Origin: Andalucia godoyi And28
Taxonomy: Eukaryota > Protista > Jakobida
Length of the DNA: 64,000 bases
Reading direction: 5' to 3'
Assembly: GCA_009859145.1 (NCBI GenBank)
Contig: VRVR01000025.1
Span: forward strand, 69,211 to 133,210
The position numbers were made by a program, and so were the translations under genes. Positions 1 to 64,000 of this stretch are shown here, one piece after another; position 1 is the stretch's first letter; each line of letters begins with the position of its first letter. Below the pieces are notes generated by a model that ran no database searches, was not told where the DNA came from, and saw nothing but the letters and a program-made list of their open reading frames with translations.

Positions 1-21
1 TGTGTGTGTGTGTGTGTGTGT

Positions 22-80
<59 letters not shown>
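1..80. repeat. (TG)n microsatellite
   Basis: Near-perfect TG dinucleotide run read directly; it explains the spurious MCVCV ORFs. Confidence 0.98.
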
Positions 81-82
<2 letters not shown>

Positions 83-131
83 TGACAAGAATGGTGGGTG
101 GGAGGATAGTATCATACATCTCAGAACCCGA

Positions 132-3100
132 TCACTGCTTCTTGGACGACGACGACGTGGCTTGCAAAAAGAATGGGCTCTGGAAGCAAGCCAGCTGCAA
201 GCGGCATTTGTATGCCGTGTCACGAAGCAGCGCCTCCTTCTTCTCCTTAAACGACGACTTGGAACCAGCCGACGATTTGCGTGGAACTTCGTCATCCGAG
301 AGCTTCCGAACCAGCTGGAAATTATGGTTAATGAGCGTCTTGAAATCCAAGACGTCTCGTAGAGACAGCCACAGAGATTGTGAGCGGTCAGACTGATAAT
401 TTGGACCAAGTGCACGCAGCAAAAACTCGACTTCCACCAACAACTGTGCTGCTCCTTGATCACTCATGCAATCAATGGATTGAGCAACATCCCAGAAAAT
501 TCCAAGGATATTGTCCACAAGATGTGGAAAAACGGATTTTGGATCGAGATTGAGGCGGGCAACCAACGCAAATACAGAAACAAGCTCCAACAGCAGTTCG
601 TGGACGTAGCTCCGAATTTCCGTTGGATCCTCTCTTCGTCGAGCATAGTCAAATCCATCCAGAATCACTCCCATGCGAATGAATGCGGACAGGCGGTTTG
701 TCTTTTTCTTCAAGAAGGACTTCAAAATCAACTCGTGCAGCGTTTCCAAAACAGGGACATATTCCGGTGTCGTCTGCGGAAAATCAATCTGCGAGAACAT
801 GCCGTGAGCTTGCGCCATAAAATGCGGCAGCGTTTCGTCGAGGAGCTGAGAACAGTGAGAAACCACAACGAGCCATCGTTCATCTTCCTCAGAATCCTCC
901 ATCATTATGCGAATCTTGTCATCATCGGTAGAAGCTGCTGCATCGCCAAAACCCGCATCATCACCGTTGATACCTTCAAGATTGAATGACGAATTCGAGG
1001 CACTCTCACCAATTCGGTCACCCTTGGTCGCTTCCAACTTTGGTGAGGTAGTGGCCTGCGGACCACTGCCGTCCGATCTCGCAGACTTGTCCAGCTGCAC
1101 TTTTGGAGAAACCAATTCTTGTTGCAGAACACGGTCTTCATCATTTTCGCGGACAAGGTCGACAGCCGTTTCCTCTTCCAGCATATCATTTTCTACCGGC
1201 GGAGGCGTGATCGAAGGGGACGGCGACGTCGAGCGACGAAGCGACACGCTCTTCACTTCCTGTGAAGATCCTTTGGTGTCTGCGATGGGAGCTGGCTGCT
1301 TGCCTCTGCGACGTGCAGATACACCGCCAGCTCCACGCAAACTCTTACCTTTCTCTTGCTGATCCGGCAAGAGAATAGGAGATTTTCCATCATTGGAAAA
1401 CCCAAATGACGACCGCGAAGTGCCGCTTCCCGATCGACGGTCTCTGCGTAGACGCGAAATTGTACCCGGCTCCTGCGTTCGGCCGAGGCCGGTCGTTTCC
1501 GGCGACACGGATCTACCGGAATTTTCGACGGTCCGAGGGCCTGGTCGAGAACTTGATCTGCCGTCGTTCTGTGCTGCATCGAGAATCTCTCGTTTCAGCA
1601 CGGAGTCGGAAGGCGGCGGCATGACCCTGTTGTACGGATGGTTGTTGTCTCCCGCAGAGTACCCGAGAACCGAGAGAGAAGGAAAAGCCGCATAATGCAG
1701 AACGTCTGCAAGTAACAGCGGCATCTCATTCAGGAAGATAACAATATGCAGCTGCAAAGCTTCGAGTTCCTCGCGCTTACCAACATGCTCAAGAACCTGC
1801 TGCGATTTGTTCAGCGACTGCATCATCCGCCGTTCAAACAACGACGGCCATTGGCGAAGGTCCGCCGGAGAATACAACATAGCAGAGACAACGTCCTGGG
1901 ACTCAGAAACGTTGGCAGTCAGTTCCGACACCAACCGGGATTTGATTTCTGCACTAACATTGAGACGATCAATCAATCGGACTGCGAACTGGCCACACCA
2001 TGAAGAGACCTCTGTCCGAGTTTGGCTGCATTTTCTCTTGACATACTCGACAGAGAGCTGTGCGACAGAGGACTTCAGTGGCTTCAGCACCGAAGCACCA
2101 ATCCCAGCCTGCTCCAGCCCACGAAGCGTGGCCGAGAGGAGCCGGATGCATTCAAGAGAGCACAATGCCTTAGAAACATACGTACTGATGACTGCCATCA
2201 CCCTCTTCGAAATTGTCTTCGACGGCTGCCCTTGGGCCTTGCCTACAATTTTCCAAGCAGTAGAGATTTTGTTCTGCATTGTCCACGAAAGCTTGGAGAA
2301 GTGTCGAAGATACAGTTTTTCCTCTTCCAATGGCATCCCGCCATCGTGAAATACGAGCTTTGCTTCTTTTCCTGAACCACCCGAATGCAGATGTGCCAGA
2401 GATGACTCGGAAGCTGACAGTGGCATGGAGGACTGCGCCTCGGGCTTTGAAGCCATAGAAGAAGCGACAGAAAGTTGTTGTACGGTTCCTGTCGACAACG
2501 AATGATGGATGGGCTTGTCCTTTGTGTCTTTGGAGGGGCCAACCACCAAAGAAACGGAGCTCAATAGCTGATCTACAGAGTCCAGCTGATGCTGCATAAA
2601 CAACTCTGCAGGATCGGGCTGCGAATCCAACACCCGAAGATTACGAATCAAACGCTCTGCTTCGGCTGCATCTGAAACCACGGCCAGCCGTCCTGCGAGG
2701 CCCTTTCGAACATTTTCAATGATGCTCTCCACATGGGCGATAACCTTGTCAAACACGTGCACTCCCTTCACAGACGAGACGAATGACTTTGCTTTTCTGT
2801 ACTCCAACGAAACACGGTCATAATCGCCCTTTGCAATATTCTGCTGCACTTCCACCGGCAATCTGAACAAGAAGCTGAACCGCTTCACCAGTAACAAGAC
2901 ATTTCGAATTCTGTCTGCCTGCGCCTTGCGCTCCAGCACTGGATTCAAAATCCTCTTTGCATCTGCCTCGACAAGCCCCATTTGCTCTGCAATGCCATCA
3001 ATGTCCACTCCCTTGAACGAATTCGTAGAAATTCCATCAATGGCAACTTTGCACTGCAGGAAAAGAGACAGATTGTCCTTGACCAATTTCTGCAGCGACA

Positions 3101-3566
3101 ACACCTGCGACTGTGTGGACTTTTCAAGTGTAATAAGCCCGGACTCCAAGTCATCCAGCGACGTCTGCTGATGAACGGTGCATAGAAACTCTACTGGATC
3201 AAATGACACCGAGCTCGCATCCGTTCTTGATCCTTGTTGCCGTCGTCCAACACCGTATTTCCCACCCAACGACTGACTTCGAGGCCGTTTTGCAATCTGC
3301 AATGGATCAAATTCTTCTTCTTGAAACGCAATGTCCACCACTGGAGATATGGTCGCCTGTGCTTGTGCCTGCGCCTGTGCCTGAGCCTCGGCCCTGTCCT
3401 TGTTCTGCAATTGCGACTGCGACTGCGACTGCGACTGTGATTGCGATTGCGACTGTGACGACTTTGCTGGATTGAAATGACCGGCAGACGGAACATACAA
3501 GGATGGATACCGTTCGGACATGTCCAACCACGACCGAGGCTCCTCCTCGTAGTAATCATCATCCAT
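132..3566 (-). CDS. SEC5: Exocyst complex component Sec5/EXOC2
   Basis: Long ORF; FDPVEFLCTVH...LQKLVKDNLSLFLQC segment matches the Sec5 domain. First ATG at 3566 (MDDDYY); N-terminal (SQ)n/(AQ)n repeats. Confidence 0.85.
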   Translation of the reverse strand: MDDDYYEEEPRSWLDMSERYPSLYVPSAGHFNPAKSSQSQSQSQSQSQSQSQLQNKDRAEAQAQAQAQAQATISPVVDIAFQEEEFDPLQIAKRPRSQSLGGKYGVGRRQQGSRTDASSVSFDPVEFLCTVHQQTSLDDLESGLITLEKSTQSQVLSLQKLVKDNLSLFLQCKVAIDGISTNSFKGVDIDGIAEQMGLVEADAKRILNPVLERKAQADRIRNVLLLVKRFSFLFRLPVEVQQNIAKGDYDRVSLEYRKAKSFVSSVKGVHVFDKVIAHVESIIENVRKGLAGRLAVVSDAAEAERLIRNLRVLDSQPDPAELFMQHQLDSVDQLLSSVSLVVGPSKDTKDKPIHHSLSTGTVQQLSVASSMASKPEAQSSMPLSASESSLAHLHSGGSGKEAKLVFHDGGMPLEEEKLYLRHFSKLSWTMQNKISTAWKIVGKAQGQPSKTISKRVMAVISTYVSKALCSLECIRLLSATLRGLEQAGIGASVLKPLKSSVAQLSVEYVKRKCSQTRTEVSSWCGQFAVRLIDRLNVSAEIKSRLVSELTANVSESQDVVSAMLYSPADLRQWPSLFERRMMQSLNKSQQVLEHVGKREELEALQLHIVIFLNEMPLLLADVLHYAAFPSLSVLGYSAGDNNHPYNRVMPPPSDSVLKREILDAAQNDGRSSSRPGPRTVENSGRSVSPETTGLGRTQEPGTISRLRRDRRSGSGTSRSSFGFSNDGKSPILLPDQQEKGKSLRGAGGVSARRRGKQPAPIADTKGSSQEVKSVSLRRSTSPSPSITPPPVENDMLEEETAVDLVRENDEDRVLQQELVSPKVQLDKSARSDGSGPQATTSPKLEATKGDRIGESASNSSFNLEGINGDDAGFGDAAASTDDDKIRIMMEDSEEDERWLVVVSHCSQLLDETLPHFMAQAHGMFSQIDFPQTTPEYVPVLETLHELILKSFLKKKTNRLSAFIRMGVILDGFDYARRREDPTEIRSYVHELLLELVSVFALVARLNLDPKSVFPHLVDNILGIFWDVAQSIDCMSDQGAAQLLVEVEFLLRALGPNYQSDRSQSLWLSLRDVLDFKTLINHNFQLVRKLSDDEVPRKSSAGSKSSFKEKKEALLRDTAYKCRLQLACFQSPFFLQATSSSSKKQ

Positions 3567-3966
3567 CTTGCACAATTACCCAAATATTAAAGTAAATTGT
3601 AATAACAATATTACTTTTTAAATTTTCTTTATTAAAATAAAAATAAAAAAATCCAAATAAAAAAAAATACCAGAATGAAATCAATTAATGGAAAGGGAAA
3701 AGGAAAACAAAACCAAAGGGAAATTCGATACACCTTTCACTTTTTGCACCAGTTTTCATTAAACGAAAGCATCAAAGCATCAAAAATGACTTGAAAAGGA
3801 AAAGCTTGCAAGCGAGCCTCGAGCTTTGAAGTGTCTGCGCTTTTCTCTTTCTTTCTGCTCTGTTTTGTTTTGTTTTGTTTTGTTTTTTTCATTTTTTACG
3901 AAAGCAGGAGCAAAGGGACAGAGCAAGAAGGGAGATGAAAAATTGAGAAGAAGAAAAAAATTCGCC

Positions 3967-5304
3967 ATGGGTACAGCACAAAAAGGCGGAAATGGAAGCA
4001 TTGGACTTGTTGTACTTGGAGATATGGGAAGGTCTCCGCGCATGCAATATCACGCAGTTGAGTTTTTGAAGCGTGGGTTTGATGTTCACATGATTGGCTA
4101 TTGTGGATCGGATTTTCCCACGGCGCTGTCGCAGAATCGTGGGTTTCATCCACACGCGCTGCAACCCTTTCCTTCTTATTTGGATCAACGGCTGCCGTAT
4201 GTGGTCAAAGCACCCTTGAAGGCAATGTGGCTATTCGTGGTGCTGCTGGTGGCGCTGTTCACGAATCTGGTGCTGAAGTATCGACCTCGGTTGGTGCTGA
4301 TTCAAAACCCGCCGGCGATTCCATCGATTTTTTGCACCGTCTTGATCTGTCGCTTGTTCCTGTGGAAGACAAAAGTATGGATAGATTGGCACAACCTGGC
4401 ACACACTCTGACTCCTCCGAAGTTGGCCGCGCTTGCAATGATCACTGAATACTGGTGCGCTGGCTTTGCGGATTTGCATATTTGCGTGACGAATGCATTG
4501 CAAACACACGTCGAGCATGCTCTTCCCTTGTATTCTGTAAGCCGTAGTGTATGCTGTTTTTCAATGTTCAAAAAACACAAACAGCCCGTCTCTGCGAAGA
4601 AGCTGGAAGTCGTCGTACTTCACGATCGCCCTGCAGATCGCTTCCAACCAGTTGTGTTGTCAGCAGAGAGGATTTCTATTCGACGTCGGATTGTTCCGAG
4701 CGTGGAGTGGAAAACCAGCACCGTGCTCGTCGTTTCAGGCACCTCGTGGACTCCCGACGAGGATTTCTCCATCTTGCTCAACGCAATCTCGGGGCTTGAT
4801 TTGATGCTTCAGGAATGGAGCACGAGCGCTGCAATGACGTCAAGCAGGTTGCATTTTGTATTTGCCATCACTGGAAAGGGCCCTTTGAAGTCGTTCTATC
4901 AGGAGAAGATTCGCCAAATGGACTTCCAGTTCTGCACCGTTCTGACGTTGTGGCTCGCGGCGGACGACTATCCCAGCCTCCTGGCCAGTGCGGATCTCGG
5001 GGTGTGCCTGCACACGTCCTCCTCTGGACTTGACCTTCCCATGAAGGTTTTGGATATGTTTGGCTCGGGCATCCCTGCGCTAGCTGTTCATTACGACTGC
5101 CTGTCTGAACTGGTGAAGCACGGCCATAATGGGCTGGAGTTTTCCGACTGGGCCGATCTTCGTGACAGGCTGTTCAGTTTGTTTGTCGATAATCCTGCGG
5201 CTCTCCAAGAGATGACCGCGTACGTGCGGAACGTCGAGACACAAAGTCGATTTCCTCAAGAATGGGAGACCTCGGTGGGCGCCTTGCTCCCTAACGTCTC
5301 TTGA
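3967..5304 (+). CDS. ALG1: Chitobiosyldiphosphodolichol beta-mannosyltransferase
   Basis: VVLGDMGRSPRMQYHA, QNPPAIP, DWHN, SGTSWTPDEDF and HTSSSGLDLPMKVLDMFG motifs. Possible in-frame intron at 4537-4584. Confidence 0.95.
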   Translation: MGTAQKGGNGSIGLVVLGDMGRSPRMQYHAVEFLKRGFDVHMIGYCGSDFPTALSQNRGFHPHALQPFPSYLDQRLPYVVKAPLKAMWLFVVLLVALFTNLVLKYRPRLVLIQNPPAIPSIFCTVLICRLFLWKTKVWIDWHNLAHTLTPPKLAALAMITEYWCAGFADLHICVTNALQTHVEHALPLYSVSRSVCCFSMFKKHKQPVSAKKLEVVVLHDRPADRFQPVVLSAERISIRRRIVPSVEWKTSTVLVVSGTSWTPDEDFSILLNAISGLDLMLQEWSTSAAMTSSRLHFVFAITGKGPLKSFYQEKIRQMDFQFCTVLTLWLAADDYPSLLASADLGVCLHTSSSGLDLPMKVLDMFGSGIPALAVHYDCLSELVKHGHNGLEFSDWADLRDRLFSLFVDNPAALQEMTAYVRNVETQSRFPQEWETSVGALLPNVS

Positions 5305-5884
5305 ACAGGAGGGCTGCAAGCACGTCGATTTTATCTTTTTTTCAATTTTTTATTATTATTATTATTTTTCCCCCTCCCTTCCTTTAAAATTTTCTTTTAT
5401 CTTTTACTCGTTTGTATCCACTTTTTCCTACATCTGTAAATCGTGAGTGGCATCCTAGCCCCTCGCCAAAACACGAATCATTCTTGATCATCGGCTAAGA
5501 TGTCACAGAAATCAGATACCAGCGACATGTGTCTTGTTTTTGATTTGGTGATCGTCGTCATCCATAATTCGAATTTTTGTTGCGAATCAGTCGCTCTCGG
5601 GGCCCCTTGGACGACTGATTTGCAGGATCGATTTGCTTGCAGCATTTTTGCAATCATACCAATTAAAAACGAATTAGAGATTGGTGCAGTGCATCGCAGG
5701 CGCGCGCGGGAAGCATCTGCTCAAGTGACTCGTGTCACGGAGAAACAGCACTCACTATCGAATATTGTCGAAATAGTACAAAACGAGAGTCGCGAAAGAT
5801 CAGAGCGTTTTTCTTTTTCCTTTCTATTGTTTTCTCATTCTGTGATTTATTAAACCTCTCCTTTCTTCTTCTTTTTGCGCCACG

Positions 5885-8800
5885 ATGTTATCATTTCATG
5901 AGCAAATTATAGCTGAAGTGAGTGCAGAAGATGGGCTTCTTGTTCTTGGCCGCGGCTTAGGGCTGGACAGCATTCTGCTGCATTTTCTCAAGGTTCATGC
6001 CCGGAATCCATCACTTGTATTTTTGATGAACATCTCTCAGGAGGAGGAACAGTATCTTGTGGACGAGCTTGCGGCATGCGGTATTTCTCCACTGCCTAGA
6101 GTCATTTCATCGGACTTCAGCGCCGACGAGCGTGTGATGCTGTACAGACAAGGCGGATGTCTGATCGTTACTTCGAGAATCCTGGTTGTGGATTTGCTGC
6201 ATCAGCGAATTCCCCCTTCGCTGCTTGGCGGTATATTGGTCTACCACGCTCACCAAGTGACGCCCGGATCAAACGAAGCATTTGTACTGAGACTCTTTCG
6301 TCAGCAGGCCCCGAGAAATGCGTTCGTAAAGGCATTCACAGACAGCCCGGAGAGTTTTTTGCACGGGTTTGCAAAGGTTCCTAAAGTGCTGGGCTCGCTT
6401 TGCGTCTCGAAGCTGTACTTGTGGCCTCGGTTTCACGCTGTTGTCTCCGATTCTCTCGAAAAACACACACCCGAAGTCGTCGAGATTACTTGCCAACTCA
6501 CACCTCGAATGCAGCGGATTCAAAAGGCGATCCTCGATACGATAGTTGCCGTTATTGACGAAGTGAAGTCTATGAACAAGTCTCTGGATATTGCAGAGGT
6601 CACTTTGGAAAATGCATTGCACAAATCTTTTGATACTTTGATTCGCATGCAATTGGATCCGATATGGCACTCGGTCAGCTCCAAAACCAAGGCACTGGTG
6701 TCCGACATAGCGTCTCTGCGAAAGCTTCTGGACTACCTAATTCGGTATGATTGCGTTACATTTTACAGATTCTTAGAGGTTTTGCGTTCGCAGAAGCCTC
6801 TGTGGATGTTCAGCAAGGATGCAAACAGGATATTTGAGCAAGCCCGAGATCGTTTGTTTCGCTTGAAGAAGAAGAAGCCAGCAGAGAGCATATCCTTGAA
6901 GCCTGCCAAGACAGAGATTTCGAACACACTCAAAACTGCAATGGAAGAAACAGAAGAATTGGACAGGCAAGACGACGAGCGGGATTTCGAGATCCAGCTT
7001 GTCCTGGAAGAGAATCCGAAATGGGGACTATTGAATGAGGTGATGAAGGAGATTGCAGAAGAGACCCGACGTATTTTATCTGCCTCTCAGCCTGCACCAA
7101 TCGGCACTACGTCAATGAACGTAGATAGAGTTTACGAAGACGAAGACGATGACGGTGATGATGGGGGCGACGAGGACGAGCCTGCGAGCCAGTGTGGCGC
7201 TGCAGACTTTGTGCAATCCGCGAAACTCTCAAATGGCTGCGGTCATGCCGGCCAGAAGCATCCAGGCTCTTCTTCCTGCTGCGCTGCATCGTCGTCATCT
7301 GCCGTGGTGCCGCCCCCAAAGAAGAAGCGCAAAGTCATTTTCACTGATTCAAGTGCGTCCAATTCTGTCATTGCGGTGCACGACGAACGCGCTGTTATGT
7401 TTTTGGAGGACATTCTTGGTGCCAGTCCTCTCAGCTTAGAGTTGAATATGAAGAAGCATCCGTACTTGGTCCGGGAGTTTCATCGATGGCTCAGGAGCCG
7501 GAAACGATCTCGAGCGATGCCTTCGGAGTCGTCTTCTGGAAGCAGGACGTTTGATCAGGAGAGGGAAGCTCTGCTGAAGCACTTTGTGAAGGGACGCGTG
7601 AACAACAAGGCAGATGCTTATGTGAAATCAAGACGCATTGCGTCGTCGTCCTCTTCATCATCGTCGTCCTTTTCATCATCGTTGTCCACTTCCTCGCTGG
7701 ACAGCATTGGTCAGCTTTTTCAAACAAGTGAGGAATCTGCTCTTGAGCAGCTCCTCGATCGCCTGGAATCGAATTCCGCGGCTGATCGTGAAAAACGGAG
7801 GAACCGAATCGCAAACCAAGTGTCGAAGGAAATTTCCAACCTCGAGAAGAAGATCCAATCCGAAAAGGAAAAACTGCGAAAGCTGCACGGTGTGTTGGAA
7901 AATAGTACTGCTGTTCCTTTCGCAGAGGATCTTGAGAAAAGTTTTGCAAAGTTGGAGAATCGTCGAAGAAAGCTTGTGCGAGAAATTGAGATCAAGTACT
8001 CGATCGTCTTGGAGGAACAAGAGGAAAGTTCTCGTTCAATCTCGGAGGATTCCGTCATCGAATTTATGGACTCGTTTTCGGTCTTGCAGCCAGCGCAGTC
8101 GCATGTTATCATTCCCATGTCCGGACATGGCCACTTGACTCAGGGGCTGGATGCGATACGACCACATTTTATTGTCATGATGGATCCCGATGTTACGCTT
8201 ATTCGCCACATTGAGATTTTCAAAGCCCAGCACCCCGGATTTCCGCTCCGCGTCTATTTCTTGGTGTATGCACAATCCGTCGAGCATCAGAGGTATCTGA
8301 CTTCGCTTCGACGCGAACAGCAAGCGTTTGAAATGCTTATTTGGGAAAAGAGCAATCTTGTGATTCCTTCCCACCCGACTCCTACCACATCTCTGGTGCA
8401 CGTCGCAGTGTCGTCCAGTGCACTCTCGCTCTCATCACGAGAAGGAGGATCAGGAATATCAGAGTCTTCCCTTGGCCGATCCAAGATTCTGATTGATTTG
8501 CGCGAGTTTCGGAGTGCTCTACCGTCCATTCTGCATCAGCGAACATCTAAAATTGTCCCCCTTACCTTGGAAATTGGTGACTACATCCTGTCTCCGGAGA
8601 TATGCGTCGAAAGAAAAAGCATTACCGACTTGTTTCAATCTTTAAACAGTGGTCGGCTTTACAATCAAGCTGAGTCTATGGGGCGCTACTACAAGATCCC
8701 TGTGCTGTTGATCGAGTTCGATGAAGATCGTGCATTTGCGTTGCAGAGTGTGTCGGATCTCATGGACCGAGAGTTATCCGCGACCAATATTTTGTCGAAA

Positions 8801-9250
8801 ATCTCGATTCTTGTTATGCACCACCCGCGGCTTCGAATTCTGTGGTCCAAGTCTACACACATGACTGCAGATGCGTTCCTGGCTTTGAAAACGAACCACG
8901 AAGAGCCGAATGAAGCCGAAGCGGCCTCCAAAGGCATTGACGACGGGTCTGGAACTGGTTCGGCTGCCTCTTCCGCGTCTGTGTCAGTGAGTGGCGTTGT
9001 TGCAAATCCGCTGCGACTGGCTTCCGGAGGATCGGCCTCGAAACTGGATGCGCTTGTTACGAACGAAACGTACTCGGATGCAATCGACCTCTTGAAGAAG
9101 CTGCCGGGTGTGACGCACCATAACGTGCGGTCGATTATGAGCAAATACGAATGCTTGTTTGATCTTTTCCATGCTCCTGAAGAGGATCTTGTCGCACTGC
9201 TCGGCTCTGCGAACGGTGCCAAGCTGCACAAGTTCATCAACCAGGATTAA
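5885..9250 (+). CDS. ERCC4: DNA repair endonuclease XPF/Rad1
   Basis: N-terminal helicase-like region (LYLWPRFH), nuclease motifs IDLREFRS, GDYILSPEICVERKS and DLFQSLNSGRL, and C-terminal HhH (LKKLPGV). Confidence 0.95.
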   Translation: MLSFHEQIIAEVSAEDGLLVLGRGLGLDSILLHFLKVHARNPSLVFLMNISQEEEQYLVDELAACGISPLPRVISSDFSADERVMLYRQGGCLIVTSRILVVDLLHQRIPPSLLGGILVYHAHQVTPGSNEAFVLRLFRQQAPRNAFVKAFTDSPESFLHGFAKVPKVLGSLCVSKLYLWPRFHAVVSDSLEKHTPEVVEITCQLTPRMQRIQKAILDTIVAVIDEVKSMNKSLDIAEVTLENALHKSFDTLIRMQLDPIWHSVSSKTKALVSDIASLRKLLDYLIRYDCVTFYRFLEVLRSQKPLWMFSKDANRIFEQARDRLFRLKKKKPAESISLKPAKTEISNTLKTAMEETEELDRQDDERDFEIQLVLEENPKWGLLNEVMKEIAEETRRILSASQPAPIGTTSMNVDRVYEDEDDDGDDGGDEDEPASQCGAADFVQSAKLSNGCGHAGQKHPGSSSCCAASSSSAVVPPPKKKRKVIFTDSSASNSVIAVHDERAVMFLEDILGASPLSLELNMKKHPYLVREFHRWLRSRKRSRAMPSESSSGSRTFDQEREALLKHFVKGRVNNKADAYVKSRRIASSSSSSSSSFSSSLSTSSLDSIGQLFQTSEESALEQLLDRLESNSAADREKRRNRIANQVSKEISNLEKKIQSEKEKLRKLHGVLENSTAVPFAEDLEKSFAKLENRRRKLVREIEIKYSIVLEEQEESSRSISEDSVIEFMDSFSVLQPAQSHVIIPMSGHGHLTQGLDAIRPHFIVMMDPDVTLIRHIEIFKAQHPGFPLRVYFLVYAQSVEHQRYLTSLRREQQAFEMLIWEKSNLVIPSHPTPTTSLVHVAVSSSALSLSSREGGSGISESSLGRSKILIDLREFRSALPSILHQRTSKIVPLTLEIGDYILSPEICVERKSITDLFQSLNSGRLYNQAESMGRYYKIPVLLIEFDEDRAFALQSVSDLMDRELSATNILSKISILVMHHPRLRILWSKSTHMTADAFLALKTNHEEPNEAEAASKGIDDGSGTGSAASSASVSVSGVVANPLRLASGGSASKLDALVTNETYSDAIDLLKKLPGVTHHNVRSIMSKYECLFDLFHAPEEDLVALLGSANGAKLHKFINQD

Positions 9251-9372
9251 GGCGGACTGCAGCAAATTGCTGAAGCTACGTTTTGACCCTTCTTTATTGT
9301 TAGAGTTGTGAATCGGCAAACACGCTGCAGATGCAAGAGGCGAAGCCATGAGCCCCTTCCCGCTCTTCGGTT

Positions 9373-9936
9373 TTAGGAAGACTGGCTGCGGATTTTCTTG
9401 ATTTCCTCAAGAGTCTTGGAAACATGGTCGGAAAACGACATTTGTGAATTGAAGACGTACGCAACCTTGCCCTCTGCGTTAATCAGGTACGTAACTCGCC
9501 CAGGGATCATTCCAAACATGGAGCTCGGAACTCCGAATTCCTTGCGCGTCTTTCCGCCCTCATCTGCCAGCAGCGGGTACTGGAGACGATGCTTGGACTT
9601 GAACTTGTTCTGTGCATCCACTGAGTCCGACGAAATCCCAATCACAACCGCACCAGCATCCACAAAGTCCTGGTACGAGTCCCGGAACGCGCATGCTTCC
9701 TTTGTGCAACTAGCCGCCTCTCGGCATCATTCGTAAGTCATTACTGTCTGGAACGCCACAAATCACGAATCGGGAAAAGTGGAAAAGGTGGAAAACCCAT
9801 ACCCGAAAGTGTCCGCTTTGGGATAAAAGAACAAAACGACTGGTTTTCCTCGGAATTGGGACAGTGTCACGGTTTCTCCGGCTTCGGTCTTGAGCGAAAA
9901 GTCTGGTGCGGCGTCGCCGGCTTTGATTTCCGTCAT
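9373..9936 (-). CDS. Peroxiredoxin Q/BCP-type thioredoxin peroxidase (2 exons; intron 9710-9802)
   Basis: A GTATG...CTAG intron joins FFYPKADTFG to CTKEACAFRD, restoring the CxxxxC motif. Confidence 0.9.
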
Positions 9937-10437
9937 TGCAACTCGTAGATTGTCTCTTTTTTTAAAAATTTCAGGTCGATGTTGGAATGAAAGATGCAAA
10001 ACTTGGTTGAAAAGAGGAGGGGAAACAATCAGAATAGGGAAGGAAAAGAAAAAAAAAGAGAGGCAGAATTTCAAGAGAAGCGCTTGAACACAAAAAGAAA
10101 AGCCGCAAGTGAAAAAAAAGCCATGGTGCCGCTTTTGACAGGAGTCGACAGCAGTCTACCAATGCTTTTCGAAGAAGTCCAAGCATCAAGTCTGACCTGA
10201 CCGGCAATCCCTGCTGCATCGATTTTTTTTTAATTATTATAATAAAAACTGTACATATTGTATTTTGGCGTTTGTTTTCCAGCATCTTTCTTCTTCTGCT
10301 GTTGTTTTGCAATCGTGAATGGTGCTCGATTGCTTGGCTCTTTACTGTTAAACTTCTTTACGTGTTTCTTTTTTCTTCTTATTTTTCTTTGGTTGTTTTT
10401 GTTTTGGCGGGTGATCAAAAGAGGAGGAGGACTGAAG

Positions 10438-11976
10438 ATGAATCGTTTGGCGGTGATATCACGGCGCTACTCGAATGTTTTTTCGCAGGTTCGGTCTGTC
10501 AAGGGCGCGAATACACGGCTGTTGTTGGAGCAGAACCGCAATGAGCAAATGAAGGATCGACTTCGCAAGTTTGGGTTTGTGCGAAGCGTGTCATCGTCAC
10601 AACTGTCTGCATCTAAACGGAAGACCTCGAATGAAAGTGCGAGTGCGGGTGGAGATACGACTGTTTCCAGTGGCTCGACGGTACTGGACGGGAGTGCAAT
10701 GCACAGTGCGACGGTCGCGAGTAGCTCTGGAGTGAGTGGAAAGCGGCCGAGTGATTCGTGGCGGGAGTTGCAGCTTCCGTTCTCGACGGATGTGGCGATG
10801 CGTCAGTTCTACATGAATCCCTACGGAGATATCCGCGTGGGAATGCTTCTGGAAGATCTGGACTCGATGGCTGGGCTCATTGCATACGAGCATTCAGATG
10901 GGTTCGAGCGCGATCTGACCGTTGTGACAGCGTCGCTGGATCGCCTGGAGTTCCAAAGACCGTTATCGCAATTTCAGGATGTCATTTTAAGAGGATGTGT
11001 GACATATGTCGGACATTCTTCCATGGAGGTTCGCATTGATATTTTGCAGGTCATGGACGATCAGCCTGGTACCGCAGCCAGCGCCACAGTCAGTGCCACA
11101 GAGGCTGTGGATGTGTTTCTCGAGAATGGCGAAAAGGCATCGGCAAACGCACCGAGGACATACGACCCTTCCAAACTCGTGTTCTGCTCGACATCGCTCT
11201 TCACGATGGTTGCTCGTGATGGGAACAAGGCGGCTCCCGTTCCGCCTTTGGTGTGCCATTCGCGACAGGAAAGAGACCGTTTTGAACAAGGCATCGTGAA
11301 CAAGATTAGACGAAAGGAGTCTGCAAAGAAGAGCTTGGACGTGACTCCTCCGACTTTGGAAGAAAACGATTTTGTGCATTGGCTGTTCTTGGCGCAGAAG
11401 AAAATGACGCTGGAGAGCCAGCTGCTGAAGTCTCGGTCCGAGAAGGCTGCCACACTCGGAGTACCGCTATCTGCCGGCTCCAGATGGATGTCGATGAAAG
11501 ACACTACTCTGGATTCGCACGTGCTGATGCAGCCGCAAAACCGCAACGTTCACGGAAAGGTCTTTGGAGGATTTCTGCTGCGTCTAGCGTATGAATTGGG
11601 GTTCATGTCCGCTCAATGCTTTTTGGGATCCAGACCTCTGTTCTTGTCACTCGATGACAACACGTTCTTGCGCGCAGTCGAAGTGGGCTCGATTGTTCAA
11701 TTTTCTGCACGTGTGGTGCTGAGAGAAAAGGAGCATGTTGTGGTCCGCGTTGTTGCACAGCCCATCAATCCCATGGATCGCACTAAATTCATCGCAAATG
11801 TTTTCCATTTTACCTTCCGCGACCAGCAGTGGACTGGAGACAGCAACTGTCGAGTTCTGTATCCAGAAACGCTGGAAGAAGCCAATCAGTGCATCGAAGG
11901 CAAGAGAGTGCTTGACCAGGGTCAGCACCTGAAGGAATCCTTGCGCGAACCCTTGGAAATTCCGTCCCCTGTCTGA
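10438..11976 (+). CDS. ACOT9: Acyl-CoA thioesterase 9-like (double hotdog fold), probably mitochondrial
   Basis: YMNPYGDIRVGMLLEDLDSMAG and PQNRNVHGKVFGGFLLRLAYELG motifs; Arg/Ser-rich N-terminus. Confidence 0.8.
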   Translation: MNRLAVISRRYSNVFSQVRSVKGANTRLLLEQNRNEQMKDRLRKFGFVRSVSSSQLSASKRKTSNESASAGGDTTVSSGSTVLDGSAMHSATVASSSGVSGKRPSDSWRELQLPFSTDVAMRQFYMNPYGDIRVGMLLEDLDSMAGLIAYEHSDGFERDLTVVTASLDRLEFQRPLSQFQDVILRGCVTYVGHSSMEVRIDILQVMDDQPGTAASATVSATEAVDVFLENGEKASANAPRTYDPSKLVFCSTSLFTMVARDGNKAAPVPPLVCHSRQERDRFEQGIVNKIRRKESAKKSLDVTPPTLEENDFVHWLFLAQKKMTLESQLLKSRSEKAATLGVPLSAGSRWMSMKDTTLDSHVLMQPQNRNVHGKVFGGFLLRLAYELGFMSAQCFLGSRPLFLSLDDNTFLRAVEVGSIVQFSARVVLREKEHVVVRVVAQPINPMDRTKFIANVFHFTFRDQQWTGDSNCRVLYPETLEEANQCIEGKRVLDQGQHLKESLREPLEIPSPV

Positions 11977-11991
11977 AGCGGTGGCTCCAGG

Positions 11992-12334
11992 CGGGTGTCT
12001 ACATTGTACACTACACATGGTGAATCGTTGCTGGCCGTCGGTCTTGCACCTGAACACCGAATGCGAATTTTCAATTCAGGAAGCAGGGACAGGCCCCAGT
12101 ACGCTGAAGCGTTCTTCAGATCGATGTTTTGCGCACCGTTCCAGAAGGGGCATCGGAATGACGATGGACTGGCATGAATGGAACGAGAAGAAAAAGGCCA
12201 AGCGGAAGAGCATTGTCTGGATCTTAGGGGGAGTGGGGGGAAAGCAGAGCAAAGAGTTTCGTTGCATGGATAGCACCAAGTGCGTGGTTTGCTTTTTTTG
12301 CGAGCAGTGCGATGGGCGTCAAGGCTCACTTGCC
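11992..12334 (-). mobile_element. Family-2 non-autonomous TnpB/Fanzor-derived mini-element, copy 1
   Basis: Near-identical inverted copy of 28058-28400; encodes FRCP-FWNGAQNIDLKNA and ends ...TAGTGTACAATGTAGACACCCG. Confidence 0.75.
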
Positions 12335-12433
12335 TGTCCCGGGTCTTAATAGCGGTAAACCGAGAGAGGGAGGGGGAGAGACAGAAGACGTGAAATTTTT
12401 GTCTTAGCTCCTAAGTCATTCACTGATAAGAAT

Positions 12434-14536
12434 TTACGTAGAAGTTGGTTCACTCGAGAACTCGGCCGCTGCCTTGCGCTTGTCGCTGGAACTTCGGGAG
12501 TGGTAGCAAAAATACGTTGCCTCTGCATCCAACAGCAGCGATTCCACGGACTCGATGCGAGATCCAACGTCATTGGCAAACGCCAGAAGCTGGTCAAACT
12601 GCAGACGCGTTTCCAGGATGGTGTCTGCCTGTTTGAGAATCAGCGCTGCGCAAATGTAAAGATGGAAATGCTCAAACGACGACGAAAAGATGCCTTCCCA
12701 CAATCTGAGGACATCTGCCATCTCGTCGAACTCGCGCTTGAACAGCACAAGAATCCACCGGAAAGCAAACAGGCACTCGGCGGCGTCAATGGAATCAAGA
12801 TACACGTACAGGTCGGGATGAAGGACTTTGATCAAGTTGCGAAGCAAGGTCAGCTGCGTCTGCACACCCGACTGGTTCTCGAGGAAATTCCGGGCAAACC
12901 CCCGAGCCTCCATGACATTCAGGTAGGCAAAGAACGACGCTGTCTCATCTCGGATTACATACAAGACAGGAGAAAGGAAATCATTCATGCCTTGGCAATA
13001 TCCAGAGTCGAAGTTGAACATTGTATATGTCAGCAAGACGTCGCGAAGCTTGCGGAGTCCCTCGCCATCCTGGTCTGCATAAAAGTCCACGGTTCGATCC
13101 GTGCGAACCACATCCTTATCAACGCGATGCATCCTTTCCGACATGATCTGATTCCTCTGCAATTGTGCCGGCGTCAAACTCGTCCACTGGGTTTTGAAAA
13201 CGCTGTATTCGGATTCATGGTGCGAATGCAACGATGCCACGCTACTTTGAATCGCAGCAATCACATCATGCCGTATGGAATCCTCAGAGAACTGCTGCAA
13301 GACAGCAAAGAGAGAGGACCATTCATAAACAGTGAGAATGTAGGGCCACAGCACTTGACGATCTTCTGCATTGATCCCGCGTTCGAATATCTGTACCAAC
13401 ACACGGTTCTTCCACGACGCGGACTTCTTCTCCGCGCTCTTCGCCGACGAGTTTATGTCCACTGCCAACGATATCAGAGTCTTCAGCGTCACGGGCTCAG
13501 AGCACTCTCCGGCAGACGACAAGAACGGTCGCCGAAACATTGCGATCTGCATGAAACCCTGGCTGTTTGTCGACGGAACGATTACCATCGAATCGTCCAT
13601 ATCCAGATCGTCGTTCTGGCTTCTTCGCTGTTCCTTCGTCCCAGCATTGATTCGTTGCCCTCTTCTCCCTGCAAAAATCGACGATGCTGACTGTGAAGAC
13701 GACGGTAAAGAAGAATGGGTTGATGAAGATGAATCTCGTCGCAGAGCCGACGATGCCATGTGATTGAAGAACGCAAACGGCGCGAATTCCTTCACCATCT
13801 TTGCATACTTTTTCGATTCCGAGACGATTCCCTCTGTAACTTGCTCCAATTTCAGTCTTGACATTGCAACAGCAAACCGGTCCGCAGGTCGTTGATCCTC
13901 GAGCAAATCCGAGAACTCCCAGCGCGTTCGTTGCCCCGCGGACTGTCTTACATGCAAGAACATACTCAGGCAGCGCTTCAGATCTTCCCACTGTGACTCC
14001 TTGATGAACACCGGCCGTTCATTCCACTCTCCCTGATTCAGATTGATGAACATCTTGACATGTGCCATGACCGAGTGCGCAGGAACCACCGGCTTCATAT
14101 CGAACAGAATTGAGTGCAAATCCGCTAGCTTGAACCGAATCGAGTTTCGCATAAGCGAATGGTCCAGTGGATCGCAAGCAAACAACACCAGCTCAGACGG
14201 TTGCACATTTTGATAAGCTCCATTCATAGGACCTTGTTGCTCACCAACAGTGCTATCCGCAACACTCGATCGATGCTCACCATCACCAACACCATCACCA
14301 ACACCATCACCAACTACTTGATGGGGTTGCTGCGCAATCGCAACCTCTGCAGACAGCGGAGTGTGTCTGACAGCGGAGTCTCTTCGCAGGAGCAGTCGGA
14401 TACGCCCTGGGATCGAATCGCGACAATCGTACGATTTGGCGAGAAAAACAGGCTCAATCGAGATCAAAGGCTCCCAATTGCTATCTGGGTTGTCCACGTC
14501 GGTCCAGTCTTCCGAGTCCGATGACGATGATGCCAT
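12434..14536 (-). CDS. TBC-domain Rab GTPase-activating protein (TBC1D15/17, Gyp7-like)
   Basis: RVDKDVVRTDR, YCQGMNDFLSP and LFAFRWILVLFKREF TBC motifs. Confidence 0.9.
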   Translation of the reverse strand: MASSSSDSEDWTDVDNPDSNWEPLISIEPVFLAKSYDCRDSIPGRIRLLLRRDSAVRHTPLSAEVAIAQQPHQVVGDGVGDGVGDGEHRSSVADSTVGEQQGPMNGAYQNVQPSELVLFACDPLDHSLMRNSIRFKLADLHSILFDMKPVVPAHSVMAHVKMFINLNQGEWNERPVFIKESQWEDLKRCLSMFLHVRQSAGQRTRWEFSDLLEDQRPADRFAVAMSRLKLEQVTEGIVSESKKYAKMVKEFAPFAFFNHMASSALRRDSSSSTHSSLPSSSQSASSIFAGRRGQRINAGTKEQRRSQNDDLDMDDSMVIVPSTNSQGFMQIAMFRRPFLSSAGECSEPVTLKTLISLAVDINSSAKSAEKKSASWKNRVLVQIFERGINAEDRQVLWPYILTVYEWSSLFAVLQQFSEDSIRHDVIAAIQSSVASLHSHHESEYSVFKTQWTSLTPAQLQRNQIMSERMHRVDKDVVRTDRTVDFYADQDGEGLRKLRDVLLTYTMFNFDSGYCQGMNDFLSPVLYVIRDETASFFAYLNVMEARGFARNFLENQSGVQTQLTLLRNLIKVLHPDLYVYLDSIDAAECLFAFRWILVLFKREFDEMADVLRLWEGIFSSSFEHFHLYICAALILKQADTILETRLQFDQLLAFANDVGSRIESVESLLLDAEATYFCYHSRSSSDKRKAAAEFSSEPTST

Positions 14537-14902
14537 GATACGTTCCAGTACTAGCGCAAAAGGAAGAGCTAGCATACACTGAGTCAAGGTTTTAATGAAA
14601 TTTAAAAATTAAATTTAAAGGCAGCAATATCTCAATATCTCAATATCTCTAGAAGAAACAGGAAACTGAAAAGCCAGAAGAAGATTTATGAAAAATATAG
14701 ATATGTATATATACATAATATTGATCTTTGGTGATCGGGAAAGCTGGAATTGATGAAGGGAGAGAGGATCGACGATTCGGGTTTTTGTTTGTTGATTCCC
14801 GAAAAACAGAGAACTACGTCTGCTGAACAGAATCAAAAATCACCAACATACCGTACCCTATCCGTAGGTACTATCGGCACAACTAGAAGATGCTTGGTTG
14901 TT

Positions 14903-17524
14903 TTACAAAAATACCTGCTTGGTTTCTTGAAACAGAAAGGAGCGTGCATTGTACTCTACTTCACCTGGTATTCGTGGTTGGGATTTGTTGCGGACGAACA
15001 CTTCATAGTCCTTGGATTTGCGGACGAACAGCGTCCCTTGTTCGCTGCGCAGGATGACGGACGAGATAGACTCGTCGTATTCAAGATACTCTCGGCTCTT
15101 CTGGACCATGGCATCGCGTTCCAAGTCGCAGCAGCCCTTTGCGAGACCCAGGACCGGCTCAAACACCACAAGGGACATGTTTTGCATGTCCATTGGAAAG
15201 GGAATGAAAGCATTTTGGAGTCCGATGGAAAGAGACGAGGCGGGAGAGAGTGAAATTACAGAAGATGTCTTTGAGAAGAACCCGGAAGACGTACTGCTTG
15301 ACGGCGACAGGATTCCATTGTTTCCAGACGGCGAAAGCACGACAAAGGGCGCAACAGGCCCTCCAGCTTGATGCGGAAGATGCAGCATGGTTCCCGAAAA
15401 TTCCCATGAAAAAGCAGGAGTGACGCTACGGACATCACGGATCACAGGTACAGAGTGTGCAACCATGTCGCACAACTTGGGAAGCTGACTGGACAACAAG
15501 CGGCGAAGTAAGATCATGTTTCCATCTGCATATAGGTTTTCGAAGAGAATGACCGCCACTACGGCAACGCGGTCCATCTGTTCATAGTACACTCCAAACC
15601 AGTCACCGTCCGGAGAACTCGGAAAGTGGCACCGCAGCGCAGCATCGCCGGACAGTAGTCTTTGTTCATCAAGCTTCGTTTCAGACGCCGGGACAGACCG
15701 ATTCTCGTCGATCAGAACACCCTGCTCAACGTTGCTGATGAATATTGGGAAATTGTCACGTTTTTCTCGACCGCCAAACTGCACACGACACATGACTCGA
15801 TGAGCGGACATTGGATTTTCACTGGTGATGCGAATCGCATAGGATTCCGCAGAACGAGAAAGCTCTGGGTAGGCATTCGATCGGATGAACTGCAGACGTG
15901 ACGAAATCAGCTTTTCCACGCCATATGTCAGATGTGAATGCAGCAGCAAATCATCCACAAAAATGCCGCCTGTGACGACTCCTGGAAGAGACTCGAGCTG
16001 CTGAATGAAGTGCTCCGAAGCAAACATCAAAGAAGACTGTGCATTCAAGGACGGCTGGTAGGGAATGGACGGGAACGGCTGCATCAGTTCCTCACACAGA
16101 TAACTGTACAACTCATGAAAGGTGTGAACTGCTTCGCCCGGGGATACTGCGGCAGAGACCCGATGCAGGGGCCCCGTTAGGTACCGGTATGCCATGACGA
16201 TCACATCCATGTGTTGCTTCAGAATTGTCTGATGCCAGCCGACAACAAAGTAAAACCGGTCCACACGGCGCAAAATATAACTGGTGTTCTCAAATTCAAA
16301 TTCCACTTCCTCAAACTCCGTAACCATCGGAACCACTTCTTGGCCCACAACAACGTCCCGGAGCCTGCCTGAGCTGGATGTCTCGCGCGTGCTCTTCTTC
16401 CTCTGATCCGGGGAGCCTTCGTGCTCGGCAAAAATGTCTTTTCGCACACGAAACATCTGATCCGACGATAAACCCGACGGACTGGATGAATACAAGCTAT
16501 TTTCATCTCCACTGTGTTTGGATGGCGAACCGGACCCGTAAGATGATGCAGACGGATGCGCATTATGCAAGAACGAGAGCGGCGGCTGCGGAATTCTAAT
16601 CGCGGGTGATCTCCCCGTCTTGACCCCACTTGATGCAGCCGCAACCCGAGTTGACATGGGAGTCTTTGGGCTGAACAACAAGCTGGAGACGTTCATGCCA
16701 TCCAGTCGAGACTGAGCTTTCGGTACGCTCTGTTGCGGCGAAAGAAAGAGTCGCGAATCGGCGATTGGCGATGAACCCTTTTCACCAGTGGCCTCTTCTT
16801 CTCCCTCTCCTTCCCCTGCAGCTTTCTTGCCGAGGATCTTCATCTTTTCCGCAGGAGGTTGCACCAAGCTAATGGAGTCTTTGATTTCCTTGGAGAGTCT
16901 TCGAAAGGATTCAAACGCCCCGATAATCAAATACTTTTTCTCCATCGGAGTGTCGGTAGGTGCAAAAAACACCAGCTGTTCGACGGTTGTATCGCGATCA
17001 TCTCCACCCTCGTTATGCGACCCATCTGCAGCTCCAACCGTGTACTTGTTTTCCAGAAACGCTTGGTGACTGGAGAAATTGGAGGACTGCCCTCTCGACT
17101 TTGCTGCATATGATGCGTGATCGCCCTGCATGCTCGGACTGTTCACATCCGAAATATTGCATGCTGCCGAGCCCACAGACGCATGGTACGCTTCGGAATA
17201 CGAATCATACGGATGCGATGCCTGGCTGTACGTATCTGCTCCTCCTTCTTCTTTCTCAATTCCTGTCTTTGCCCCTTGTCCATCTCCCTCTCGTTGTCGA
17301 TCCTGCTTCTTGATTCCATCCGCAGGACAATCGGTATTTGACGCATTTCCATCATCCGCTTGGGCCTTCTTCTTCTTCTTGGAGGGTGCAACAGGCGCTT
17401 CCGTCAGATACACCATGAAATGAGGCCATGGTCGACCAGACGGAATCGGTGTTCGCGGAGAATCAAAAGACCATATTCGAGATTGCGGGGCCGACACATC
17501 ACTCAGCGTATCGCTCGCATCCAT
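14903..17524 (-). CDS. CCZ1/HPS4/Intu-like tri-longin protein
   Basis: EQLVFFAP...IIGAFESF longin-like start, LESLPGVVTGGIFVDDLLLHSHL and SISSVILRSEQGTLFVRKS segments resemble the CCZ1/HPS4 longin domains; judged by recall only. Confidence 0.55.
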   Translation of the reverse strand: MDASDTLSDVSAPQSRIWSFDSPRTPIPSGRPWPHFMVYLTEAPVAPSKKKKKAQADDGNASNTDCPADGIKKQDRQREGDGQGAKTGIEKEEGGADTYSQASHPYDSYSEAYHASVGSAACNISDVNSPSMQGDHASYAAKSRGQSSNFSSHQAFLENKYTVGAADGSHNEGGDDRDTTVEQLVFFAPTDTPMEKKYLIIGAFESFRRLSKEIKDSISLVQPPAEKMKILGKKAAGEGEGEEEATGEKGSSPIADSRLFLSPQQSVPKAQSRLDGMNVSSLLFSPKTPMSTRVAAASSGVKTGRSPAIRIPQPPLSFLHNAHPSASSYGSGSPSKHSGDENSLYSSSPSGLSSDQMFRVRKDIFAEHEGSPDQRKKSTRETSSSGRLRDVVVGQEVVPMVTEFEEVEFEFENTSYILRRVDRFYFVVGWHQTILKQHMDVIVMAYRYLTGPLHRVSAAVSPGEAVHTFHELYSYLCEELMQPFPSIPYQPSLNAQSSLMFASEHFIQQLESLPGVVTGGIFVDDLLLHSHLTYGVEKLISSRLQFIRSNAYPELSRSAESYAIRITSENPMSAHRVMCRVQFGGREKRDNFPIFISNVEQGVLIDENRSVPASETKLDEQRLLSGDAALRCHFPSSPDGDWFGVYYEQMDRVAVVAVILFENLYADGNMILLRRLLSSQLPKLCDMVAHSVPVIRDVRSVTPAFSWEFSGTMLHLPHQAGGPVAPFVVLSPSGNNGILSPSSSTSSGFFSKTSSVISLSPASSLSIGLQNAFIPFPMDMQNMSLVVFEPVLGLAKGCCDLERDAMVQKSREYLEYDESISSVILRSEQGTLFVRKSKDYEVFVRNKSQPRIPGEVEYNARSFLFQETKQVFL

Positions 17525-17551
17525 CCTTCTTTTTCTTTTCTTCTACAAAAC

Positions 17552-17554
<3 letters not shown>

Positions 17555-17636
<82 letters not shown>

Positions 17637-17656
17637 TCACTCACTCACTCACTCAC
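17555..17656. repeat. (TC)n followed by (TCAC)n microsatellite
   Basis: Read directly. Confidence 0.95.
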
Positions 17657-18079
17657 TTTTGAGCGCACGGAAAAATCTTCAAGCTTGAGCTTTGGGGGAA
17701 TAGTGGAAGCCAAAAAGCCAAAAGGACAGAGTACAGTCGCCACTGCACTTTCAATTTTTTTACTTCTGGATTAAAAAAAGTCCGGCACATGCTGACAGGA
17801 CAGCAGACCAAAAAAGATTTTGCCTATGATTCGAACCGTTGCTAACGTACTTTCCCTCTCTTTCAAATTGATAAAGTTTAACGATTCCTCCATCTTTGCA
17901 AAAATGTCTCTGAATTCACATCGTGCATCTCCATTGAATCTTTCTTCTTGCTGTTTCACTTTGCAACTGCGCCTCTTTGCCATTATTTTTTTTCTCCCAT
18001 TCCTTTCTTTTGATACTCTTTCTCTCTTTTTCTTCTTCTTCTTCCAGCTCGTCTTTTACACATTCACGTTCTCTTCTCT

Positions 18080-18080
<1 letters not shown>

Positions 18081-18136
<56 letters not shown>
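18081..18136. repeat. (CT)n(CA)n compound microsatellite
   Basis: Read directly. Confidence 0.95.
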
Positions 18137-18139
<3 letters not shown>

Positions 18140-18187
18140 GAGACCGTTCTCAAGACCCGCGTCAAAAAAGAAAAAAAGGCTCCTTGC

Positions 18188-20077
18188 ATGCCAACACACC
18201 CGCCGGTGTCTCTGAATGTTCGTTTTCAAGAAATGGAAGTGTCTCAAATGGATCTGTCAATGACTTCAAACACTTCTTCTTCTGCGTCTGCGTCTGCGTC
18301 TGCTACTTCTTCTCCTTTCTTGTGTGTGTCTGCGTCGTCGCCATATGCGCCACGCGGCATCTCTGCGGAAGAACAAGCACTGTCGCCAACGCACTTTAAC
18401 CTTTCTGATAATAACAACAATATCAGTATCAGTAATCATAATCATAATAATAACAATCATAATAATAATGCAGAACCACGGTTCCAACTGGGGATTCGTC
18501 GTCATCGATGCAATGCTTTGCAGCCACAGTTCGCACTCGCAAACTGTATTTCACATGCTGGTGCAGGGACTCCAAGCAAATCCTTTGAAAATCAATCACA
18601 GGCAAGCACCGTTTATGTGGAAGACCAAGCGCTGAGTCTCCCCGGAAGTCCTGACCATTTCTCTCAGTTTTCTCAGCATGTCAATGATCAGAACGTCCAT
18701 CCAGATGCTCTTGCAAAAATGAATGGATACGGCAGCATGGCTAATCATATCAACGGTTCGTATTCCAATGTTTGCAACAACAATAACATTCACAATAACA
18801 ACAACAATATCGGCGGTGGCGGATATAGCAACCTTCAAGGCAGCAACAACAACAACCAGTATTCGTCGTCGTATGCGTCTTCGTCGAATTCGGTTGGCCC
18901 GTATAATCCGTCTGCGACCCCATTGATGCACATGCCACCCTTCAATGGAAACTGCTGCTCGTCCAACTCGTTTGAAACTCCGAACAAGTCTTGGCACAGA
19001 ACATTTCAAAGATTCTTTTGTTTTGGGACCAACCAAAACCAAGGACCCCGTGGAAAACAGGAAGATGTCTTTTGCTGGAACCATGAAGTATCCAAGAGTG
19101 TGGCATATTTTGGTGTGTTTGATGGGCATTGTGGGGCGTTTGCAGCGAACGAAGCGTCCAGTATGCTGTGCGATGCAGTCTTGCAGCAGGAGTCGTTTCG
19201 CAGAGGGTTACGTCGATTGAAGAACATGCCTGCACAAGGTGCGTACCGACTGGACTTCACTGCAGACGAGGATGATGACGATTGCTTTAGCCACAACGGC
19301 GATGAGAATGACAACTTTTACCACGACCCCAATTTGTGTGGCAACAGCTCGGTGGAATTTGACTGTGATGACAACCCCAGCAGCGAGCTCATTGTGGACG
19401 ACGTAGATGATTGCTTTTCGATCCCAGCTCGTGAGGACGACCACAGTGTTTTGATGGACGACTGCGATTCGTCAATCATGATGGATGATTTGGATGTCGA
19501 GGACCTGCAGGGGATGTTCCGAGAGCCGATCGAGGACGCGTTCAAGAGTCTGAATCAACACTTGGGTATGGTCGACGTAACAAAGTCTGGAACCACGGCG
19601 TCCATTGCCTTTTTCCTAGATGGCAATTATATTGTAACGGCCAATGTAGGAGATTCTAGCATTGTGATGTTCCCTCGTAGTCCTTTAACGAACGAAAAGC
19701 AGGCCAAGCGACTGTCGGAAGACCATCGCAACAAGAACGATGGTGATTTGGAGATTGAGGTGTCAAGATCTCTCGGCGATGCGCGTCTGAATCTATCATG
19801 TGTCCCAGATGTCTTTTTGCATCCGGTGGATTTGCTGAGCGATGGATTTCTGGTTATGGCCTCCGATGGCGTTTGGGACAGGGTTCCACTGGTCGATGTT
19901 GACAGGATTGTTCGAGAGTCGCTTATGGATGGAGGAGATCCACAAATGGCTGCTCAAAAACTCGTGGAGTATGCTGTTCTCAAGAAGAATGGTCAAGACA
20001 ATGCCACTGCGATTGTCATTTCGATCCAAAAACTGAGTGCAGACGAGGGCTGCTCTGGCCTAAGCATGTCTGCGTGA
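18188..20077 (+). CDS. Protein phosphatase 2C family with Asn-rich N-terminus
   Basis: YFGVFDGHCG, SGTTAS, ANVGDS, VSRSLGD, LVMASDGVWD and GQDNATAIVI motifs. Confidence 0.92.
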   Translation: MPTHPPVSLNVRFQEMEVSQMDLSMTSNTSSSASASASATSSPFLCVSASSPYAPRGISAEEQALSPTHFNLSDNNNNISISNHNHNNNNHNNNAEPRFQLGIRRHRCNALQPQFALANCISHAGAGTPSKSFENQSQASTVYVEDQALSLPGSPDHFSQFSQHVNDQNVHPDALAKMNGYGSMANHINGSYSNVCNNNNIHNNNNNIGGGGYSNLQGSNNNNQYSSSYASSSNSVGPYNPSATPLMHMPPFNGNCCSSNSFETPNKSWHRTFQRFFCFGTNQNQGPRGKQEDVFCWNHEVSKSVAYFGVFDGHCGAFAANEASSMLCDAVLQQESFRRGLRRLKNMPAQGAYRLDFTADEDDDDCFSHNGDENDNFYHDPNLCGNSSVEFDCDDNPSSELIVDDVDDCFSIPAREDDHSVLMDDCDSSIMMDDLDVEDLQGMFREPIEDAFKSLNQHLGMVDVTKSGTTASIAFFLDGNYIVTANVGDSSIVMFPRSPLTNEKQAKRLSEDHRNKNDGDLEIEVSRSLGDARLNLSCVPDVFLHPVDLLSDGFLVMASDGVWDRVPLVDVDRIVRESLMDGGDPQMAAQKLVEYAVLKKNGQDNATAIVISIQKLSADEGCSGLSMSA

Positions 20078-20355
20078 GCTCGGGGAGAGGAGAACCCTGG
20101 GCTGCAAGCGTTCTCTGGTTGCTCTGGTTCTTCTCCGCTCGCCTGCTATATATTTACCTTGTACACTAACCTACACTTTCCCTCGCGGTGTCGACCCGAG
20201 ATGGGACGCGCGTTGCGGGGGAGTCCAGTCCGGAGGGCTGTCGGCTGTCCTGCTTTTTTTTTTTTTTGGCGCTGTGACCTGGAGGAGCAGCAAGGGTCTT
20301 AACTGCAATTGTACATATAATTTGAAAAGTGTAAATTTACCACTAAGAACAAGCT

Positions 20356-20829
20356 TCATGCGCATGGATCCATTTGATACGTGATCCACATTGTCCGTTG
20401 CGCGTGTCGGTCATACAGTGCTCGAGCCCGGTAGTTGTCGTCTGCCGTCAGCCATCGCACCATGCTCCATCCTCGAGGCTTGCACAGTGATCGAAGATGC
20501 TCAAGCATCATGTCGCCAAGGCGCCCTCCCCGCACGGCAGGATCCACGAACAGGTCGTTGAGGAAGCAGGCTACCGAGCCAGTAAGCGGTCGCGGATTTT
20601 CTTGGAAATGTGCAAATCCTACAATGTCGCCATCCGCTTGCTGTCGCACAACAATGCATTCCAAAATGTGATTCTCGTCCATAATCCACGAAAACACCCG
20701 CTTTGCAGATTCGTCGGTGATGTCCCTCTTGTAGAAATCCGCATAGCCTTGAAACAGTCTTCTCCACGATGGATAATCCGATTCTCGAACACTGTCAAGG
20801 ACAAACTCAGCACCGCTGCTGGATGCCAT
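20356..20829 (-). CDS. GNAT family N-acetyltransferase (paralog 1)
   Basis: CFLNDLFVDPAVRGGRLG acetyl-CoA motif A and WLTADDNYRARALYD; ATG at 20829. Confidence 0.9.
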   Translation of the reverse strand: MASSSGAEFVLDSVRESDYPSWRRLFQGYADFYKRDITDESAKRVFSWIMDENHILECIVVRQQADGDIVGFAHFQENPRPLTGSVACFLNDLFVDPAVRGGRLGDMMLEHLRSLCKPRGWSMVRWLTADDNYRARALYDRHAQRTMWITYQMDPCA

Positions 20830-21053
20830 ATTTCCTTTTTCTCTTCTTCTTGGTCCAATTTCTTGCAAGCTACCTGTCCTGACGTTTAATTTGTGACGCT
20901 CAACATAGAAAAAACGAAACAAGAAAGAAAAGCAAGAAAGAAATGCGAATTGTGAAACGAGGGGCGCTGCACTACTTGGAATCCGCAAAAAGATCCCGAG
21001 TTCCGGACAACGAAACCCTCGGGAGCGCTGGCAGTCGGAACAAAAGTCAAGCA

Positions 21054-21393
21054 CACCTACATTGTACACTATCCACGGATAATCATCGCTGATTACCCAT
21101 AATCAACGTTGCAACCCAGCACGCCCCTCGGCATGAGAGACGTTCCTAAGATAGATGTTGCGTTGCATGGACAATAAAAATAAAATAAAGAAATGAAATG
21201 AGCGTCGCCGTGCGAGAATGCAACGCGGCGGCGTATGTATAGGGATTTCATGGTCAAAATGGGGCGAAACGAATCGGGCATCGTGTGACGGAGTTGCTAA
21301 GATAACAAACGCATGCGCATGGCGTGTGGCGCGTGGCAGTGTTTTTGTTTGCATGCGCTTTAGACTGCTTCATCATATCGCAATAAGTGGCAA
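21054..21393 (-). mobile_element. Family-3 TnpB/Fanzor remnant with omegaRNA-like 3' end (left boundary tentative)
   Basis: Minus strand encodes QRNIYLRNV, then CATGCC-GAGG-GGCGTG and GGGTAATCA-GCGA-TGATTATCC hairpins, ending TAGTGTACAATGTAGGTG. Confidence 0.6.
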
Positions 21394-21584
21394 CGGTGTA
21401 ATAAACATGCATGGTGCGTTTTACATAACGACTAACTGGCGCTGATCTATCGTCCCTCAAAGTCACAACGAAGACGCGACATGCTCAGCCACGAGGATAT
21501 GCGTACCAAAAACGTTGGGCAATCGAGGATGCAAGAGGGAGGGGAAAAAAGGTTCCAGATGAGATGCTGGATCAGAAGGGTCGG

Positions 21585-22052
21585 TCATGTGGAGTCCATT
21601 TGGTAAGTGATGCATGTTGTTCGCCACGCATGTCGGCCATACACTGCTCGAGCTCGATAGTTGTTGTCTGCTGTGATCCATCGGACGTCTTCCCAGTTCC
21701 TGTCTTTTCCCAACACTCGCAGACGGTGAAGCAGTTTGTCTGCCAGTTTTTGTCCCCGGAACGCAGGATCCACAAATAAATTGTCGAGAAAACAAATGTT
21801 TCTCGCAGACAAGCTGTGGGGCTGTTCTTGAAAATGTGCAAATCCAAGAATCGGTCTTTTGGAATCGTTTGTGTCCCGAAGTGCGATCCCATTGAATACG
21901 TGAGTTGGGTCCATCAGCCAACCGAACACTCGTTCTGCCACAATGTCTGTCAATTTCACATTGTGGACAGCACAGTGCTCCTCAAAAAGACGCCTCCAGA
22001 TCTCATAGTCTTCCCTGCGAATGTCGTCAATAACAATGCCTGAAACGTCCAT
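21585..22052 (-). CDS. GNAT family N-acetyltransferase (paralog 2)
   Basis: CFLDNLFVDPAFRGQKLA and WITADNNYRARAVY; clearly paralogous to 20356-20829. Confidence 0.9.
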   Translation of the reverse strand: MDVSGIVIDDIRREDYEIWRRLFEEHCAVHNVKLTDIVAERVFGWLMDPTHVFNGIALRDTNDSKRPILGFAHFQEQPHSLSARNICFLDNLFVDPAFRGQKLADKLLHRLRVLGKDRNWEDVRWITADNNYRARAVYGRHAWRTTCITYQMDST

Positions 22053-22295
22053 TCCCGTCTTCGCGCAAACAATTGTTCATGAATCTACAACGAAGTGGAA
22101 AAGGGAGGGAAGAAGCTGCAATTTTCTTTTGGATTATTTTACTGTCATTTCTTGTTATTTATTCTTTTTTTTTTTTGTTATTGTTGTTCTCTTGTTCTCT
22201 GTGTTGCTGCTGAATTCCCAGTTTTGTGTTTGGTCGGACCCGAGCAACATCGGACATATGGGTTGAGAAGCGGACCAAGCTGCAGAGGCTGAAAG

Positions 22296-22838
22296 TTACT
22301 GGATGGTGATCGACTTTGTACGCGGCAGAGCCTGTTCACGCTTGGGGATATTGAGATGGAGGACGCCGTTGTCGTACTTTGCATTGATCTGTTCTGCATT
22401 TGCATTTTCCGGAAGTCTCATCGAACGCTGGAACGAGCCCCAGGATCTTTCGACGCGATGCCACTTTTCATTGTCCTCCTTCTTCTCCATCTTGTTTTCA
22501 CCGTGGATCTTCAGAACATTGTTGTGGTCCACTTCAATCTTGATGTCTGCCTTGCTGAGTCCCGGAAGCTCCGCCTCCACAATGATTTCCTTGTCGGTTT
22601 CCTTCACATCCATCATCGGGGCCCATGCGCGACGGCCTCCATTAAAAGTACTCAGTGTCGAGTTGTCGCGGTTAGCAACCGTGCCTGAGTTGCCATTGGC
22701 ATTGGAGCCACCTTCGATCGCTGACGGCTGCCCCGCAGATCCATAATAGTCAATCGGTGCAAAATGCTGCGCAAACAACGAGTCCATCTCCCGCTGCAGA
22801 CGCTGCATCTCGCGGAACGGGTCAGTCCAGAACGACAT
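22296..22838 (-). CDS. Small heat shock protein (HSP20/alpha-crystallin)
   Basis: MDVKET...VEAELPG, HRVERSWGSFQRSMRLP and AKYDNGVLHLNIPK motifs; ATG at 22838. Confidence 0.95.
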   Translation of the reverse strand: MSFWTDPFREMQRLQREMDSLFAQHFAPIDYYGSAGQPSAIEGGSNANGNSGTVANRDNSTLSTFNGGRRAWAPMMDVKETDKEIIVEAELPGLSKADIKIEVDHNNVLKIHGENKMEKKEDNEKWHRVERSWGSFQRSMRLPENANAEQINAKYDNGVLHLNIPKREQALPRTKSITIQ

Positions 22839-22999
22839 TTCGGTAACGTAACGTAGTGTACGGATAAGGTAAACAAAGGTACGGGTGAGGTAACTGTTTG
22901 TCTTGGAAGAGAGAAAAAAGAAAGAAGGAAAGAAGGGGGTAAGAAAAGAAAGAGAGAGAGAGAGAGAGAAGCGGAGTGACGAAACTAAGCAACACAATT

Positions 23000-23095
23000 G
23001 TATTTATAGTTTGTGCAAACTTCCAGAAAGTGCTAAAAATTTCGTCACGCTTTCGTCACGCTTTCCGTCACACTTTCGTCACAGCTGACGTCACA
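23000..23095 (-). promoter_or_regulatory. sHSP promoter: TATA box, HSE-like TTCcaGAA, four TT(C)CGTCAC repeats and TGACGTCA
   Basis: TATAAATA on the minus strand at about 23002-23009; TTCCAGAA at 23021-23028; TTTCGTCAC-type motif repeated at 23040-23081. Confidence 0.55.
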
Positions 23096-23254
23096 GAGAG
23101 CTGCGGAAGACACTTCCCGGCAAATATTTACTCAAAAAGTCTCATTCACCTTGAAGGCAACTCTTATTAAAAACAATAACGTTTTGCTATTTTTCGAACT
23201 GAGATTTTTATAATATAGAAAGGAACAAAATGAGATGCAATATTCGGAATCCCG

Positions 23255-23565
23255 TAAAAAATGCATCTCGAAGCGAGCGCGGTTAAACAGCCAAACGCGT
23301 ATCTGTGGAAAACTAACCAAACTCAGCGGCCAAAAGGTGGCGCTGTAAACATTGTGGGTTCGACATGGATCGTGCTTGGCTTGGTTCTCGAAATATATGT
23401 TTTTTTGAAGCAATACTCAATCTTATTAAGCGCCTTGGCTTTGAGCGAAGTGCGCGATGGCTGCTTCGGCCCTTCTCCCTGTAGGGAGTTATAAGCATAC
23501 ATCCCATGAAAGCGAGGTGAGTGTTGCCAGTACTGATCAACATTGATTAGCATTGGAACGAGGCG
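23255..23565 (+). mobile_element. Family-4 degenerate TnpB/Fanzor remnant with omegaRNA-like 3' end (left boundary tentative)
   Basis: Frameshifted SQTRICGKLTKLSGQK / WRCKHCGFDMDRAWLGSRNI, three hairpins, terminus AACGAGGCG; CCG at 23252-23254. Confidence 0.65.
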
Positions 23566-23895
23566 TACGTGGTTGTCCTGTGTGCACGAGCCATGACGTC
23601 AGCCGCACACCAAAACATGAATCATTGGGTTGGCGTCGTTGCATATCGCATGCGCAATGATCTGATGATCATCAGCTTGCTCAACAAGTTGCGACGAGAG
23701 GGGATCAACGGGTTTCTCGGTTCTCGGTATCTTCGGGCATAGCCGGTCTGAGTTTGTTGGGAAGATCCCTCTTTGGAGCCATGCGATGTTTTTGTCTTTG
23801 TCTCTGATGAAAGGTGCTGCTTGAGGGTTCGATAGGGAAAAGCAAGCATGTTGTTTGTTTGATATTCAATGTTTGATGCACAAAGCTGTCAGCCG

Positions 23896-24349
23896 TTGAA
23901 TAATGACACGTCATTGTCATGCATACGGAAGTATACATAAACAGACACGGTCAATACTGGCCGACACTAGCACCTTTTGTTTCACAGGAATTCGTGCTGA
24001 TGCACGCTCGGCCAAAATTCAGCCGGTGGCACAGGCTCTGCATTTCCGACACTCTTTAACGCAACATCCGTAGCCATCTATTCTATCATTCGTTGGTTTG
24101 GTTTTTTGGTTTCACTTTTTGCAACGTTTGTTCCATAAGGCAACCGAGTATCGCGAGCGGCGGAAGCAAAGTGTTTGCATGTCCCGCGTGCAGCTCGCAG
24201 ATTGACCGAGATTGGGAACGGAGCGCGGAACATCTATCCGAAGAACGCTGTGAGGCGTGTTGGGGCCTATCCCCTTCCCGGCAACGGGATGCAAGACTGA
24301 ATATGCATGTCCGTTCGTAGATATGCATGTTCGGGGTACAACGTAGGCG
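23896..24349 (+). mobile_element. Family-1 non-autonomous Fanzor2/TnpB mini-element, copy A
   Basis: Shares left end (AATGAC..GTCATT) and right end (GTACAACGTAGGCG) with 41945-42508 and 58431-58883. Encodes LQRLFHKATEYR and SGGSKVFACPACSSQIDRDW(+1)NGARNIY. Confidence 0.9.
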
Positions 24350-24369
24350 TCCTGGCCAGTCGTACATCC
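24200..24369 (+). ncRNA. Predicted omegaRNA scaffold plus guide (copy A; 5' limit approximate)
   Basis: GGGG-CCTAT-CCCC, TCCCG-GCAA-CGGGA and a long TTCG-capped stem overlap the TnpB 3' end; variable flank TCCTGGCCAGTCGTACATCC. Expression not shown. Confidence 0.6.
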
Positions 24370-24622
24370 TATTTGAAAAAACCCAAGTTCTCCATCGTCC
24401 GTAGTTCCATGTTTCGCTCTTCTTTTCTGTTTTCCCCAATGTCCAAGCCATTGCACTGAGCCCTGCATCAGTCTTTGATTTCCGTCTTTTCTGTATTGTT
24501 TACTTATTATAATTATAATTATAATGGTTTGTTTTGTTATTACTTTTTTGGTTTTCATCCGTGATCTTTTATAATTCTTTTATTGGCGGTGTTTTTTGAG
24601 AGCTTGTGGATCTTGGGCGAAC

Positions 24623-27600
24623 ATGAAAGTGAAGGCTCTTCAAAATCGAAGGTTTGCGAAAGATCGGAAACAATCGAAGCAAAAGCCAGAGTCTTCCTCT
24701 GAAAGCGAGGAAGTGGACGAGATTTTGGACTCTGATGAATTTTCGTCTTTGGATGAACGTTCCGAGCAAGACAGCCCTATCCACAATGATGATGAAAACG
24801 GTGGATTCGAGAACATAGATGACGATGACGATGACGAAGCGCACGAAGAAGAAGAAGAAGAACAGGAGGAGGAGAAGGAAGAAGAAGAGATTGTGCGACC
24901 ACCACTGAAGCGAGCGCGTCTTGCGTTTGAGATTGAGGCGGAAAATCAGAAATCAGTCAAGGAGCCAAAGCTATCAAAGGAAGCCTCGAAGATGACGGAA
25001 GCGGAAATCCGATCGAAACGATTCAAACTGCAAGCTGATGCGCTGCTTGGGGAAGTCAAACCGTCGAAAGAAGTATTTCAGAATTGCGAGGCCTTTCTGA
25101 GAACACTGCGTGATGCGCTCTTCTCAGTGTCTGCAGCGACGAGCCCGTCACAAAACGCAGTTCTTCTGGAAAATGGACTGGCGGACGTGCTTCACGCAGA
25201 TGAATCAAACGACTGCGAAGCAAGGTTCGTGCCACCTTCGCAGATCCGGATTGTCGGAAGCTTTCTGCTTCGCTGTACGATTCGTCCGCGCCTAAATGTC
25301 GATGTCGCATGCGAAATTCCCTCGGAATGCTTCTTGCAAAAGGACTTTACGCACGGAAGGTATTTCAGGAAACGAGCGGCATGGCTCTTCATGTACGCAA
25401 AGCAGCTTCAGAAGAAATTGAACAAATTGGGTGTCACCATCAAGGTGTCTGATTTCAACGGGGACAAGTTTCGGCCGGTTTTGGAGCTCTCTGCAGCCGA
25501 ACTGATGCCGTTTACTGTTCGCATTTTGCCATGCCCATCAGACACACAGTTCTCGCTCGAGAAACTGTATTCGAGATCGTTGTTTGCAATTGCAGAGGAC
25601 GCGACGTTGGTGCCCCATTTGGCATATCTTCACGATCAGTTTTTGCAGTACGATAATTTGCTGGCGGTCGCATCACTGGTCCGCGTTTGGCTGCACCAGA
25701 GGCCCCTACTGGAAAGGTTCGTGTCACCCTTCATGCTGACTATGTGTATCGCAAAGGAATGCACCACGAATCCGCTGTTGAAACATGCAGACCTGTATCA
25801 TTTCTTCAAGGTATCCATGAAGGCAGTCCAGTCCGCCGCGGCTTCCGGATCTCTGACCGACGTGTCCGGGTCATTTTCGCTATCCCATGCATGTCCCTCG
25901 TGGGTATTGCGACGGCTGGCGTATGAGGCAGGGCTGGCTGTTCAATTTATGGATGCAGAAGACTTCAGCGGACTGTTCTTACAAAAGGTTGATCCCCTCT
26001 TTTCCTTCGATGGGTTCTATGTATTTTCCCGGAAAGTGGGTCAAACCGAACTCGCACAGTTGTGCGAAAAAGTGGAATCGGCAATTTCCGGACGTGTTCG
26101 GTGTGTTTGCCCTGTGCTTGACTCCCTTTCTGGACGTCATGCGCAGTACTCGATGATCGGTTTCTTGTTGACCGGTGATACCAGCGAAGCATACAAGCAA
26201 GTCGTCATGGGACCTGCTGCTGACGGGATTGCCGAGGAGATCGATGCCTTCCGAGGGATCTGGAAAGATAGAGCGGAAGTTCGCCGTTTCAAGGATGGCG
26301 CAATTTGCTGGTCTGCAGTTTTTCCCATTCCGAGCACTAAAAAGATTGTGGGTTCCAAGCGGGCATCGCTCGAAGATGTCACTCTGTGCCGTCGAACGTT
26401 CATCCTGGAGGAAATATTCCAGTTTTTGGTTGGCGATTCGAAGGGGCATATTCTGATGGATCCCATTCTTCCTTCTCTGATGGACGCTGCTGGAGAGGGC
26501 GATGACACTTCGGCGAAGCTCGAGTATGCTTCCGCATACGCCATCCGAGTTGCATTCAGCGAACTACAGTCCATGGTCATTCAGTGTGCATCGCTGCCTC
26601 TGCAAATCATCTCTGTTCATTGTACGGATCCCGCAGCCCGCAACACCTCTTCTCATCTGTCCGCATACACAGATGACAGGCGTGTTGTTCCCGTGGTCGT
26701 CATTCTCGAATCCTCTTCCAGATGGCCGGCAAATGCACAGGCGATTGCGAGGCTGAAGACGGCAATGGCATTTAGAATGGCGCAAGAACTGGAGTCAAAA
26801 TACCACTGCGCTTGTCGTTTGACGGAGCAGTATCTCGATGTGAACCTCCGTCGTGCAGACGCTGACTCCAAAAAGCTGACATTTCGGTTGTTGCTGCGAT
26901 CGGAAAATCCGCTCGAAATCACAACGCTTCCGGTCAAGGATGCGCTTGTTTATGAACGAGAAACAAAGTATGCAGTGCAGCACCACATGTGGAGTCTTGA
27001 TCTTTCCTTGAAGTTTGTGGGAAGGTACGGGGAAGCTTGTCGCTTGCTGGAGCGCTGGCTAGTGTCCCATGGTCTTTCTGGCTATTTCACTCAGGAATGG
27101 ATGGAGCTCATTGTCGCCGCTGTGTTTCATCCGAGACTGTGCTCTCCCTACGGCATCCCACAGTCGTCGTGGATCGCCTTTTTGCGAGCCCTTCGATTGA
27201 TTGGTACCGTGGACTGGAGACGAGAACCGATCGATATTCGTGGAATGTCTGGCGAGGAAGTCCAGAAAGTGTTGGAAAGGGATGCCGTCAAAAAACAGTC
27301 GGATTCTGAGAAGGTTGTCGAAGGTATGGATGGCCCCCAGGAATCGGATGTTTCCGGAAAATCCGTGAAAAGGGGTGGTCGACACACTTTCAAGATATTA
27401 TATGATCTCGATCCAGAATTTGGTCACCGTTGGTCGATTGATGGACCAGAGGAAATGATTGTGGATCGAATGCAGACACTGGCACGCAAATCGCTCGCAA
27501 ATCATGAGCGATGCGTTCTGAAACAGTCTTCTCAGTCTGCGTTTGCCAAGGAGTACGAAGCGGAGGTGATGTTTTCTGCAGAGGACTCTCGTCTGGCAAT

Positions 27601-28072
27601 GGTTGTTCAGGACATGGACATGTTGATACGACGCAGAGTGTTTGCCTCGCGGACGTCTCGGCAACCTTGGTGTCAGTTTATGGGATTGGATACGCTTTAT
27701 GACTGCTATCCGGAAGATGGCTTCCTGTCGCTGCTGCGAAAGCAGTTTGAGAACTACGCCTTTTTCTTTGAGCTAGACAAGAAACACATTGGAGTTGTTT
27801 TCAAGCCGCTTGCATTTCTTCCGACCCAGTTGCGAATTTCCTCTTCATTCTGCGCATTCCCTCTGGATGCCGACTGCGCTGCAGAGGGCCCAATGAAGAG
27901 CACCACAGTGATCCCTAATGTTTTTGAACTTGTGCACGAAATCAAGTCGATTGGCAAGGGTGTTGTGGAAAGCATGGACTTTGTCGTTCGGGGGGACCAG
28001 TGGGAGAACAGATGCAGTCTTGAAGCGCAGCAGGAGGACAGCGACCCGTCCGATGCAGCAAGTGAGCCTTGA
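24623..28072 (+). CDS. NOL6: U3 snoRNA-associated protein 22 / nucleolar protein 6 (Nrap)
   Basis: IVGSFLL...PRLNVDVA, YFRKRA, FRGIWKDRAEVRRFKDGAI and FKIL motifs of the Nrap/Utp22 family. Confidence 0.9.
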   Translation: MKVKALQNRRFAKDRKQSKQKPESSSESEEVDEILDSDEFSSLDERSEQDSPIHNDDENGGFENIDDDDDDEAHEEEEEEQEEEKEEEEIVRPPLKRARLAFEIEAENQKSVKEPKLSKEASKMTEAEIRSKRFKLQADALLGEVKPSKEVFQNCEAFLRTLRDALFSVSAATSPSQNAVLLENGLADVLHADESNDCEARFVPPSQIRIVGSFLLRCTIRPRLNVDVACEIPSECFLQKDFTHGRYFRKRAAWLFMYAKQLQKKLNKLGVTIKVSDFNGDKFRPVLELSAAELMPFTVRILPCPSDTQFSLEKLYSRSLFAIAEDATLVPHLAYLHDQFLQYDNLLAVASLVRVWLHQRPLLERFVSPFMLTMCIAKECTTNPLLKHADLYHFFKVSMKAVQSAAASGSLTDVSGSFSLSHACPSWVLRRLAYEAGLAVQFMDAEDFSGLFLQKVDPLFSFDGFYVFSRKVGQTELAQLCEKVESAISGRVRCVCPVLDSLSGRHAQYSMIGFLLTGDTSEAYKQVVMGPAADGIAEEIDAFRGIWKDRAEVRRFKDGAICWSAVFPIPSTKKIVGSKRASLEDVTLCRRTFILEEIFQFLVGDSKGHILMDPILPSLMDAAGEGDDTSAKLEYASAYAIRVAFSELQSMVIQCASLPLQIISVHCTDPAARNTSSHLSAYTDDRRVVPVVVILESSSRWPANAQAIARLKTAMAFRMAQELESKYHCACRLTEQYLDVNLRRADADSKKLTFRLLLRSENPLEITTLPVKDALVYERETKYAVQHHMWSLDLSLKFVGRYGEACRLLERWLVSHGLSGYFTQEWMELIVAAVFHPRLCSPYGIPQSSWIAFLRALRLIGTVDWRREPIDIRGMSGEEVQKVLERDAVKKQSDSEKVVEGMDGPQESDVSGKSVKRGGRHTFKILYDLDPEFGHRWSIDGPEEMIVDRMQTLARKSLANHERCVLKQSSQSAFAKEYEAEVMFSAEDSRLAMVVQDMDMLIRRRVFASRTSRQPWCQFMGLDTLYDCYPEDGFLSLLRKQFENYAFFFELDKKHIGVVFKPLAFLPTQLRISSSFCAFPLDADCAAEGPMKSTTVIPNVFELVHEIKSIGKGVVESMDFVVRGDQWENRCSLEAQQEDSDPSDAASEP

Positions 28073-28400
28073 CGCCCATCGCACTGCTCGCAAAAACAGC
28101 AAACCACGCACTTGGTGCTATCCATGCAACGAAACTCTTTGCTCTGCTTTCCCCCCACTCCCCCAGAGATTCAGACAATGCTCTTCCGCTTGGCCTTTTT
28201 TCTTCTCGTTCCATTCATGCCAGTCCATCGTCATTCCGATGCCCCTTCTGGAACGGTGCGCAAAACATCGATCTGAAGAACGCTTCAGCGTACTGGGGCC
28301 TGTCCCTGCTTCCTGAATTGAAAATTCGCATTCGGTGTTCAGGTGCAAGACCGACGGCCAGCAACGATTCACCATGTGTAGTGTACAATGTAGACACCCG
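28058..28400 (+). mobile_element. Family-2 non-autonomous TnpB/Fanzor-derived mini-element, copy 2 (overlaps NOL6 stop)
   Basis: 343-bp near-identical inverted copy of 11992-12334 with the WNGAQNIDLKNA motif and conserved right end. Confidence 0.75.
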
Positions 28401-28711
28401 ACGCAGAGTCTGCTGAGTGATATTCTTTTGTGCAACATATACCTTTCTCCATCATGCATTTCCATTTATCTTTTCATTTTCAAATTAGCATTCTACAAAC
28501 AAAATTCACAGGTTGTATTTTATTGTTTTTTAGTTTTTTGATTTTATTTATTAATTTATTTTTTGGCTCAATGTTTTCTTCATGTAAGCATCCGATGACT
28601 ATCCAAAAATCCAAATATACGCGAACGACTATATCAACAAAAACACAAAGAAAAAGAAGAAGAAGAAGAAGAAGGAAAAAAACAAAGATTCTTCAAATTA
28701 CTCTAGCATCA

Positions 28712-30886
28712 TCATACCTTGACAAAGGACCCTGTGCTGTTCCACGACGGACTGGGGCGATGCATGACCGTTGGTCGGTTGACACTCAGAATCGACCCCG
28801 GTCTTGACGGGACCTTTCCGGATCCGTTGGAGGACACCAATGCCATTGACAATGGAACTCGCTCAACCGGCGGAGACCGCGAACGACATGGGATTGGCGA
28901 CTGTCTCGTCACGAATCTTCTGTCAACGCCTACAACTGCAGCTGCAGCTGCAGCGGACGACGACGACGTTGAAGACCCCGAGACGCGAGAGGAATTGGAA
29001 CTTGCAGAACTCATGTTGCTTCGCGCAGATGACGAGCCCCGCATGGCGGATGTGCTGCGGACAGTCGAAGACCCGGATCGCGACGACATGGCAGCCATTG
29101 ATGGCTGGTCTGAAATGGAAGCAAGAGAACCACGTCGGCTCGCAGACTTCAACTTCAAGCGCATTGTTGCTGGAGATGGAGGTCCCGTTTGTCCAAAGGT
29201 GGATGGCAACGCGGCAACGGCTTGTCCAGTCAGCATGCGCGGGTTCAGCAGTTGGTCAATCGTGCGCTTCTCTTCAAACCACTTTTGCAGCAGAATATTA
29301 TAATAGCGAGGAGAGTCGAAGAATGCTTGATATTTCCCAGTGTTGCTGTTCGGGAAGATGCGTCGGAAGCCCCGAGCTCGATTTTCCTCGTCATAGGTCT
29401 CTTTGAGAATGATCAGCTCCTCTTCCGTCAGCTCATCGAGTGAACAATTCATCAAGTCAAAGACTGTCCGTTGGCGATTGAATACTGACAACGTGTTGCC
29501 CTTTGGGGAAACCGAGGAAGCATGCTCGTCACTGGATCCAGATCCCGCATGCGTAGGAAGAATTGCCGCTGACGAAACATTCGATTCGAAACCCAGCAGC
29601 CTCGCCTGCTTGCGATCTTCGACTTCCTTGGCCCATTTCTTCCTGTCATATGGCACAAAACCAGCAAGATGGAACAAGTCGGAAAGAAGACGGTACTTGA
29701 TACTCTTGTCCATGGGAGAAGACGCGGACAGGGACGGCATGATGTTCACCTCGATGACGTATGGCTTCAGATTCTCGTCCAGCAGAACATCGAAGCCGAA
29801 CAACTCGAAGCAGGCTCCGCGATCATGAATGGAGCGCTTAAGCTTGGTGTTGACTTCTGCGTCTGCAGCGATAATCGTCTTGATAATGACGTCTTCGATT
29901 CTGAGAAACAGTGCATCATCATCGATGCCTTGGTCCTGCAGATACTTACGGAACGCCTTCAGCGACCATTTCGACCCAGTTCCGTCTTCCTGGTCATCGG
30001 TATTCTTGACGAAATCCTTGCTCTTCTTGTTCACTGCGTAATTCGTAAGGTGCATGAACCGATTCTTGATGGTTTTTGCAGATTTTGAGTACTTGGCGGT
30101 GGAGAACCGCGTCAAGCCATCGTCGAACATGTGGATGCGCAACGGGTCAAACGACGTCACTGCGACATAAATGCGCAAGTCGAATTTGTATCCGTTGATG
30201 GTCATTGGGTTGTCAATGTATCTTTGGACAAGCTGTTTCTTTGACTTGCTCAGTGCCTTGGGCCCGTCCACAAGCCGAATCCCACGCCCACATGCCGATG
30301 CCGGTGGCTTCGAGATCCAAAATGCGTTTGGATTCCTCTCCATTTCGCACACGAGCAGTCCAAAATCCTGCGGGAGCAAGTACGAACCTGGAAAAAAGTC
30401 GTACTCCTCTCCACCAACAAGCCTTTTCATCCGAGCCAAATTGCGGGCAAGATTATCTTTTCTTCCGATCGCCCACGTTCCCGGAAAATGATTCGTCTTT
30501 TGAAACCTGTTCAGCATTCCGTACTCCTCCTGCTTCAAATGCTTGGACCAGATGCAGTTCGGAAGTGAAAACGACTCGTAGCTTGTGTCCGATTCGGTGA
30601 TCTGCTTGAATCCTGCTCGTTTGAACGCAGACTTCACGCACATGTACTCCACCGCCTCCCCACAAATCTTGAAATACAAGTTCCGATGCACCTGTTTCTT
30701 GAGGCCCTTCATTCGCGGCAATGACGCATCCGGCTTCTCGCCTTTAACAGGAAAGTAGATCGTCCCAGGTCGATCCGAGAACAACGACGGAAGTATAACA
30801 GCGGCGCCGCCACCACCTCCCTTTTCATGATCCGCATCAATCTCTGCATCCACGTCAAGATCAAGATCAACGTCCGCAACAGACAT
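28712..30886 (-). CDS. Tubulin polyglutamylase, TTLL4/5-like
   Basis: QKTNHFPG, WISKPPASACGRGI, KFDLRIYV, HLTNYAVNK, FELFGFDVLLD and IEVNIMPS motifs. Confidence 0.92.
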   Translation of the reverse strand: MSVADVDLDLDVDAEIDADHEKGGGGGAAVILPSLFSDRPGTIYFPVKGEKPDASLPRMKGLKKQVHRNLYFKICGEAVEYMCVKSAFKRAGFKQITESDTSYESFSLPNCIWSKHLKQEEYGMLNRFQKTNHFPGTWAIGRKDNLARNLARMKRLVGGEEYDFFPGSYLLPQDFGLLVCEMERNPNAFWISKPPASACGRGIRLVDGPKALSKSKKQLVQRYIDNPMTINGYKFDLRIYVAVTSFDPLRIHMFDDGLTRFSTAKYSKSAKTIKNRFMHLTNYAVNKKSKDFVKNTDDQEDGTGSKWSLKAFRKYLQDQGIDDDALFLRIEDVIIKTIIAADAEVNTKLKRSIHDRGACFELFGFDVLLDENLKPYVIEVNIMPSLSASSPMDKSIKYRLLSDLFHLAGFVPYDRKKWAKEVEDRKQARLLGFESNVSSAAILPTHAGSGSSDEHASSVSPKGNTLSVFNRQRTVFDLMNCSLDELTEEELIILKETYDEENRARGFRRIFPNSNTGKYQAFFDSPRYYNILLQKWFEEKRTIDQLLNPRMLTGQAVAALPSTFGQTGPPSPATMRLKLKSASRRGSLASISDQPSMAAMSSRSGSSTVRSTSAMRGSSSARSNMSSASSNSSRVSGSSTSSSSAAAAAAVVGVDRRFVTRQSPIPCRSRSPPVERVPLSMALVSSNGSGKVPSRPGSILSVNRPTVMHRPSPSWNSTGSFVKV

Positions 30887-31355
30887 TCTTCTTCTTTTCT
30901 TCTCTCAAAACAAAACAAAACAAAACAATTATGGAAAAAACACACCACACACCACACGCACAGAGACAGACAGACACACCCGACAGTAAGTACTTGATTA
31001 GCAGACTGTTTTTGTTTTTGTTCTTGTTTTTTCAAGAAAAATGAAAAACCAAAAGAACGAAACCGACTGGTTGAGAAAAACGGATCAGGAAGATGGATTC
31101 TTTCAAAACGGCACTACGGCAAAAATGCATGGTCCAAACAGTTCTCCAATTGGCAATTGTCCGACAAAAGCGACATCCAAATGCCCCATTACTGCCGTTG
31201 TTAAAAAAGGCCGACTACCTACGGCAGGCAAGTGGGAAAATCTGAGAATCTTTGAAAAGCAAAATGCTGAAGAAGAAAGAAAAAGAAACGAGATGGGAAA
31301 GCAAAAGGAGTGAGTACTGAAGAACAAACGGATTTCATTTTTAACATATGGGGTA

Positions 31356-31784
31356 TTACAAGACCTTCTTGGTCAAGAGATAGAGTCTCATATCGGGATC
31401 GATTTTTGCCATGTGTTTAGGGTTCCCCGAAAGCTTGAGCAACAGGCCTCCAAACGACGCAAACACGGCCATCTTGTCTCCTTCTGCGAGGATCTTGTAC
31501 ACTTTTCCGCTCATGACATAGTCGTAGTCGTCTGCGAGCGTTCGGTTCTGTGCTATGTGCGGGTCATACACAAAATCATCGGGGGATCCATCCCGAGCGA
31601 TCGTAGACGCAAGCACGAGCTTCAGCTTCTCGCCCTCGTCAACGGGATAGATGTCCGTTGCAATGTCCAGCTCGAGATCCATCGCGCATTGCTGCGAATG
31701 AACACTGTAGATCCGAGACACTCGCTCGAACTTTTGGTCTCGAGGCCGACTCGAAATCACAAATATATCTTCAAACAACGACAT
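31356..31784 (-). CDS. RPB8: RNA polymerase I/II/III subunit RPABC3
   Basis: LFEDIF...KFERVSRI, LADDYDYVMSGKVY and ASFGGLL motifs. Confidence 0.95.
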   Translation of the reverse strand: MSLFEDIFVISSRPRDQKFERVSRIYSVHSQQCAMDLELDIATDIYPVDEGEKLKLVLASTIARDGSPDDFVYDPHIAQNRTLADDYDYVMSGKVYKILAEGDKMAVFASFGGLLLKLSGNPKHMAKIDPDMRLYLLTKKVL

Positions 31785-32107
31785 GTTTCCGGCACAGACT
31801 CGTACAGGCTCTGTCGCTCAAAACGGAATTCAAGATAAAAATAAAAATAAAACCAGCTATTCAGTAATAATAGCAGCAATAATAATAATAATAGGAATAG
31901 CAGTCATAATAAATCACAAAGCAATAACAATAACGTGTCAGTAATTCGATGGGAATGAGTTGGTGCAGATTGCAGAATAGGGGAAAAGGGCGAAGAGGCG
32001 TGATGACACTACAGCAGATGGCGAATCGTCACTCATACAAAAATAAAACAAAAGCCAAAACAGAAGAAAAGAAGAAAGAAGAAAGAAGAAGAAGAAAGGG
32101 AGAGTGT

Positions 32108-33379
32108 TTATTCGAATTTCTTGGCTTCTGGAAGAGCAAACAAGTCTTCTTCGACGAAGCTGGAGGGAGAGGTGGGGTTCGGACTGACTGGAACGGCATT
32201 TGTGCTTTGGGGTGGATTCTGGGCCGAGGCTGCTGCTGCGGTTCCTGCTGCCTGTGCTGGCTGCAGATATTGTGGTTGCTGTGGTTGCTGTGGTTGCTGT
32301 GGTTGCTGCGGTTGCTGCGGTTGCTGCGGATACTGCGGCTGGAACTGCGGTTGCGCCGCATTCTGTGGATACTGTCCATACTGCATTGGTTGGACAGGCG
32401 GCTGCTGTGGCTGAAAAGCCGGAGGATATGCAAAGCCGGGTGCGGGAGGCTGCTGTCCGGGAGCATAGTTGCTCTGCGGGACTTGCTGTGGATATACTTG
32501 TCCCATCGGCTGTCCATACATCGGCTGCTGTTGCTGCTGCTGCTGCTGCATAGGATATCCAAACTGTTGATGCTGCGGTTGTGGTTGTTGGGTATTCATC
32601 ATCATCATTGTCATCATTCGCTGCTGCTGGATAGCTTGTTGCTGCATGACCTCCTGATGACGGTTCATCTGGACTTGCTGCAGCTGCTCAGCGGTGATTA
32701 CATCGGAAGGTCCGTACTCTCCTGCCCAGACCTTGAGCCATGCCACTCGGGAAATAAACATGGAAACACTCACAAACGCCAGCGGAATCATCAGAAACGC
32801 AAAGACAAGCATCGCCAGCGCTGGATCATCCCCAAAAAATAAGAACAGCAGAATAAGAAATAGCTCCAATCCCATCAACACCATGTGGATCATATCCCAG
32901 ACATACGAAACGCGCGTCAAACGGATAGTCGCCACATCTGCAGGAACACTGCCGCCTGCACCGACACCTGCAGCGGGAGCGGCCGCGGTCATAGCGGTAG
33001 CACCTTGTGGCGCTGTCGTTGACGCGTGGGTGTTGCTGGAAAGCCGGTTCGCTTCCTCGTCGTCGTCGTCGTCGTCCTCGTCCATCAGCTGATTAAAGTC
33101 CGAAGACTGGTGCTGCTGCTGCGGCGGCGACCTTGCTTGCGTTGCCGGTTGCAACGTTCGTACAGAAGGCGCCACGTAGAACTTTCGGAAATGCGATCCC
33201 AAATACGCCTTGTACGCTCCATTAAGCAGCAGTGACCACATAAACAAATTCAGAAAGTCTCCAGAGATCATATACAGCAGCGACAGAAGAACATTCAGCA
33301 GCGAGCCGAGATAGTACAATGACGGAACCGGAATCGCATAGAATCGCTGCCGAGTCCGTTCGCCCAATGTCAGAGTCAT
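32108..33379 (-). CDS. Hypothetical multi-pass membrane protein with Pro/Gln-rich cytoplasmic tail
   Basis: 423-aa ORF with about four hydrophobic segments and QQP repeats; no family recognised. Confidence 0.7.
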   Translation of the reverse strand: MTLTLGERTRQRFYAIPVPSLYYLGSLLNVLLSLLYMISGDFLNLFMWSLLLNGAYKAYLGSHFRKFYVAPSVRTLQPATQARSPPQQQHQSSDFNQLMDEDDDDDDEEANRLSSNTHASTTAPQGATAMTAAAPAAGVGAGGSVPADVATIRLTRVSYVWDMIHMVLMGLELFLILLFLFFGDDPALAMLVFAFLMIPLAFVSVSMFISRVAWLKVWAGEYGPSDVITAEQLQQVQMNRHQEVMQQQAIQQQRMMTMMMMNTQQPQPQHQQFGYPMQQQQQQQQPMYGQPMGQVYPQQVPQSNYAPGQQPPAPGFAYPPAFQPQQPPVQPMQYGQYPQNAAQPQFQPQYPQQPQQPQQPQQPQQPQQPQYLQPAQAAGTAAAASAQNPPQSTNAVPVSPNPTSPSSFVEEDLFALPEAKKFE

Positions 33380-33910
33380 CGCTGGTCACAGCCGTTCCGT
33401 TCTTGGCGTTCTTATCGACGTACTGCGCAAAAAGTATCCAAGCCCCCAGTTTTTTTCACACCCGGAAAAGGGAAGAAGAAGAAGAACAGAAAAAAGAATC
33501 GACAAGAAGGAAATTCGAAGAGATCGAAGAAGAAAAGGACCACCCTATATATATATATATATATGTATGTATATATATGTATATATATTCATAAATACAG
33601 TTTTTGGGCTTTTTCAATGTGTAAAATTTCGACGATTCGTATCGCAGGGGAAACTTGAAAAGCTCGATGGACCGCGTGGAAAATGGAAAAGGGATGGGAT
33701 ACGGCAGGTGAGTGAAGAAGGCAATTTTTGGTTATCTCCTCTTCTGGTTGATCTTCTCATTCTTCTGGTGTCTGCTTGGTACTGCTACTACTACTACAGT
33801 GCAGGATGAGAAAGGCGCGGGTTTGTACTATTCCATCCTTTTTATTTTGTAAATATATTATTTTTTTGTGGGTTTTTGGAGCCTGGGAATCTTGGGTTCT
33901 TGTTTCGACA

Positions 33911-35512
33911 TTAGCGTTCGGAGGGGGTTTGCAAGACAGTTTGCAGGGCAGTCTGCAGCCTTTTGGAAATGACGGACAACTTGAGAGCCAGATCGTCGTT
34001 CTTTGCAAATCCCTCGATCATGACGCCGGTCTCTGCGACCATGCGACTGCTTTGCGCGCCACCCGACGGCCGAGAATTGACAAGCGACTGCTGAGCTCCC
34101 GACAGTTTTTCGAGGCGTGCAACTTCGAGACGGCATGCGCTTGCACGGACGTCATCAAAAGACTCCACATGTCCACGGAGCCACTCGGCGTTTTGAACCA
34201 GGGACAGAGACTCCGACACTGGAGACGCTTCCTCCGCACAAGCAGAAGTAAACGATAAAATCGCATCCAGTACCATTGGGTGGCATATAAGACGAGCATA
34301 CCCGGATGGACCATGCACGCAGGAGAACTTTGCAATGGCTTCTCTCCGCGCGGCCGTCGTCAGGCGATGCCTGCAAACGTTCATGAATTCGAGTTGTGAA
34401 GCATCACTCTCAAAAAATAGAACATGGCTCACATCACCATGGCTATCCATCGCAATATTCAGCTGCACAAGACTTGCCATGGGTGGAGGAGCCCAGAACA
34501 GGGGTACACACTTGGAAAGCAGAGCAACGTCCTGGACATACAGCTTATCATCCATGAACCCCGACTCAATGCACTCGCTTCGCAGTTCAGAAGCAAGTTG
34601 CAGAAAGCCGTGCGACAGGACATGTTTCATGTGACACATGTACTCGACACGAAACCGCAATTCGGAAACCACGATGCCAAGCGCAGTCGCATCACCCAGC
34701 TTCTGTTTGGGGTCTCGCTCACGAACGTCCGCACGCCGACTTGCATAGGATCGGAGAAAGACGGAAACGTCCCGATAAGTTAGAATATCTGATTCGGCGT
34801 ATCCCAGCAGTGCGTTCTGAGCGTCCTCATTCGGCTGCGGAAAATCCAGCGGAAAGAGAGCATCCTCGTCGCCATCGAGATCATGGAACTTTACCAAGTC
34901 CAGAAACTTGGACGGATGGGAGTCGCCGAACTTACCGAGAATTGTCTGATCAGCTTTAGGGAACCATGGAAACATCTGCAACTCGGATCGCTGTTCAAAA
35001 TTCTCCAAACAGGATCGAATGTTCTGCATGAACTTCCGGTCCTCCATCCATAGCCCCCACGCTGATGCAAGTCGCTCAGCGCGATTCCGGTGCGTGTCGT
35101 CATCTGCAACAGAGAACACATTGTCGGACGGTTCCAGATACAGGAATCGGTTCGAGTGCTTTACAAATGTGTTGAAAAACGGCAACGAATGGAGATGGTC
35201 TCTTGGATTCGCAAGAACATCTGCAGGTACGCTACGCCGACGAGCAGAACGAAAGAAAAGAGCAGGCGGTGGTCCTTCTTTTCCTCTTCCTCCCCCTCCA
35301 CCTTCTTCTTCTTCTCTTCTTGCCGTATCATCCTCATCACCATCCTCACTATCTGCTGAAAAGTACGGTAGCAAATCGCCAGGAAGCGGGACATGTGCAA
35401 TGCTCTTCCCGCCACTTTGAACAAGCGACTGCAGGCAAGTTGAGTACCGCGACGGGGCAAGCGCATGCAGCCTTTGAAAGATGATCTGGAGATCCGGTCG
35501 ACTCAGATTCAT
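33911..35512 (-). CDS. Hypothetical protein
   Basis: About 530-aa ORF with protein-like composition; no family recognised. Confidence 0.65.
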   Translation of the reverse strand: MNLSRPDLQIIFQRLHALAPSRYSTCLQSLVQSGGKSIAHVPLPGDLLPYFSADSEDGDEDDTARREEEEGGGGGRGKEGPPPALFFRSARRRSVPADVLANPRDHLHSLPFFNTFVKHSNRFLYLEPSDNVFSVADDDTHRNRAERLASAWGLWMEDRKFMQNIRSCLENFEQRSELQMFPWFPKADQTILGKFGDSHPSKFLDLVKFHDLDGDEDALFPLDFPQPNEDAQNALLGYAESDILTYRDVSVFLRSYASRRADVRERDPKQKLGDATALGIVVSELRFRVEYMCHMKHVLSHGFLQLASELRSECIESGFMDDKLYVQDVALLSKCVPLFWAPPPMASLVQLNIAMDSHGDVSHVLFFESDASQLEFMNVCRHRLTTAARREAIAKFSCVHGPSGYARLICHPMVLDAILSFTSACAEEASPVSESLSLVQNAEWLRGHVESFDDVRASACRLEVARLEKLSGAQQSLVNSRPSGGAQSSRMVAETGVMIEGFAKNDDLALKLSVISKRLQTALQTVLQTPSER

Positions 35513-35814
35513 CACTCGCTCGTCACAAAGTCACACCCATCACAGCGTTTCTTCGTCACTGTTTACGAAGGAAAACATGAAAGAAGGGGCTTGCTGCTGT
35601 ACTGCACTGGTTGACGATCGGACAGTTGTCGACGCGATGCTAAGCATTGCATCATGTCCATTAATTTAATTTCAATTTTTACAAAAGGGCGCTCTCCACC
35701 ATACTGTAGTTGTGGAAGAGGAAAACATCGACAGAAAGACACGAGTAGACGAAGCGACCAACAGAAGAAGAAGAAAAAGGAGTAGAAGAAGGAGAAGGAG
35801 GAGAAGGAGAGAAA

Positions 35815-36978
35815 ATGTCGCATTACGAAACGCTCGGATTGACTTGCGAATGCTCAGAAGAAGACATCAAAAAGGCGTATCGGAGGCTTTCGCTGCAGTG
35901 TCATCCTGACAAGAATCCGGCAGCGTCGGATGCTTGGGACAAGATCCAAAAGGCGTACACAGTGCTGAAGGACCGCGAATTGCGTGAGCATTACGACCGC
36001 ACTGGGAATGACACACTGACGCCGAATGTACCGTCGTCGTTGTTTGACGACTTGTTTCAATCGACGAGAACGCTGTTTGATTCGTGGTTCAACCGCTCGA
36101 AGGACTCCGCGTCGTCTGAGTTGGATGTTGTGGTGCCGATCGATGTTTCGCTGGCGGAAGCAGATGCCGGGTGTGTGCGGCAACTCCAATACAGTCGCAA
36201 GATACCTTGTAGCAGCTGTGATGCAACGGGGGCTGCGTCGAAAGAGTCGGTGCGGTACTGTCTGTCGTGCAAAGGAACGGGAAAGATGGTGATGGAACGC
36301 CGGCTGGCAGACGGTGTCGGCGAGCGGTTTGTTGTGCAGTGTGAGCAGTGTGGAGGGCAGGGCTCCTGGATTACAGAGAAGTGCAAGACTTGCATGGGCC
36401 GAAAGTACCTGAAGGTATCAAGGACTGTGAACGTTGCGATTCCCCCGGGCGTTGCCCAAGGAGAACAAATTCGCTTCGACGGCCAAGCAGATGTTCGCAA
36501 GAAGACAGAAGCAGAACGTACTGAGCAAAAAGGTGCGCTCGTTCTGAGTGTCAATGTCGTCGCCGGTGCGAAGGAGGATGGGGTGTTTCGTCGTGCCAGT
36601 CCTGATGGAGCAGATGTTGAGTGCCATGTCTCCATGAAGTTGATTGATGCACTGGTTGGAACTCCAGTGCACTTGGAGTCCCTTCGAGGAGAGTCGCTGC
36701 ATATCAAGCCATCAACGAGCGTGTGGCATGGTGGGAAGTATGTGTTGCCGCAATTTGGGATGACCATTCGGCGTGCTCCATCGGAAAGGGGAAATTTGAT
36801 TGTGCTTGTTCGGGTAATAATGCCGGAGCATCTGAATGCGGAGGCGAAAGCCCTGCTTCGAAGTGCTCTCGGGGATCCTTTGGCTCTCATTCGTTACAAT
36901 TGGAGAAAGGGAAGGGAGGCGGCAAACGAGCGGGACTCGTCCTCTGTACTGTACGCGCAATTCATTCCCGAACCATAA
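35815..36978 (+). CDS. Type I DnaJ/Hsp40 co-chaperone
   Basis: J-domain with HPD, four CxxCxGxG-like repeats, DnaJ C-terminal domain. Confidence 0.92.
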   Translation: MSHYETLGLTCECSEEDIKKAYRRLSLQCHPDKNPAASDAWDKIQKAYTVLKDRELREHYDRTGNDTLTPNVPSSLFDDLFQSTRTLFDSWFNRSKDSASSELDVVVPIDVSLAEADAGCVRQLQYSRKIPCSSCDATGAASKESVRYCLSCKGTGKMVMERRLADGVGERFVVQCEQCGGQGSWITEKCKTCMGRKYLKVSRTVNVAIPPGVAQGEQIRFDGQADVRKKTEAERTEQKGALVLSVNVVAGAKEDGVFRRASPDGADVECHVSMKLIDALVGTPVHLESLRGESLHIKPSTSVWHGGKYVLPQFGMTIRRAPSERGNLIVLVRVIMPEHLNAEAKALLRSALGDPLALIRYNWRKGREAANERDSSSVLYAQFIPEP

Positions 36979-37075
36979 TGCATCTGCGTTCTCGAGGGAA
37001 GATCTGCCTGCTGCAGATTATGTGCAGCCCCATTCGCTACGCAAGTTCGTTTCGTTTGAATCACATCGCATTTAT

Positions 37076-39058
37076 TCAGCTGTTGTATGCATTCGGAGAC
37101 GCTTGCGTTTGTGAACCGTAGACCAGGGGAGTTTGCTGCGCGTATCCCGGAGGAATTTCCGGAGCGCTTGGAGCGTTCATCGGTTGGACGATAGGGCTAG
37201 AGGACTCTGGTGCGGTTGATGGATATTGTGGAAACTCGCTGGAGACCGAAACAGAGGCGCCATACGAAAACTCTTCCTTGCTAGTTGGAGGTGAGGCGGG
37301 AGGAGCAGCCTGTCGCCGAATAAGCATGTAGATGTCCTTTCCTCCAGCAGTTCTATTCAAATCGGCACGTGTTGCATCGCCAACAGTCCGCAGCACACGC
37401 TCATAACCCGGTGGAATGTTGTTCTCTTCATCAGGATCGCTCAAAAAGACGACTTGAACATCCGTGATGGGAGTCTTTGCAGGATCCCTGCGATACACCA
37501 AATAAATATCAGTTCCTCCGTTCCCAGAATTGACGTTCGCCGAGCGACCCCCGGCAGTCTTGCTGACAGCAACCCATGGAGGGCTAAGCTGGGGGAAGAC
37601 ATCCCCTTCGTTTGGCATGAACAGGGAAACCTCGGAAATCGGAGCCAGTCCTGGGCTCGGCGGATATCGAGTAAATGCCAAGTACAACTTGGCAGGACGA
37701 TGGAAGAACTTTCCGCTACCGGTGTTCAAATCTGCAGGCTTGTTTCCAATTGTTCTGGTAATCGTTTCATAGCCCTGAGGCGCCTTTTCGCCTTCAGAAA
37801 CGTTCACTATCGCGAAATCGTAAATACAGCCATAGATGCTTGGATCCGGTTGCACGATCACCGAGGAGACGGGGGCGGACATCACGGGGGCGGACATCAC
37901 GGGGGCGGACATCACGGGGGCGGACATCACGGGGGCGGACATGCAGCCAGGCGAAGGACTCTGTGGGGGCATACCTCCGTTGAAAGAACTACTTTGGGAA
38001 AATGGGAAAGGAACCGACGGCTGCGGAGAAAGCCCTCCAGGCTGCCCAACAGAAGACGAAGGAGCCATGGTGAACACATTCACCGGAGACGATACGCTGA
38101 GATTGAACGCAAACGTTGCATCGACGACACACTCCGCGTGGATCTTGTAATCTACATGGATCAGCTTACCGTGGAAGGAGCTCGGCGCTTCCACGGGCAA
38201 TATGAACGAGAAGGGGACCGGTCGAGATTCGTGGGCTAGCACAGCCGGGCTTTGAATATTGATCACCTGATCTCCCACGTGCTGGGTGTAGTTTTGTGCG
38301 CTCAACCGGATCGTACGATCCAATTTGATGCGAATTGTCTTCACGTGATTTGAAGACTGGTTGTCGACGACCACTTGTCCCTCGATGTTGAATCCCTTTG
38401 GAAGTGCTCGCGATGGCATTTGCAGACACATCCGCAGCGATCCCGACGAAAACATAAACTTCTTCGAATCCTGCTGCTGAATGGGCGACGCAAAATCAGG
38501 AATATTCAATCCAGGGGAATCTGATCCCAGCATAAAGACCTGCTTTTCATCCTTGTAGTCTGTATGGAACATTCCTCGCGGGATCCATGCTTTCACCTTG
38601 TAGGACACGTTTGCAGCGCGAGCAATGGCCGTGACACGAGGCGCGGATATCAAATCCATCGTCGGCGGTATACCGTGTTCAGGAATCACGATTGAAAACG
38701 GAAAGTAATGCTCTCCAGGTGGATACCTGCCTTCACCCGCAATGACCTGCGATGATTCGTAAACATGGTGCTCTCCGCTGACCGAGTGATTCATCGTAAG
38801 CCCAACAACCGTTGAGTGATGGCCGCTGTGGTGGTGTCCACCCCCAGGAGAGGTCGAATTGTGACGTCTCTCAATCTCTGCAAAAAGAGCAGTCCCCGGC
38901 TCGGAGCGGAGAGTCACCGATTCAAGTCCGACAAGCTTGATGTTCACGGATTTGATCGACTCGAGATCATATCCAGTCACCGTAAGCCTCACTACACCTT
39001 GCAACACTCGGCCGGGAACCAGAACTGGGTCCGGAATGTCCACTGTCAACACCGTCAT
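37076..39058 (-). CDS. Arrestin-domain protein with C-terminal MABP-like domain
   Basis: Arrestin N (G.H.FPFS...PPT, VSYKVKA) and C (IHVDYKI) folds; repeated GY..I..T....ADLN.G...IYL units typical of MABP. Confidence 0.75.
   Translation of the reverse strand: MTVLTVDIPDPVLVPGRVLQGVVRLTVTGYDLESIKSVNIKLVGLESVTLRSEPGTALFAEIERRHNSTSPGGGHHHSGHHSTVVGLTMNHSVSGEHHVYESSQVIAGEGRYPPGEHYFPFSIVIPEHGIPPTMDLISAPRVTAIARAANVSYKVKAWIPRGMFHTDYKDEKQVFMLGSDSPGLNIPDFASPIQQQDSKKFMFSSGSLRMCLQMPSRALPKGFNIEGQVVVDNQSSNHVKTIRIKLDRTIRLSAQNYTQHVGDQVINIQSPAVLAHESRPVPFSFILPVEAPSSFHGKLIHVDYKIHAECVVDATFAFNLSVSSPVNVFTMAPSSSVGQPGGLSPQPSVPFPFSQSSSFNGGMPPQSPSPGCMSAPVMSAPVMSAPVMSAPVMSAPVSSVIVQPDPSIYGCIYDFAIVNVSEGEKAPQGYETITRTIGNKPADLNTGSGKFFHRPAKLYLAFTRYPPSPGLAPISEVSLFMPNEGDVFPQLSPPWVAVSKTAGGRSANVNSGNGGTDIYLVYRRDPAKTPITDVQVVFLSDPDEENNIPPGYERVLRTVGDATRADLNRTAGGKDIYMLIRRQAAPPASPPTSKEEFSYGASVSVSSEFPQYPSTAPESSSPIVQPMNAPSAPEIPPGYAQQTPLVYGSQTQASPNAYNS
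37871..37942. repeat. Perfect 15-bp coding tandem repeat (GGGGGCGGACATCAC x4.8; MSAPV units)
   Basis: Read directly. Confidence 0.95.
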
Positions 39059-40095
39059 GCAAAAATCCCAATAACAAACACACAACCCTGCACAACACAA
39101 CTCGGAAAATCGGGAAAATCAAAAGAAAAAACAGGGCTTTTCCGCAGATCAAAGAGAATCCAACATTGCGAGATTCGGCGTTCTGTAGTTTCGGGACAGT
39201 TGTTCTCGAACATCTCGTGTCTCGACATGAGGTGGCTTTGGAAACTGGGTGCGCGCTGGCAGCGTCTTCTCTCAAAAAAGTCTGAACACCATCCACCATG
39301 GTGCTTGCCCGTCAGCGTCGATCATGAGATACGGAATAGCAAACAAGTGGAATGGGAGAAGAAAAAAAAAAGAAACGGAATAAAGAATAAAAGGAATAAA
39401 AGAAAGAGCGTGGGCGTTCAGGATTCTGATTTTGGAAACAGAGACCGGGGTGTTGCACCCGACGGACCCTTGCAGTGATGTCTCGCTGTTAAAGCTGATT
39501 TGCTGTGTGTGAATCCTTCAGCTTCTCAGTGGGACTTCGTTCCTTATAAAGGACTGAGGAAAGACAACTTGCAAACTTGTGGGCGTTGGCAGTTGTGGCC
39601 GGTTGAGCCAATATGATACTGGCGGTGGTCATATTCCTTCAACCTGCATTTCCACCGCGCCTCCTCCGCATACCCGCAAGCAGGAAATTCTTTGTCGCGG
39701 CACTCCTTCATAACCCACTGCATATCTTTCCATTCCCTGAAGGATTCACGCAGCGTACAAACTCCCAAAGGACACATGACGGCCCAAAAGGGTCTCGGAT
39801 CAAAAACTGAGAATCCTGGCTTCGATTCTATTTATTTTTGTTTTTGTTTTTTATCTCCTCCACCCATCCCTCAGTCATCTCGATCGTGCGATCATGGTTA
39901 CTGAGACCCAGTCATATCAAAATAAAGTGCTGGTCTCTTTTCGCTTACGTCGCTTACATCCAATATCGTTGCAAGAGAAACAAAACAAAATATTTATATA
40001 AAAGAAGAAGAAGAAAACTTTACATGGCAGCAAACCATCAACAACAAGAATAAGACAATACCAAAGGCAGATCAGAACAGAAAAACGCAGGGCGG

Positions 40096-41540
40096 CTATG
40101 GAGTCCACACGATTTGATCGACTGCTGCTGCTGCATCCTTTTGAAGTCCTTGCAGCGTCTGTGCTTTGCTTGCAGTCTTTCGAAGCTCTTGCAAAACCAC
40201 GTCATGTCTGGCGAATGCCGCACGCATCTTGCTCTCATCACATAAGAAGGCGATCAGCAAACAGCTGTTTTGAACTGCGTGGAGATTAACGTCTTGGCGA
40301 TTCGGAGTATCGGGTCCAAAGAACTGCAGTGCCGCAAGCGGGATTTCAATAAACAGCGGGTTGCGATATGGCAGGTCGACTGGTCGCGAGGCCACGCGTT
40401 CGGAGACTTCGACAATCGCCTTTTTTCCATCAACCAAAAGCGAGATGTTCGTCAGGAATGCGAGCAAGTTTTGAGCGCGAGACGCGTAGGACAGTGCAGA
40501 CTTTGGGGTGCTCTGCTGCGTCGGAATCATCAACAACATGTAGAACTCCAGAAAGGACGACTTGTACGGATTGGCTGCGGAATCACTCGTGTAGGGATCC
40601 TTGATTATGGACAGCACTGTTTCGCGGTCCCGGGCCAAGGAAGCAAGGCACTGGAAGATCTCTTCGGCAGGAACAAACTCGACCGCCCACGTTGCAATAT
40701 CAAGCAATGTACGTCGTTTCTTCGCAGCGGCTGCCTTTTCTGCCGCTGACTTTTCTTCTTGTCCGTACGAACTGGACACTAAAGCGTCGAAACAGTTCCA
40801 AAGAACGCTTTGCAGCGAACGGTGCCTCGAGTTTGGTCTGGGTGGGCCGGAAGCAAGGGTCTTCAAGGAACTTACCAACACTTGAAAATCCTGTCCACTG
40901 GCGTCATCCCACACCTCTCGACACACCTCTCTGTCCCGCGTCAGCAGCGTCTCGAGGCACTTTGCAGCAAAGAAATGACACTCCATGCAGCTTTCACGGA
41001 AAACGTTCTGCTTGAGCCCGAGGCCTACGGACAGCCCATCCAAAACCATCGCAATCGTCTCGAAGCGTCCCGGAACGCGTTCTTTCAGATACGATCGCGC
41101 AGCTGCAACTCTCAATATAAGCTCCAACACTTCGTATGCACCTGCTCGAACAATATCATCAGGATCGTCCGTTGGTCCTTGGTTTATGAAAAAGTCTACA
41201 ATTTCCAGCGGAAGAGTCTTGATCACATGTTTTTCGTCCTGCAGGAATAAATCTCGCCAGGCAACCACTGCTTTTCTCCGGTGAATCAGACTATCGCTCT
41301 TAACCATTACTTTCTAGACGGCAGGGAGCAAACGCAAAAAGCAAAAGGCAAAACACCAGAAAACAGCAAGATGATGAAACAAGGGGGGGCTTCGTAAATA
41401 TCAAGCTGCCACACCAAAAACAACCCAAAAGCACAAAGACGAAGAGGCAAAACGAAAAATGCACATACAAGTTTGTCATACACCCAATCTCCATATGCAG
41501 GAGTGACAAGATCGGGATCTCGCTCCTGCACATCTCCTCG
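40096..41540 (-). CDS. RSPH14: Radial spoke head 14 (RTDR1)-like ARM protein; intron 41314-41468, true start unresolved
   Basis: Spliced DPDLVTPAYGDWVYDKL|KVMVKSDSLIHRRKAV and C-terminal DQIVWTP match the family's ends; GTATG...CTAG intron keeps frame. Confidence 0.65.
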
Positions 41541-41944
41541 GATCGAGAACCGGCAAATATGGCGATGGTTCTGTTCAAACCCCAAAGACTCTTGTTTCGC
41601 AGCAACCTCAGACTCGGAGTATCTGATGCCACCAGACGGAGAAACATAAAAAAGAAGAAAACACAAAGGGTCAGTATAAAACAGACAAAAACATTGTAAG
41701 CCATACCATTATTCGTCATTCATGAACATCAAAGTAAACTTTAAAAAGAAAAGAAAGAAATCGCAACATACCCTTGGCGCTTCCTAATTACAGACCACAT
41801 TTTCCTACGTGTTCGTATACAAGGCTACAACAGTAACGACGATGATGACGATAATGACGATGACAAAGATTAGATTTCTGATTTTCTGCATAAAAATGCC
41901 CAAAGCCACGCAAACGCCTCTTTGGGACACAACCGCCATTACCG

Positions 41945-42508
41945 TAGAATAATGACCCGTCATTGTCATGCATGCGGAAGAATGCATAATCTGACACGGT
42001 CGACACTGGCCGACACTAGCACGTTTGTTTCACAGGGAATTCGTGCTTACGCACGCTCGGCCAGAATTCAGCCGGTGACACAGGCTCTGCATTTTCGACA
42101 CTCTTTAACGCAGCATCCATAGCCATCTATTCTATCATTCGTTGGTTTGGTTTTTTGGTTTCACTTTTTTATTCAAATATGGGCGTGAGTGCGCTGGGAC
42201 GACGCATTCGCCTACGCCTACGCCGCCCGATACAGGGCCTCCTAGGTCCCGCAGACCTCCTAAGAGACCACGTGTCACTACGCCTGCTGCTAGGGCCGTC
42301 AGCATCAAAATGCACCCTTCTCAGGAACAACGTGTCGCGCTGAGAAAGTGGCTCACAGATTGATCGAGATTGGGAACGGAGCGCAGAACATCTATCTGAA
42401 GATCGCCGTGTGGCGTGTTGGGGGCCGATCCCCTTCCCGGCAACGGGATGCACGATTGAGTATGCATGTCTATTCGTAGATATGCATACTCAGTGTACAA
42501 CGTAGGCG
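41945..42508 (+). mobile_element. Family-1 non-autonomous Fanzor2/TnpB mini-element, copy B
   Basis: Same ends as copies A and C. Retains N-terminal PPKRPRV...RAVSIKMHPSQEQRVALRKW (IS605 OrfB HTH-like) fused by deletion to QIDRDW(+1)NGAQNIYLK. Confidence 0.92.
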
Positions 42509-42528
42509 TAGAAAAAGGTCCGGCGCAA
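42360..42528 (+). ncRNA. Predicted omegaRNA scaffold plus guide (copy B; 5' limit approximate)
   Basis: TCCCG-GCAA-CGGGA and the 16-bp TGAGTATGCATGTCTA-TTCG-TAGATATGCATACTCA stem; flank TAGAAAAAGGTCCGGCGCAA. Confidence 0.6.
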
Positions 42529-42771
42529 GAAATTTTGCAGCGCCTGTAAAGAAAGTCCCAGCCGTTTCTGAGTTTCTGATCGATGTCGGTTCGTTTGGGA
42601 CATTTTGGGGACTCTTTTTTTATATTTATTTGTTGGTTGACTTTTGAGGCTTTTAAACTGCGGAAACGGTTTCTTTTGCGAAGATTTTCTGTTTTCATCA
42701 CTCCGATTTACTCGTGCGTTTTCTTATTGGAGCCGGTGTTGTGGTCGGTGTTGTTTTTTGCGTAAAATCCA

Positions 42772-44557
42772 ATGTCCTCGCAAGCTGCTTTTGGAATTGT
42801 AAACCAATTGAGAGCCAACGGTATATCTGTTGAGCCTTCTGTGGTTCAGTTCATATATGACCGTCTTTCATCGAATGCAAATGTATGGGTTTTTTGCAGT
42901 TTTGCAGTTTTGCAGTTTTGCAGTTTTGCAGTGTTTCTTCTTGTTTTTCTTTTTCTGTTTTGTCTTTCCGTTTTCGTAGATCATTGGTTGATTGGGGAAT
43001 GAATGCTGATGATGATGATGATCTTGTTGTTATTGTTGGTTATAGGAAACGCTGAAAGTGTTGATGAGAGCAAATGACGCGAGAAAACAGACGTTTCGCA
43101 TGCAAGAGGTGTATACTACTACCATTCTGAATGTAGACAAGGCCGCAGAGTCGCAGCAAGCAGAGTTTCGAACGTTGGTGAAAAATACGTGTTTGGAAAT
43201 CGCGGCGCTGAACGGACGAAGCGCTCTGTCGGTTCTTGAGAATTTTGTGGGTTCCGAGTACATTTCAGTTGTGGGAGATGCATTGTCCACGTTTGATCCA
43301 AGAACGCTTTCGCAGACGGCAAATCTTGAAAAGTTCAGATTGGTTTGCATCGGACTTCGTGGACTTGAAAACGGGATCAACCACGAGCAACTCGCAAATG
43401 CATTCCAAAACACGTATGCTACTTTTTCGCAGACGGTGGATAAGTCCATGTTTGATCTTCAGCGTATGATCTCCAATTATGAATGCGTACTCAACGCACG
43501 TGACATTCTTGGAATCCCACCGCAAGCAATGCAAGAAGAACTATATAACAGAGTTCAGCTGATTGTGTGCTTGCGAGATGCAAAGTCACTTGCGGATGCA
43601 GCACATGAAGACCTGGCCGTCGCGAAGAATTCTCTGGATAATCTTTTGGAGTCCTTGACTCCGGATTCGAAACAGGAGGTCTTCCATGAGATCGGAAAGA
43701 GGTATGATGAAATGATCCACATTTCACCCTTGCTGCAGAAGGCCGTCATTGTGGCCCGCCAGATGGAACAGTTTTTGCAGTTTGACTCGTCGCTGCAGCC
43801 GTCGCTTGTCGAAAAAGCGTTTGAGGTGTCAAAGTCTCTGCCTGTTCGGAAACCACTTTCTGAGCAAGCGCATGGTTCAGACTCAAAGGGGTTTGCAGAA
43901 AGGACTCCGTTCAATGGAAAGAGGGTCCAGCTCAACGGTTTCGATGCAGTTGAGCTCGTCGACGGTCGTGGAGTGCTGCTTTCTGGCTCTCCTGATTTCT
44001 GCGTGCGCTACGCGGATGGCTTGTTTTTGTTCTCATCCTCCCAAAACGCAGACTCCTTTTGCGCTGCCCCTGCTGCGTACTTGGATGCGGTTCTTGCAGA
44101 AGCATTTGAGGGCCCCGAGCTCATCATTCTGCTTGGACTGTCGTCGCTGCTGCCGCTCGAATCCGTGCTTGCTTCTGTCGATTCTCGAGTTGGATCGTTT
44201 GGACAGGTTGGTTTCAGCGGCACCGCGCCTCCCAAGAAGGTGGATATGGGAACGGAAACCCCGGTGCATTTTGTTGAGAGACACATCGATCCAAAGTACA
44301 CGTTCAGCGAATGGGAATTGCGACGCCGAGCGCTCCAGATGGCGGATCTGCGCAACAAGAGAACCAAGGGTCTCCAAACGAACAAGAGCCACTTTCGCCG
44401 AGAAAACGAATCCCAAGTGTACTTGCCGAAGGCCCAGGCCGTGCAGACGGCAAAGGAATCAGGTACTCAAGGAAAGAAAACCGTTCGGTACATCGGAGGC
44501 CTTCGTGGCGACAAGGACACAAAGATGAATGTTGTCACTCTCGAGATCGATTTGTAA
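42772..44557 (+). CDS. CFAP206: Cilia- and flagella-associated protein 206 (intron 42883-43045)
   Basis: GTETPVHFVERHIDPKYTFSEWELRRRALQMADLR...QTNKSHFRRENESQVY C-terminus; GTATG...ATAG intron keeps frame. Confidence 0.9.
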
Positions 44558-44929
44558 ATAGCCTCTCAAACTCTCCTTTTTTTTATTTTCCCATTCATCC
44601 TGGGCATAGTCCACTTCCCCGATGGAAGGATCTTCCGGGAAGTGCCCTTGCCAACCGGCGCGCGCAATCCATCGACATAAGAAGAATCTGATACTGCAGG
44701 AATGTCAATAATCACGGGGACATAACTTCCTTTATGGCTGGCCCAAAGACTGCATCGTCGGAAGAAGCACCAGCAGAGGGACCCCAGAAGCAGAAGTAGG
44801 CAACGGGTGCAGGAGACGGGATTGAGAAAAGGAAATTTCAAATAAAAAGAATACAAAACGGAAGAACGGGAACGGCAGAAATCTTGGTCTCTCTGAATTC
44901 AATGTTATGGAAACGCATTTCTCCTTCTT

Positions 44930-44970
44930 CTTTTCTTTTCTTTTCTTTTCTTTTCTTTTCTTTTCTTTTC
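44930..44970. repeat. (CTTTT)n pentanucleotide repeat
   Basis: Read directly. Confidence 0.9.
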
Positions 44971-45065
44971 TTTTTTTGTGCTCAATAACGTTCTTTGTTT
45001 GCCCTGCGAATGTGCTCATGGATCGCGGCCGAAATTCAGGCGGTGGGCTTTGCTAGAAACAAGAA

Positions 45066-47138
45066 ATGAGGCGCATATTCATTAGAATCCATGGGGCTCC
45101 GCAGTCCTCGGTATACTTGATAAAGGATGACGCGACGTGGAGCGACGTGTGCATGGATGTGAGGACTCGTCTCGATGAGTTTGGATTCTCAAACTTGTCT
45201 GTACCGGCTGAAGGTCTTTCTGCACTCTATGCGATGCATGGGCAGTCTGAATCTGTGTTTGCACCTTCGGCAGTCGCTAGCGCCACCGTGAAGGAAGATG
45301 AAATCGTGAAGTTCATGTTCTCTTCCTCACCGACACTGCAATCGCTGGATGCTGCTCGACCGCAAGGTCAGTTGCCCGTACCTCGGTCCCTTGAACCGGA
45401 ATCGCTCCCTTCAGAAAAATCCACGAAACTGTATGTTTGGGCGAATATCGAGAACCTGGTTTCGCAATTGTTGGTTCTGGCCTCGCACATTGAGAATTCA
45501 AGCCATCCTCACTGTCTGCTTCTCATTGTCTGTTCGACTGTCGAGGCGTTTGCACTGTCTCGTGTGTTGATGCGGTTGCAAGTTCGTGCAGCTTCCGTGA
45601 ACACTGTGGCCGAGGTTTCCGATCTGTCCTTTTTGTCGTCGGTTCACCGAGTATTGTGCATCCCTTCTTGCTGGATCTCGTCCGCCGTCAGCGCCCAGTT
45701 CCCTACTGTTGTGTTTCTGTCTCGTGAAATCCGACTGCAGATTTGCGGAAATCCAGATTTTGCAGACATTGAAGAGCGATGCGCGTTGATGCATTTTGAA
45801 TTTTTAGACGAACACTCTAGTGCTTCAAAGCTGGAAACGTTTGCCGCAGGGCGGAGTCCTCTCAGCATCAGCGTTCTCCGAAGAGTGCCATCGCAAGGCA
45901 ATGTGCATGCATGTTTGCTAGCACCATGGCAGGAATCAGTCATTCGAGAAATCACGACCTTCCATTTCAGTCTTTGTGCTTGGTTGACCGAACAGAGTCT
46001 GAGTCTGGACTTGCTTTCCAAGAACTGTGGTGCTCGTCTGTGGGAGGAACTATGTCATCATGCAGAGAAGTGTGCCATTCTGTTCTTTCAACGCCCAGAC
46101 TTCGCGCGTGTGTTTCGAGTACTTCGCATTCTCTCGCACCTGATGCGAATCGTCAATGAATCCAATGCCCTTGTCACTCTCAACTTTTTGGATGCCATGA
46201 AGCGCAAATGCGACTCCGAGTTCCCTTCCGGTACGGACGATGGCGACAAGATATGTCGCTGGCTCTCTTCCGTATTCACGGCTCTTGTCCATGCTCTAGA
46301 ATCCGTTCCTCATTCCCAGCCGCCCAGTCCGCGCTGTGAGCTGCTGGCCAAGTTTGCCGCTGAATACATGAGTTCACACCCCAAGGAGTATGTTCTGTTG
46401 GTGCTGTCGTCGTCTGCTGTTTCCCAGTATCTCTCATTTGCATTCCCGGGTGTTCTGTCGCCCTCCTCCCGTCTCATCCACTTTGTATCCGCGTATCCAA
46501 TCGTTAGCGACGGCAGTCTGACTCGGGAGCAGCTCCAGTGCCACACGATCATTCGCTTCGACTGCTTGGGGCCTGCTTCCGTGCTCGACTCCATCCCGTG
46601 TCTTGATCGCGTATCGGATGCCAAGACTGTCATCCTGGAGTCTCATATCCATGACGTGCACCAACGTGAGGAATCTCTCAAGGCACGGATTCTTCAACAT
46701 ACATCACCAATACCATCGCTGTATGATGCGTCGCTCCTGGTATCGTCTTCTCCGAGTTCCGTCAAACGGCGAAAGCGAGATCTGGAAGATGCGCAGCCGC
46801 CTGCCCCCGCGGCCTCTCTCCAACAGGCCACCCAGGAGCCTTCCGAGCACGCTCTCGCATCCGCGAAAACAAATCTGTACTTGTATCTCAACAAGTACAA
46901 CTTGCCAATGCCCAAGTACGAGGTTGTCGAATCGTTTGGACCCGCACACAAGAAGCGTTTCCGCGTCAGAGTGATGCATGGAGAGCATGATTTCGTGTGC
47001 GAAGGCTCGTCTGTCAAGAACGCAGAGCGCAGAGGCGCGCACAGTCTCCTTGAGGCGTTTTACGGGGCCGCCTCCTCCGCCCCTCTCACTACCCTTTCCG
47101 TCGAACTGAAGCACCAGTACACTGCTCCGCCGTCCTGA
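45066..47138 (+). CDS. dsRNA-binding-domain protein with degenerate Dicer/RIG-I-like helicase region
   Basis: C-terminal dsRBD (AKTNLYLY...PKYEVV..GPAHKKRF....V...GSSVKNAERRGA). Middle segments PRCELLAKF...YVLLVL and CHTIIRFD resemble helicase-2 motifs without catalytic residues. Confidence 0.65.
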   Translation: MRRIFIRIHGAPQSSVYLIKDDATWSDVCMDVRTRLDEFGFSNLSVPAEGLSALYAMHGQSESVFAPSAVASATVKEDEIVKFMFSSSPTLQSLDAARPQGQLPVPRSLEPESLPSEKSTKLYVWANIENLVSQLLVLASHIENSSHPHCLLLIVCSTVEAFALSRVLMRLQVRAASVNTVAEVSDLSFLSSVHRVLCIPSCWISSAVSAQFPTVVFLSREIRLQICGNPDFADIEERCALMHFEFLDEHSSASKLETFAAGRSPLSISVLRRVPSQGNVHACLLAPWQESVIREITTFHFSLCAWLTEQSLSLDLLSKNCGARLWEELCHHAEKCAILFFQRPDFARVFRVLRILSHLMRIVNESNALVTLNFLDAMKRKCDSEFPSGTDDGDKICRWLSSVFTALVHALESVPHSQPPSPRCELLAKFAAEYMSSHPKEYVLLVLSSSAVSQYLSFAFPGVLSPSSRLIHFVSAYPIVSDGSLTREQLQCHTIIRFDCLGPASVLDSIPCLDRVSDAKTVILESHIHDVHQREESLKARILQHTSPIPSLYDASLLVSSSPSSVKRRKRDLEDAQPPAPAASLQQATQEPSEHALASAKTNLYLYLNKYNLPMPKYEVVESFGPAHKKRFRVRVMHGEHDFVCEGSSVKNAERRGAHSLLEAFYGAASSAPLTTLSVELKHQYTAPPS

Positions 47139-47350
47139 CATGCGCTTCTCTCTGCCATCCGCTCGCCATGTAGTCTCCCTTTCCCAGGAAAAGAGGAGAT
47201 TGCAAGGCGGGTGAAAACAATGAGTGCCAACAACAACAACAACAACAGCAAGAAGAAGCAGAAAACGCACTACTTTTTTTAATTACATAATACACAAAGA
47301 GCTGACAACAAACACGAATTTATCCCGAGAAAACGGTATGTACATCCAAT

Positions 47351-47707
47351 CTACTCTTGCCCAACTCCATCATCCGATCGCGATGCCATATCTACTCAAC
47401 ACCAATATTAATTATTAAAAACAAGATCCAGCAAGAAAACACGAGGGGGAACAAAGAAAATACGCGCATAAAGGGAGATTATCAAGTAAATGGAAGGAGG
47501 AGAGGGGATTGACATACAGTTATAATTGAGAAGCTTCTCGATGAGGTCGACGTGGGTCAAGAGCATTCTTCGGCAGCAATATCGCTTCAATCCCAGCTCG
47601 TCCAAAGACTCGTTTTCTGATCGACCTTCGCGGATGTTTCTGACATAGGTCTCATACTTGTTTCCAATTACCTTTCCACACGTAAAGCAGCGCACAGGGA
47701 TGATCAT
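47351..47707 (-). CDS. RPB10: RNA polymerase I/II/III subunit RPABC5 (intron 47392-47517)
   Basis: [15 protein letters not shown]...[21 protein letters not shown]; GTATG...GTAG intron. Confidence 0.95.
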
Positions 47708-48347
47708 TTTCCGGGATGCCTCTCTTCCGCAATAAGCAAACAACAACAAACAAAAACTTTAATTATGAAACTTTTTATCCACCCCCAAAAAAAAACCCCC
47801 TTTAAAATAATAAATAATAAAAAGTAAAAAATACAATTGAAGAAAAGCTTTTTTTTAAAAAAAATTCAGTGAATGGAAAGATGCTCTAACAACATGCAGA
47901 TAAGCAGAGACAGAGAGAGAGAAAGAGAGGGCGAGAAAAAATCGTAGATGCGCGCAGACGTCAAGAGAGGCACAATACAAAATGCACAGTGAAATGAGAA
48001 AGGACGGTGGGGGGTTTTCTTACAGCAGTTGACGACGAAAAATTGAAAGGTTTTACGGTATTCACGTTGATGCTCAATCCTTGGTGATTTTCTTTTCTTT
48101 CGTTTTTTTATTTTTTTTATTATGATTTTTTGATTTGCTTTGTGAATCAGATTCTGCTCATCAAGGCTTGTTATTATTATAATTATTTTTCTTGTCTTGT
48201 CGTATTTTATAGTGTGACGAGGAGAAAAGAGGAGGGGTGGAAAAGAAACGAGAAGAAGAAGACAGAAGAACGATTTTTTATTATTTTTTTTTTAATTTAA
48301 AATTTTAAAGAAAGAGGAGGTTGTTCGGATTGTTCAGGTTGGCGGGT

Positions 48348-51300
48348 ATGTTTCGGGTTTCCAAGGTTCTTTGTGAGTCGAGGAAGTTTTCTGTGGGTAA
48401 TGTTGTGCATGGATGGCGAGTTGTGTCGATTGATAACATTCCAGAGCTTCATGGGTTGAATGCAGTCCAGCTTGTGCATGAGCGACTTGGTTCTCTCTTC
48501 CTTCATCTCGATGCTCCAGACACGAATAATGTGTTTTCCGTGACATTTCGGACACCAGTTTCCTCAAATAATGGTATTCCACATATATTGGAACACACAA
48601 CGCTGTGTGGATCGAAAAAGTATCCTGTCCGCGATCCGTTTTTCAATATGATTAAGCGATCCCTCAACACGTACATGGTATGCCTTCTTTTCGCTTTTCG
48701 TGCTGTTTTGTTGTTTGTGCTGACGCGTGCTTTTATGATGCTGTAGAATGCCTGGACTGCTGGGTCGTATACAATGTATCCATTCTCGACGCAGAATGCA
48801 AAGGATTTTGAGAATCTGCTCTCAGTGTACACGGATGCGGTTTTCTTTCCGAATTTGGAGAAACAGGACTTTCTGCAAGAAGGACATCGGCTGGAGTGGG
48901 ACAAGTCGACGAATTCGTTTGTGCTGAAAGGCGTTGTTTTCAACGAAATGAAGGGAGTGATGAACGACCCTTCCACGTTGTTTGCATTGCGAATGATGAC
49001 GGAGATGCTGCCGAATACCCCGTACGCCAATTACTCCGGAGGCGACCCCTTGGAAATTCCGTCGTTGACGCATGAAGAACTGGTTGCATTCCAGCAGAAA
49101 CACTATCATCCTTCCAATGCGCGGTTTGTGACGTATGGTTCGTTCGGACCCGAGAAGACGCTGCAGTTTTTGAACGATAAGATCTTCCCCTCTTTTGAGA
49201 AGCGGTTGGATGTGCCATCAGCTCCCAACGCCGTCACAACGTTCGCCAGGCCAAAGATCCTTGAGATGACCGGCCCTGCGGATCCACTTCGAAGCGTTTC
49301 TGAGCAAGGAGTCCGATGGGCTCGGTCATATCTATGTTGCGATGCGCAGGATGTGGATCAGAGCTCCGCTTTGCAAGTGGTCTCTTCGTTGCTGTTGGAT
49401 GGCCCATCTTCTCCGATGTTCAAGGCTCTGATCAAAAGTGGTCTTGCACCGGATTTTGCTCCAATGACGGGGTATGATTACCACACACGCTCGACAATGC
49501 TGACTCTCGGTGTTTCCGGAGCGCAGGAAAGTGAGCTTGGAATGATCAAGGGCGTCATTGACCATACTCTCATCGAAAGTGCCGACAAGGGATTTGATCC
49601 GCAGCGGGTGCGAGCGTTGATTCACAAACTTCAACTGTCACTGAGAAAAACACAGGCAAATTTTGGCTTGAATTTGGCGTCGAGGATCATGCCGTTCTGG
49701 GTTCACGACTGCAATCCAGTCGACTTGTTGCGTGTCAATCGGTTTACGGAACAGCTGCAGAAGGCCGTGGATCATCCGAGATCTAGGCTGCTGGAGTCGC
49801 TCGTGGAGCAGTATTTGCTGCCGAATGTGAATCCGCATACGGTAGAATTGCTCATGAGACCCGACGAGACGTTTGCATCCAAACAGACGGAGAAGGAAGA
49901 ACGCATACTGCGAGAAAAGGCCACGGCTGCCGATCGCAATGAAGTTGTTCGCGTCCAAGAAGAACTGGAGAGTCGTCAACAGCAGAAACAAGACATCTCA
50001 TGCCTTCCTTGCATTTCTTTGGAGGACGTTAGTCCAACTGTGGAGTTTCATACCATGCAATTTTCTTTTCCCACAAGGCAACTGAACTCTACTGTTGTCT
50101 TCAACGATCAACCGACGAATGGTATTGTTTATTTCTCTCGAATTTTGCCTGTGGACCTGAGGTGCGTTCCGCAGTCCAAGATCATGATGCTAAATTTGTT
50201 TGTTTCGTTTCTCCCTCGACTTGGCACACAGTCTTTCGCAGAAGACGAGCTATCTGTTGCCCTTGATTCCGCAGCGGACTCCGTTTCTGTGGGGTCTCTG
50301 ATCACAAACGATGAAACTGCGTTTGTTCTGGGAGCTTCCGCACTTGCGGATGGTTCGTTTTTCGACTCCAAATGGCGCAAGACGTCGGAGCTGCTCTACG
50401 AGATTCTTGAGTCTCCTAGGTTGGACAATGTCGATCGTGTTTCTCAGATGTTGCGAACCATGATGCAGCAGCTTCCTTCCGAGATTAGCGATTCAGGAAG
50501 TTCATTGGCAATGCGTTATGCCGCAGCAGGGCTGTCCCAGGAACATGAGATCATGGAACTGACGAGCGGAATCTCGTACATTCGCAATGCCATGCGATTG
50601 GGGGATGACCCAACGTATGTGCTTTCCATGATCCGAGACTGGCTGGGCTCGCTGTACAATGCTCAGATGGAGGCGCTTCGGGGCCCTGCCAATTCGATCG
50701 CTGTCGGAACAGCGAGAAGTTTGTACATTGGACCAACGGAACTGCTCAAGCAGTGTGCGCCGGCATTTTCCCGCCCGTTCTCTCCGTCCGTGTCGCTCCG
50801 GCCTGACCTGAACCAGGAGTTACCGTCGCAAGTTGTCGAATTCAAGAACCACGCATACTTCGTCACTCCGGCGTCCCAAGTGGAATACGCTGCTGGTGTC
50901 ATGAAGACAGACATTGCGTATGAGTCGCTGGACTCAGTCGCGTCGCAGGTGCTTGTTCGAATTCTGTCTTCGCAGTACCTGCATCGGCTGGTCCGTGAGC
51001 AAGGTGGGGCGTATGGCTCCAGCGCATCCTTCAACGTTCTCAATGGGTCTTTTGGAATGTCGTCTTTCCGAGACCCGAATGGCCTGAGATCGATCAGTCT
51101 GTTTCAAGGAGGCCTCGCGTGGCTGAAGCAATACAACGTAACAGAGCAGGATTTGACGGAAGCCAAGCTCGAAATGTTCCAAGGAATGGACGCACCCACC
51201 GTGCCCCAAAGCCGCGGGTCCCTGGCATTTTTGCGAGGAATCTCAGACGAACAGAGACAGCGGCGGAAACAGTGGATCCGTTCCTTGGTGGCGGAGGACG

Positions 51301-51443
51301 TATATCGTGTGGCGGACCGCTTAGAAGGCCATCTGAAGAAGCACGGGATGCGTGTCTGCATTTTTGGTTCTGCCGAAGGTGCCAAGAAGGCGGAAAGGGA
51401 GGGCTGGACAGTCGAGGATTTGTCGATGAATTCCGAGGTCTGA
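48348..51443 (+). CDS. PITRM1: Presequence protease (M16C; PreP/Cym1) (intron 48678-48746)
   Basis: GIPHILEHTTLCGSKKYPVRDPFF, RSLNTYM|NAWT, LQEGHRLE, KGVVFNEMKG and REQGGAYG motifs. Confidence 0.95.
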
Positions 51444-51757
51444 TGCACGGAGGAAGAGGACCGGTCTAATGTTGATGATGAAGACGACGACGACGACGAT
51501 GGAGAATAAGGTGGAGAAGCGAACAATGTCAGCAATAGCGGAGTGCCGACAGCAATTGATACCCGCAGTTTTGGGACTTTTGCCTGGTTCTTCGGAATCG
51601 GCAAACTCGTGAAAACCCATATTTGTTACCAGCTGCCAGCGAGTCTGGCCAAAACCGACAAAATTGGTGGATAGAACGATATTCAAAACAAAATACAATA
51701 ATAATAATAATCACTGTAATAATAATAATGATAATAATAGGTAAATATAATGCGAGT

Positions 51758-54700
51758 CTAGAGCGGCGGGAACACGGCAGACGCAGTAGAGCCTGCAGGA
51801 GAAAAGCTGGCTTTCGGTGGTTTGCGGCTTGGCGCAAAAGCGGGAACTGGGTTCTTGGCAGAGCGCTTTTTAAACAGCTCCAATCGCTTGGCGGGATCCT
51901 TGAGCTCATCGCGGCGCTGACGCTGCAGCTGCATCTTGTGATACCGCTCATACTTCTTGAGCATGTTTTCCGCCACGCCCGGCTCATGAAAGCCCCATTC
52001 TTCCGAGATCTTCGTGATCTTTTCTTCTTTCTTATGTCGCGGAGACAATATATTGTTGACATTACCAACATCGTCAAGTATTTCGGTGTGAACATCGCTT
52101 GAAGTATCGCTGTGGGATGTATGCAGCCGTCCTGGAAACTCATCATCGTGACCAGAATGAGGGGCTCCGATTTCAAACGACGCAGCGTGATGCATACTTC
52201 GATGCGATGGTGTCATCACGGATCGTGCAGAATCCAAATGCATCGGTTCAAACTCAAATTCCGTATCAAGATTGTCCATGTCCGATTCTGTGGTCAGCAA
52301 ACTGAAAACAGAATCCTTTGGGATGAAGAGGTCAACGTCCACCTCCGGAAACTCGTCGTCATCGTCAATGAACCTTGCACGAGCCATGATTCTTCGGATG
52401 CGGTGCCCGCGAAAGATCTTCTGGATCTGGACGGCGGCAGCACTGCGAAGCACGTGCAATCGTGAAAGGACGGCGGAAACCTCCGGATGCTGCCGGCGAC
52501 AAAGAAATCCACGAATCACCGCCTGGATCCTCACGGCAGCTGCATTCGTCTGTTGCTGAAGAGCAACTCGTTGACGGACCAGAAATCCGCGGACGATGCG
52601 CTGAATGGAGGTGGCAGCCCGTGATCGTGAGGCGTTCTCCCTGGCTCTCACATAAGAAGGATTCCTGCGCATAACGTTGACAGCCAACTTGCGAGCCTCC
52701 AAAGGTTTGTCTGACCACATCTTCAGTTCAGCTTGCCTTTTGCCCAGGAAACGCTGAGTCTCTTCCAAATGGCGAACCCGCATTCTGATTTCTTCTGCTG
52801 CATGTTTCTGCTGCTGTTGAAAGTCCGCAGCAACAGGTGCTGGTCTTGCGCCGGGCAGCCGCTCGGTGCGCTCGCGCCGATGTCGGCTTGTGAGTTCCAA
52901 GCGATCTCTATGCGACATCTTGATGAACTGCGCGAAGCCGTTTGAAAACTGCTGAACCTGCTTCGATGCAGAAGACTGCTCGTGTTCCCTGAAAATGTGC
53001 GCAACAGGGACAAAACGAGAATTACTTTCTGCACATGAATCAAGAAGACGCATCATTGACGAAGTGCGAAGTCGCGAAACAATGCGTCGCCACGCAGCCC
53101 AGCGCTCGCTCCGCTTAACAGCAGCGTCATCAATGTTTGTAATACCGCGAAGGCCACATAAGACTGCAGATCGAAAGAGCGGTCTTTGGCAGACAGGATT
53201 GTCGTGAACATCCAAACGCCTGAGGGTCATGCGGCATGGCAAAATACTCCACAGAAGTGCGGAATAGTCATGCAGCCGGTTAAATGAAACATCGAACCGA
53301 CGGATAATAGGATAAATCGGAGAAAACGAAAACGAGGTCGCTTTCGGGCCGTATTTCAATTCACGAGATGCATTCGAGATCGCATTCTCCGCAAAGTCCA
53401 GCTCTTCGATGAACGGAGCACAGGGAAGATGCGCCAATCCAGAAATGGAGTTGCCATTCAAAAATACTTTCGACAACAAGGAGTTTGTGAATCCACGAAC
53501 ATCGACAGCGGATATTGAATTTCTATACGCAATGAGCGTTTCGAGTAATGAATTCTTGGAAAAAGCAGAAAATTCGAGGCGGTCTAAAGAATTACGGCCC
53601 ACGTCGAGCGAGAACAAAGCAGGGAAGCTCTGGCATGTTTGCAGTGCAGCGGATATCAAGCAGTTTCTGTACAGGGAAAGGACATTCAGCGCAGCGAGCC
53701 CCTTGAGAGATTGGACACTTCGAATCATATTGTTGTTTGCTTGGATCGACCGGATATTGGAGTTTGCATCCAAGAATTCGAGATTCGTCAGTTTGTTCAT
53801 GCTGCACTCGACTAACACGAGACTCTTGCATGGCTCAAACAACTTGGGAGCAAGCCGGTCCACTTGATTATCCCGAAACCGCACTTCCTCCAAAAACGGA
53901 ACGGACTCGATAAACTGCTTTGGGATATCTGTGAGTCTATTCAGATTGAGACTTAGTGAGACTGGTCTCGCATTGCTCAGCGCACTCAGCAGTGACTTTG
54001 ACACATGAATCGAAGCAATGGCTTCGCACGAGAGGTCAATGACCGGATGACTGCCAGCAGGAAGAGACTCGATCTCGGGATGGTGCATCGTGAGCAAATC
54101 ACTATCCAGAGTCTGCGAAGTCTGAAAAGGATTGTGCTGTTCTGGCTGTTGTTGTGGGTCCGACAGCTCCCCATACGGTACATCTTCCGAACCCCGAACA
54201 GTCGCAGATTGACCGGCGCTCGGAGCCGCCTGGGTACCGGTGAACAGTGTGCTCATTGGTACCACCACTGCCGACCCATCGACCACGGTCCGATCACTGG
54301 AAACCCACGCACAAAAACCAGCATACAGCAAGGACGCTGGGGATCGCACGAGCTGCCGAACACATTTTGCATCGGGCCTTACAAACGTCAGTGTCAGTGG
54401 GACAGAATCCTTCATCGCTGCCACCTGAATCTCGGGACGATGCACATTCGGTGAGTGAGCATGGCGCGCAGGCATTGAAAACAAACCAAGAATCCGACTC
54501 CTTTCTTTTGCACGTTCGAGGGCTTCCTTCTTTTGCTTCTCTTCCAGTAATCTCCTGGACTCTTCTTCCTGGCGCCGTTTCTCTTCCTCTGCTCTTTTGC
54601 GCTCTTCTTCTTTCCTCTTGAGTTCGTCGATGCGCAGCTTTTCCAACCGTTCCTGTTCCTTTCGCTGTGCTTCCAACATTTCTGCAACCTTCTTCATCTG

Positions 54701-55597
54701 AATTCTCAAGGATGCACCTCTTTCGTCCTCAAACTTCATTCGAGATCGTTCTCTGTCCAGCCGAGCTGTCTCTGCCTTCCTCTTCTCTCTCATGACTGAT
54801 GCAAACCGATCTTCCGCCCGCATTCGTTCTTCTTCTTCTGCCGCACGAATGGCTTCTCTTCTCTTTTCCGCTGCGATTTTGGACTCCTCTTCCCTTTGCA
54901 GCCTTCTTTCTTCCAACATCCTCATCTTCTCTTCTCTTTGTCTCCTCCCAAGATCCCTCTCTTCTTCTTGTTGCCTGTCTTCCTCCTCTCGCGCCCTTTT
55001 CTCTTCTTCTGCAATTCGCAGCATTTCATCCAAACGTGAAATCCGCTGCATCTCCACCGAATTCGAGGTCGCCGTCAATGGAGCAGACTGAAAAAAAAGA
55101 CCTTTGGACGACATCTCCTCTGGTCTGCACGGCACCGCAGATGACGACGTACCCTGCCCTGTGTCTCCTCCGCCATCGACGGTCTCTGCTTGCAGTTCCG
55201 CATCCAGCTGCTTTTCAGTCGATTCAAGAAGCCGAGACTCTTTGGCCGCAGGTGCTACGCTTATCGATGCGTCTTCCCTGTCATCCCAGTTCTCGTGGTC
55301 GTTGCTGTCGACGTCATTGTCGTTATCATCTCGAAGCAACGCAACGACTTTCCGCGCAGCTTGGTCGCGCTCACAAAGTAAATTTTCAAAGGTTTGAAGC
55401 GTAGACAGGTACTTTTGCTGCGAATCCAATGGTTTGGAAGTCGTGTTGTGAAGCTTCATGATTGAATGGAACTCTGCATCAAAGTCCGCATCGTCCATAT
55501 CAGAAACGGAATCATTGAACTCCGATAGCTCAGACAAGGCCTCCAACTCCCGCTGGATCTCAGCATTAATGTCCTCACTTGCGACCGATTCGCTCAT
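51758..55597 (-). CDS. Leucine-rich repeat and IQ motif protein (LRRIQ1-like)
   Basis: Coiled-coil region, LRR array ending in LDVHDNPVC, then four IQ motifs (AATSIQRIVRGFLVR etc.). Confidence 0.8.
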   Translation of the reverse strand: MSESVASEDINAEIQRELEALSELSEFNDSVSDMDDADFDAEFHSIMKLHNTTSKPLDSQQKYLSTLQTFENLLCERDQAARKVVALLRDDNDNDVDSNDHENWDDREDASISVAPAAKESRLLESTEKQLDAELQAETVDGGGDTGQGTSSSAVPCRPEEMSSKGLFFQSAPLTATSNSVEMQRISRLDEMLRIAEEEKRAREEEDRQQEEERDLGRRQREEKMRMLEERRLQREEESKIAAEKRREAIRAAEEEERMRAEDRFASVMREKRKAETARLDRERSRMKFEDERGASLRIQMKKVAEMLEAQRKEQERLEKLRIDELKRKEEERKRAEEEKRRQEEESRRLLEEKQKKEALERAKERSRILGLFSMPARHAHSPNVHRPEIQVAAMKDSVPLTLTFVRPDAKCVRQLVRSPASLLYAGFCAWVSSDRTVVDGSAVVVPMSTLFTGTQAAPSAGQSATVRGSEDVPYGELSDPQQQPEQHNPFQTSQTLDSDLLTMHHPEIESLPAGSHPVIDLSCEAIASIHVSKSLLSALSNARPVSLSLNLNRLTDIPKQFIESVPFLEEVRFRDNQVDRLAPKLFEPCKSLVLVECSMNKLTNLEFLDANSNIRSIQANNNMIRSVQSLKGLAALNVLSLYRNCLISAALQTCQSFPALFSLDVGRNSLDRLEFSAFSKNSLLETLIAYRNSISAVDVRGFTNSLLSKVFLNGNSISGLAHLPCAPFIEELDFAENAISNASRELKYGPKATSFSFSPIYPIIRRFDVSFNRLHDYSALLWSILPCRMTLRRLDVHDNPVCQRPLFRSAVLCGLRGITNIDDAAVKRSERWAAWRRIVSRLRTSSMMRLLDSCAESNSRFVPVAHIFREHEQSSASKQVQQFSNGFAQFIKMSHRDRLELTSRHRRERTERLPGARPAPVAADFQQQQKHAAEEIRMRVRHLEETQRFLGKRQAELKMWSDKPLEARKLAVNVMRRNPSYVRARENASRSRAATSIQRIVRGFLVRQRVALQQQTNAAAVRIQAVIRGFLCRRQHPEVSAVLSRLHVLRSAAAVQIQKIFRGHRIRRIMARARFIDDDDEFPEVDVDLFIPKDSVFSLLTTESDMDNLDTEFEFEPMHLDSARSVMTPSHRSMHHAASFEIGAPHSGHDDEFPGRLHTSHSDTSSDVHTEILDDVGNVNNILSPRHKKEEKITKISEEWGFHEPGVAENMLKKYERYHKMQLQRQRRDELKDPAKRLELFKKRSAKNPVPAFAPSRKPPKASFSPAGSTASAVFPPL

Positions 55598-56370
55598 CAA
55601 CGCGTCCTTTCTTTCGGTCTTTCGATCTCCGTAATTCTCTCTTTTTCCCCGCTCCCCCTTCGATCTCACACAACTCTCCTCTTTTCCCTGATACCCCCTT
55701 CACCAATCGAATGATCAAAAACAAAACAAAAACAAAAAAAAACAAAAACTAATTAATCACGCAATTCTCGTACAAGCTGCATTATGCTGCTATGATGCAA
55801 AAGGACGCCGCAATAACAAACCATCTGCGGGGGATTTCTGATGATGTTGCATCAAGCATCAAGCGCGCTGACCGTTAAAAAAACTGTTCTCTTGATGCTA
55901 TTTGCGGCGAACCGGCTTCGTGAAACATGTCAACTCGACGTTGCGCGAAAGTACGTGATGTCGCCGTGTCGGACTTCAGAGTCGTCTTTTTTGGCATTGC
56001 AGTCTGCACGCTAGAAGAAACAAAGACAGGATCCTTTTTTCTACTCCAAAAAAGAAAGAAAGAAAGAAAGAAAGAAGGCAGATAATCAAATCATAAATCA
56101 TACTTTTTTTTAGAGGGAGGTGGGGCTTGCTAACTGTTCTTGCAGAGAATCAAATGGTTTCTATCAAGCAGTATGTCTTTGTATATTATTCGTTTCTTTT
56201 TATATAATCAGAAAAACACTTCTTTTTTGCGTGTCATGGTTTTTTTCTTTCTTTGGGGCTGGGGAGAGTGAAGAACGCTGTCCTGTTGTTTGCAGTTTCT
56301 CTGTATCTAATCTCCTTGAACCGCCATTCTGTTCTTAAAAAACAGTACTGTCGAGCCGAGATCTGGAATC

Positions 56371-56760
56371 ATGCACGCCAGAGGGCTGCCATGCACAAGC
56401 ATTATCGAGTTCAAGCATGTTTGCGGAGAGAGAATAAGCGAATCTGATTTCGAGAAGTGCACACATTTGAAGAACGGATCGGGTCATATTTTGGTCAATG
56501 TTCATGTCAACGAGCCCCGATGTCGACTGGTAGAAGCATTCCTTGTGGATGCGCTTTCGAATGAAGTGGTCGAAGCATCCATCACCGGTCGGACAAAGAC
56601 AGAAATGATTCACGAAGGATGTGCGAAATTGAGGATAGGACTGCTCAAGGCGAAGAAAACGTGCGGAGCTTGTCCACTTCGAATCTGCTTCAAAATGATG
56701 GACGCAAACAGCGTTGTACTCAAGTCTGTCTCGTCAAGGTCGTTCTGTCTGCAGAGCTGA
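56371..56760 (+). CDS. Small hypothetical protein (possibly the last exon of a longer gene)
   Basis: 129-aa ORF with a beta-rich, globular-looking pattern; no family assigned. Confidence 0.4.
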   Translation: MHARGLPCTSIIEFKHVCGERISESDFEKCTHLKNGSGHILVNVHVNEPRCRLVEAFLVDALSNEVVEASITGRTKTEMIHEGCAKLRIGLLKAKKTCGACPLRICFKMMDANSVVLKSVSSRSFCLQS

Positions 56761-56933
56761 CACCGGACAAAAGTGCGAAGCGTGCTGCTGCTTTATTTTC
56801 ATTTTATTTATGCAAGGGGCTGGTGTACACAGTCGCGGAGTTCTCTACAACTAAATGGTAACTTACAGATAATGTTCTTTTTTTTAATTTAAATTATTTC
56901 ATTGCACGCAGAAAAAAAAAGGTCAAAAGATAT

Positions 56934-58148
56934 TCAGTGGTTGCAAATACGGGATGTCGTGTTGGAAACAGAGCCGTCGTTGGTGAAGCGCAGGATCGTG
57001 CCGAGATTGCCACCGACTAGGAGTCCAGTAGGGACCGCCAAAAGCGCACTTTCCTGACCAGTGATGTGGCATTCTCTGATCCCTGGCGTGCAGGGGAGAT
57101 CAAAATCCCGAACGGCCTGCCAAGAGAATCCTCGATCTCTGGTAATCCATGCAGTATTGGTCTCAACAGTCACGTTTGTCATGTTCATGTTTGCCGAGAC
57201 TGCCCAACCCAGTCCGGACGTCTCATCAAACGACATATCGATTACCATGAAGTTCATATTGCGCTGGCTCGTGAACGCTGCAGGAGTAACATCTTTGAAA
57301 GATCGACCCATGTCGGCGGACAGTAGTAGCCGTGACGAACAATGCGGCTCGGAGAGCAGGCACGTGGAAATTACGGAAATGTCCGAGTGTGCGGGATCTT
57401 TGAACAGCGAAAGGGAAGAGATGGGGCAGACAATCGTGGGTGTTGCTTGCGGAGAGCAAGTTGCAAAGGCCTTTCCAAGTTTGAGAGTACGGAAAATGAG
57501 TCCAGTCGAAGAAGTAACGAGCTGTGCGTTGGAGTGTGCTGAAAACGATGATCTCCAATCGGATGCGATTCCGTACAGCAAATCTGCAGATTTCGAGTAT
57601 GAAAATGAGTCCAGCTCAAGAGGAAACTCAAGCCAAAGCCGCGGAAAGAACGCAAGTTTTTCTCGCGATCCCGACAAGACGACGTACGTCATATCATCCA
57701 TCAAGCGGACCACCACAATAAATGACTTGAAAACAGTTCCAGAAACCGTGTATGAAGATCCGTTGGGAGGAAACGAGTGAATGGTTCGAAGCGAACACCC
57801 GAGACATTTAGAAGTGAAAATGCTGGATTTGGAGAATAGCAAATAGTCTGCATTCTCCTGGATTTCCACAATGCTCACGATGTCTGCTTCCTGGTTTTCA
57901 AAGGCGTCCCAATTCGCCCCACCGTCGCTGGAACGCAGAGACTGTCTCGACGGAGCGCCAAAAAATGCCACGAGGCTTGATCCTCGCAACAATGCATCCT
58001 GAGGTTCGAGAGAATCAATCCGCGAAACAACCGTGCAAGAATCGGAGGAAAACGACCGCGACAACGACGATGTGACGACGACGATCTGCAAAAAAGAAAA
58101 CAGCCCGCATACAACGATCGTCGACAACGGGAATAGATGGATCCTCAT
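56934..58148 (-). CDS. Secreted protein with Asp-box (BNR) repeats
   Basis: Hydrophobic N-terminus; SADMGRSF and TRDRGFSW Asp-box motifs. Confidence 0.65.
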   Translation of the reverse strand: MRIHLFPLSTIVVCGLFSFLQIVVVTSSLSRSFSSDSCTVVSRIDSLEPQDALLRGSSLVAFFGAPSRQSLRSSDGGANWDAFENQEADIVSIVEIQENADYLLFSKSSIFTSKCLGCSLRTIHSFPPNGSSYTVSGTVFKSFIVVVRLMDDMTYVVLSGSREKLAFFPRLWLEFPLELDSFSYSKSADLLYGIASDWRSSFSAHSNAQLVTSSTGLIFRTLKLGKAFATCSPQATPTIVCPISSLSLFKDPAHSDISVISTCLLSEPHCSSRLLLSADMGRSFKDVTPAAFTSQRNMNFMVIDMSFDETSGLGWAVSANMNMTNVTVETNTAWITRDRGFSWQAVRDFDLPCTPGIRECHITGQESALLAVPTGLLVGGNLGTILRFTNDGSVSNTTSRICNH

Positions 58149-58410
58149 CCAGTGTCTTGCTCGTCGTTACTTGCTAGCACTGTTCGTTGCCACTTGCCCG
58201 TTCCAGTTGCCAATCGCCCTGCTTTGATCGCCCTTCTCAAGCTCAGAGGATCGGAAGCTGACAACAGCGACCTCGATAACGTAGCGGGAGCGCTCCTCAA
58301 TAAATCTCCGAAATCGGGGGGTTCGAGAACAGGGAAAAAAGGCTGCAGCATGACTTGATTCAACAGCACCCCGCCAAACAAAAAAACTGAGGCAGACAAG
58401 AAAGGGATTA

Positions 58411-58580
58411 AAAAAAGCTGGAGCAAAGAGCGCCTACATTATACACTGAGTATGCATATCTACGGATAGACATGCATACTCAATCGTGCATCCCGTTGCC
58501 GGGAAGGGGATAGGCCCCCAACACGCCTCACGGCGCTCTTCAGATAAATGCTCCGCGCTCCGTTCCCAATCTCGATCAAT
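58411..58580 (-). ncRNA. Predicted omegaRNA scaffold plus guide (copy C; 5' limit approximate)
   Basis: Same hairpins as copy B (loop TCCG); flank CTCTTTGCTCCAGCTTTTTT. Confidence 0.6.
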
Positions 58581-58883
58581 CTGCGAGCCACCTTCTCAGC
58601 GCGACACGTTGTTCCTGAGAAGGGTGCATTTTTTTGATGCTGACGGCCCTAGCAGCAGGCGTAGTGACACGTGGTCTTTTAGGAGGTCTGCGGGATAGAT
58701 GGCTATGGATGCTGCGTTAAAGAGTGTCGAAAATGCAGAGCCTGTGTCACCGGCTGAATTCTGGCCGAGCGTGCGTAAGCACGAATTCCTGTGAAACAAA
58801 CGTGCTAGTGTCGGCCAGTGTCGACCGCCTCTGTTTATGCATACTTCCTTCCGTATGCATGACAATGACGGGTCATTGCCCAT
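58431..58883 (-). mobile_element. Family-1 non-autonomous Fanzor2/TnpB mini-element, copy C
   Basis: Reverse complement matches copy B, minus B 42131-42247; right end GTGTATAATGTAGGCG; CCG outside the left end at 58884-58886. Confidence 0.92.
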
Positions 58884-59014
58884 CGGGTTGAAAAAAGTAT
58901 AACGATTTATTCCGACTGTTATCCATCGTTTACTGCATTAAACTGTATTATATTGTAGTGTACCGTATTGTATTTGCGTGTCTTGTCGTGTGTGTGAGTG
59001 TACAGACGGAAAGC

Positions 59015-60055
59015 ATGTCTGCGGCGTCATTGTTGTCTGCGGAAGCACTGAAGTTTGCCACAAGTCTTCATTTTCTGGCTTCTCAGAATGCGTCGGTTGA
59101 ATCGGTCATTTCGGATTTCCAACGCTCTGCAAAGATCATGTCGCATCTCGAGGTGCTGACAGAAGACTCTGCTGCGTTTCTGAAATCGGAGATCCCAGAA
59201 CAGCCAGGGTCGGTGCGATTACAACCATCAAGTTCATCCTCATTCTCTGCTTCTGCTTCTGCTTCTGCTTCTGCTTCGTCTGCCGGTGCAGTTGCGCATG
59301 CGGACTTCACAGCGACTGAACTTTTAAAGACTCGATTGGCAGCGTATGATGAAGAGGTCGATCGGCTGGCTTCCACAATCCCGTTTTCCGTGAAGACTCC
59401 CCACTCGCTTGTCAGGGCTGAGCTGGGTGCAGAGATGAATCATGAAGTCTCTGCGCTTTACACACTTTGCGATTTCCTGAATGCCCGAAAGACGGATCTG
59501 TCGCGGAAATGCGAAACCACGAAATCAATTGTTTCGGATCTGCAGACGCTGAATACTAAGCTTGAAGAACAGCTGGCCAAGACGGAAAGAGAAAGCCAAG
59601 CTGCTTTGGAATCCACTCAGGCATCTTCTTCTGCTTCGAAGACGGAGAACAGAACTGTGTTGAACGATGCTCGGCAAAAACTGATGGTTCTGCTCGCCAA
59701 GTTTTGCGATAAACACTATCCGGCAGTGGAGGAAACAGTCCCGCGAAAAAAACGGCGAGTCGCGAAAAGCAAGACATCAAAGAGGGATGGGGACAATCCA
59801 AGCGATGATGATGATGACGGTGATCATGATGAGCGGCAAATAAGAAACAGAGCACAAATCATCGAGTATACTCCTTTGAAAGCGATATTGGAGGAATTGC
59901 TGAATCGTTGTGTTTCGCATCCCAAAGACCCGTACGTCGACTGGAATCAAAAGAACGCGCATCCGGTACAGATCGAAGTGCTTATTCGCTGCGGAATCGC
60001 TTTGCAGCATCCTCAAAACCCTATGCTTATCTCTTTGGAAAGGTTCCATCAGTGA
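59015..60055 (+). CDS. CENPK: Centromere protein K-like
   Basis: C-terminal LKAILEELLNR...PKDPYV...IEVLIRCGIALQHPQNPMLISLERFH matches the CENP-K C-terminal signature; coiled-coil N-terminus. Confidence 0.8.
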   Translation: MSAASLLSAEALKFATSLHFLASQNASVESVISDFQRSAKIMSHLEVLTEDSAAFLKSEIPEQPGSVRLQPSSSSSFSASASASASASSAGAVAHADFTATELLKTRLAAYDEEVDRLASTIPFSVKTPHSLVRAELGAEMNHEVSALYTLCDFLNARKTDLSRKCETTKSIVSDLQTLNTKLEEQLAKTERESQAALESTQASSSASKTENRTVLNDARQKLMVLLAKFCDKHYPAVEETVPRKKRRVAKSKTSKRDGDNPSDDDDDGDHDERQIRNRAQIIEYTPLKAILEELLNRCVSHPKDPYVDWNQKNAHPVQIEVLIRCGIALQHPQNPMLISLERFHQ

Positions 60056-60486
60056 ACACAAGAGTGCTGCAGTAAACCAATTTCGTTTGTATGTACATCC
60101 CGATAAACTCTGTTTCTGCGCCCAAACCTCCTCTTTTTCTATTATTATTATGATGATGATTATGATTATTGAGGTACGTAGATTGCAGCAGACCCCGAAG
60201 CCAATGACAAGACCTTCCTTTCTGCAGTTCCTACTTTATGAGCAAGATGGTCCTCCAGGCTGCAGCCAAAAACCGCCCAGTCCCGTAGCTGCCGAGGTTC
60301 TGCTGTAAATAATATATTTTTAAAAGAAGAACGACTGCCCTCGCACCGGGAATTCAGCAATGGTTTTCTGCTGATGCGGACGTTACTGCTGCTGTTCTTC
60401 GGGCATTGAACAAAAAGAAAAATGTCAATCTTCCGTCCTCTTCTTTGTCCACTGCGACGATTATGTATTCTTGAAAAGACGAAGAA

Positions 60487-62187
60487 ATGCCGCAGCGTAG
60501 TGTATTGCTGCTTCTGCTAGTTGTTGTGGTACTGCAGACGGTGCATGGCGTCCGCGAACAGCGGTATTGCGAGATAACGGATCCATGTTGGCCCTCCGAG
60601 TCCGAGTGGTCGCAGTTAAATGTTACGACCGGGGGCCATTTGCACGCTGTGTATCCCGAGAGTCTGCCTTGCTATGAAGAAGGCGCATCATCTGCAGACT
60701 GCCAAGCGATAATGCAGAACTGGACAAATCCTTTTTGGAGAGCGAGCCAGATTGGAGCGATGCAGAGTCCAAACTGGGAAGAAGGCTCGAATGGTGAGAA
60801 TTGCTATAATCCCAACGCCCCGTGCAGCCAGGGAAGCATTCCTCCTTTTGGAGTTGCTGTTTCGTCCGCCTCCGATGTTTCTGCTGCGCTGGATTTTGCG
60901 GCACGACGCAATATCCGGGTTGCTGTGAAAACCTCTGGCCATGATTTCAATGGCCGGTCCACGGCTGCGAGTGCACTGATGATATGGATGCACACGTTCA
61001 CGGGGGTTTCCGTCGCGGACGTCTTCCAAGCGTGCCCGGGGGCTGAGAAGGGACCGGCCGTGACTGTTACGGGAGGCACTGCATGGGGTGTGGTCTATGC
61101 GGAAGTTGCGAGACATAAGTACACGGTTGTGGGTGGGTTCGCTCGGACCGTCGGGGCTGCTGGTGGATACGTGCAAGGTGGTGGACATTCGTTTACGTCA
61201 CCTGCGTACGGCCTTGCAGTCGACAACGTTTTATCGTTTGAGGCTGTCTTGGCAAACGGAACGCTGGTCACTGCTTCGGATTGTTCGCACTCGGATTTGT
61301 TCTGGGCTCTGCGTGGCGGCGGCGGTGGAACGTTTGCAGTAGTGACGTCGGTGACATACCGTATTCATCCTGTACCTTCGGAAGGCGTGACAGGGCTCAC
61401 GATTCGTTTGCAGTTCTTGCGGGGACCTGCTTCTGCAGAGCTGCTGCTGAACGGCTTCTTTTCCGAGGTCCCGAATTTGGTGTCGCCGAATGCAACAGGT
61501 GGCGTGTGGGGAGGCTATTATTTCATGTATCCGAGCACGTCAACATTTCTTGCGGCATACGTGTTCAACGGGAGCTTGACCGCAGCAAAGGACTCCATGA
61601 GCGCTTCGGAACAGTTCTTGTTTTCGAACCCAAAGGATTTTGCAATCTTGAAGTACGCTTACGCATCGTACCCGTCGATGAACGATTGGCACGAGGCCAA
61701 TGAACAGGGAGATCCTATGGGTGTCCTCGTAGCTATTGGATCCAGACTTGTTCCGTTGTCCGCTTGCGTCAATCCTTCAGAACGAGCATTTGCTGCAAAA
61801 ACCATTGCAAACTACTCCACGTACACCACGATTTTCGGACACTTAATCGCAGGTGGTGCCGTTTCCACATTTGATCGGCAGAGTGTCCATACATCAGTGA
61901 CTCCTGCCTGGCGAGATGCCGTGATGCACATCATCGTCACACAAGTTTGGTCTTCAACGGCGACGGTGCAAGAACAGCAAGCGGCGATGGCTCGAGTCTC
62001 CCAAATGACAGATGGTCTTCGTGCTGCTTTCCCGGACTCCGGAGCATACTGGTCCGAAAGCGACTACAATGAACCGAACTGGGAGGACGCTTTCTGGGGC
62101 TCTGTGAACTACCGACGACTTCAGGAAATCAAGCAGATGTATGACCCGTCCGGCATCTTTGATTGCCACCATTGCGTCATGTTTTGA
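60487..62187 (+). CDS. Secreted FAD-linked oxidase (VAO/BBE family, fungal-type)
   Basis: Signal peptide; KTSGHDFNGRS (covalent FAD His), TVGAAGGYVQGGGHS and LFWALRGGGGG; BBE C-terminus YWSESD..EPNWEDAFWG.NY.RL..IK..YDP. Confidence 0.92.
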   Translation: MPQRSVLLLLLVVVVLQTVHGVREQRYCEITDPCWPSESEWSQLNVTTGGHLHAVYPESLPCYEEGASSADCQAIMQNWTNPFWRASQIGAMQSPNWEEGSNGENCYNPNAPCSQGSIPPFGVAVSSASDVSAALDFAARRNIRVAVKTSGHDFNGRSTAASALMIWMHTFTGVSVADVFQACPGAEKGPAVTVTGGTAWGVVYAEVARHKYTVVGGFARTVGAAGGYVQGGGHSFTSPAYGLAVDNVLSFEAVLANGTLVTASDCSHSDLFWALRGGGGGTFAVVTSVTYRIHPVPSEGVTGLTIRLQFLRGPASAELLLNGFFSEVPNLVSPNATGGVWGGYYFMYPSTSTFLAAYVFNGSLTAAKDSMSASEQFLFSNPKDFAILKYAYASYPSMNDWHEANEQGDPMGVLVAIGSRLVPLSACVNPSERAFAAKTIANYSTYTTIFGHLIAGGAVSTFDRQSVHTSVTPAWRDAVMHIIVTQVWSSTATVQEQQAAMARVSQMTDGLRAAFPDSGAYWSESDYNEPNWEDAFWGSVNYRRLQEIKQMYDPSGIFDCHHCVMF

Positions 62188-62237
62188 ACATTTCTTCTTT
62201 TGCAGGTCTGCTTTCGACAAAATAAACACTGGACTCT

Positions 62238-62285
62238 TGTGTGTGTGTGTGTGTGTGTGTGTGTTTGTTTGTTTGTTTGTTTGTT
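62238..62285. repeat. (TG)n and (TTTG)n microsatellite
   Basis: Read directly. Confidence 0.9.
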
Positions 62286-62306
62286 TTTTAATATTACCAT
62301 ATTTTT

Positions 62307-63776
62307 TTACGAGGGTGACTCTGGGACAAAATTTCCCCAGTTTTGCAGAACAAACCTTGTACCACCGCGTGAGATCGTCTGCAAGCAGGGAGGCAAAACT
62401 CCAGAGGTTACTGACTTGTCGTAACCGATTCCGAAAGAAAGCTCTTGGAGACCGTTGGGAAGAACTCCGGGCTCGAGCTTGTGGCGAAAATGACCACCAA
62501 AATGGAGGACCTCCAGAGAAGACGGGAGGACGTCTTTAAAGATGGGCTGGTTGAAAAAGAAACCGAACAAGAGCTTCCGGAGATTGGAAGGAAGAACCCC
62601 TGGTGGAAGCGGCTGATTGTAGCAATCCAGGAACTCCAAATTCTCGAGAGTTTCTGGAAGCGACCGAGGAGCTAATTTTTGGTTAAAACAGCCCCCCAGC
62701 GTGAGTGAAGTCAGGCACGCAGGCAAGTATCCCGGAGGAAGAGTGTTGTTGAAGTAGCCGCTCAGCTTGAGAACACGTACGGATTTTGGAATGAGGCCGC
62801 GACGCAGAGGGTCGTTGGAGAAGAAATCAAAGTCAAGCACTTCCACACCGGAGGGTAGCACTCCCAACTGCAAGGGATGTCTTTGCATTGTGGCATTTAT
62901 CCTGAGGTTCCTGATGGAACCCGGCAGGAATGACGGTTCAAGAATTTGGTCATACGGCCCGTGAAAAGTCAGTGCTTTGAGATTTCGTGGAAGAACGTTT
63001 TGCTGGAGTGGTCGATTAAACGCTTTGCCAAACACCACCGATTCGAGCTCTGTCGGCAGGACGTCTTTTTCAAAGGGCTGGTTGAAGCTGCTGCCAAAGC
63101 GCACTGCACGAAGTGACGTGGGCAAGGCTCCAGGTTGCAGGCGCTGGTTGAACGAGAACCCGAACGTGACGCTCTCGAGCCGGCTTGGTAAAACACCGTA
63201 TGACAGCGATTGATTGAACTGGTACCCGAACGTCACCACTCTGACAGACTCGGGAAGGACACCGGAACTCAACGGCTGGTTGAAGGCCACGCCGAAGCCG
63301 ACCGTTTGAACCGAACACGGCAGGGCTCCGGGAGCCAGCGGCTGATTAAATCTGGCTCCAAATTTAACTGTATGCAGAGTTCGAGGTAGGACCTCGGGGG
63401 GCACATCCAGGTCGAAATCGGCATCAAAATGCAAAACCTGAAGACCCCTGTTCATGTTTGCCGGAACGACCTTTTTGCAAAAATGCATCTGGCGGAACGG
63501 CGCCAAGGCATACGCAAAATGCCTGCAGACAAGCGCTAGCCGTGCAAACGATGCGTCCGACAGAAACGCAGACACGATCTCAAGGACCCGCACGAGCTGG
63601 ATGCAGTGCTCGCTGTTGTCTGCAGCGTTGGCGCTGCGATCCTCAGGCATTTCTGCGTCAGTCTGAGGATTCTGATGCATGGATCGGCGACGCATGAGGG
63701 ACGCTTTCTTGCAAACGGACGCAGCTACAAGGTACCGAATGTGTTCCTGCAGCTCGGCGATTTTCACGTCTGGCAT
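62307..63776 (-). CDS. F-box-like plus FNIP-repeat protein
   Basis: LEIVSAFLSDASFARLALVCRHF F-box-like segment, then about 14 FNQPL.PGVLP.SL..L.FG repeats. Confidence 0.9.
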   Translation of the reverse strand: MPDVKIAELQEHIRYLVAASVCKKASLMRRRSMHQNPQTDAEMPEDRSANAADNSEHCIQLVRVLEIVSAFLSDASFARLALVCRHFAYALAPFRQMHFCKKVVPANMNRGLQVLHFDADFDLDVPPEVLPRTLHTVKFGARFNQPLAPGALPCSVQTVGFGVAFNQPLSSGVLPESVRVVTFGYQFNQSLSYGVLPSRLESVTFGFSFNQRLQPGALPTSLRAVRFGSSFNQPFEKDVLPTELESVVFGKAFNRPLQQNVLPRNLKALTFHGPYDQILEPSFLPGSIRNLRINATMQRHPLQLGVLPSGVEVLDFDFFSNDPLRRGLIPKSVRVLKLSGYFNNTLPPGYLPACLTSLTLGGCFNQKLAPRSLPETLENLEFLDCYNQPLPPGVLPSNLRKLLFGFFFNQPIFKDVLPSSLEVLHFGGHFRHKLEPGVLPNGLQELSFGIGYDKSVTSGVLPPCLQTISRGGTRFVLQNWGNFVPESPS

Positions 63777-64000
63777 CTGTAGGTTTCTCACTGCTCGCGG
63801 ATTGTCCTCCTGATGTTTGCGAATACAGCTTGCAAAACGCAGTCGCAGAAGTTTGCTCTTATCAAATGAAGCCTGACGTTGTCGCAAATCTGAAGTTGAC
63901 GACGACCCGAGAAGCAGCAAACTTGTCTTCAACGACAAATTTTCAATATCAGTTTTCACTCTTGACAGACAAACACACACACACACACATATATATATAT

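Follow-up and report, generated by a model that had tools for sequence, protein, structure and literature searches.

Probable non-autonomous derivatives of IS607-type Fanzor2 transposons with a putative omegaRNA scaffold in the jakobid Andalucia godoyi

Short dispersed elements in Andalucia godoyi nuclear DNA

The window analysed here, a single stretch of 64,000 nt, is Andalucia godoyi nuclear DNA and thus of eukaryotic residence, with an open reading frame (ORF) at 45066–47138 that is identical to a gene of contig VRVR01000025.1 (GCA_009859145.1). Re-inspection of the window sequence confirmed three intergenic copies of a short element (A, B and C; family 1) where an earlier note, made from the sequence alone, had placed them, and pairwise comparison within the window set their bounds. 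The shared left end described in that note was recovered, but it begins 3 nt earlier than proposed, at CCG (23893, 41942 and 58886). All three copies have in common ~190–225 nt at the left and 158 nt at the right: between A and B, identity is 92% at the left (224 nt) and 88.6% at the right (158 nt), and between B and C it is 94% at the left (184 nt) and 94.3% in a 265-nt stretch, with the right end no more conserved than the left across the three. Each terminates on the right in GTAYAAYGTAGGCG, and the flanks outside both ends are mutually unrelated, as described earlier for the right end. The motif GTGTAMAAYGTAGRC (≤2 mismatches) occurs 7 times in the window against a chance expectation of 0.26, the match at 33619 probably being fortuitous. 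The previous count of seven or more related remnants is about right, with five clear copies (A–E), a truncated one (F) and a degenerate coding remnant (H), which together represent at least four subfamilies (A/B/C; D/E; F; H).

Copy A, 23893–24349, plus strand: family 1 mini-element; left end 23893–24120; terminal letters of the right end ...GGGTACAACGTAGGCG
Copy A protein scraps, plus strand: LQRLFHKATEYR at 24119–24154; GGSKVFACPACSSQIDRDW at 24159–24215; NGARNIY...GNGMQD and stop at 24217–24300
Copy B, 41942–42508, plus strand: family 1; left end 41942–42169
Copy B N-terminal remnant, plus strand: NLS-like PPKRPRV at 42256–42276; RAVSIKMHPSQEQRVALRKW at 42292–42351
Copy C, 58431–58886, minus strand: family 1; deletion junction of copy B and an extra 116-nt deletion past left-end position 186
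Copy D, 11992–12333, minus strand: family 2; retains FWNGAQNIDLKNA; terminus GTGTACAATGTAGACACCCG
Copy E, 28058–28400, plus strand: family 2; 97–100% identity to D
Remnant F, 21054–21174, minus strand: third subfamily; retains RNIYLRNVSHAEGRAG and a terminal hairpin; end GATAGTGTACAATGTAGGTG
Remnant H, ~23290–23420, plus strand: degenerate Zn-ribbon/RuvC-III fragment (...CGKLTKLSGQKV / CKHCGFDMDRAWLGSRNI); no recognisable right end

Copies A, B and C are located in divergent promoter regions, and D and E in 3' regions. The left part of copy D bears no relation to the family 1 left end, and the first 15 nt of copy E form the end and stop codon of the host ORF at 24596–28072.

Left junctions read CCG and right ends finish in CG in 5/5 copies (A–E), so that the same dinucleotide stands at both junctions, and inspection of the ends and flanks of these five copies revealed neither terminal inverted repeats nor target-site duplications. 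The right-end CG would agree with the dinucleotide crossover of IS607 elements, and the five junctions suggest CCG as the TAM and CG as the crossover dinucleotide. As the 6–9 nt separating CCG from the conserved left-end body vary among close copies, the left boundary (uncertain by 6–12 nt) and the crossover site are inexact. The terminus of D and E is CCCG, TAM-like in look.

Nuclease remnants and their relatives

The peptide scraps quoted in the earlier note were all found in the copies, although IDRDW-NGARNIY can be read only once the frame is corrected by 1 nt, since GATTGGGAACGG stands in A, B and C in place of the GATTGGAACGG of relatives; the extra G is common to the three copies and to the gene model ANDGO_01483. 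Their assignment to TnpB/Fanzor was upheld by profile search, in which a peptide stitched together from copies A and B scored 28.6 bits against PF07282 (cut-off 26.3, E = 1.6e-6), and the scraps share 60–80% identity with the C-termini of proteins P0001 and P0003 (tblastn). The stitched peptide of remnant H fell under the cut-off (18.8 bits, E = 0.0018), and its tblastn match to P0003 had E = 0.19. RuvC-I and RuvC-II are deleted from A–E, none of which has the full D...E...D catalytic triad of RuvC in a single open reading frame, and a +1 frameshift follows RuvC-III (DRD) in A, B and C. These copies are remnants, not genes. In copy B, a deletion junction at ~42351 fuses the N-terminal remnant straight to the RuvC-III region, and upstream of the HTH scrap in both B and C stands PPKRPRV, which by eye resembles a nuclear localisation signal.

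The missing parent form is provided by environmental relatives. A 2029-nt contig (L004) encodes a resolvase-domain TnpA (PF00239) and TnpB and reaches ...GCGTACAACCCAGGCG at the contig end, while L086 encodes the C-terminal part of TnpA and TnpB followed by ...CAAATGTAGGCG; both have the same right end as the window copies, which bears out the IS607-like affiliation proposed earlier. In L003, a full-length TnpB ORF is followed by ...GTAAAATGTAGGCG and preceded by an open S/T-rich frame holding KKRPPRV (by eye). The relative P0003 contains PF12323 and PF07282, and its closest solved structure is the mimivirus Fanzor2/TnpB-like L79 (E = 3.6e-26). The RuvC triad is intact in P0003, P0005 and P0006, alignment A2 shows no variation in the DPG motif at RuvC-I, giant-virus loci show 39–40% identity, and one match in the protein search is named 'transposase R104'. 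On best matches and the DPG motif, the elements group with Fanzor2 and giant-virus TnpB and not with Fanzor1.

The 77 giant-virus loci carry neither the right-end motif nor the scaffold described below, and are therefore of no use for covariation. The right-end DNA pattern had 0 matches in IMG/VR and 4 in JGI metagenome contigs, each of the latter fortuitous and within bacterial coding sequence; the JGI collection is incomplete for this search, since L003's own contig was not recovered. No TnpA remnant was detected in the window with the L004 TnpA as tblastn query, the six-frame translation of copy B, searched in order to tag further copies, had no match in the protein collection, and a literature search found no paper joining Andalucia godoyi with Fanzor.

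A structured and covarying right end

The retained right end is predicted to fold into an omegaRNA-like scaffold of ~137 nt, with four hairpins and a pseudoknot between the loop of a GGGG-CCUAU-CCCC hairpin and GUAGG just within the right end. Putative scaffolds of family 1 and the guides that would follow from their right flanks are as follows.

Copy A scaffold, 24214–24349, plus strand: covariance model R1 144 bits; putative guide 24350–24369, TCCTGGCCAGTCGTACATCC
Copy B scaffold, 42372–42508, plus strand: R1 147 bits; putative guide 42509–42528, TAGAAAAAGGTCCGGCGCAA
Copy C scaffold, 58431–58567, minus strand: putative guide 58411–58430

Paired cells amount to 90%, compared with 75–79% for shuffles and 33–48% for slid partners, and 19–22 two-sided pair changes occur across families, with both the pairing and covariation figures somewhat inflated by an alignment that was fitted to the model. 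The pseudoknot itself covaries, from CCUAY/GUAGG to CCUGG/CCAGG in L004, and is mismatched in copy B. The scaffold is thus structured and covarying, overlaps the ORF 3' end and terminates at the right end, and in every independent deletion variant 158 nt or more of the right end survive, and with them the entire scaffold. Sense folds of A, B and C are 6–15 kcal/mol stronger than antisense folds (copy A: −49.9 vs −37.2 kcal/mol), and the copy B scaffold has a folding z of −2.6.

Comparison of stem and loop substitutions among A, B and C revealed no measurable constraint on the scaffold: changes are equally frequent in paired (11/76) and unpaired (10/61) columns, and 4/10 changed pairs are broken, with one change fully compensatory and five wobble-preserving between A and B plus C. 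Outside family 1, copy D scores 89.7 bits with R1, and D and E have no long terminal hairpin and are more stable as antisense than as sense folds, while remnant F (70 bits) is missing hairpins 2 and 3. No Rfam family reached its gathering score anywhere in the window, meaning only that no curated model covers the scaffold. A long-range AACAU-AYGU pairing suggested by RNAalifold was rejected, its 5' partner being fixed by NI codons and its 3' partner competing with the better-supported pseudoknot.

Origin and spread of the short forms

Copies B and C have one deletion junction and copy A a different one; together with the frameshift common to A, B and C, the shared junction supports the earlier view that the copies are non-autonomous. 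As the frameshift is common to family 1, the family spread after its own nuclease gene had broken. We consider it probable (roughly 0.78) that A–F and H descend from IS607-type Fanzor2 transposons as internally deleted, non-autonomous forms, with a mode of spread and an RNA role as follows. The parents would have been nuclear IS607-type elements encoding a Fanzor2 (eukaryotic TnpB) nuclease, from which the mini-copies would have retained the left end, some coding scraps that are out of frame, and the final ~158 nt with the complete scaffold. They may have been mobilised in trans by a serine-recombinase TnpA crossing over at CG within CCG sites, presumably after the frameshift. If a copy were transcribed through its right end in the presence of an intact Fanzor2, the resulting omegaRNA would take its guide from its own right flank and direct cutting of its own empty (excised) site beside the CCG TAM. 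Such behaviour is ordinary TnpB homing, not the targeting of other loci. The earlier proposal that each copy programs a different target holds in that every guide equals its own right flank, but what this provides is homing and not a library for other loci.

Guides in use or relics

Whether such guides still operate bears on the earlier description of the copies as a natural guide library served by a nuclease in trans. The retention of a covarying scaffold agrees with a library. No intact nuclease was found in the window or the protein collection, however, the scaffold is free of detectable constraint, and within the window each 12-nt guide seed finds no match other than its own flank. The nuclease in trans found no counterpart, since searches of the window and the protein collection returned no intact A. 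godoyi Fanzor2 or TnpA; as the published assembly omits subtelomeric transposon- and viral-like scaffolds, absence from A. godoyi is not thereby established.

That the copies are guide-RNA genes active across the genome, with omegaRNAs loaded by a Fanzor2 encoded elsewhere that cuts many sites, seems unlikely, though the reading carries some weight. The preservation of the whole scaffold in all independent deletion variants, the stronger sense structure of A, B and C and the compensatory and wobble-preserving changes would all suit it, as would the demonstration that SpuFz1 works with ghost omegaRNAs in trans (PMC10432273), and the nuclease gene could hide in the unassembled subtelomeric DNA. 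Set against this are not only the missing nuclease, the lack of excess constraint and the guide seeds but also the death of the family's own ORF prior to its amplification, the decay of F and H and the atypical D and E. A fuller version, in which hundreds of protein-less IS607-type copies supply the omegaRNAs that an intact and perhaps subtelomeric Fanzor2 loads, with the CCG TAM matched to a CG-crossover recombinase, strikes us as distinctly doubtful; if true, a compact protist genome would contain a standing network of guide-only elements upheld by RNA-guided homing. We lean towards the A. godoyi copies being decaying relics rather than elements still in use.

Other explanations of the short forms

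Elements of another class, either IS200/IS605-type (Y1 HUH TnpA, single-strand movement, subterminal hairpins) or terminal-inverted-repeat transposons with a captured Fanzor2, are a very improbable source. A, B and C do carry ATGCAT-based hairpins at either end, but the terminal hairpin of L004 differs in sequence and is absent from its left end, and in L004 and L086, the two relatives that extend to the upstream gene, this gene encodes a serine recombinase. Inverted-repeat elements with captured Fanzor2 are known from molluscs and Chloropicon; A–E show neither such repeats nor target-site duplications, and IS200/IS605 elements are unreported from eukaryotes.

That each copy is a full-length insertion decayed in situ, the short forms never having moved, merits scarcely any credence. 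The deletions of A and of B/C do differ and F and H are plainly eroded; B and C, however, at separate loci and in opposite orientation, were joined at one and the same point (RKWL to QIDRDW, with GCTC microhomology), the identical 1-nt insertion recurs in A, B and C, and D and E have the same two boundaries at 97–100% identity. The short forms were therefore copied after the deletions had arisen, and the unshared flanks of B/C and of D/E speak against segmental duplication. Just as slight is the chance that the host has co-opted the copies for a role unconnected with Fanzor (promoter, UTR or structured RNA), for which the promoter and 3' positions and the host stop codon supplied by E could be cited, but position is uninformative where tolerated insertions in a compact genome must be intergenic, and constraint was not detected.

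Comparison with known systems

Short, ends-only derivatives dependent on proteins from autonomous copies, as the A. godoyi elements would be under the non-autonomous IS607-type reading, have reportedly been described by Meers and colleagues in 2023 as PATE or MITE-like non-autonomous IS200/IS605 derivatives in bacteria. PATEs differ in moving as single strands by way of a Y1 transposase that recognises their hairpin ends, whereas here the host is eukaryotic and it is a serine recombinase that the relatives encode.

Judged by their sequence features, the A. godoyi copies correspond to the known Fanzor 'ghost loci', an idea already published (PMC10432273): A, B and C are dispersed, keep both ends and the omegaRNA region, lack the nuclease ORF and have guides equal to their own right flank. 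Saito et al. 2023 suggested that a Fanzor supplied in trans gains a wider choice of guides from ghost omegaRNAs, and showed that ghost scaffolds work with SpuFz1 (PMC10432273). The element behind the S. punctatus ghosts is of Fanzor1 type and has a CA motif and inverted repeats of 30 nt, while the A. godoyi copies are IS607-like, without inverted repeats and with CG/CCG; unlike those ghosts, they are visible deletion derivatives with coding scraps left, in a jakobid host whose partner nuclease was not found in the window or protein collection.

IS607 TnpB systems (ISXfa1, Yoon et al. 2023, 10.1101/2023.08.09.552727; eukaryotic and viral IS607-type Fanzor2 elements, Bao & Jurka 2013, PMC3627910) and the relatives analysed here combine a serine-recombinase TnpA with TnpB, and these systems resemble the A. 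godoyi copies in having neither inverted repeats nor target duplications. ISXfa1 has a 144-nt scaffold and a 17-nt guide, compared with ~140 nt in A. godoyi, and both scaffolds overlap the ORF 3' end and reach the right end. Left and right triplets differ by one base in each, CCG vs GCG in A. godoyi and GGG (the TAM) vs CGG in ISXfa1, and a pseudoknot adjoins the guide in the A. godoyi scaffold as in IS607-family TnpB systems. Unlike ISXfa1, the window has protein-less derivatives only, and the crossover would be CG rather than GG, with the TAM likewise predicted. Compared by description rather than sequence, NlovFz2 of Naegleria lovaniensis is likewise a discobid Fanzor2, and its measured TAM, 5'-CCG (Saito et al. 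2023, PMC10432273), equals the triplet at 5/5 left junctions here. NlovFz2 has a disordered or NLS-like extension at its N-terminus, to which the NLS-like motifs picked out by eye in the A. godoyi copies may correspond, and no transposase association is reported for it.

If active, these elements would make A. godoyi a small culturable eukaryote for the native study of Fanzor2 homing and ghost elements. We know of no Fanzor2 for which homing and guide-only ghosts have been studied in their native setting. Even as relics, they record IS607/Fanzor2 activity in jakobids, mark by their deletion series a minimal retained right end of 158 nt, provide a covariation-backed omegaRNA model with pseudoknot for the clade, and suggest a directly testable TAM (CCG) and crossover dinucleotide (CG). 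Genome annotation is affected as well, with at least ANDGO_01483 among the gene models being the translation of a transposon remnant; a hybrid frame-corrected peptide of this model, partly borrowed from copy A, was discarded from the profile scan.

Protein-less Fanzor2-like copies in the window

The three mini-elements described in the earlier note (A, B and C, here family 1) are present as reported. An alignment and a self-BLAST show them to be 88-94% identical across a common left end (186-225 nt) and a common right end (158 nt), with unrelated flanks at which similarity breaks off sharply on both sides. Left-end similarity opens with CCG, 3 nt ahead of the coordinate given in that note, and all three right ends terminate in GTAYAAYGTAGGCG. 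Scanning the window with a covariance model built on the right end gave A-F and nothing else; with the addition of a degenerate coding remnant (H), the previous count of seven remnants is about right, and these represent at least four subfamilies.

Remnants of Fanzor2-like elements in the window
23893-24349, + strand: A, family 1 mini-element
41942-42508, + strand: B, family 1 mini-element
58431-58886, - strand: C, family 1 mini-element
11992-12333, - strand: D, family 2 copy, keeps FWNGAQNIDLKNA and terminates in GTGTACAATGTAGACACCCG
28058-28400, + strand: E, family 2 copy, keeps FWNGAQNIDLKNA and terminates in GTGTACAATGTAGACACCCG
21054-21174, - strand: F, truncated third-subfamily remnant, keeps RNIYLRN... 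and terminates in GTGTACAATGTAGGTG
~23290-23420, + strand: H, degenerate Zn-ribbon/RuvC-III fragment

D and E are 97-100% identical; F and H are eroded. The residual TnpB/Fanzor peptides (scraps) quoted previously were found in the copies. One internal deletion is common to B and C, fusing the N-terminal RKWL to QIDRDW via GCTC microhomology, and C carries an additional 116-nt deletion; the junctions of A are unlike those of B and C, and A retains the pre-RuvC-II helix and half of the Zn ribbon. Every deletion variant retains at least 158 nt of right-end sequence. A, B and C also have one additional G in common (GATTGGGAACGG), so that NGARNIY and IDRDW lie in different frames; this shared frameshift indicates that the nuclease gene of family 1 was already broken when the family multiplied.

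Protein homology and the autonomous form in relatives

Stitched together, the scraps match Pfam PF07282 (Cas12f1-like TNB, formerly OrfB_Zn_ribbon) above the curated cut-off, and a protein search with them gave two matches. The first, ANDGO_01483 (P0002, EukProt), is an 82-aa A. godoyi 'hypothetical protein' corresponding to another mini-copy with its own distinct deletion and the same additional G; it is a translated mini-element, made up of scraps of the HTH and of RuvC-II/Zn ribbon and of RuvC-III in a shifted frame, and the gene model most likely arose as an annotation error. The second, P0001, is a nearly full TnpB on a 1286-nt Logan contig (L002) with 80% identity to the scraps. A search with P0001 retrieved 825 relatives, the closest full-length one being P0003 (437 aa; domains PF12323 and PF07282). 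Of the solved structures, P0003 is matched best by mimivirus L79, a TnpB-like protein (E = 3.6e-26), and relatives at ~40% identity lie on giant-virus contigs, placing the family with Fanzor2 and giant-virus TnpBs.

On the environmental contig L003, the intact P0003 gene is followed by ...GGGGCCTACCCCCTTCC...CAGTGTAAAATGTAGGCG, an arrangement of the right end shared with A, B and C. A second contig, L004 (2029 nt, Logan SRR24358103), encodes a resolvase-domain TnpA (PF00239) and an overlapping TnpB (P0005), and its right end, ...GCGTACAACCCAGGCG, coincides exactly with the contig end; a third, L086, carries the C-terminal part of TnpA, TnpB P0006 and then ...CAAATGTAGGCG. This layout of genes and right ends identifies the autonomous form in these relatives, none of which is known to derive from A. 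godoyi, as IS607-type and ~2 kb long, bearing out the proposed IS607-like parent. No trace of TnpA was found in the window.

L004 (1-2029) starts 41 nt ahead of the TnpA start codon and ends at the right-end boundary (...CCCAGGCG); since such limits are expected for the repeat-bounded assembly of a multi-copy element, the 2029-bp contig probably represents an entire autonomous element of the IS607/Fanzor2-like kind. In L003 (1-405; JGI 3300042934), the P0003 frame can be read for a further 135 codons ahead of the called start, a stretch that is S/T-rich and contains RKRPP and KKRPPRV motifs. In its full form, the protein probably carries a long, disordered extension at the N-terminus that includes an NLS, as in NlovFz2, a Naegleria Fanzor2.

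Junctions

Fanzor2 has been assigned to elements of the IS607 type that have neither inverted repeats nor duplications (Bao & Jurka 2013, PMC3627910). No inverted repeats or target duplications were found at the five clear copies here; in each, the left junction carries CCG and the right end closes with CG. Judged from these five junctions, the pattern fits a serine-recombinase crossover at a dinucleotide, which would here be CG; with A, B and C, the right flank would be preceded by CCG at the empty site and is preceded by GCG at the filled one. ISXfa1 has the same one-base difference (TAM GGG, right end CGG), which spares the intact element (10.1101/2023.08.09.552727), and the measured TAM of NlovFz2, CCG, is the triplet of the left junctions (PMC10432273). 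Two features do not agree with this junction model: the right ends of D and E (CCCG, which would itself resemble a TAM), and the 6-9 nt that separate CCG from the conserved body of the left end, which diverge strongly between otherwise 92-100% identical copies and leave the true left boundary uncertain.

Left-junction regions with the variable 6-9 nt after CCG
23893-23907, 41942-41956, 58872-58886 (A, B, C): TTGAAT, TAGAAT, ATGGGC
12334-12350, 28040-28058 (D, E): GGACAG, TCCGATGCA

Predicted RNA scaffold at the right end

The last ~137 nt are predicted to fold into four elements in A, B, C, L003, L004 and L086, and in part in D, E and F, with AGUGUACAAYGUAGGCG after them.

Predicted scaffold elements
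Element 1: hairpin ACGC...GCGU
Element 2: hairpin GGGG-CCUAU-CCCC
Element 3: short hairpin, with a GNRA cap in A, B, C and L004; long in L003, L086 and D
Element 4: long terminal hairpin

In model-based alignments, standard pairs occupy 90% of cells (75-79% with shuffled and 33-48% with slid partners) and 19-22 pairs are changed on both sides (8-10 with shuffled partners). These figures are generous, since fitting to the model shaped the alignment, which comprises no more than 8 distinct rows. A pseudoknot could form between the hairpin 2 loop and GUAGG, close inside the right end, and both of its sides are altered together in L004 (CCUGG with CCAGG). Between families, the terminal hairpin and this pseudoknot differ wholly in sequence and keep their pairing. 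B (z = -2.6) and L003 (z = -4.8) fold better than shuffled sequence, and the sense strand of A, B and C has a folding advantage of 6-15 kcal/mol over the antisense strand, consistent with an RNA transcribed in the same orientation as the Fanzor gene. In the characterised IS607 TnpB and its reRNA (Yoon et al. 2023, 10.1101/2023.08.09.552727), the ISXfa1 scaffold measures 144 nt, in agreement with the length predicted here, and the pseudoknot predicted here is of the kind reported there, adjoining the guide, for TnpB reRNAs.

A working guide library?

Protein-less Fanzor copies as such are already known: Saito et al. 2023 reported 134 'ghost' loci in S. punctatus, with ends and omegaRNA and without an Fz ORF, whose scaffolds function in trans with SpuFz1 and which were proposed to enlarge the guide repertoire (PMC10432273). 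That precedent, and a predicted scaffold that is intact in A, B and C, speak for the mini-elements as a guide library in active use, but we consider this unlikely (roughly one chance in five). Neither protein searches nor a six-frame search gave an intact A. godoyi Fanzor2, the nuclease that the earlier note takes to be supplied in trans, and the common frameshift puts the spread of family 1 after the loss of its own. Also against active use, substitutions among A, B and C are as frequent in stems as in loops, 4 of 10 changed pairs are broken, the right end is conserved no better than the left, and erosion has reached F and H. Within the window, each putative guide (the flank just past the right end) matches nothing but its own flank; this is the prediction of the standard homing model, which the suggestion that each copy programmes a different target restates.

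The ORF at 45066-47138 is identical to a gene of the A. godoyi nuclear assembly (VRVR01000025.1, GCA_009859145.1). A. godoyi is a jakobid with a compact, intron-poor nuclear genome of ~20 Mb, the assembly of which omits subtelomeric scaffolds consisting mainly of transposon/viral-like sequence (PMC7050145). Our literature search found no paper tying A. godoyi or jakobids to Fanzor. Modestly new are the lineage of the host, a visible series of deletions in which coding scraps persist, and the CG/CCG pattern at the junctions together with the covarying pseudoknot.

Genomic surroundings of the remnants

D and E form an inverted pair, left-end sides inward, flanking a 15.7-kb gene-bearing segment. 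They are 100% identical across the 204 nt nearest the right end and 97% identical over the remaining 143 nt, which could reflect recent copying, gene conversion or inversion between them. The host ORF at 24596-28072 runs 15 nt into E (28058-28072) and takes its stop codon from it (TGA, 28070-28072), so that the insertion altered or replaced the C-terminus of the host protein; D sits 16 nt beyond the stop of the ORF at 10258-11976. Upstream of H and A, an intergenic array of about five tandem copies of an ~11-nt unit (TTTCGTCACGC / CTTTCCGTCAC; 23030-23100) terminates in TGACGTCA, a CRE-like palindrome. Long intergenic microsatellites, (TG)n, (TC)n, (CA)n, (TA)n and (TTTTC)n, at 1-84, 17555-17660, 18070-18140, 33545-33590, 44925-44975 and 62238-62290 are ordinary eukaryotic simple repeats.
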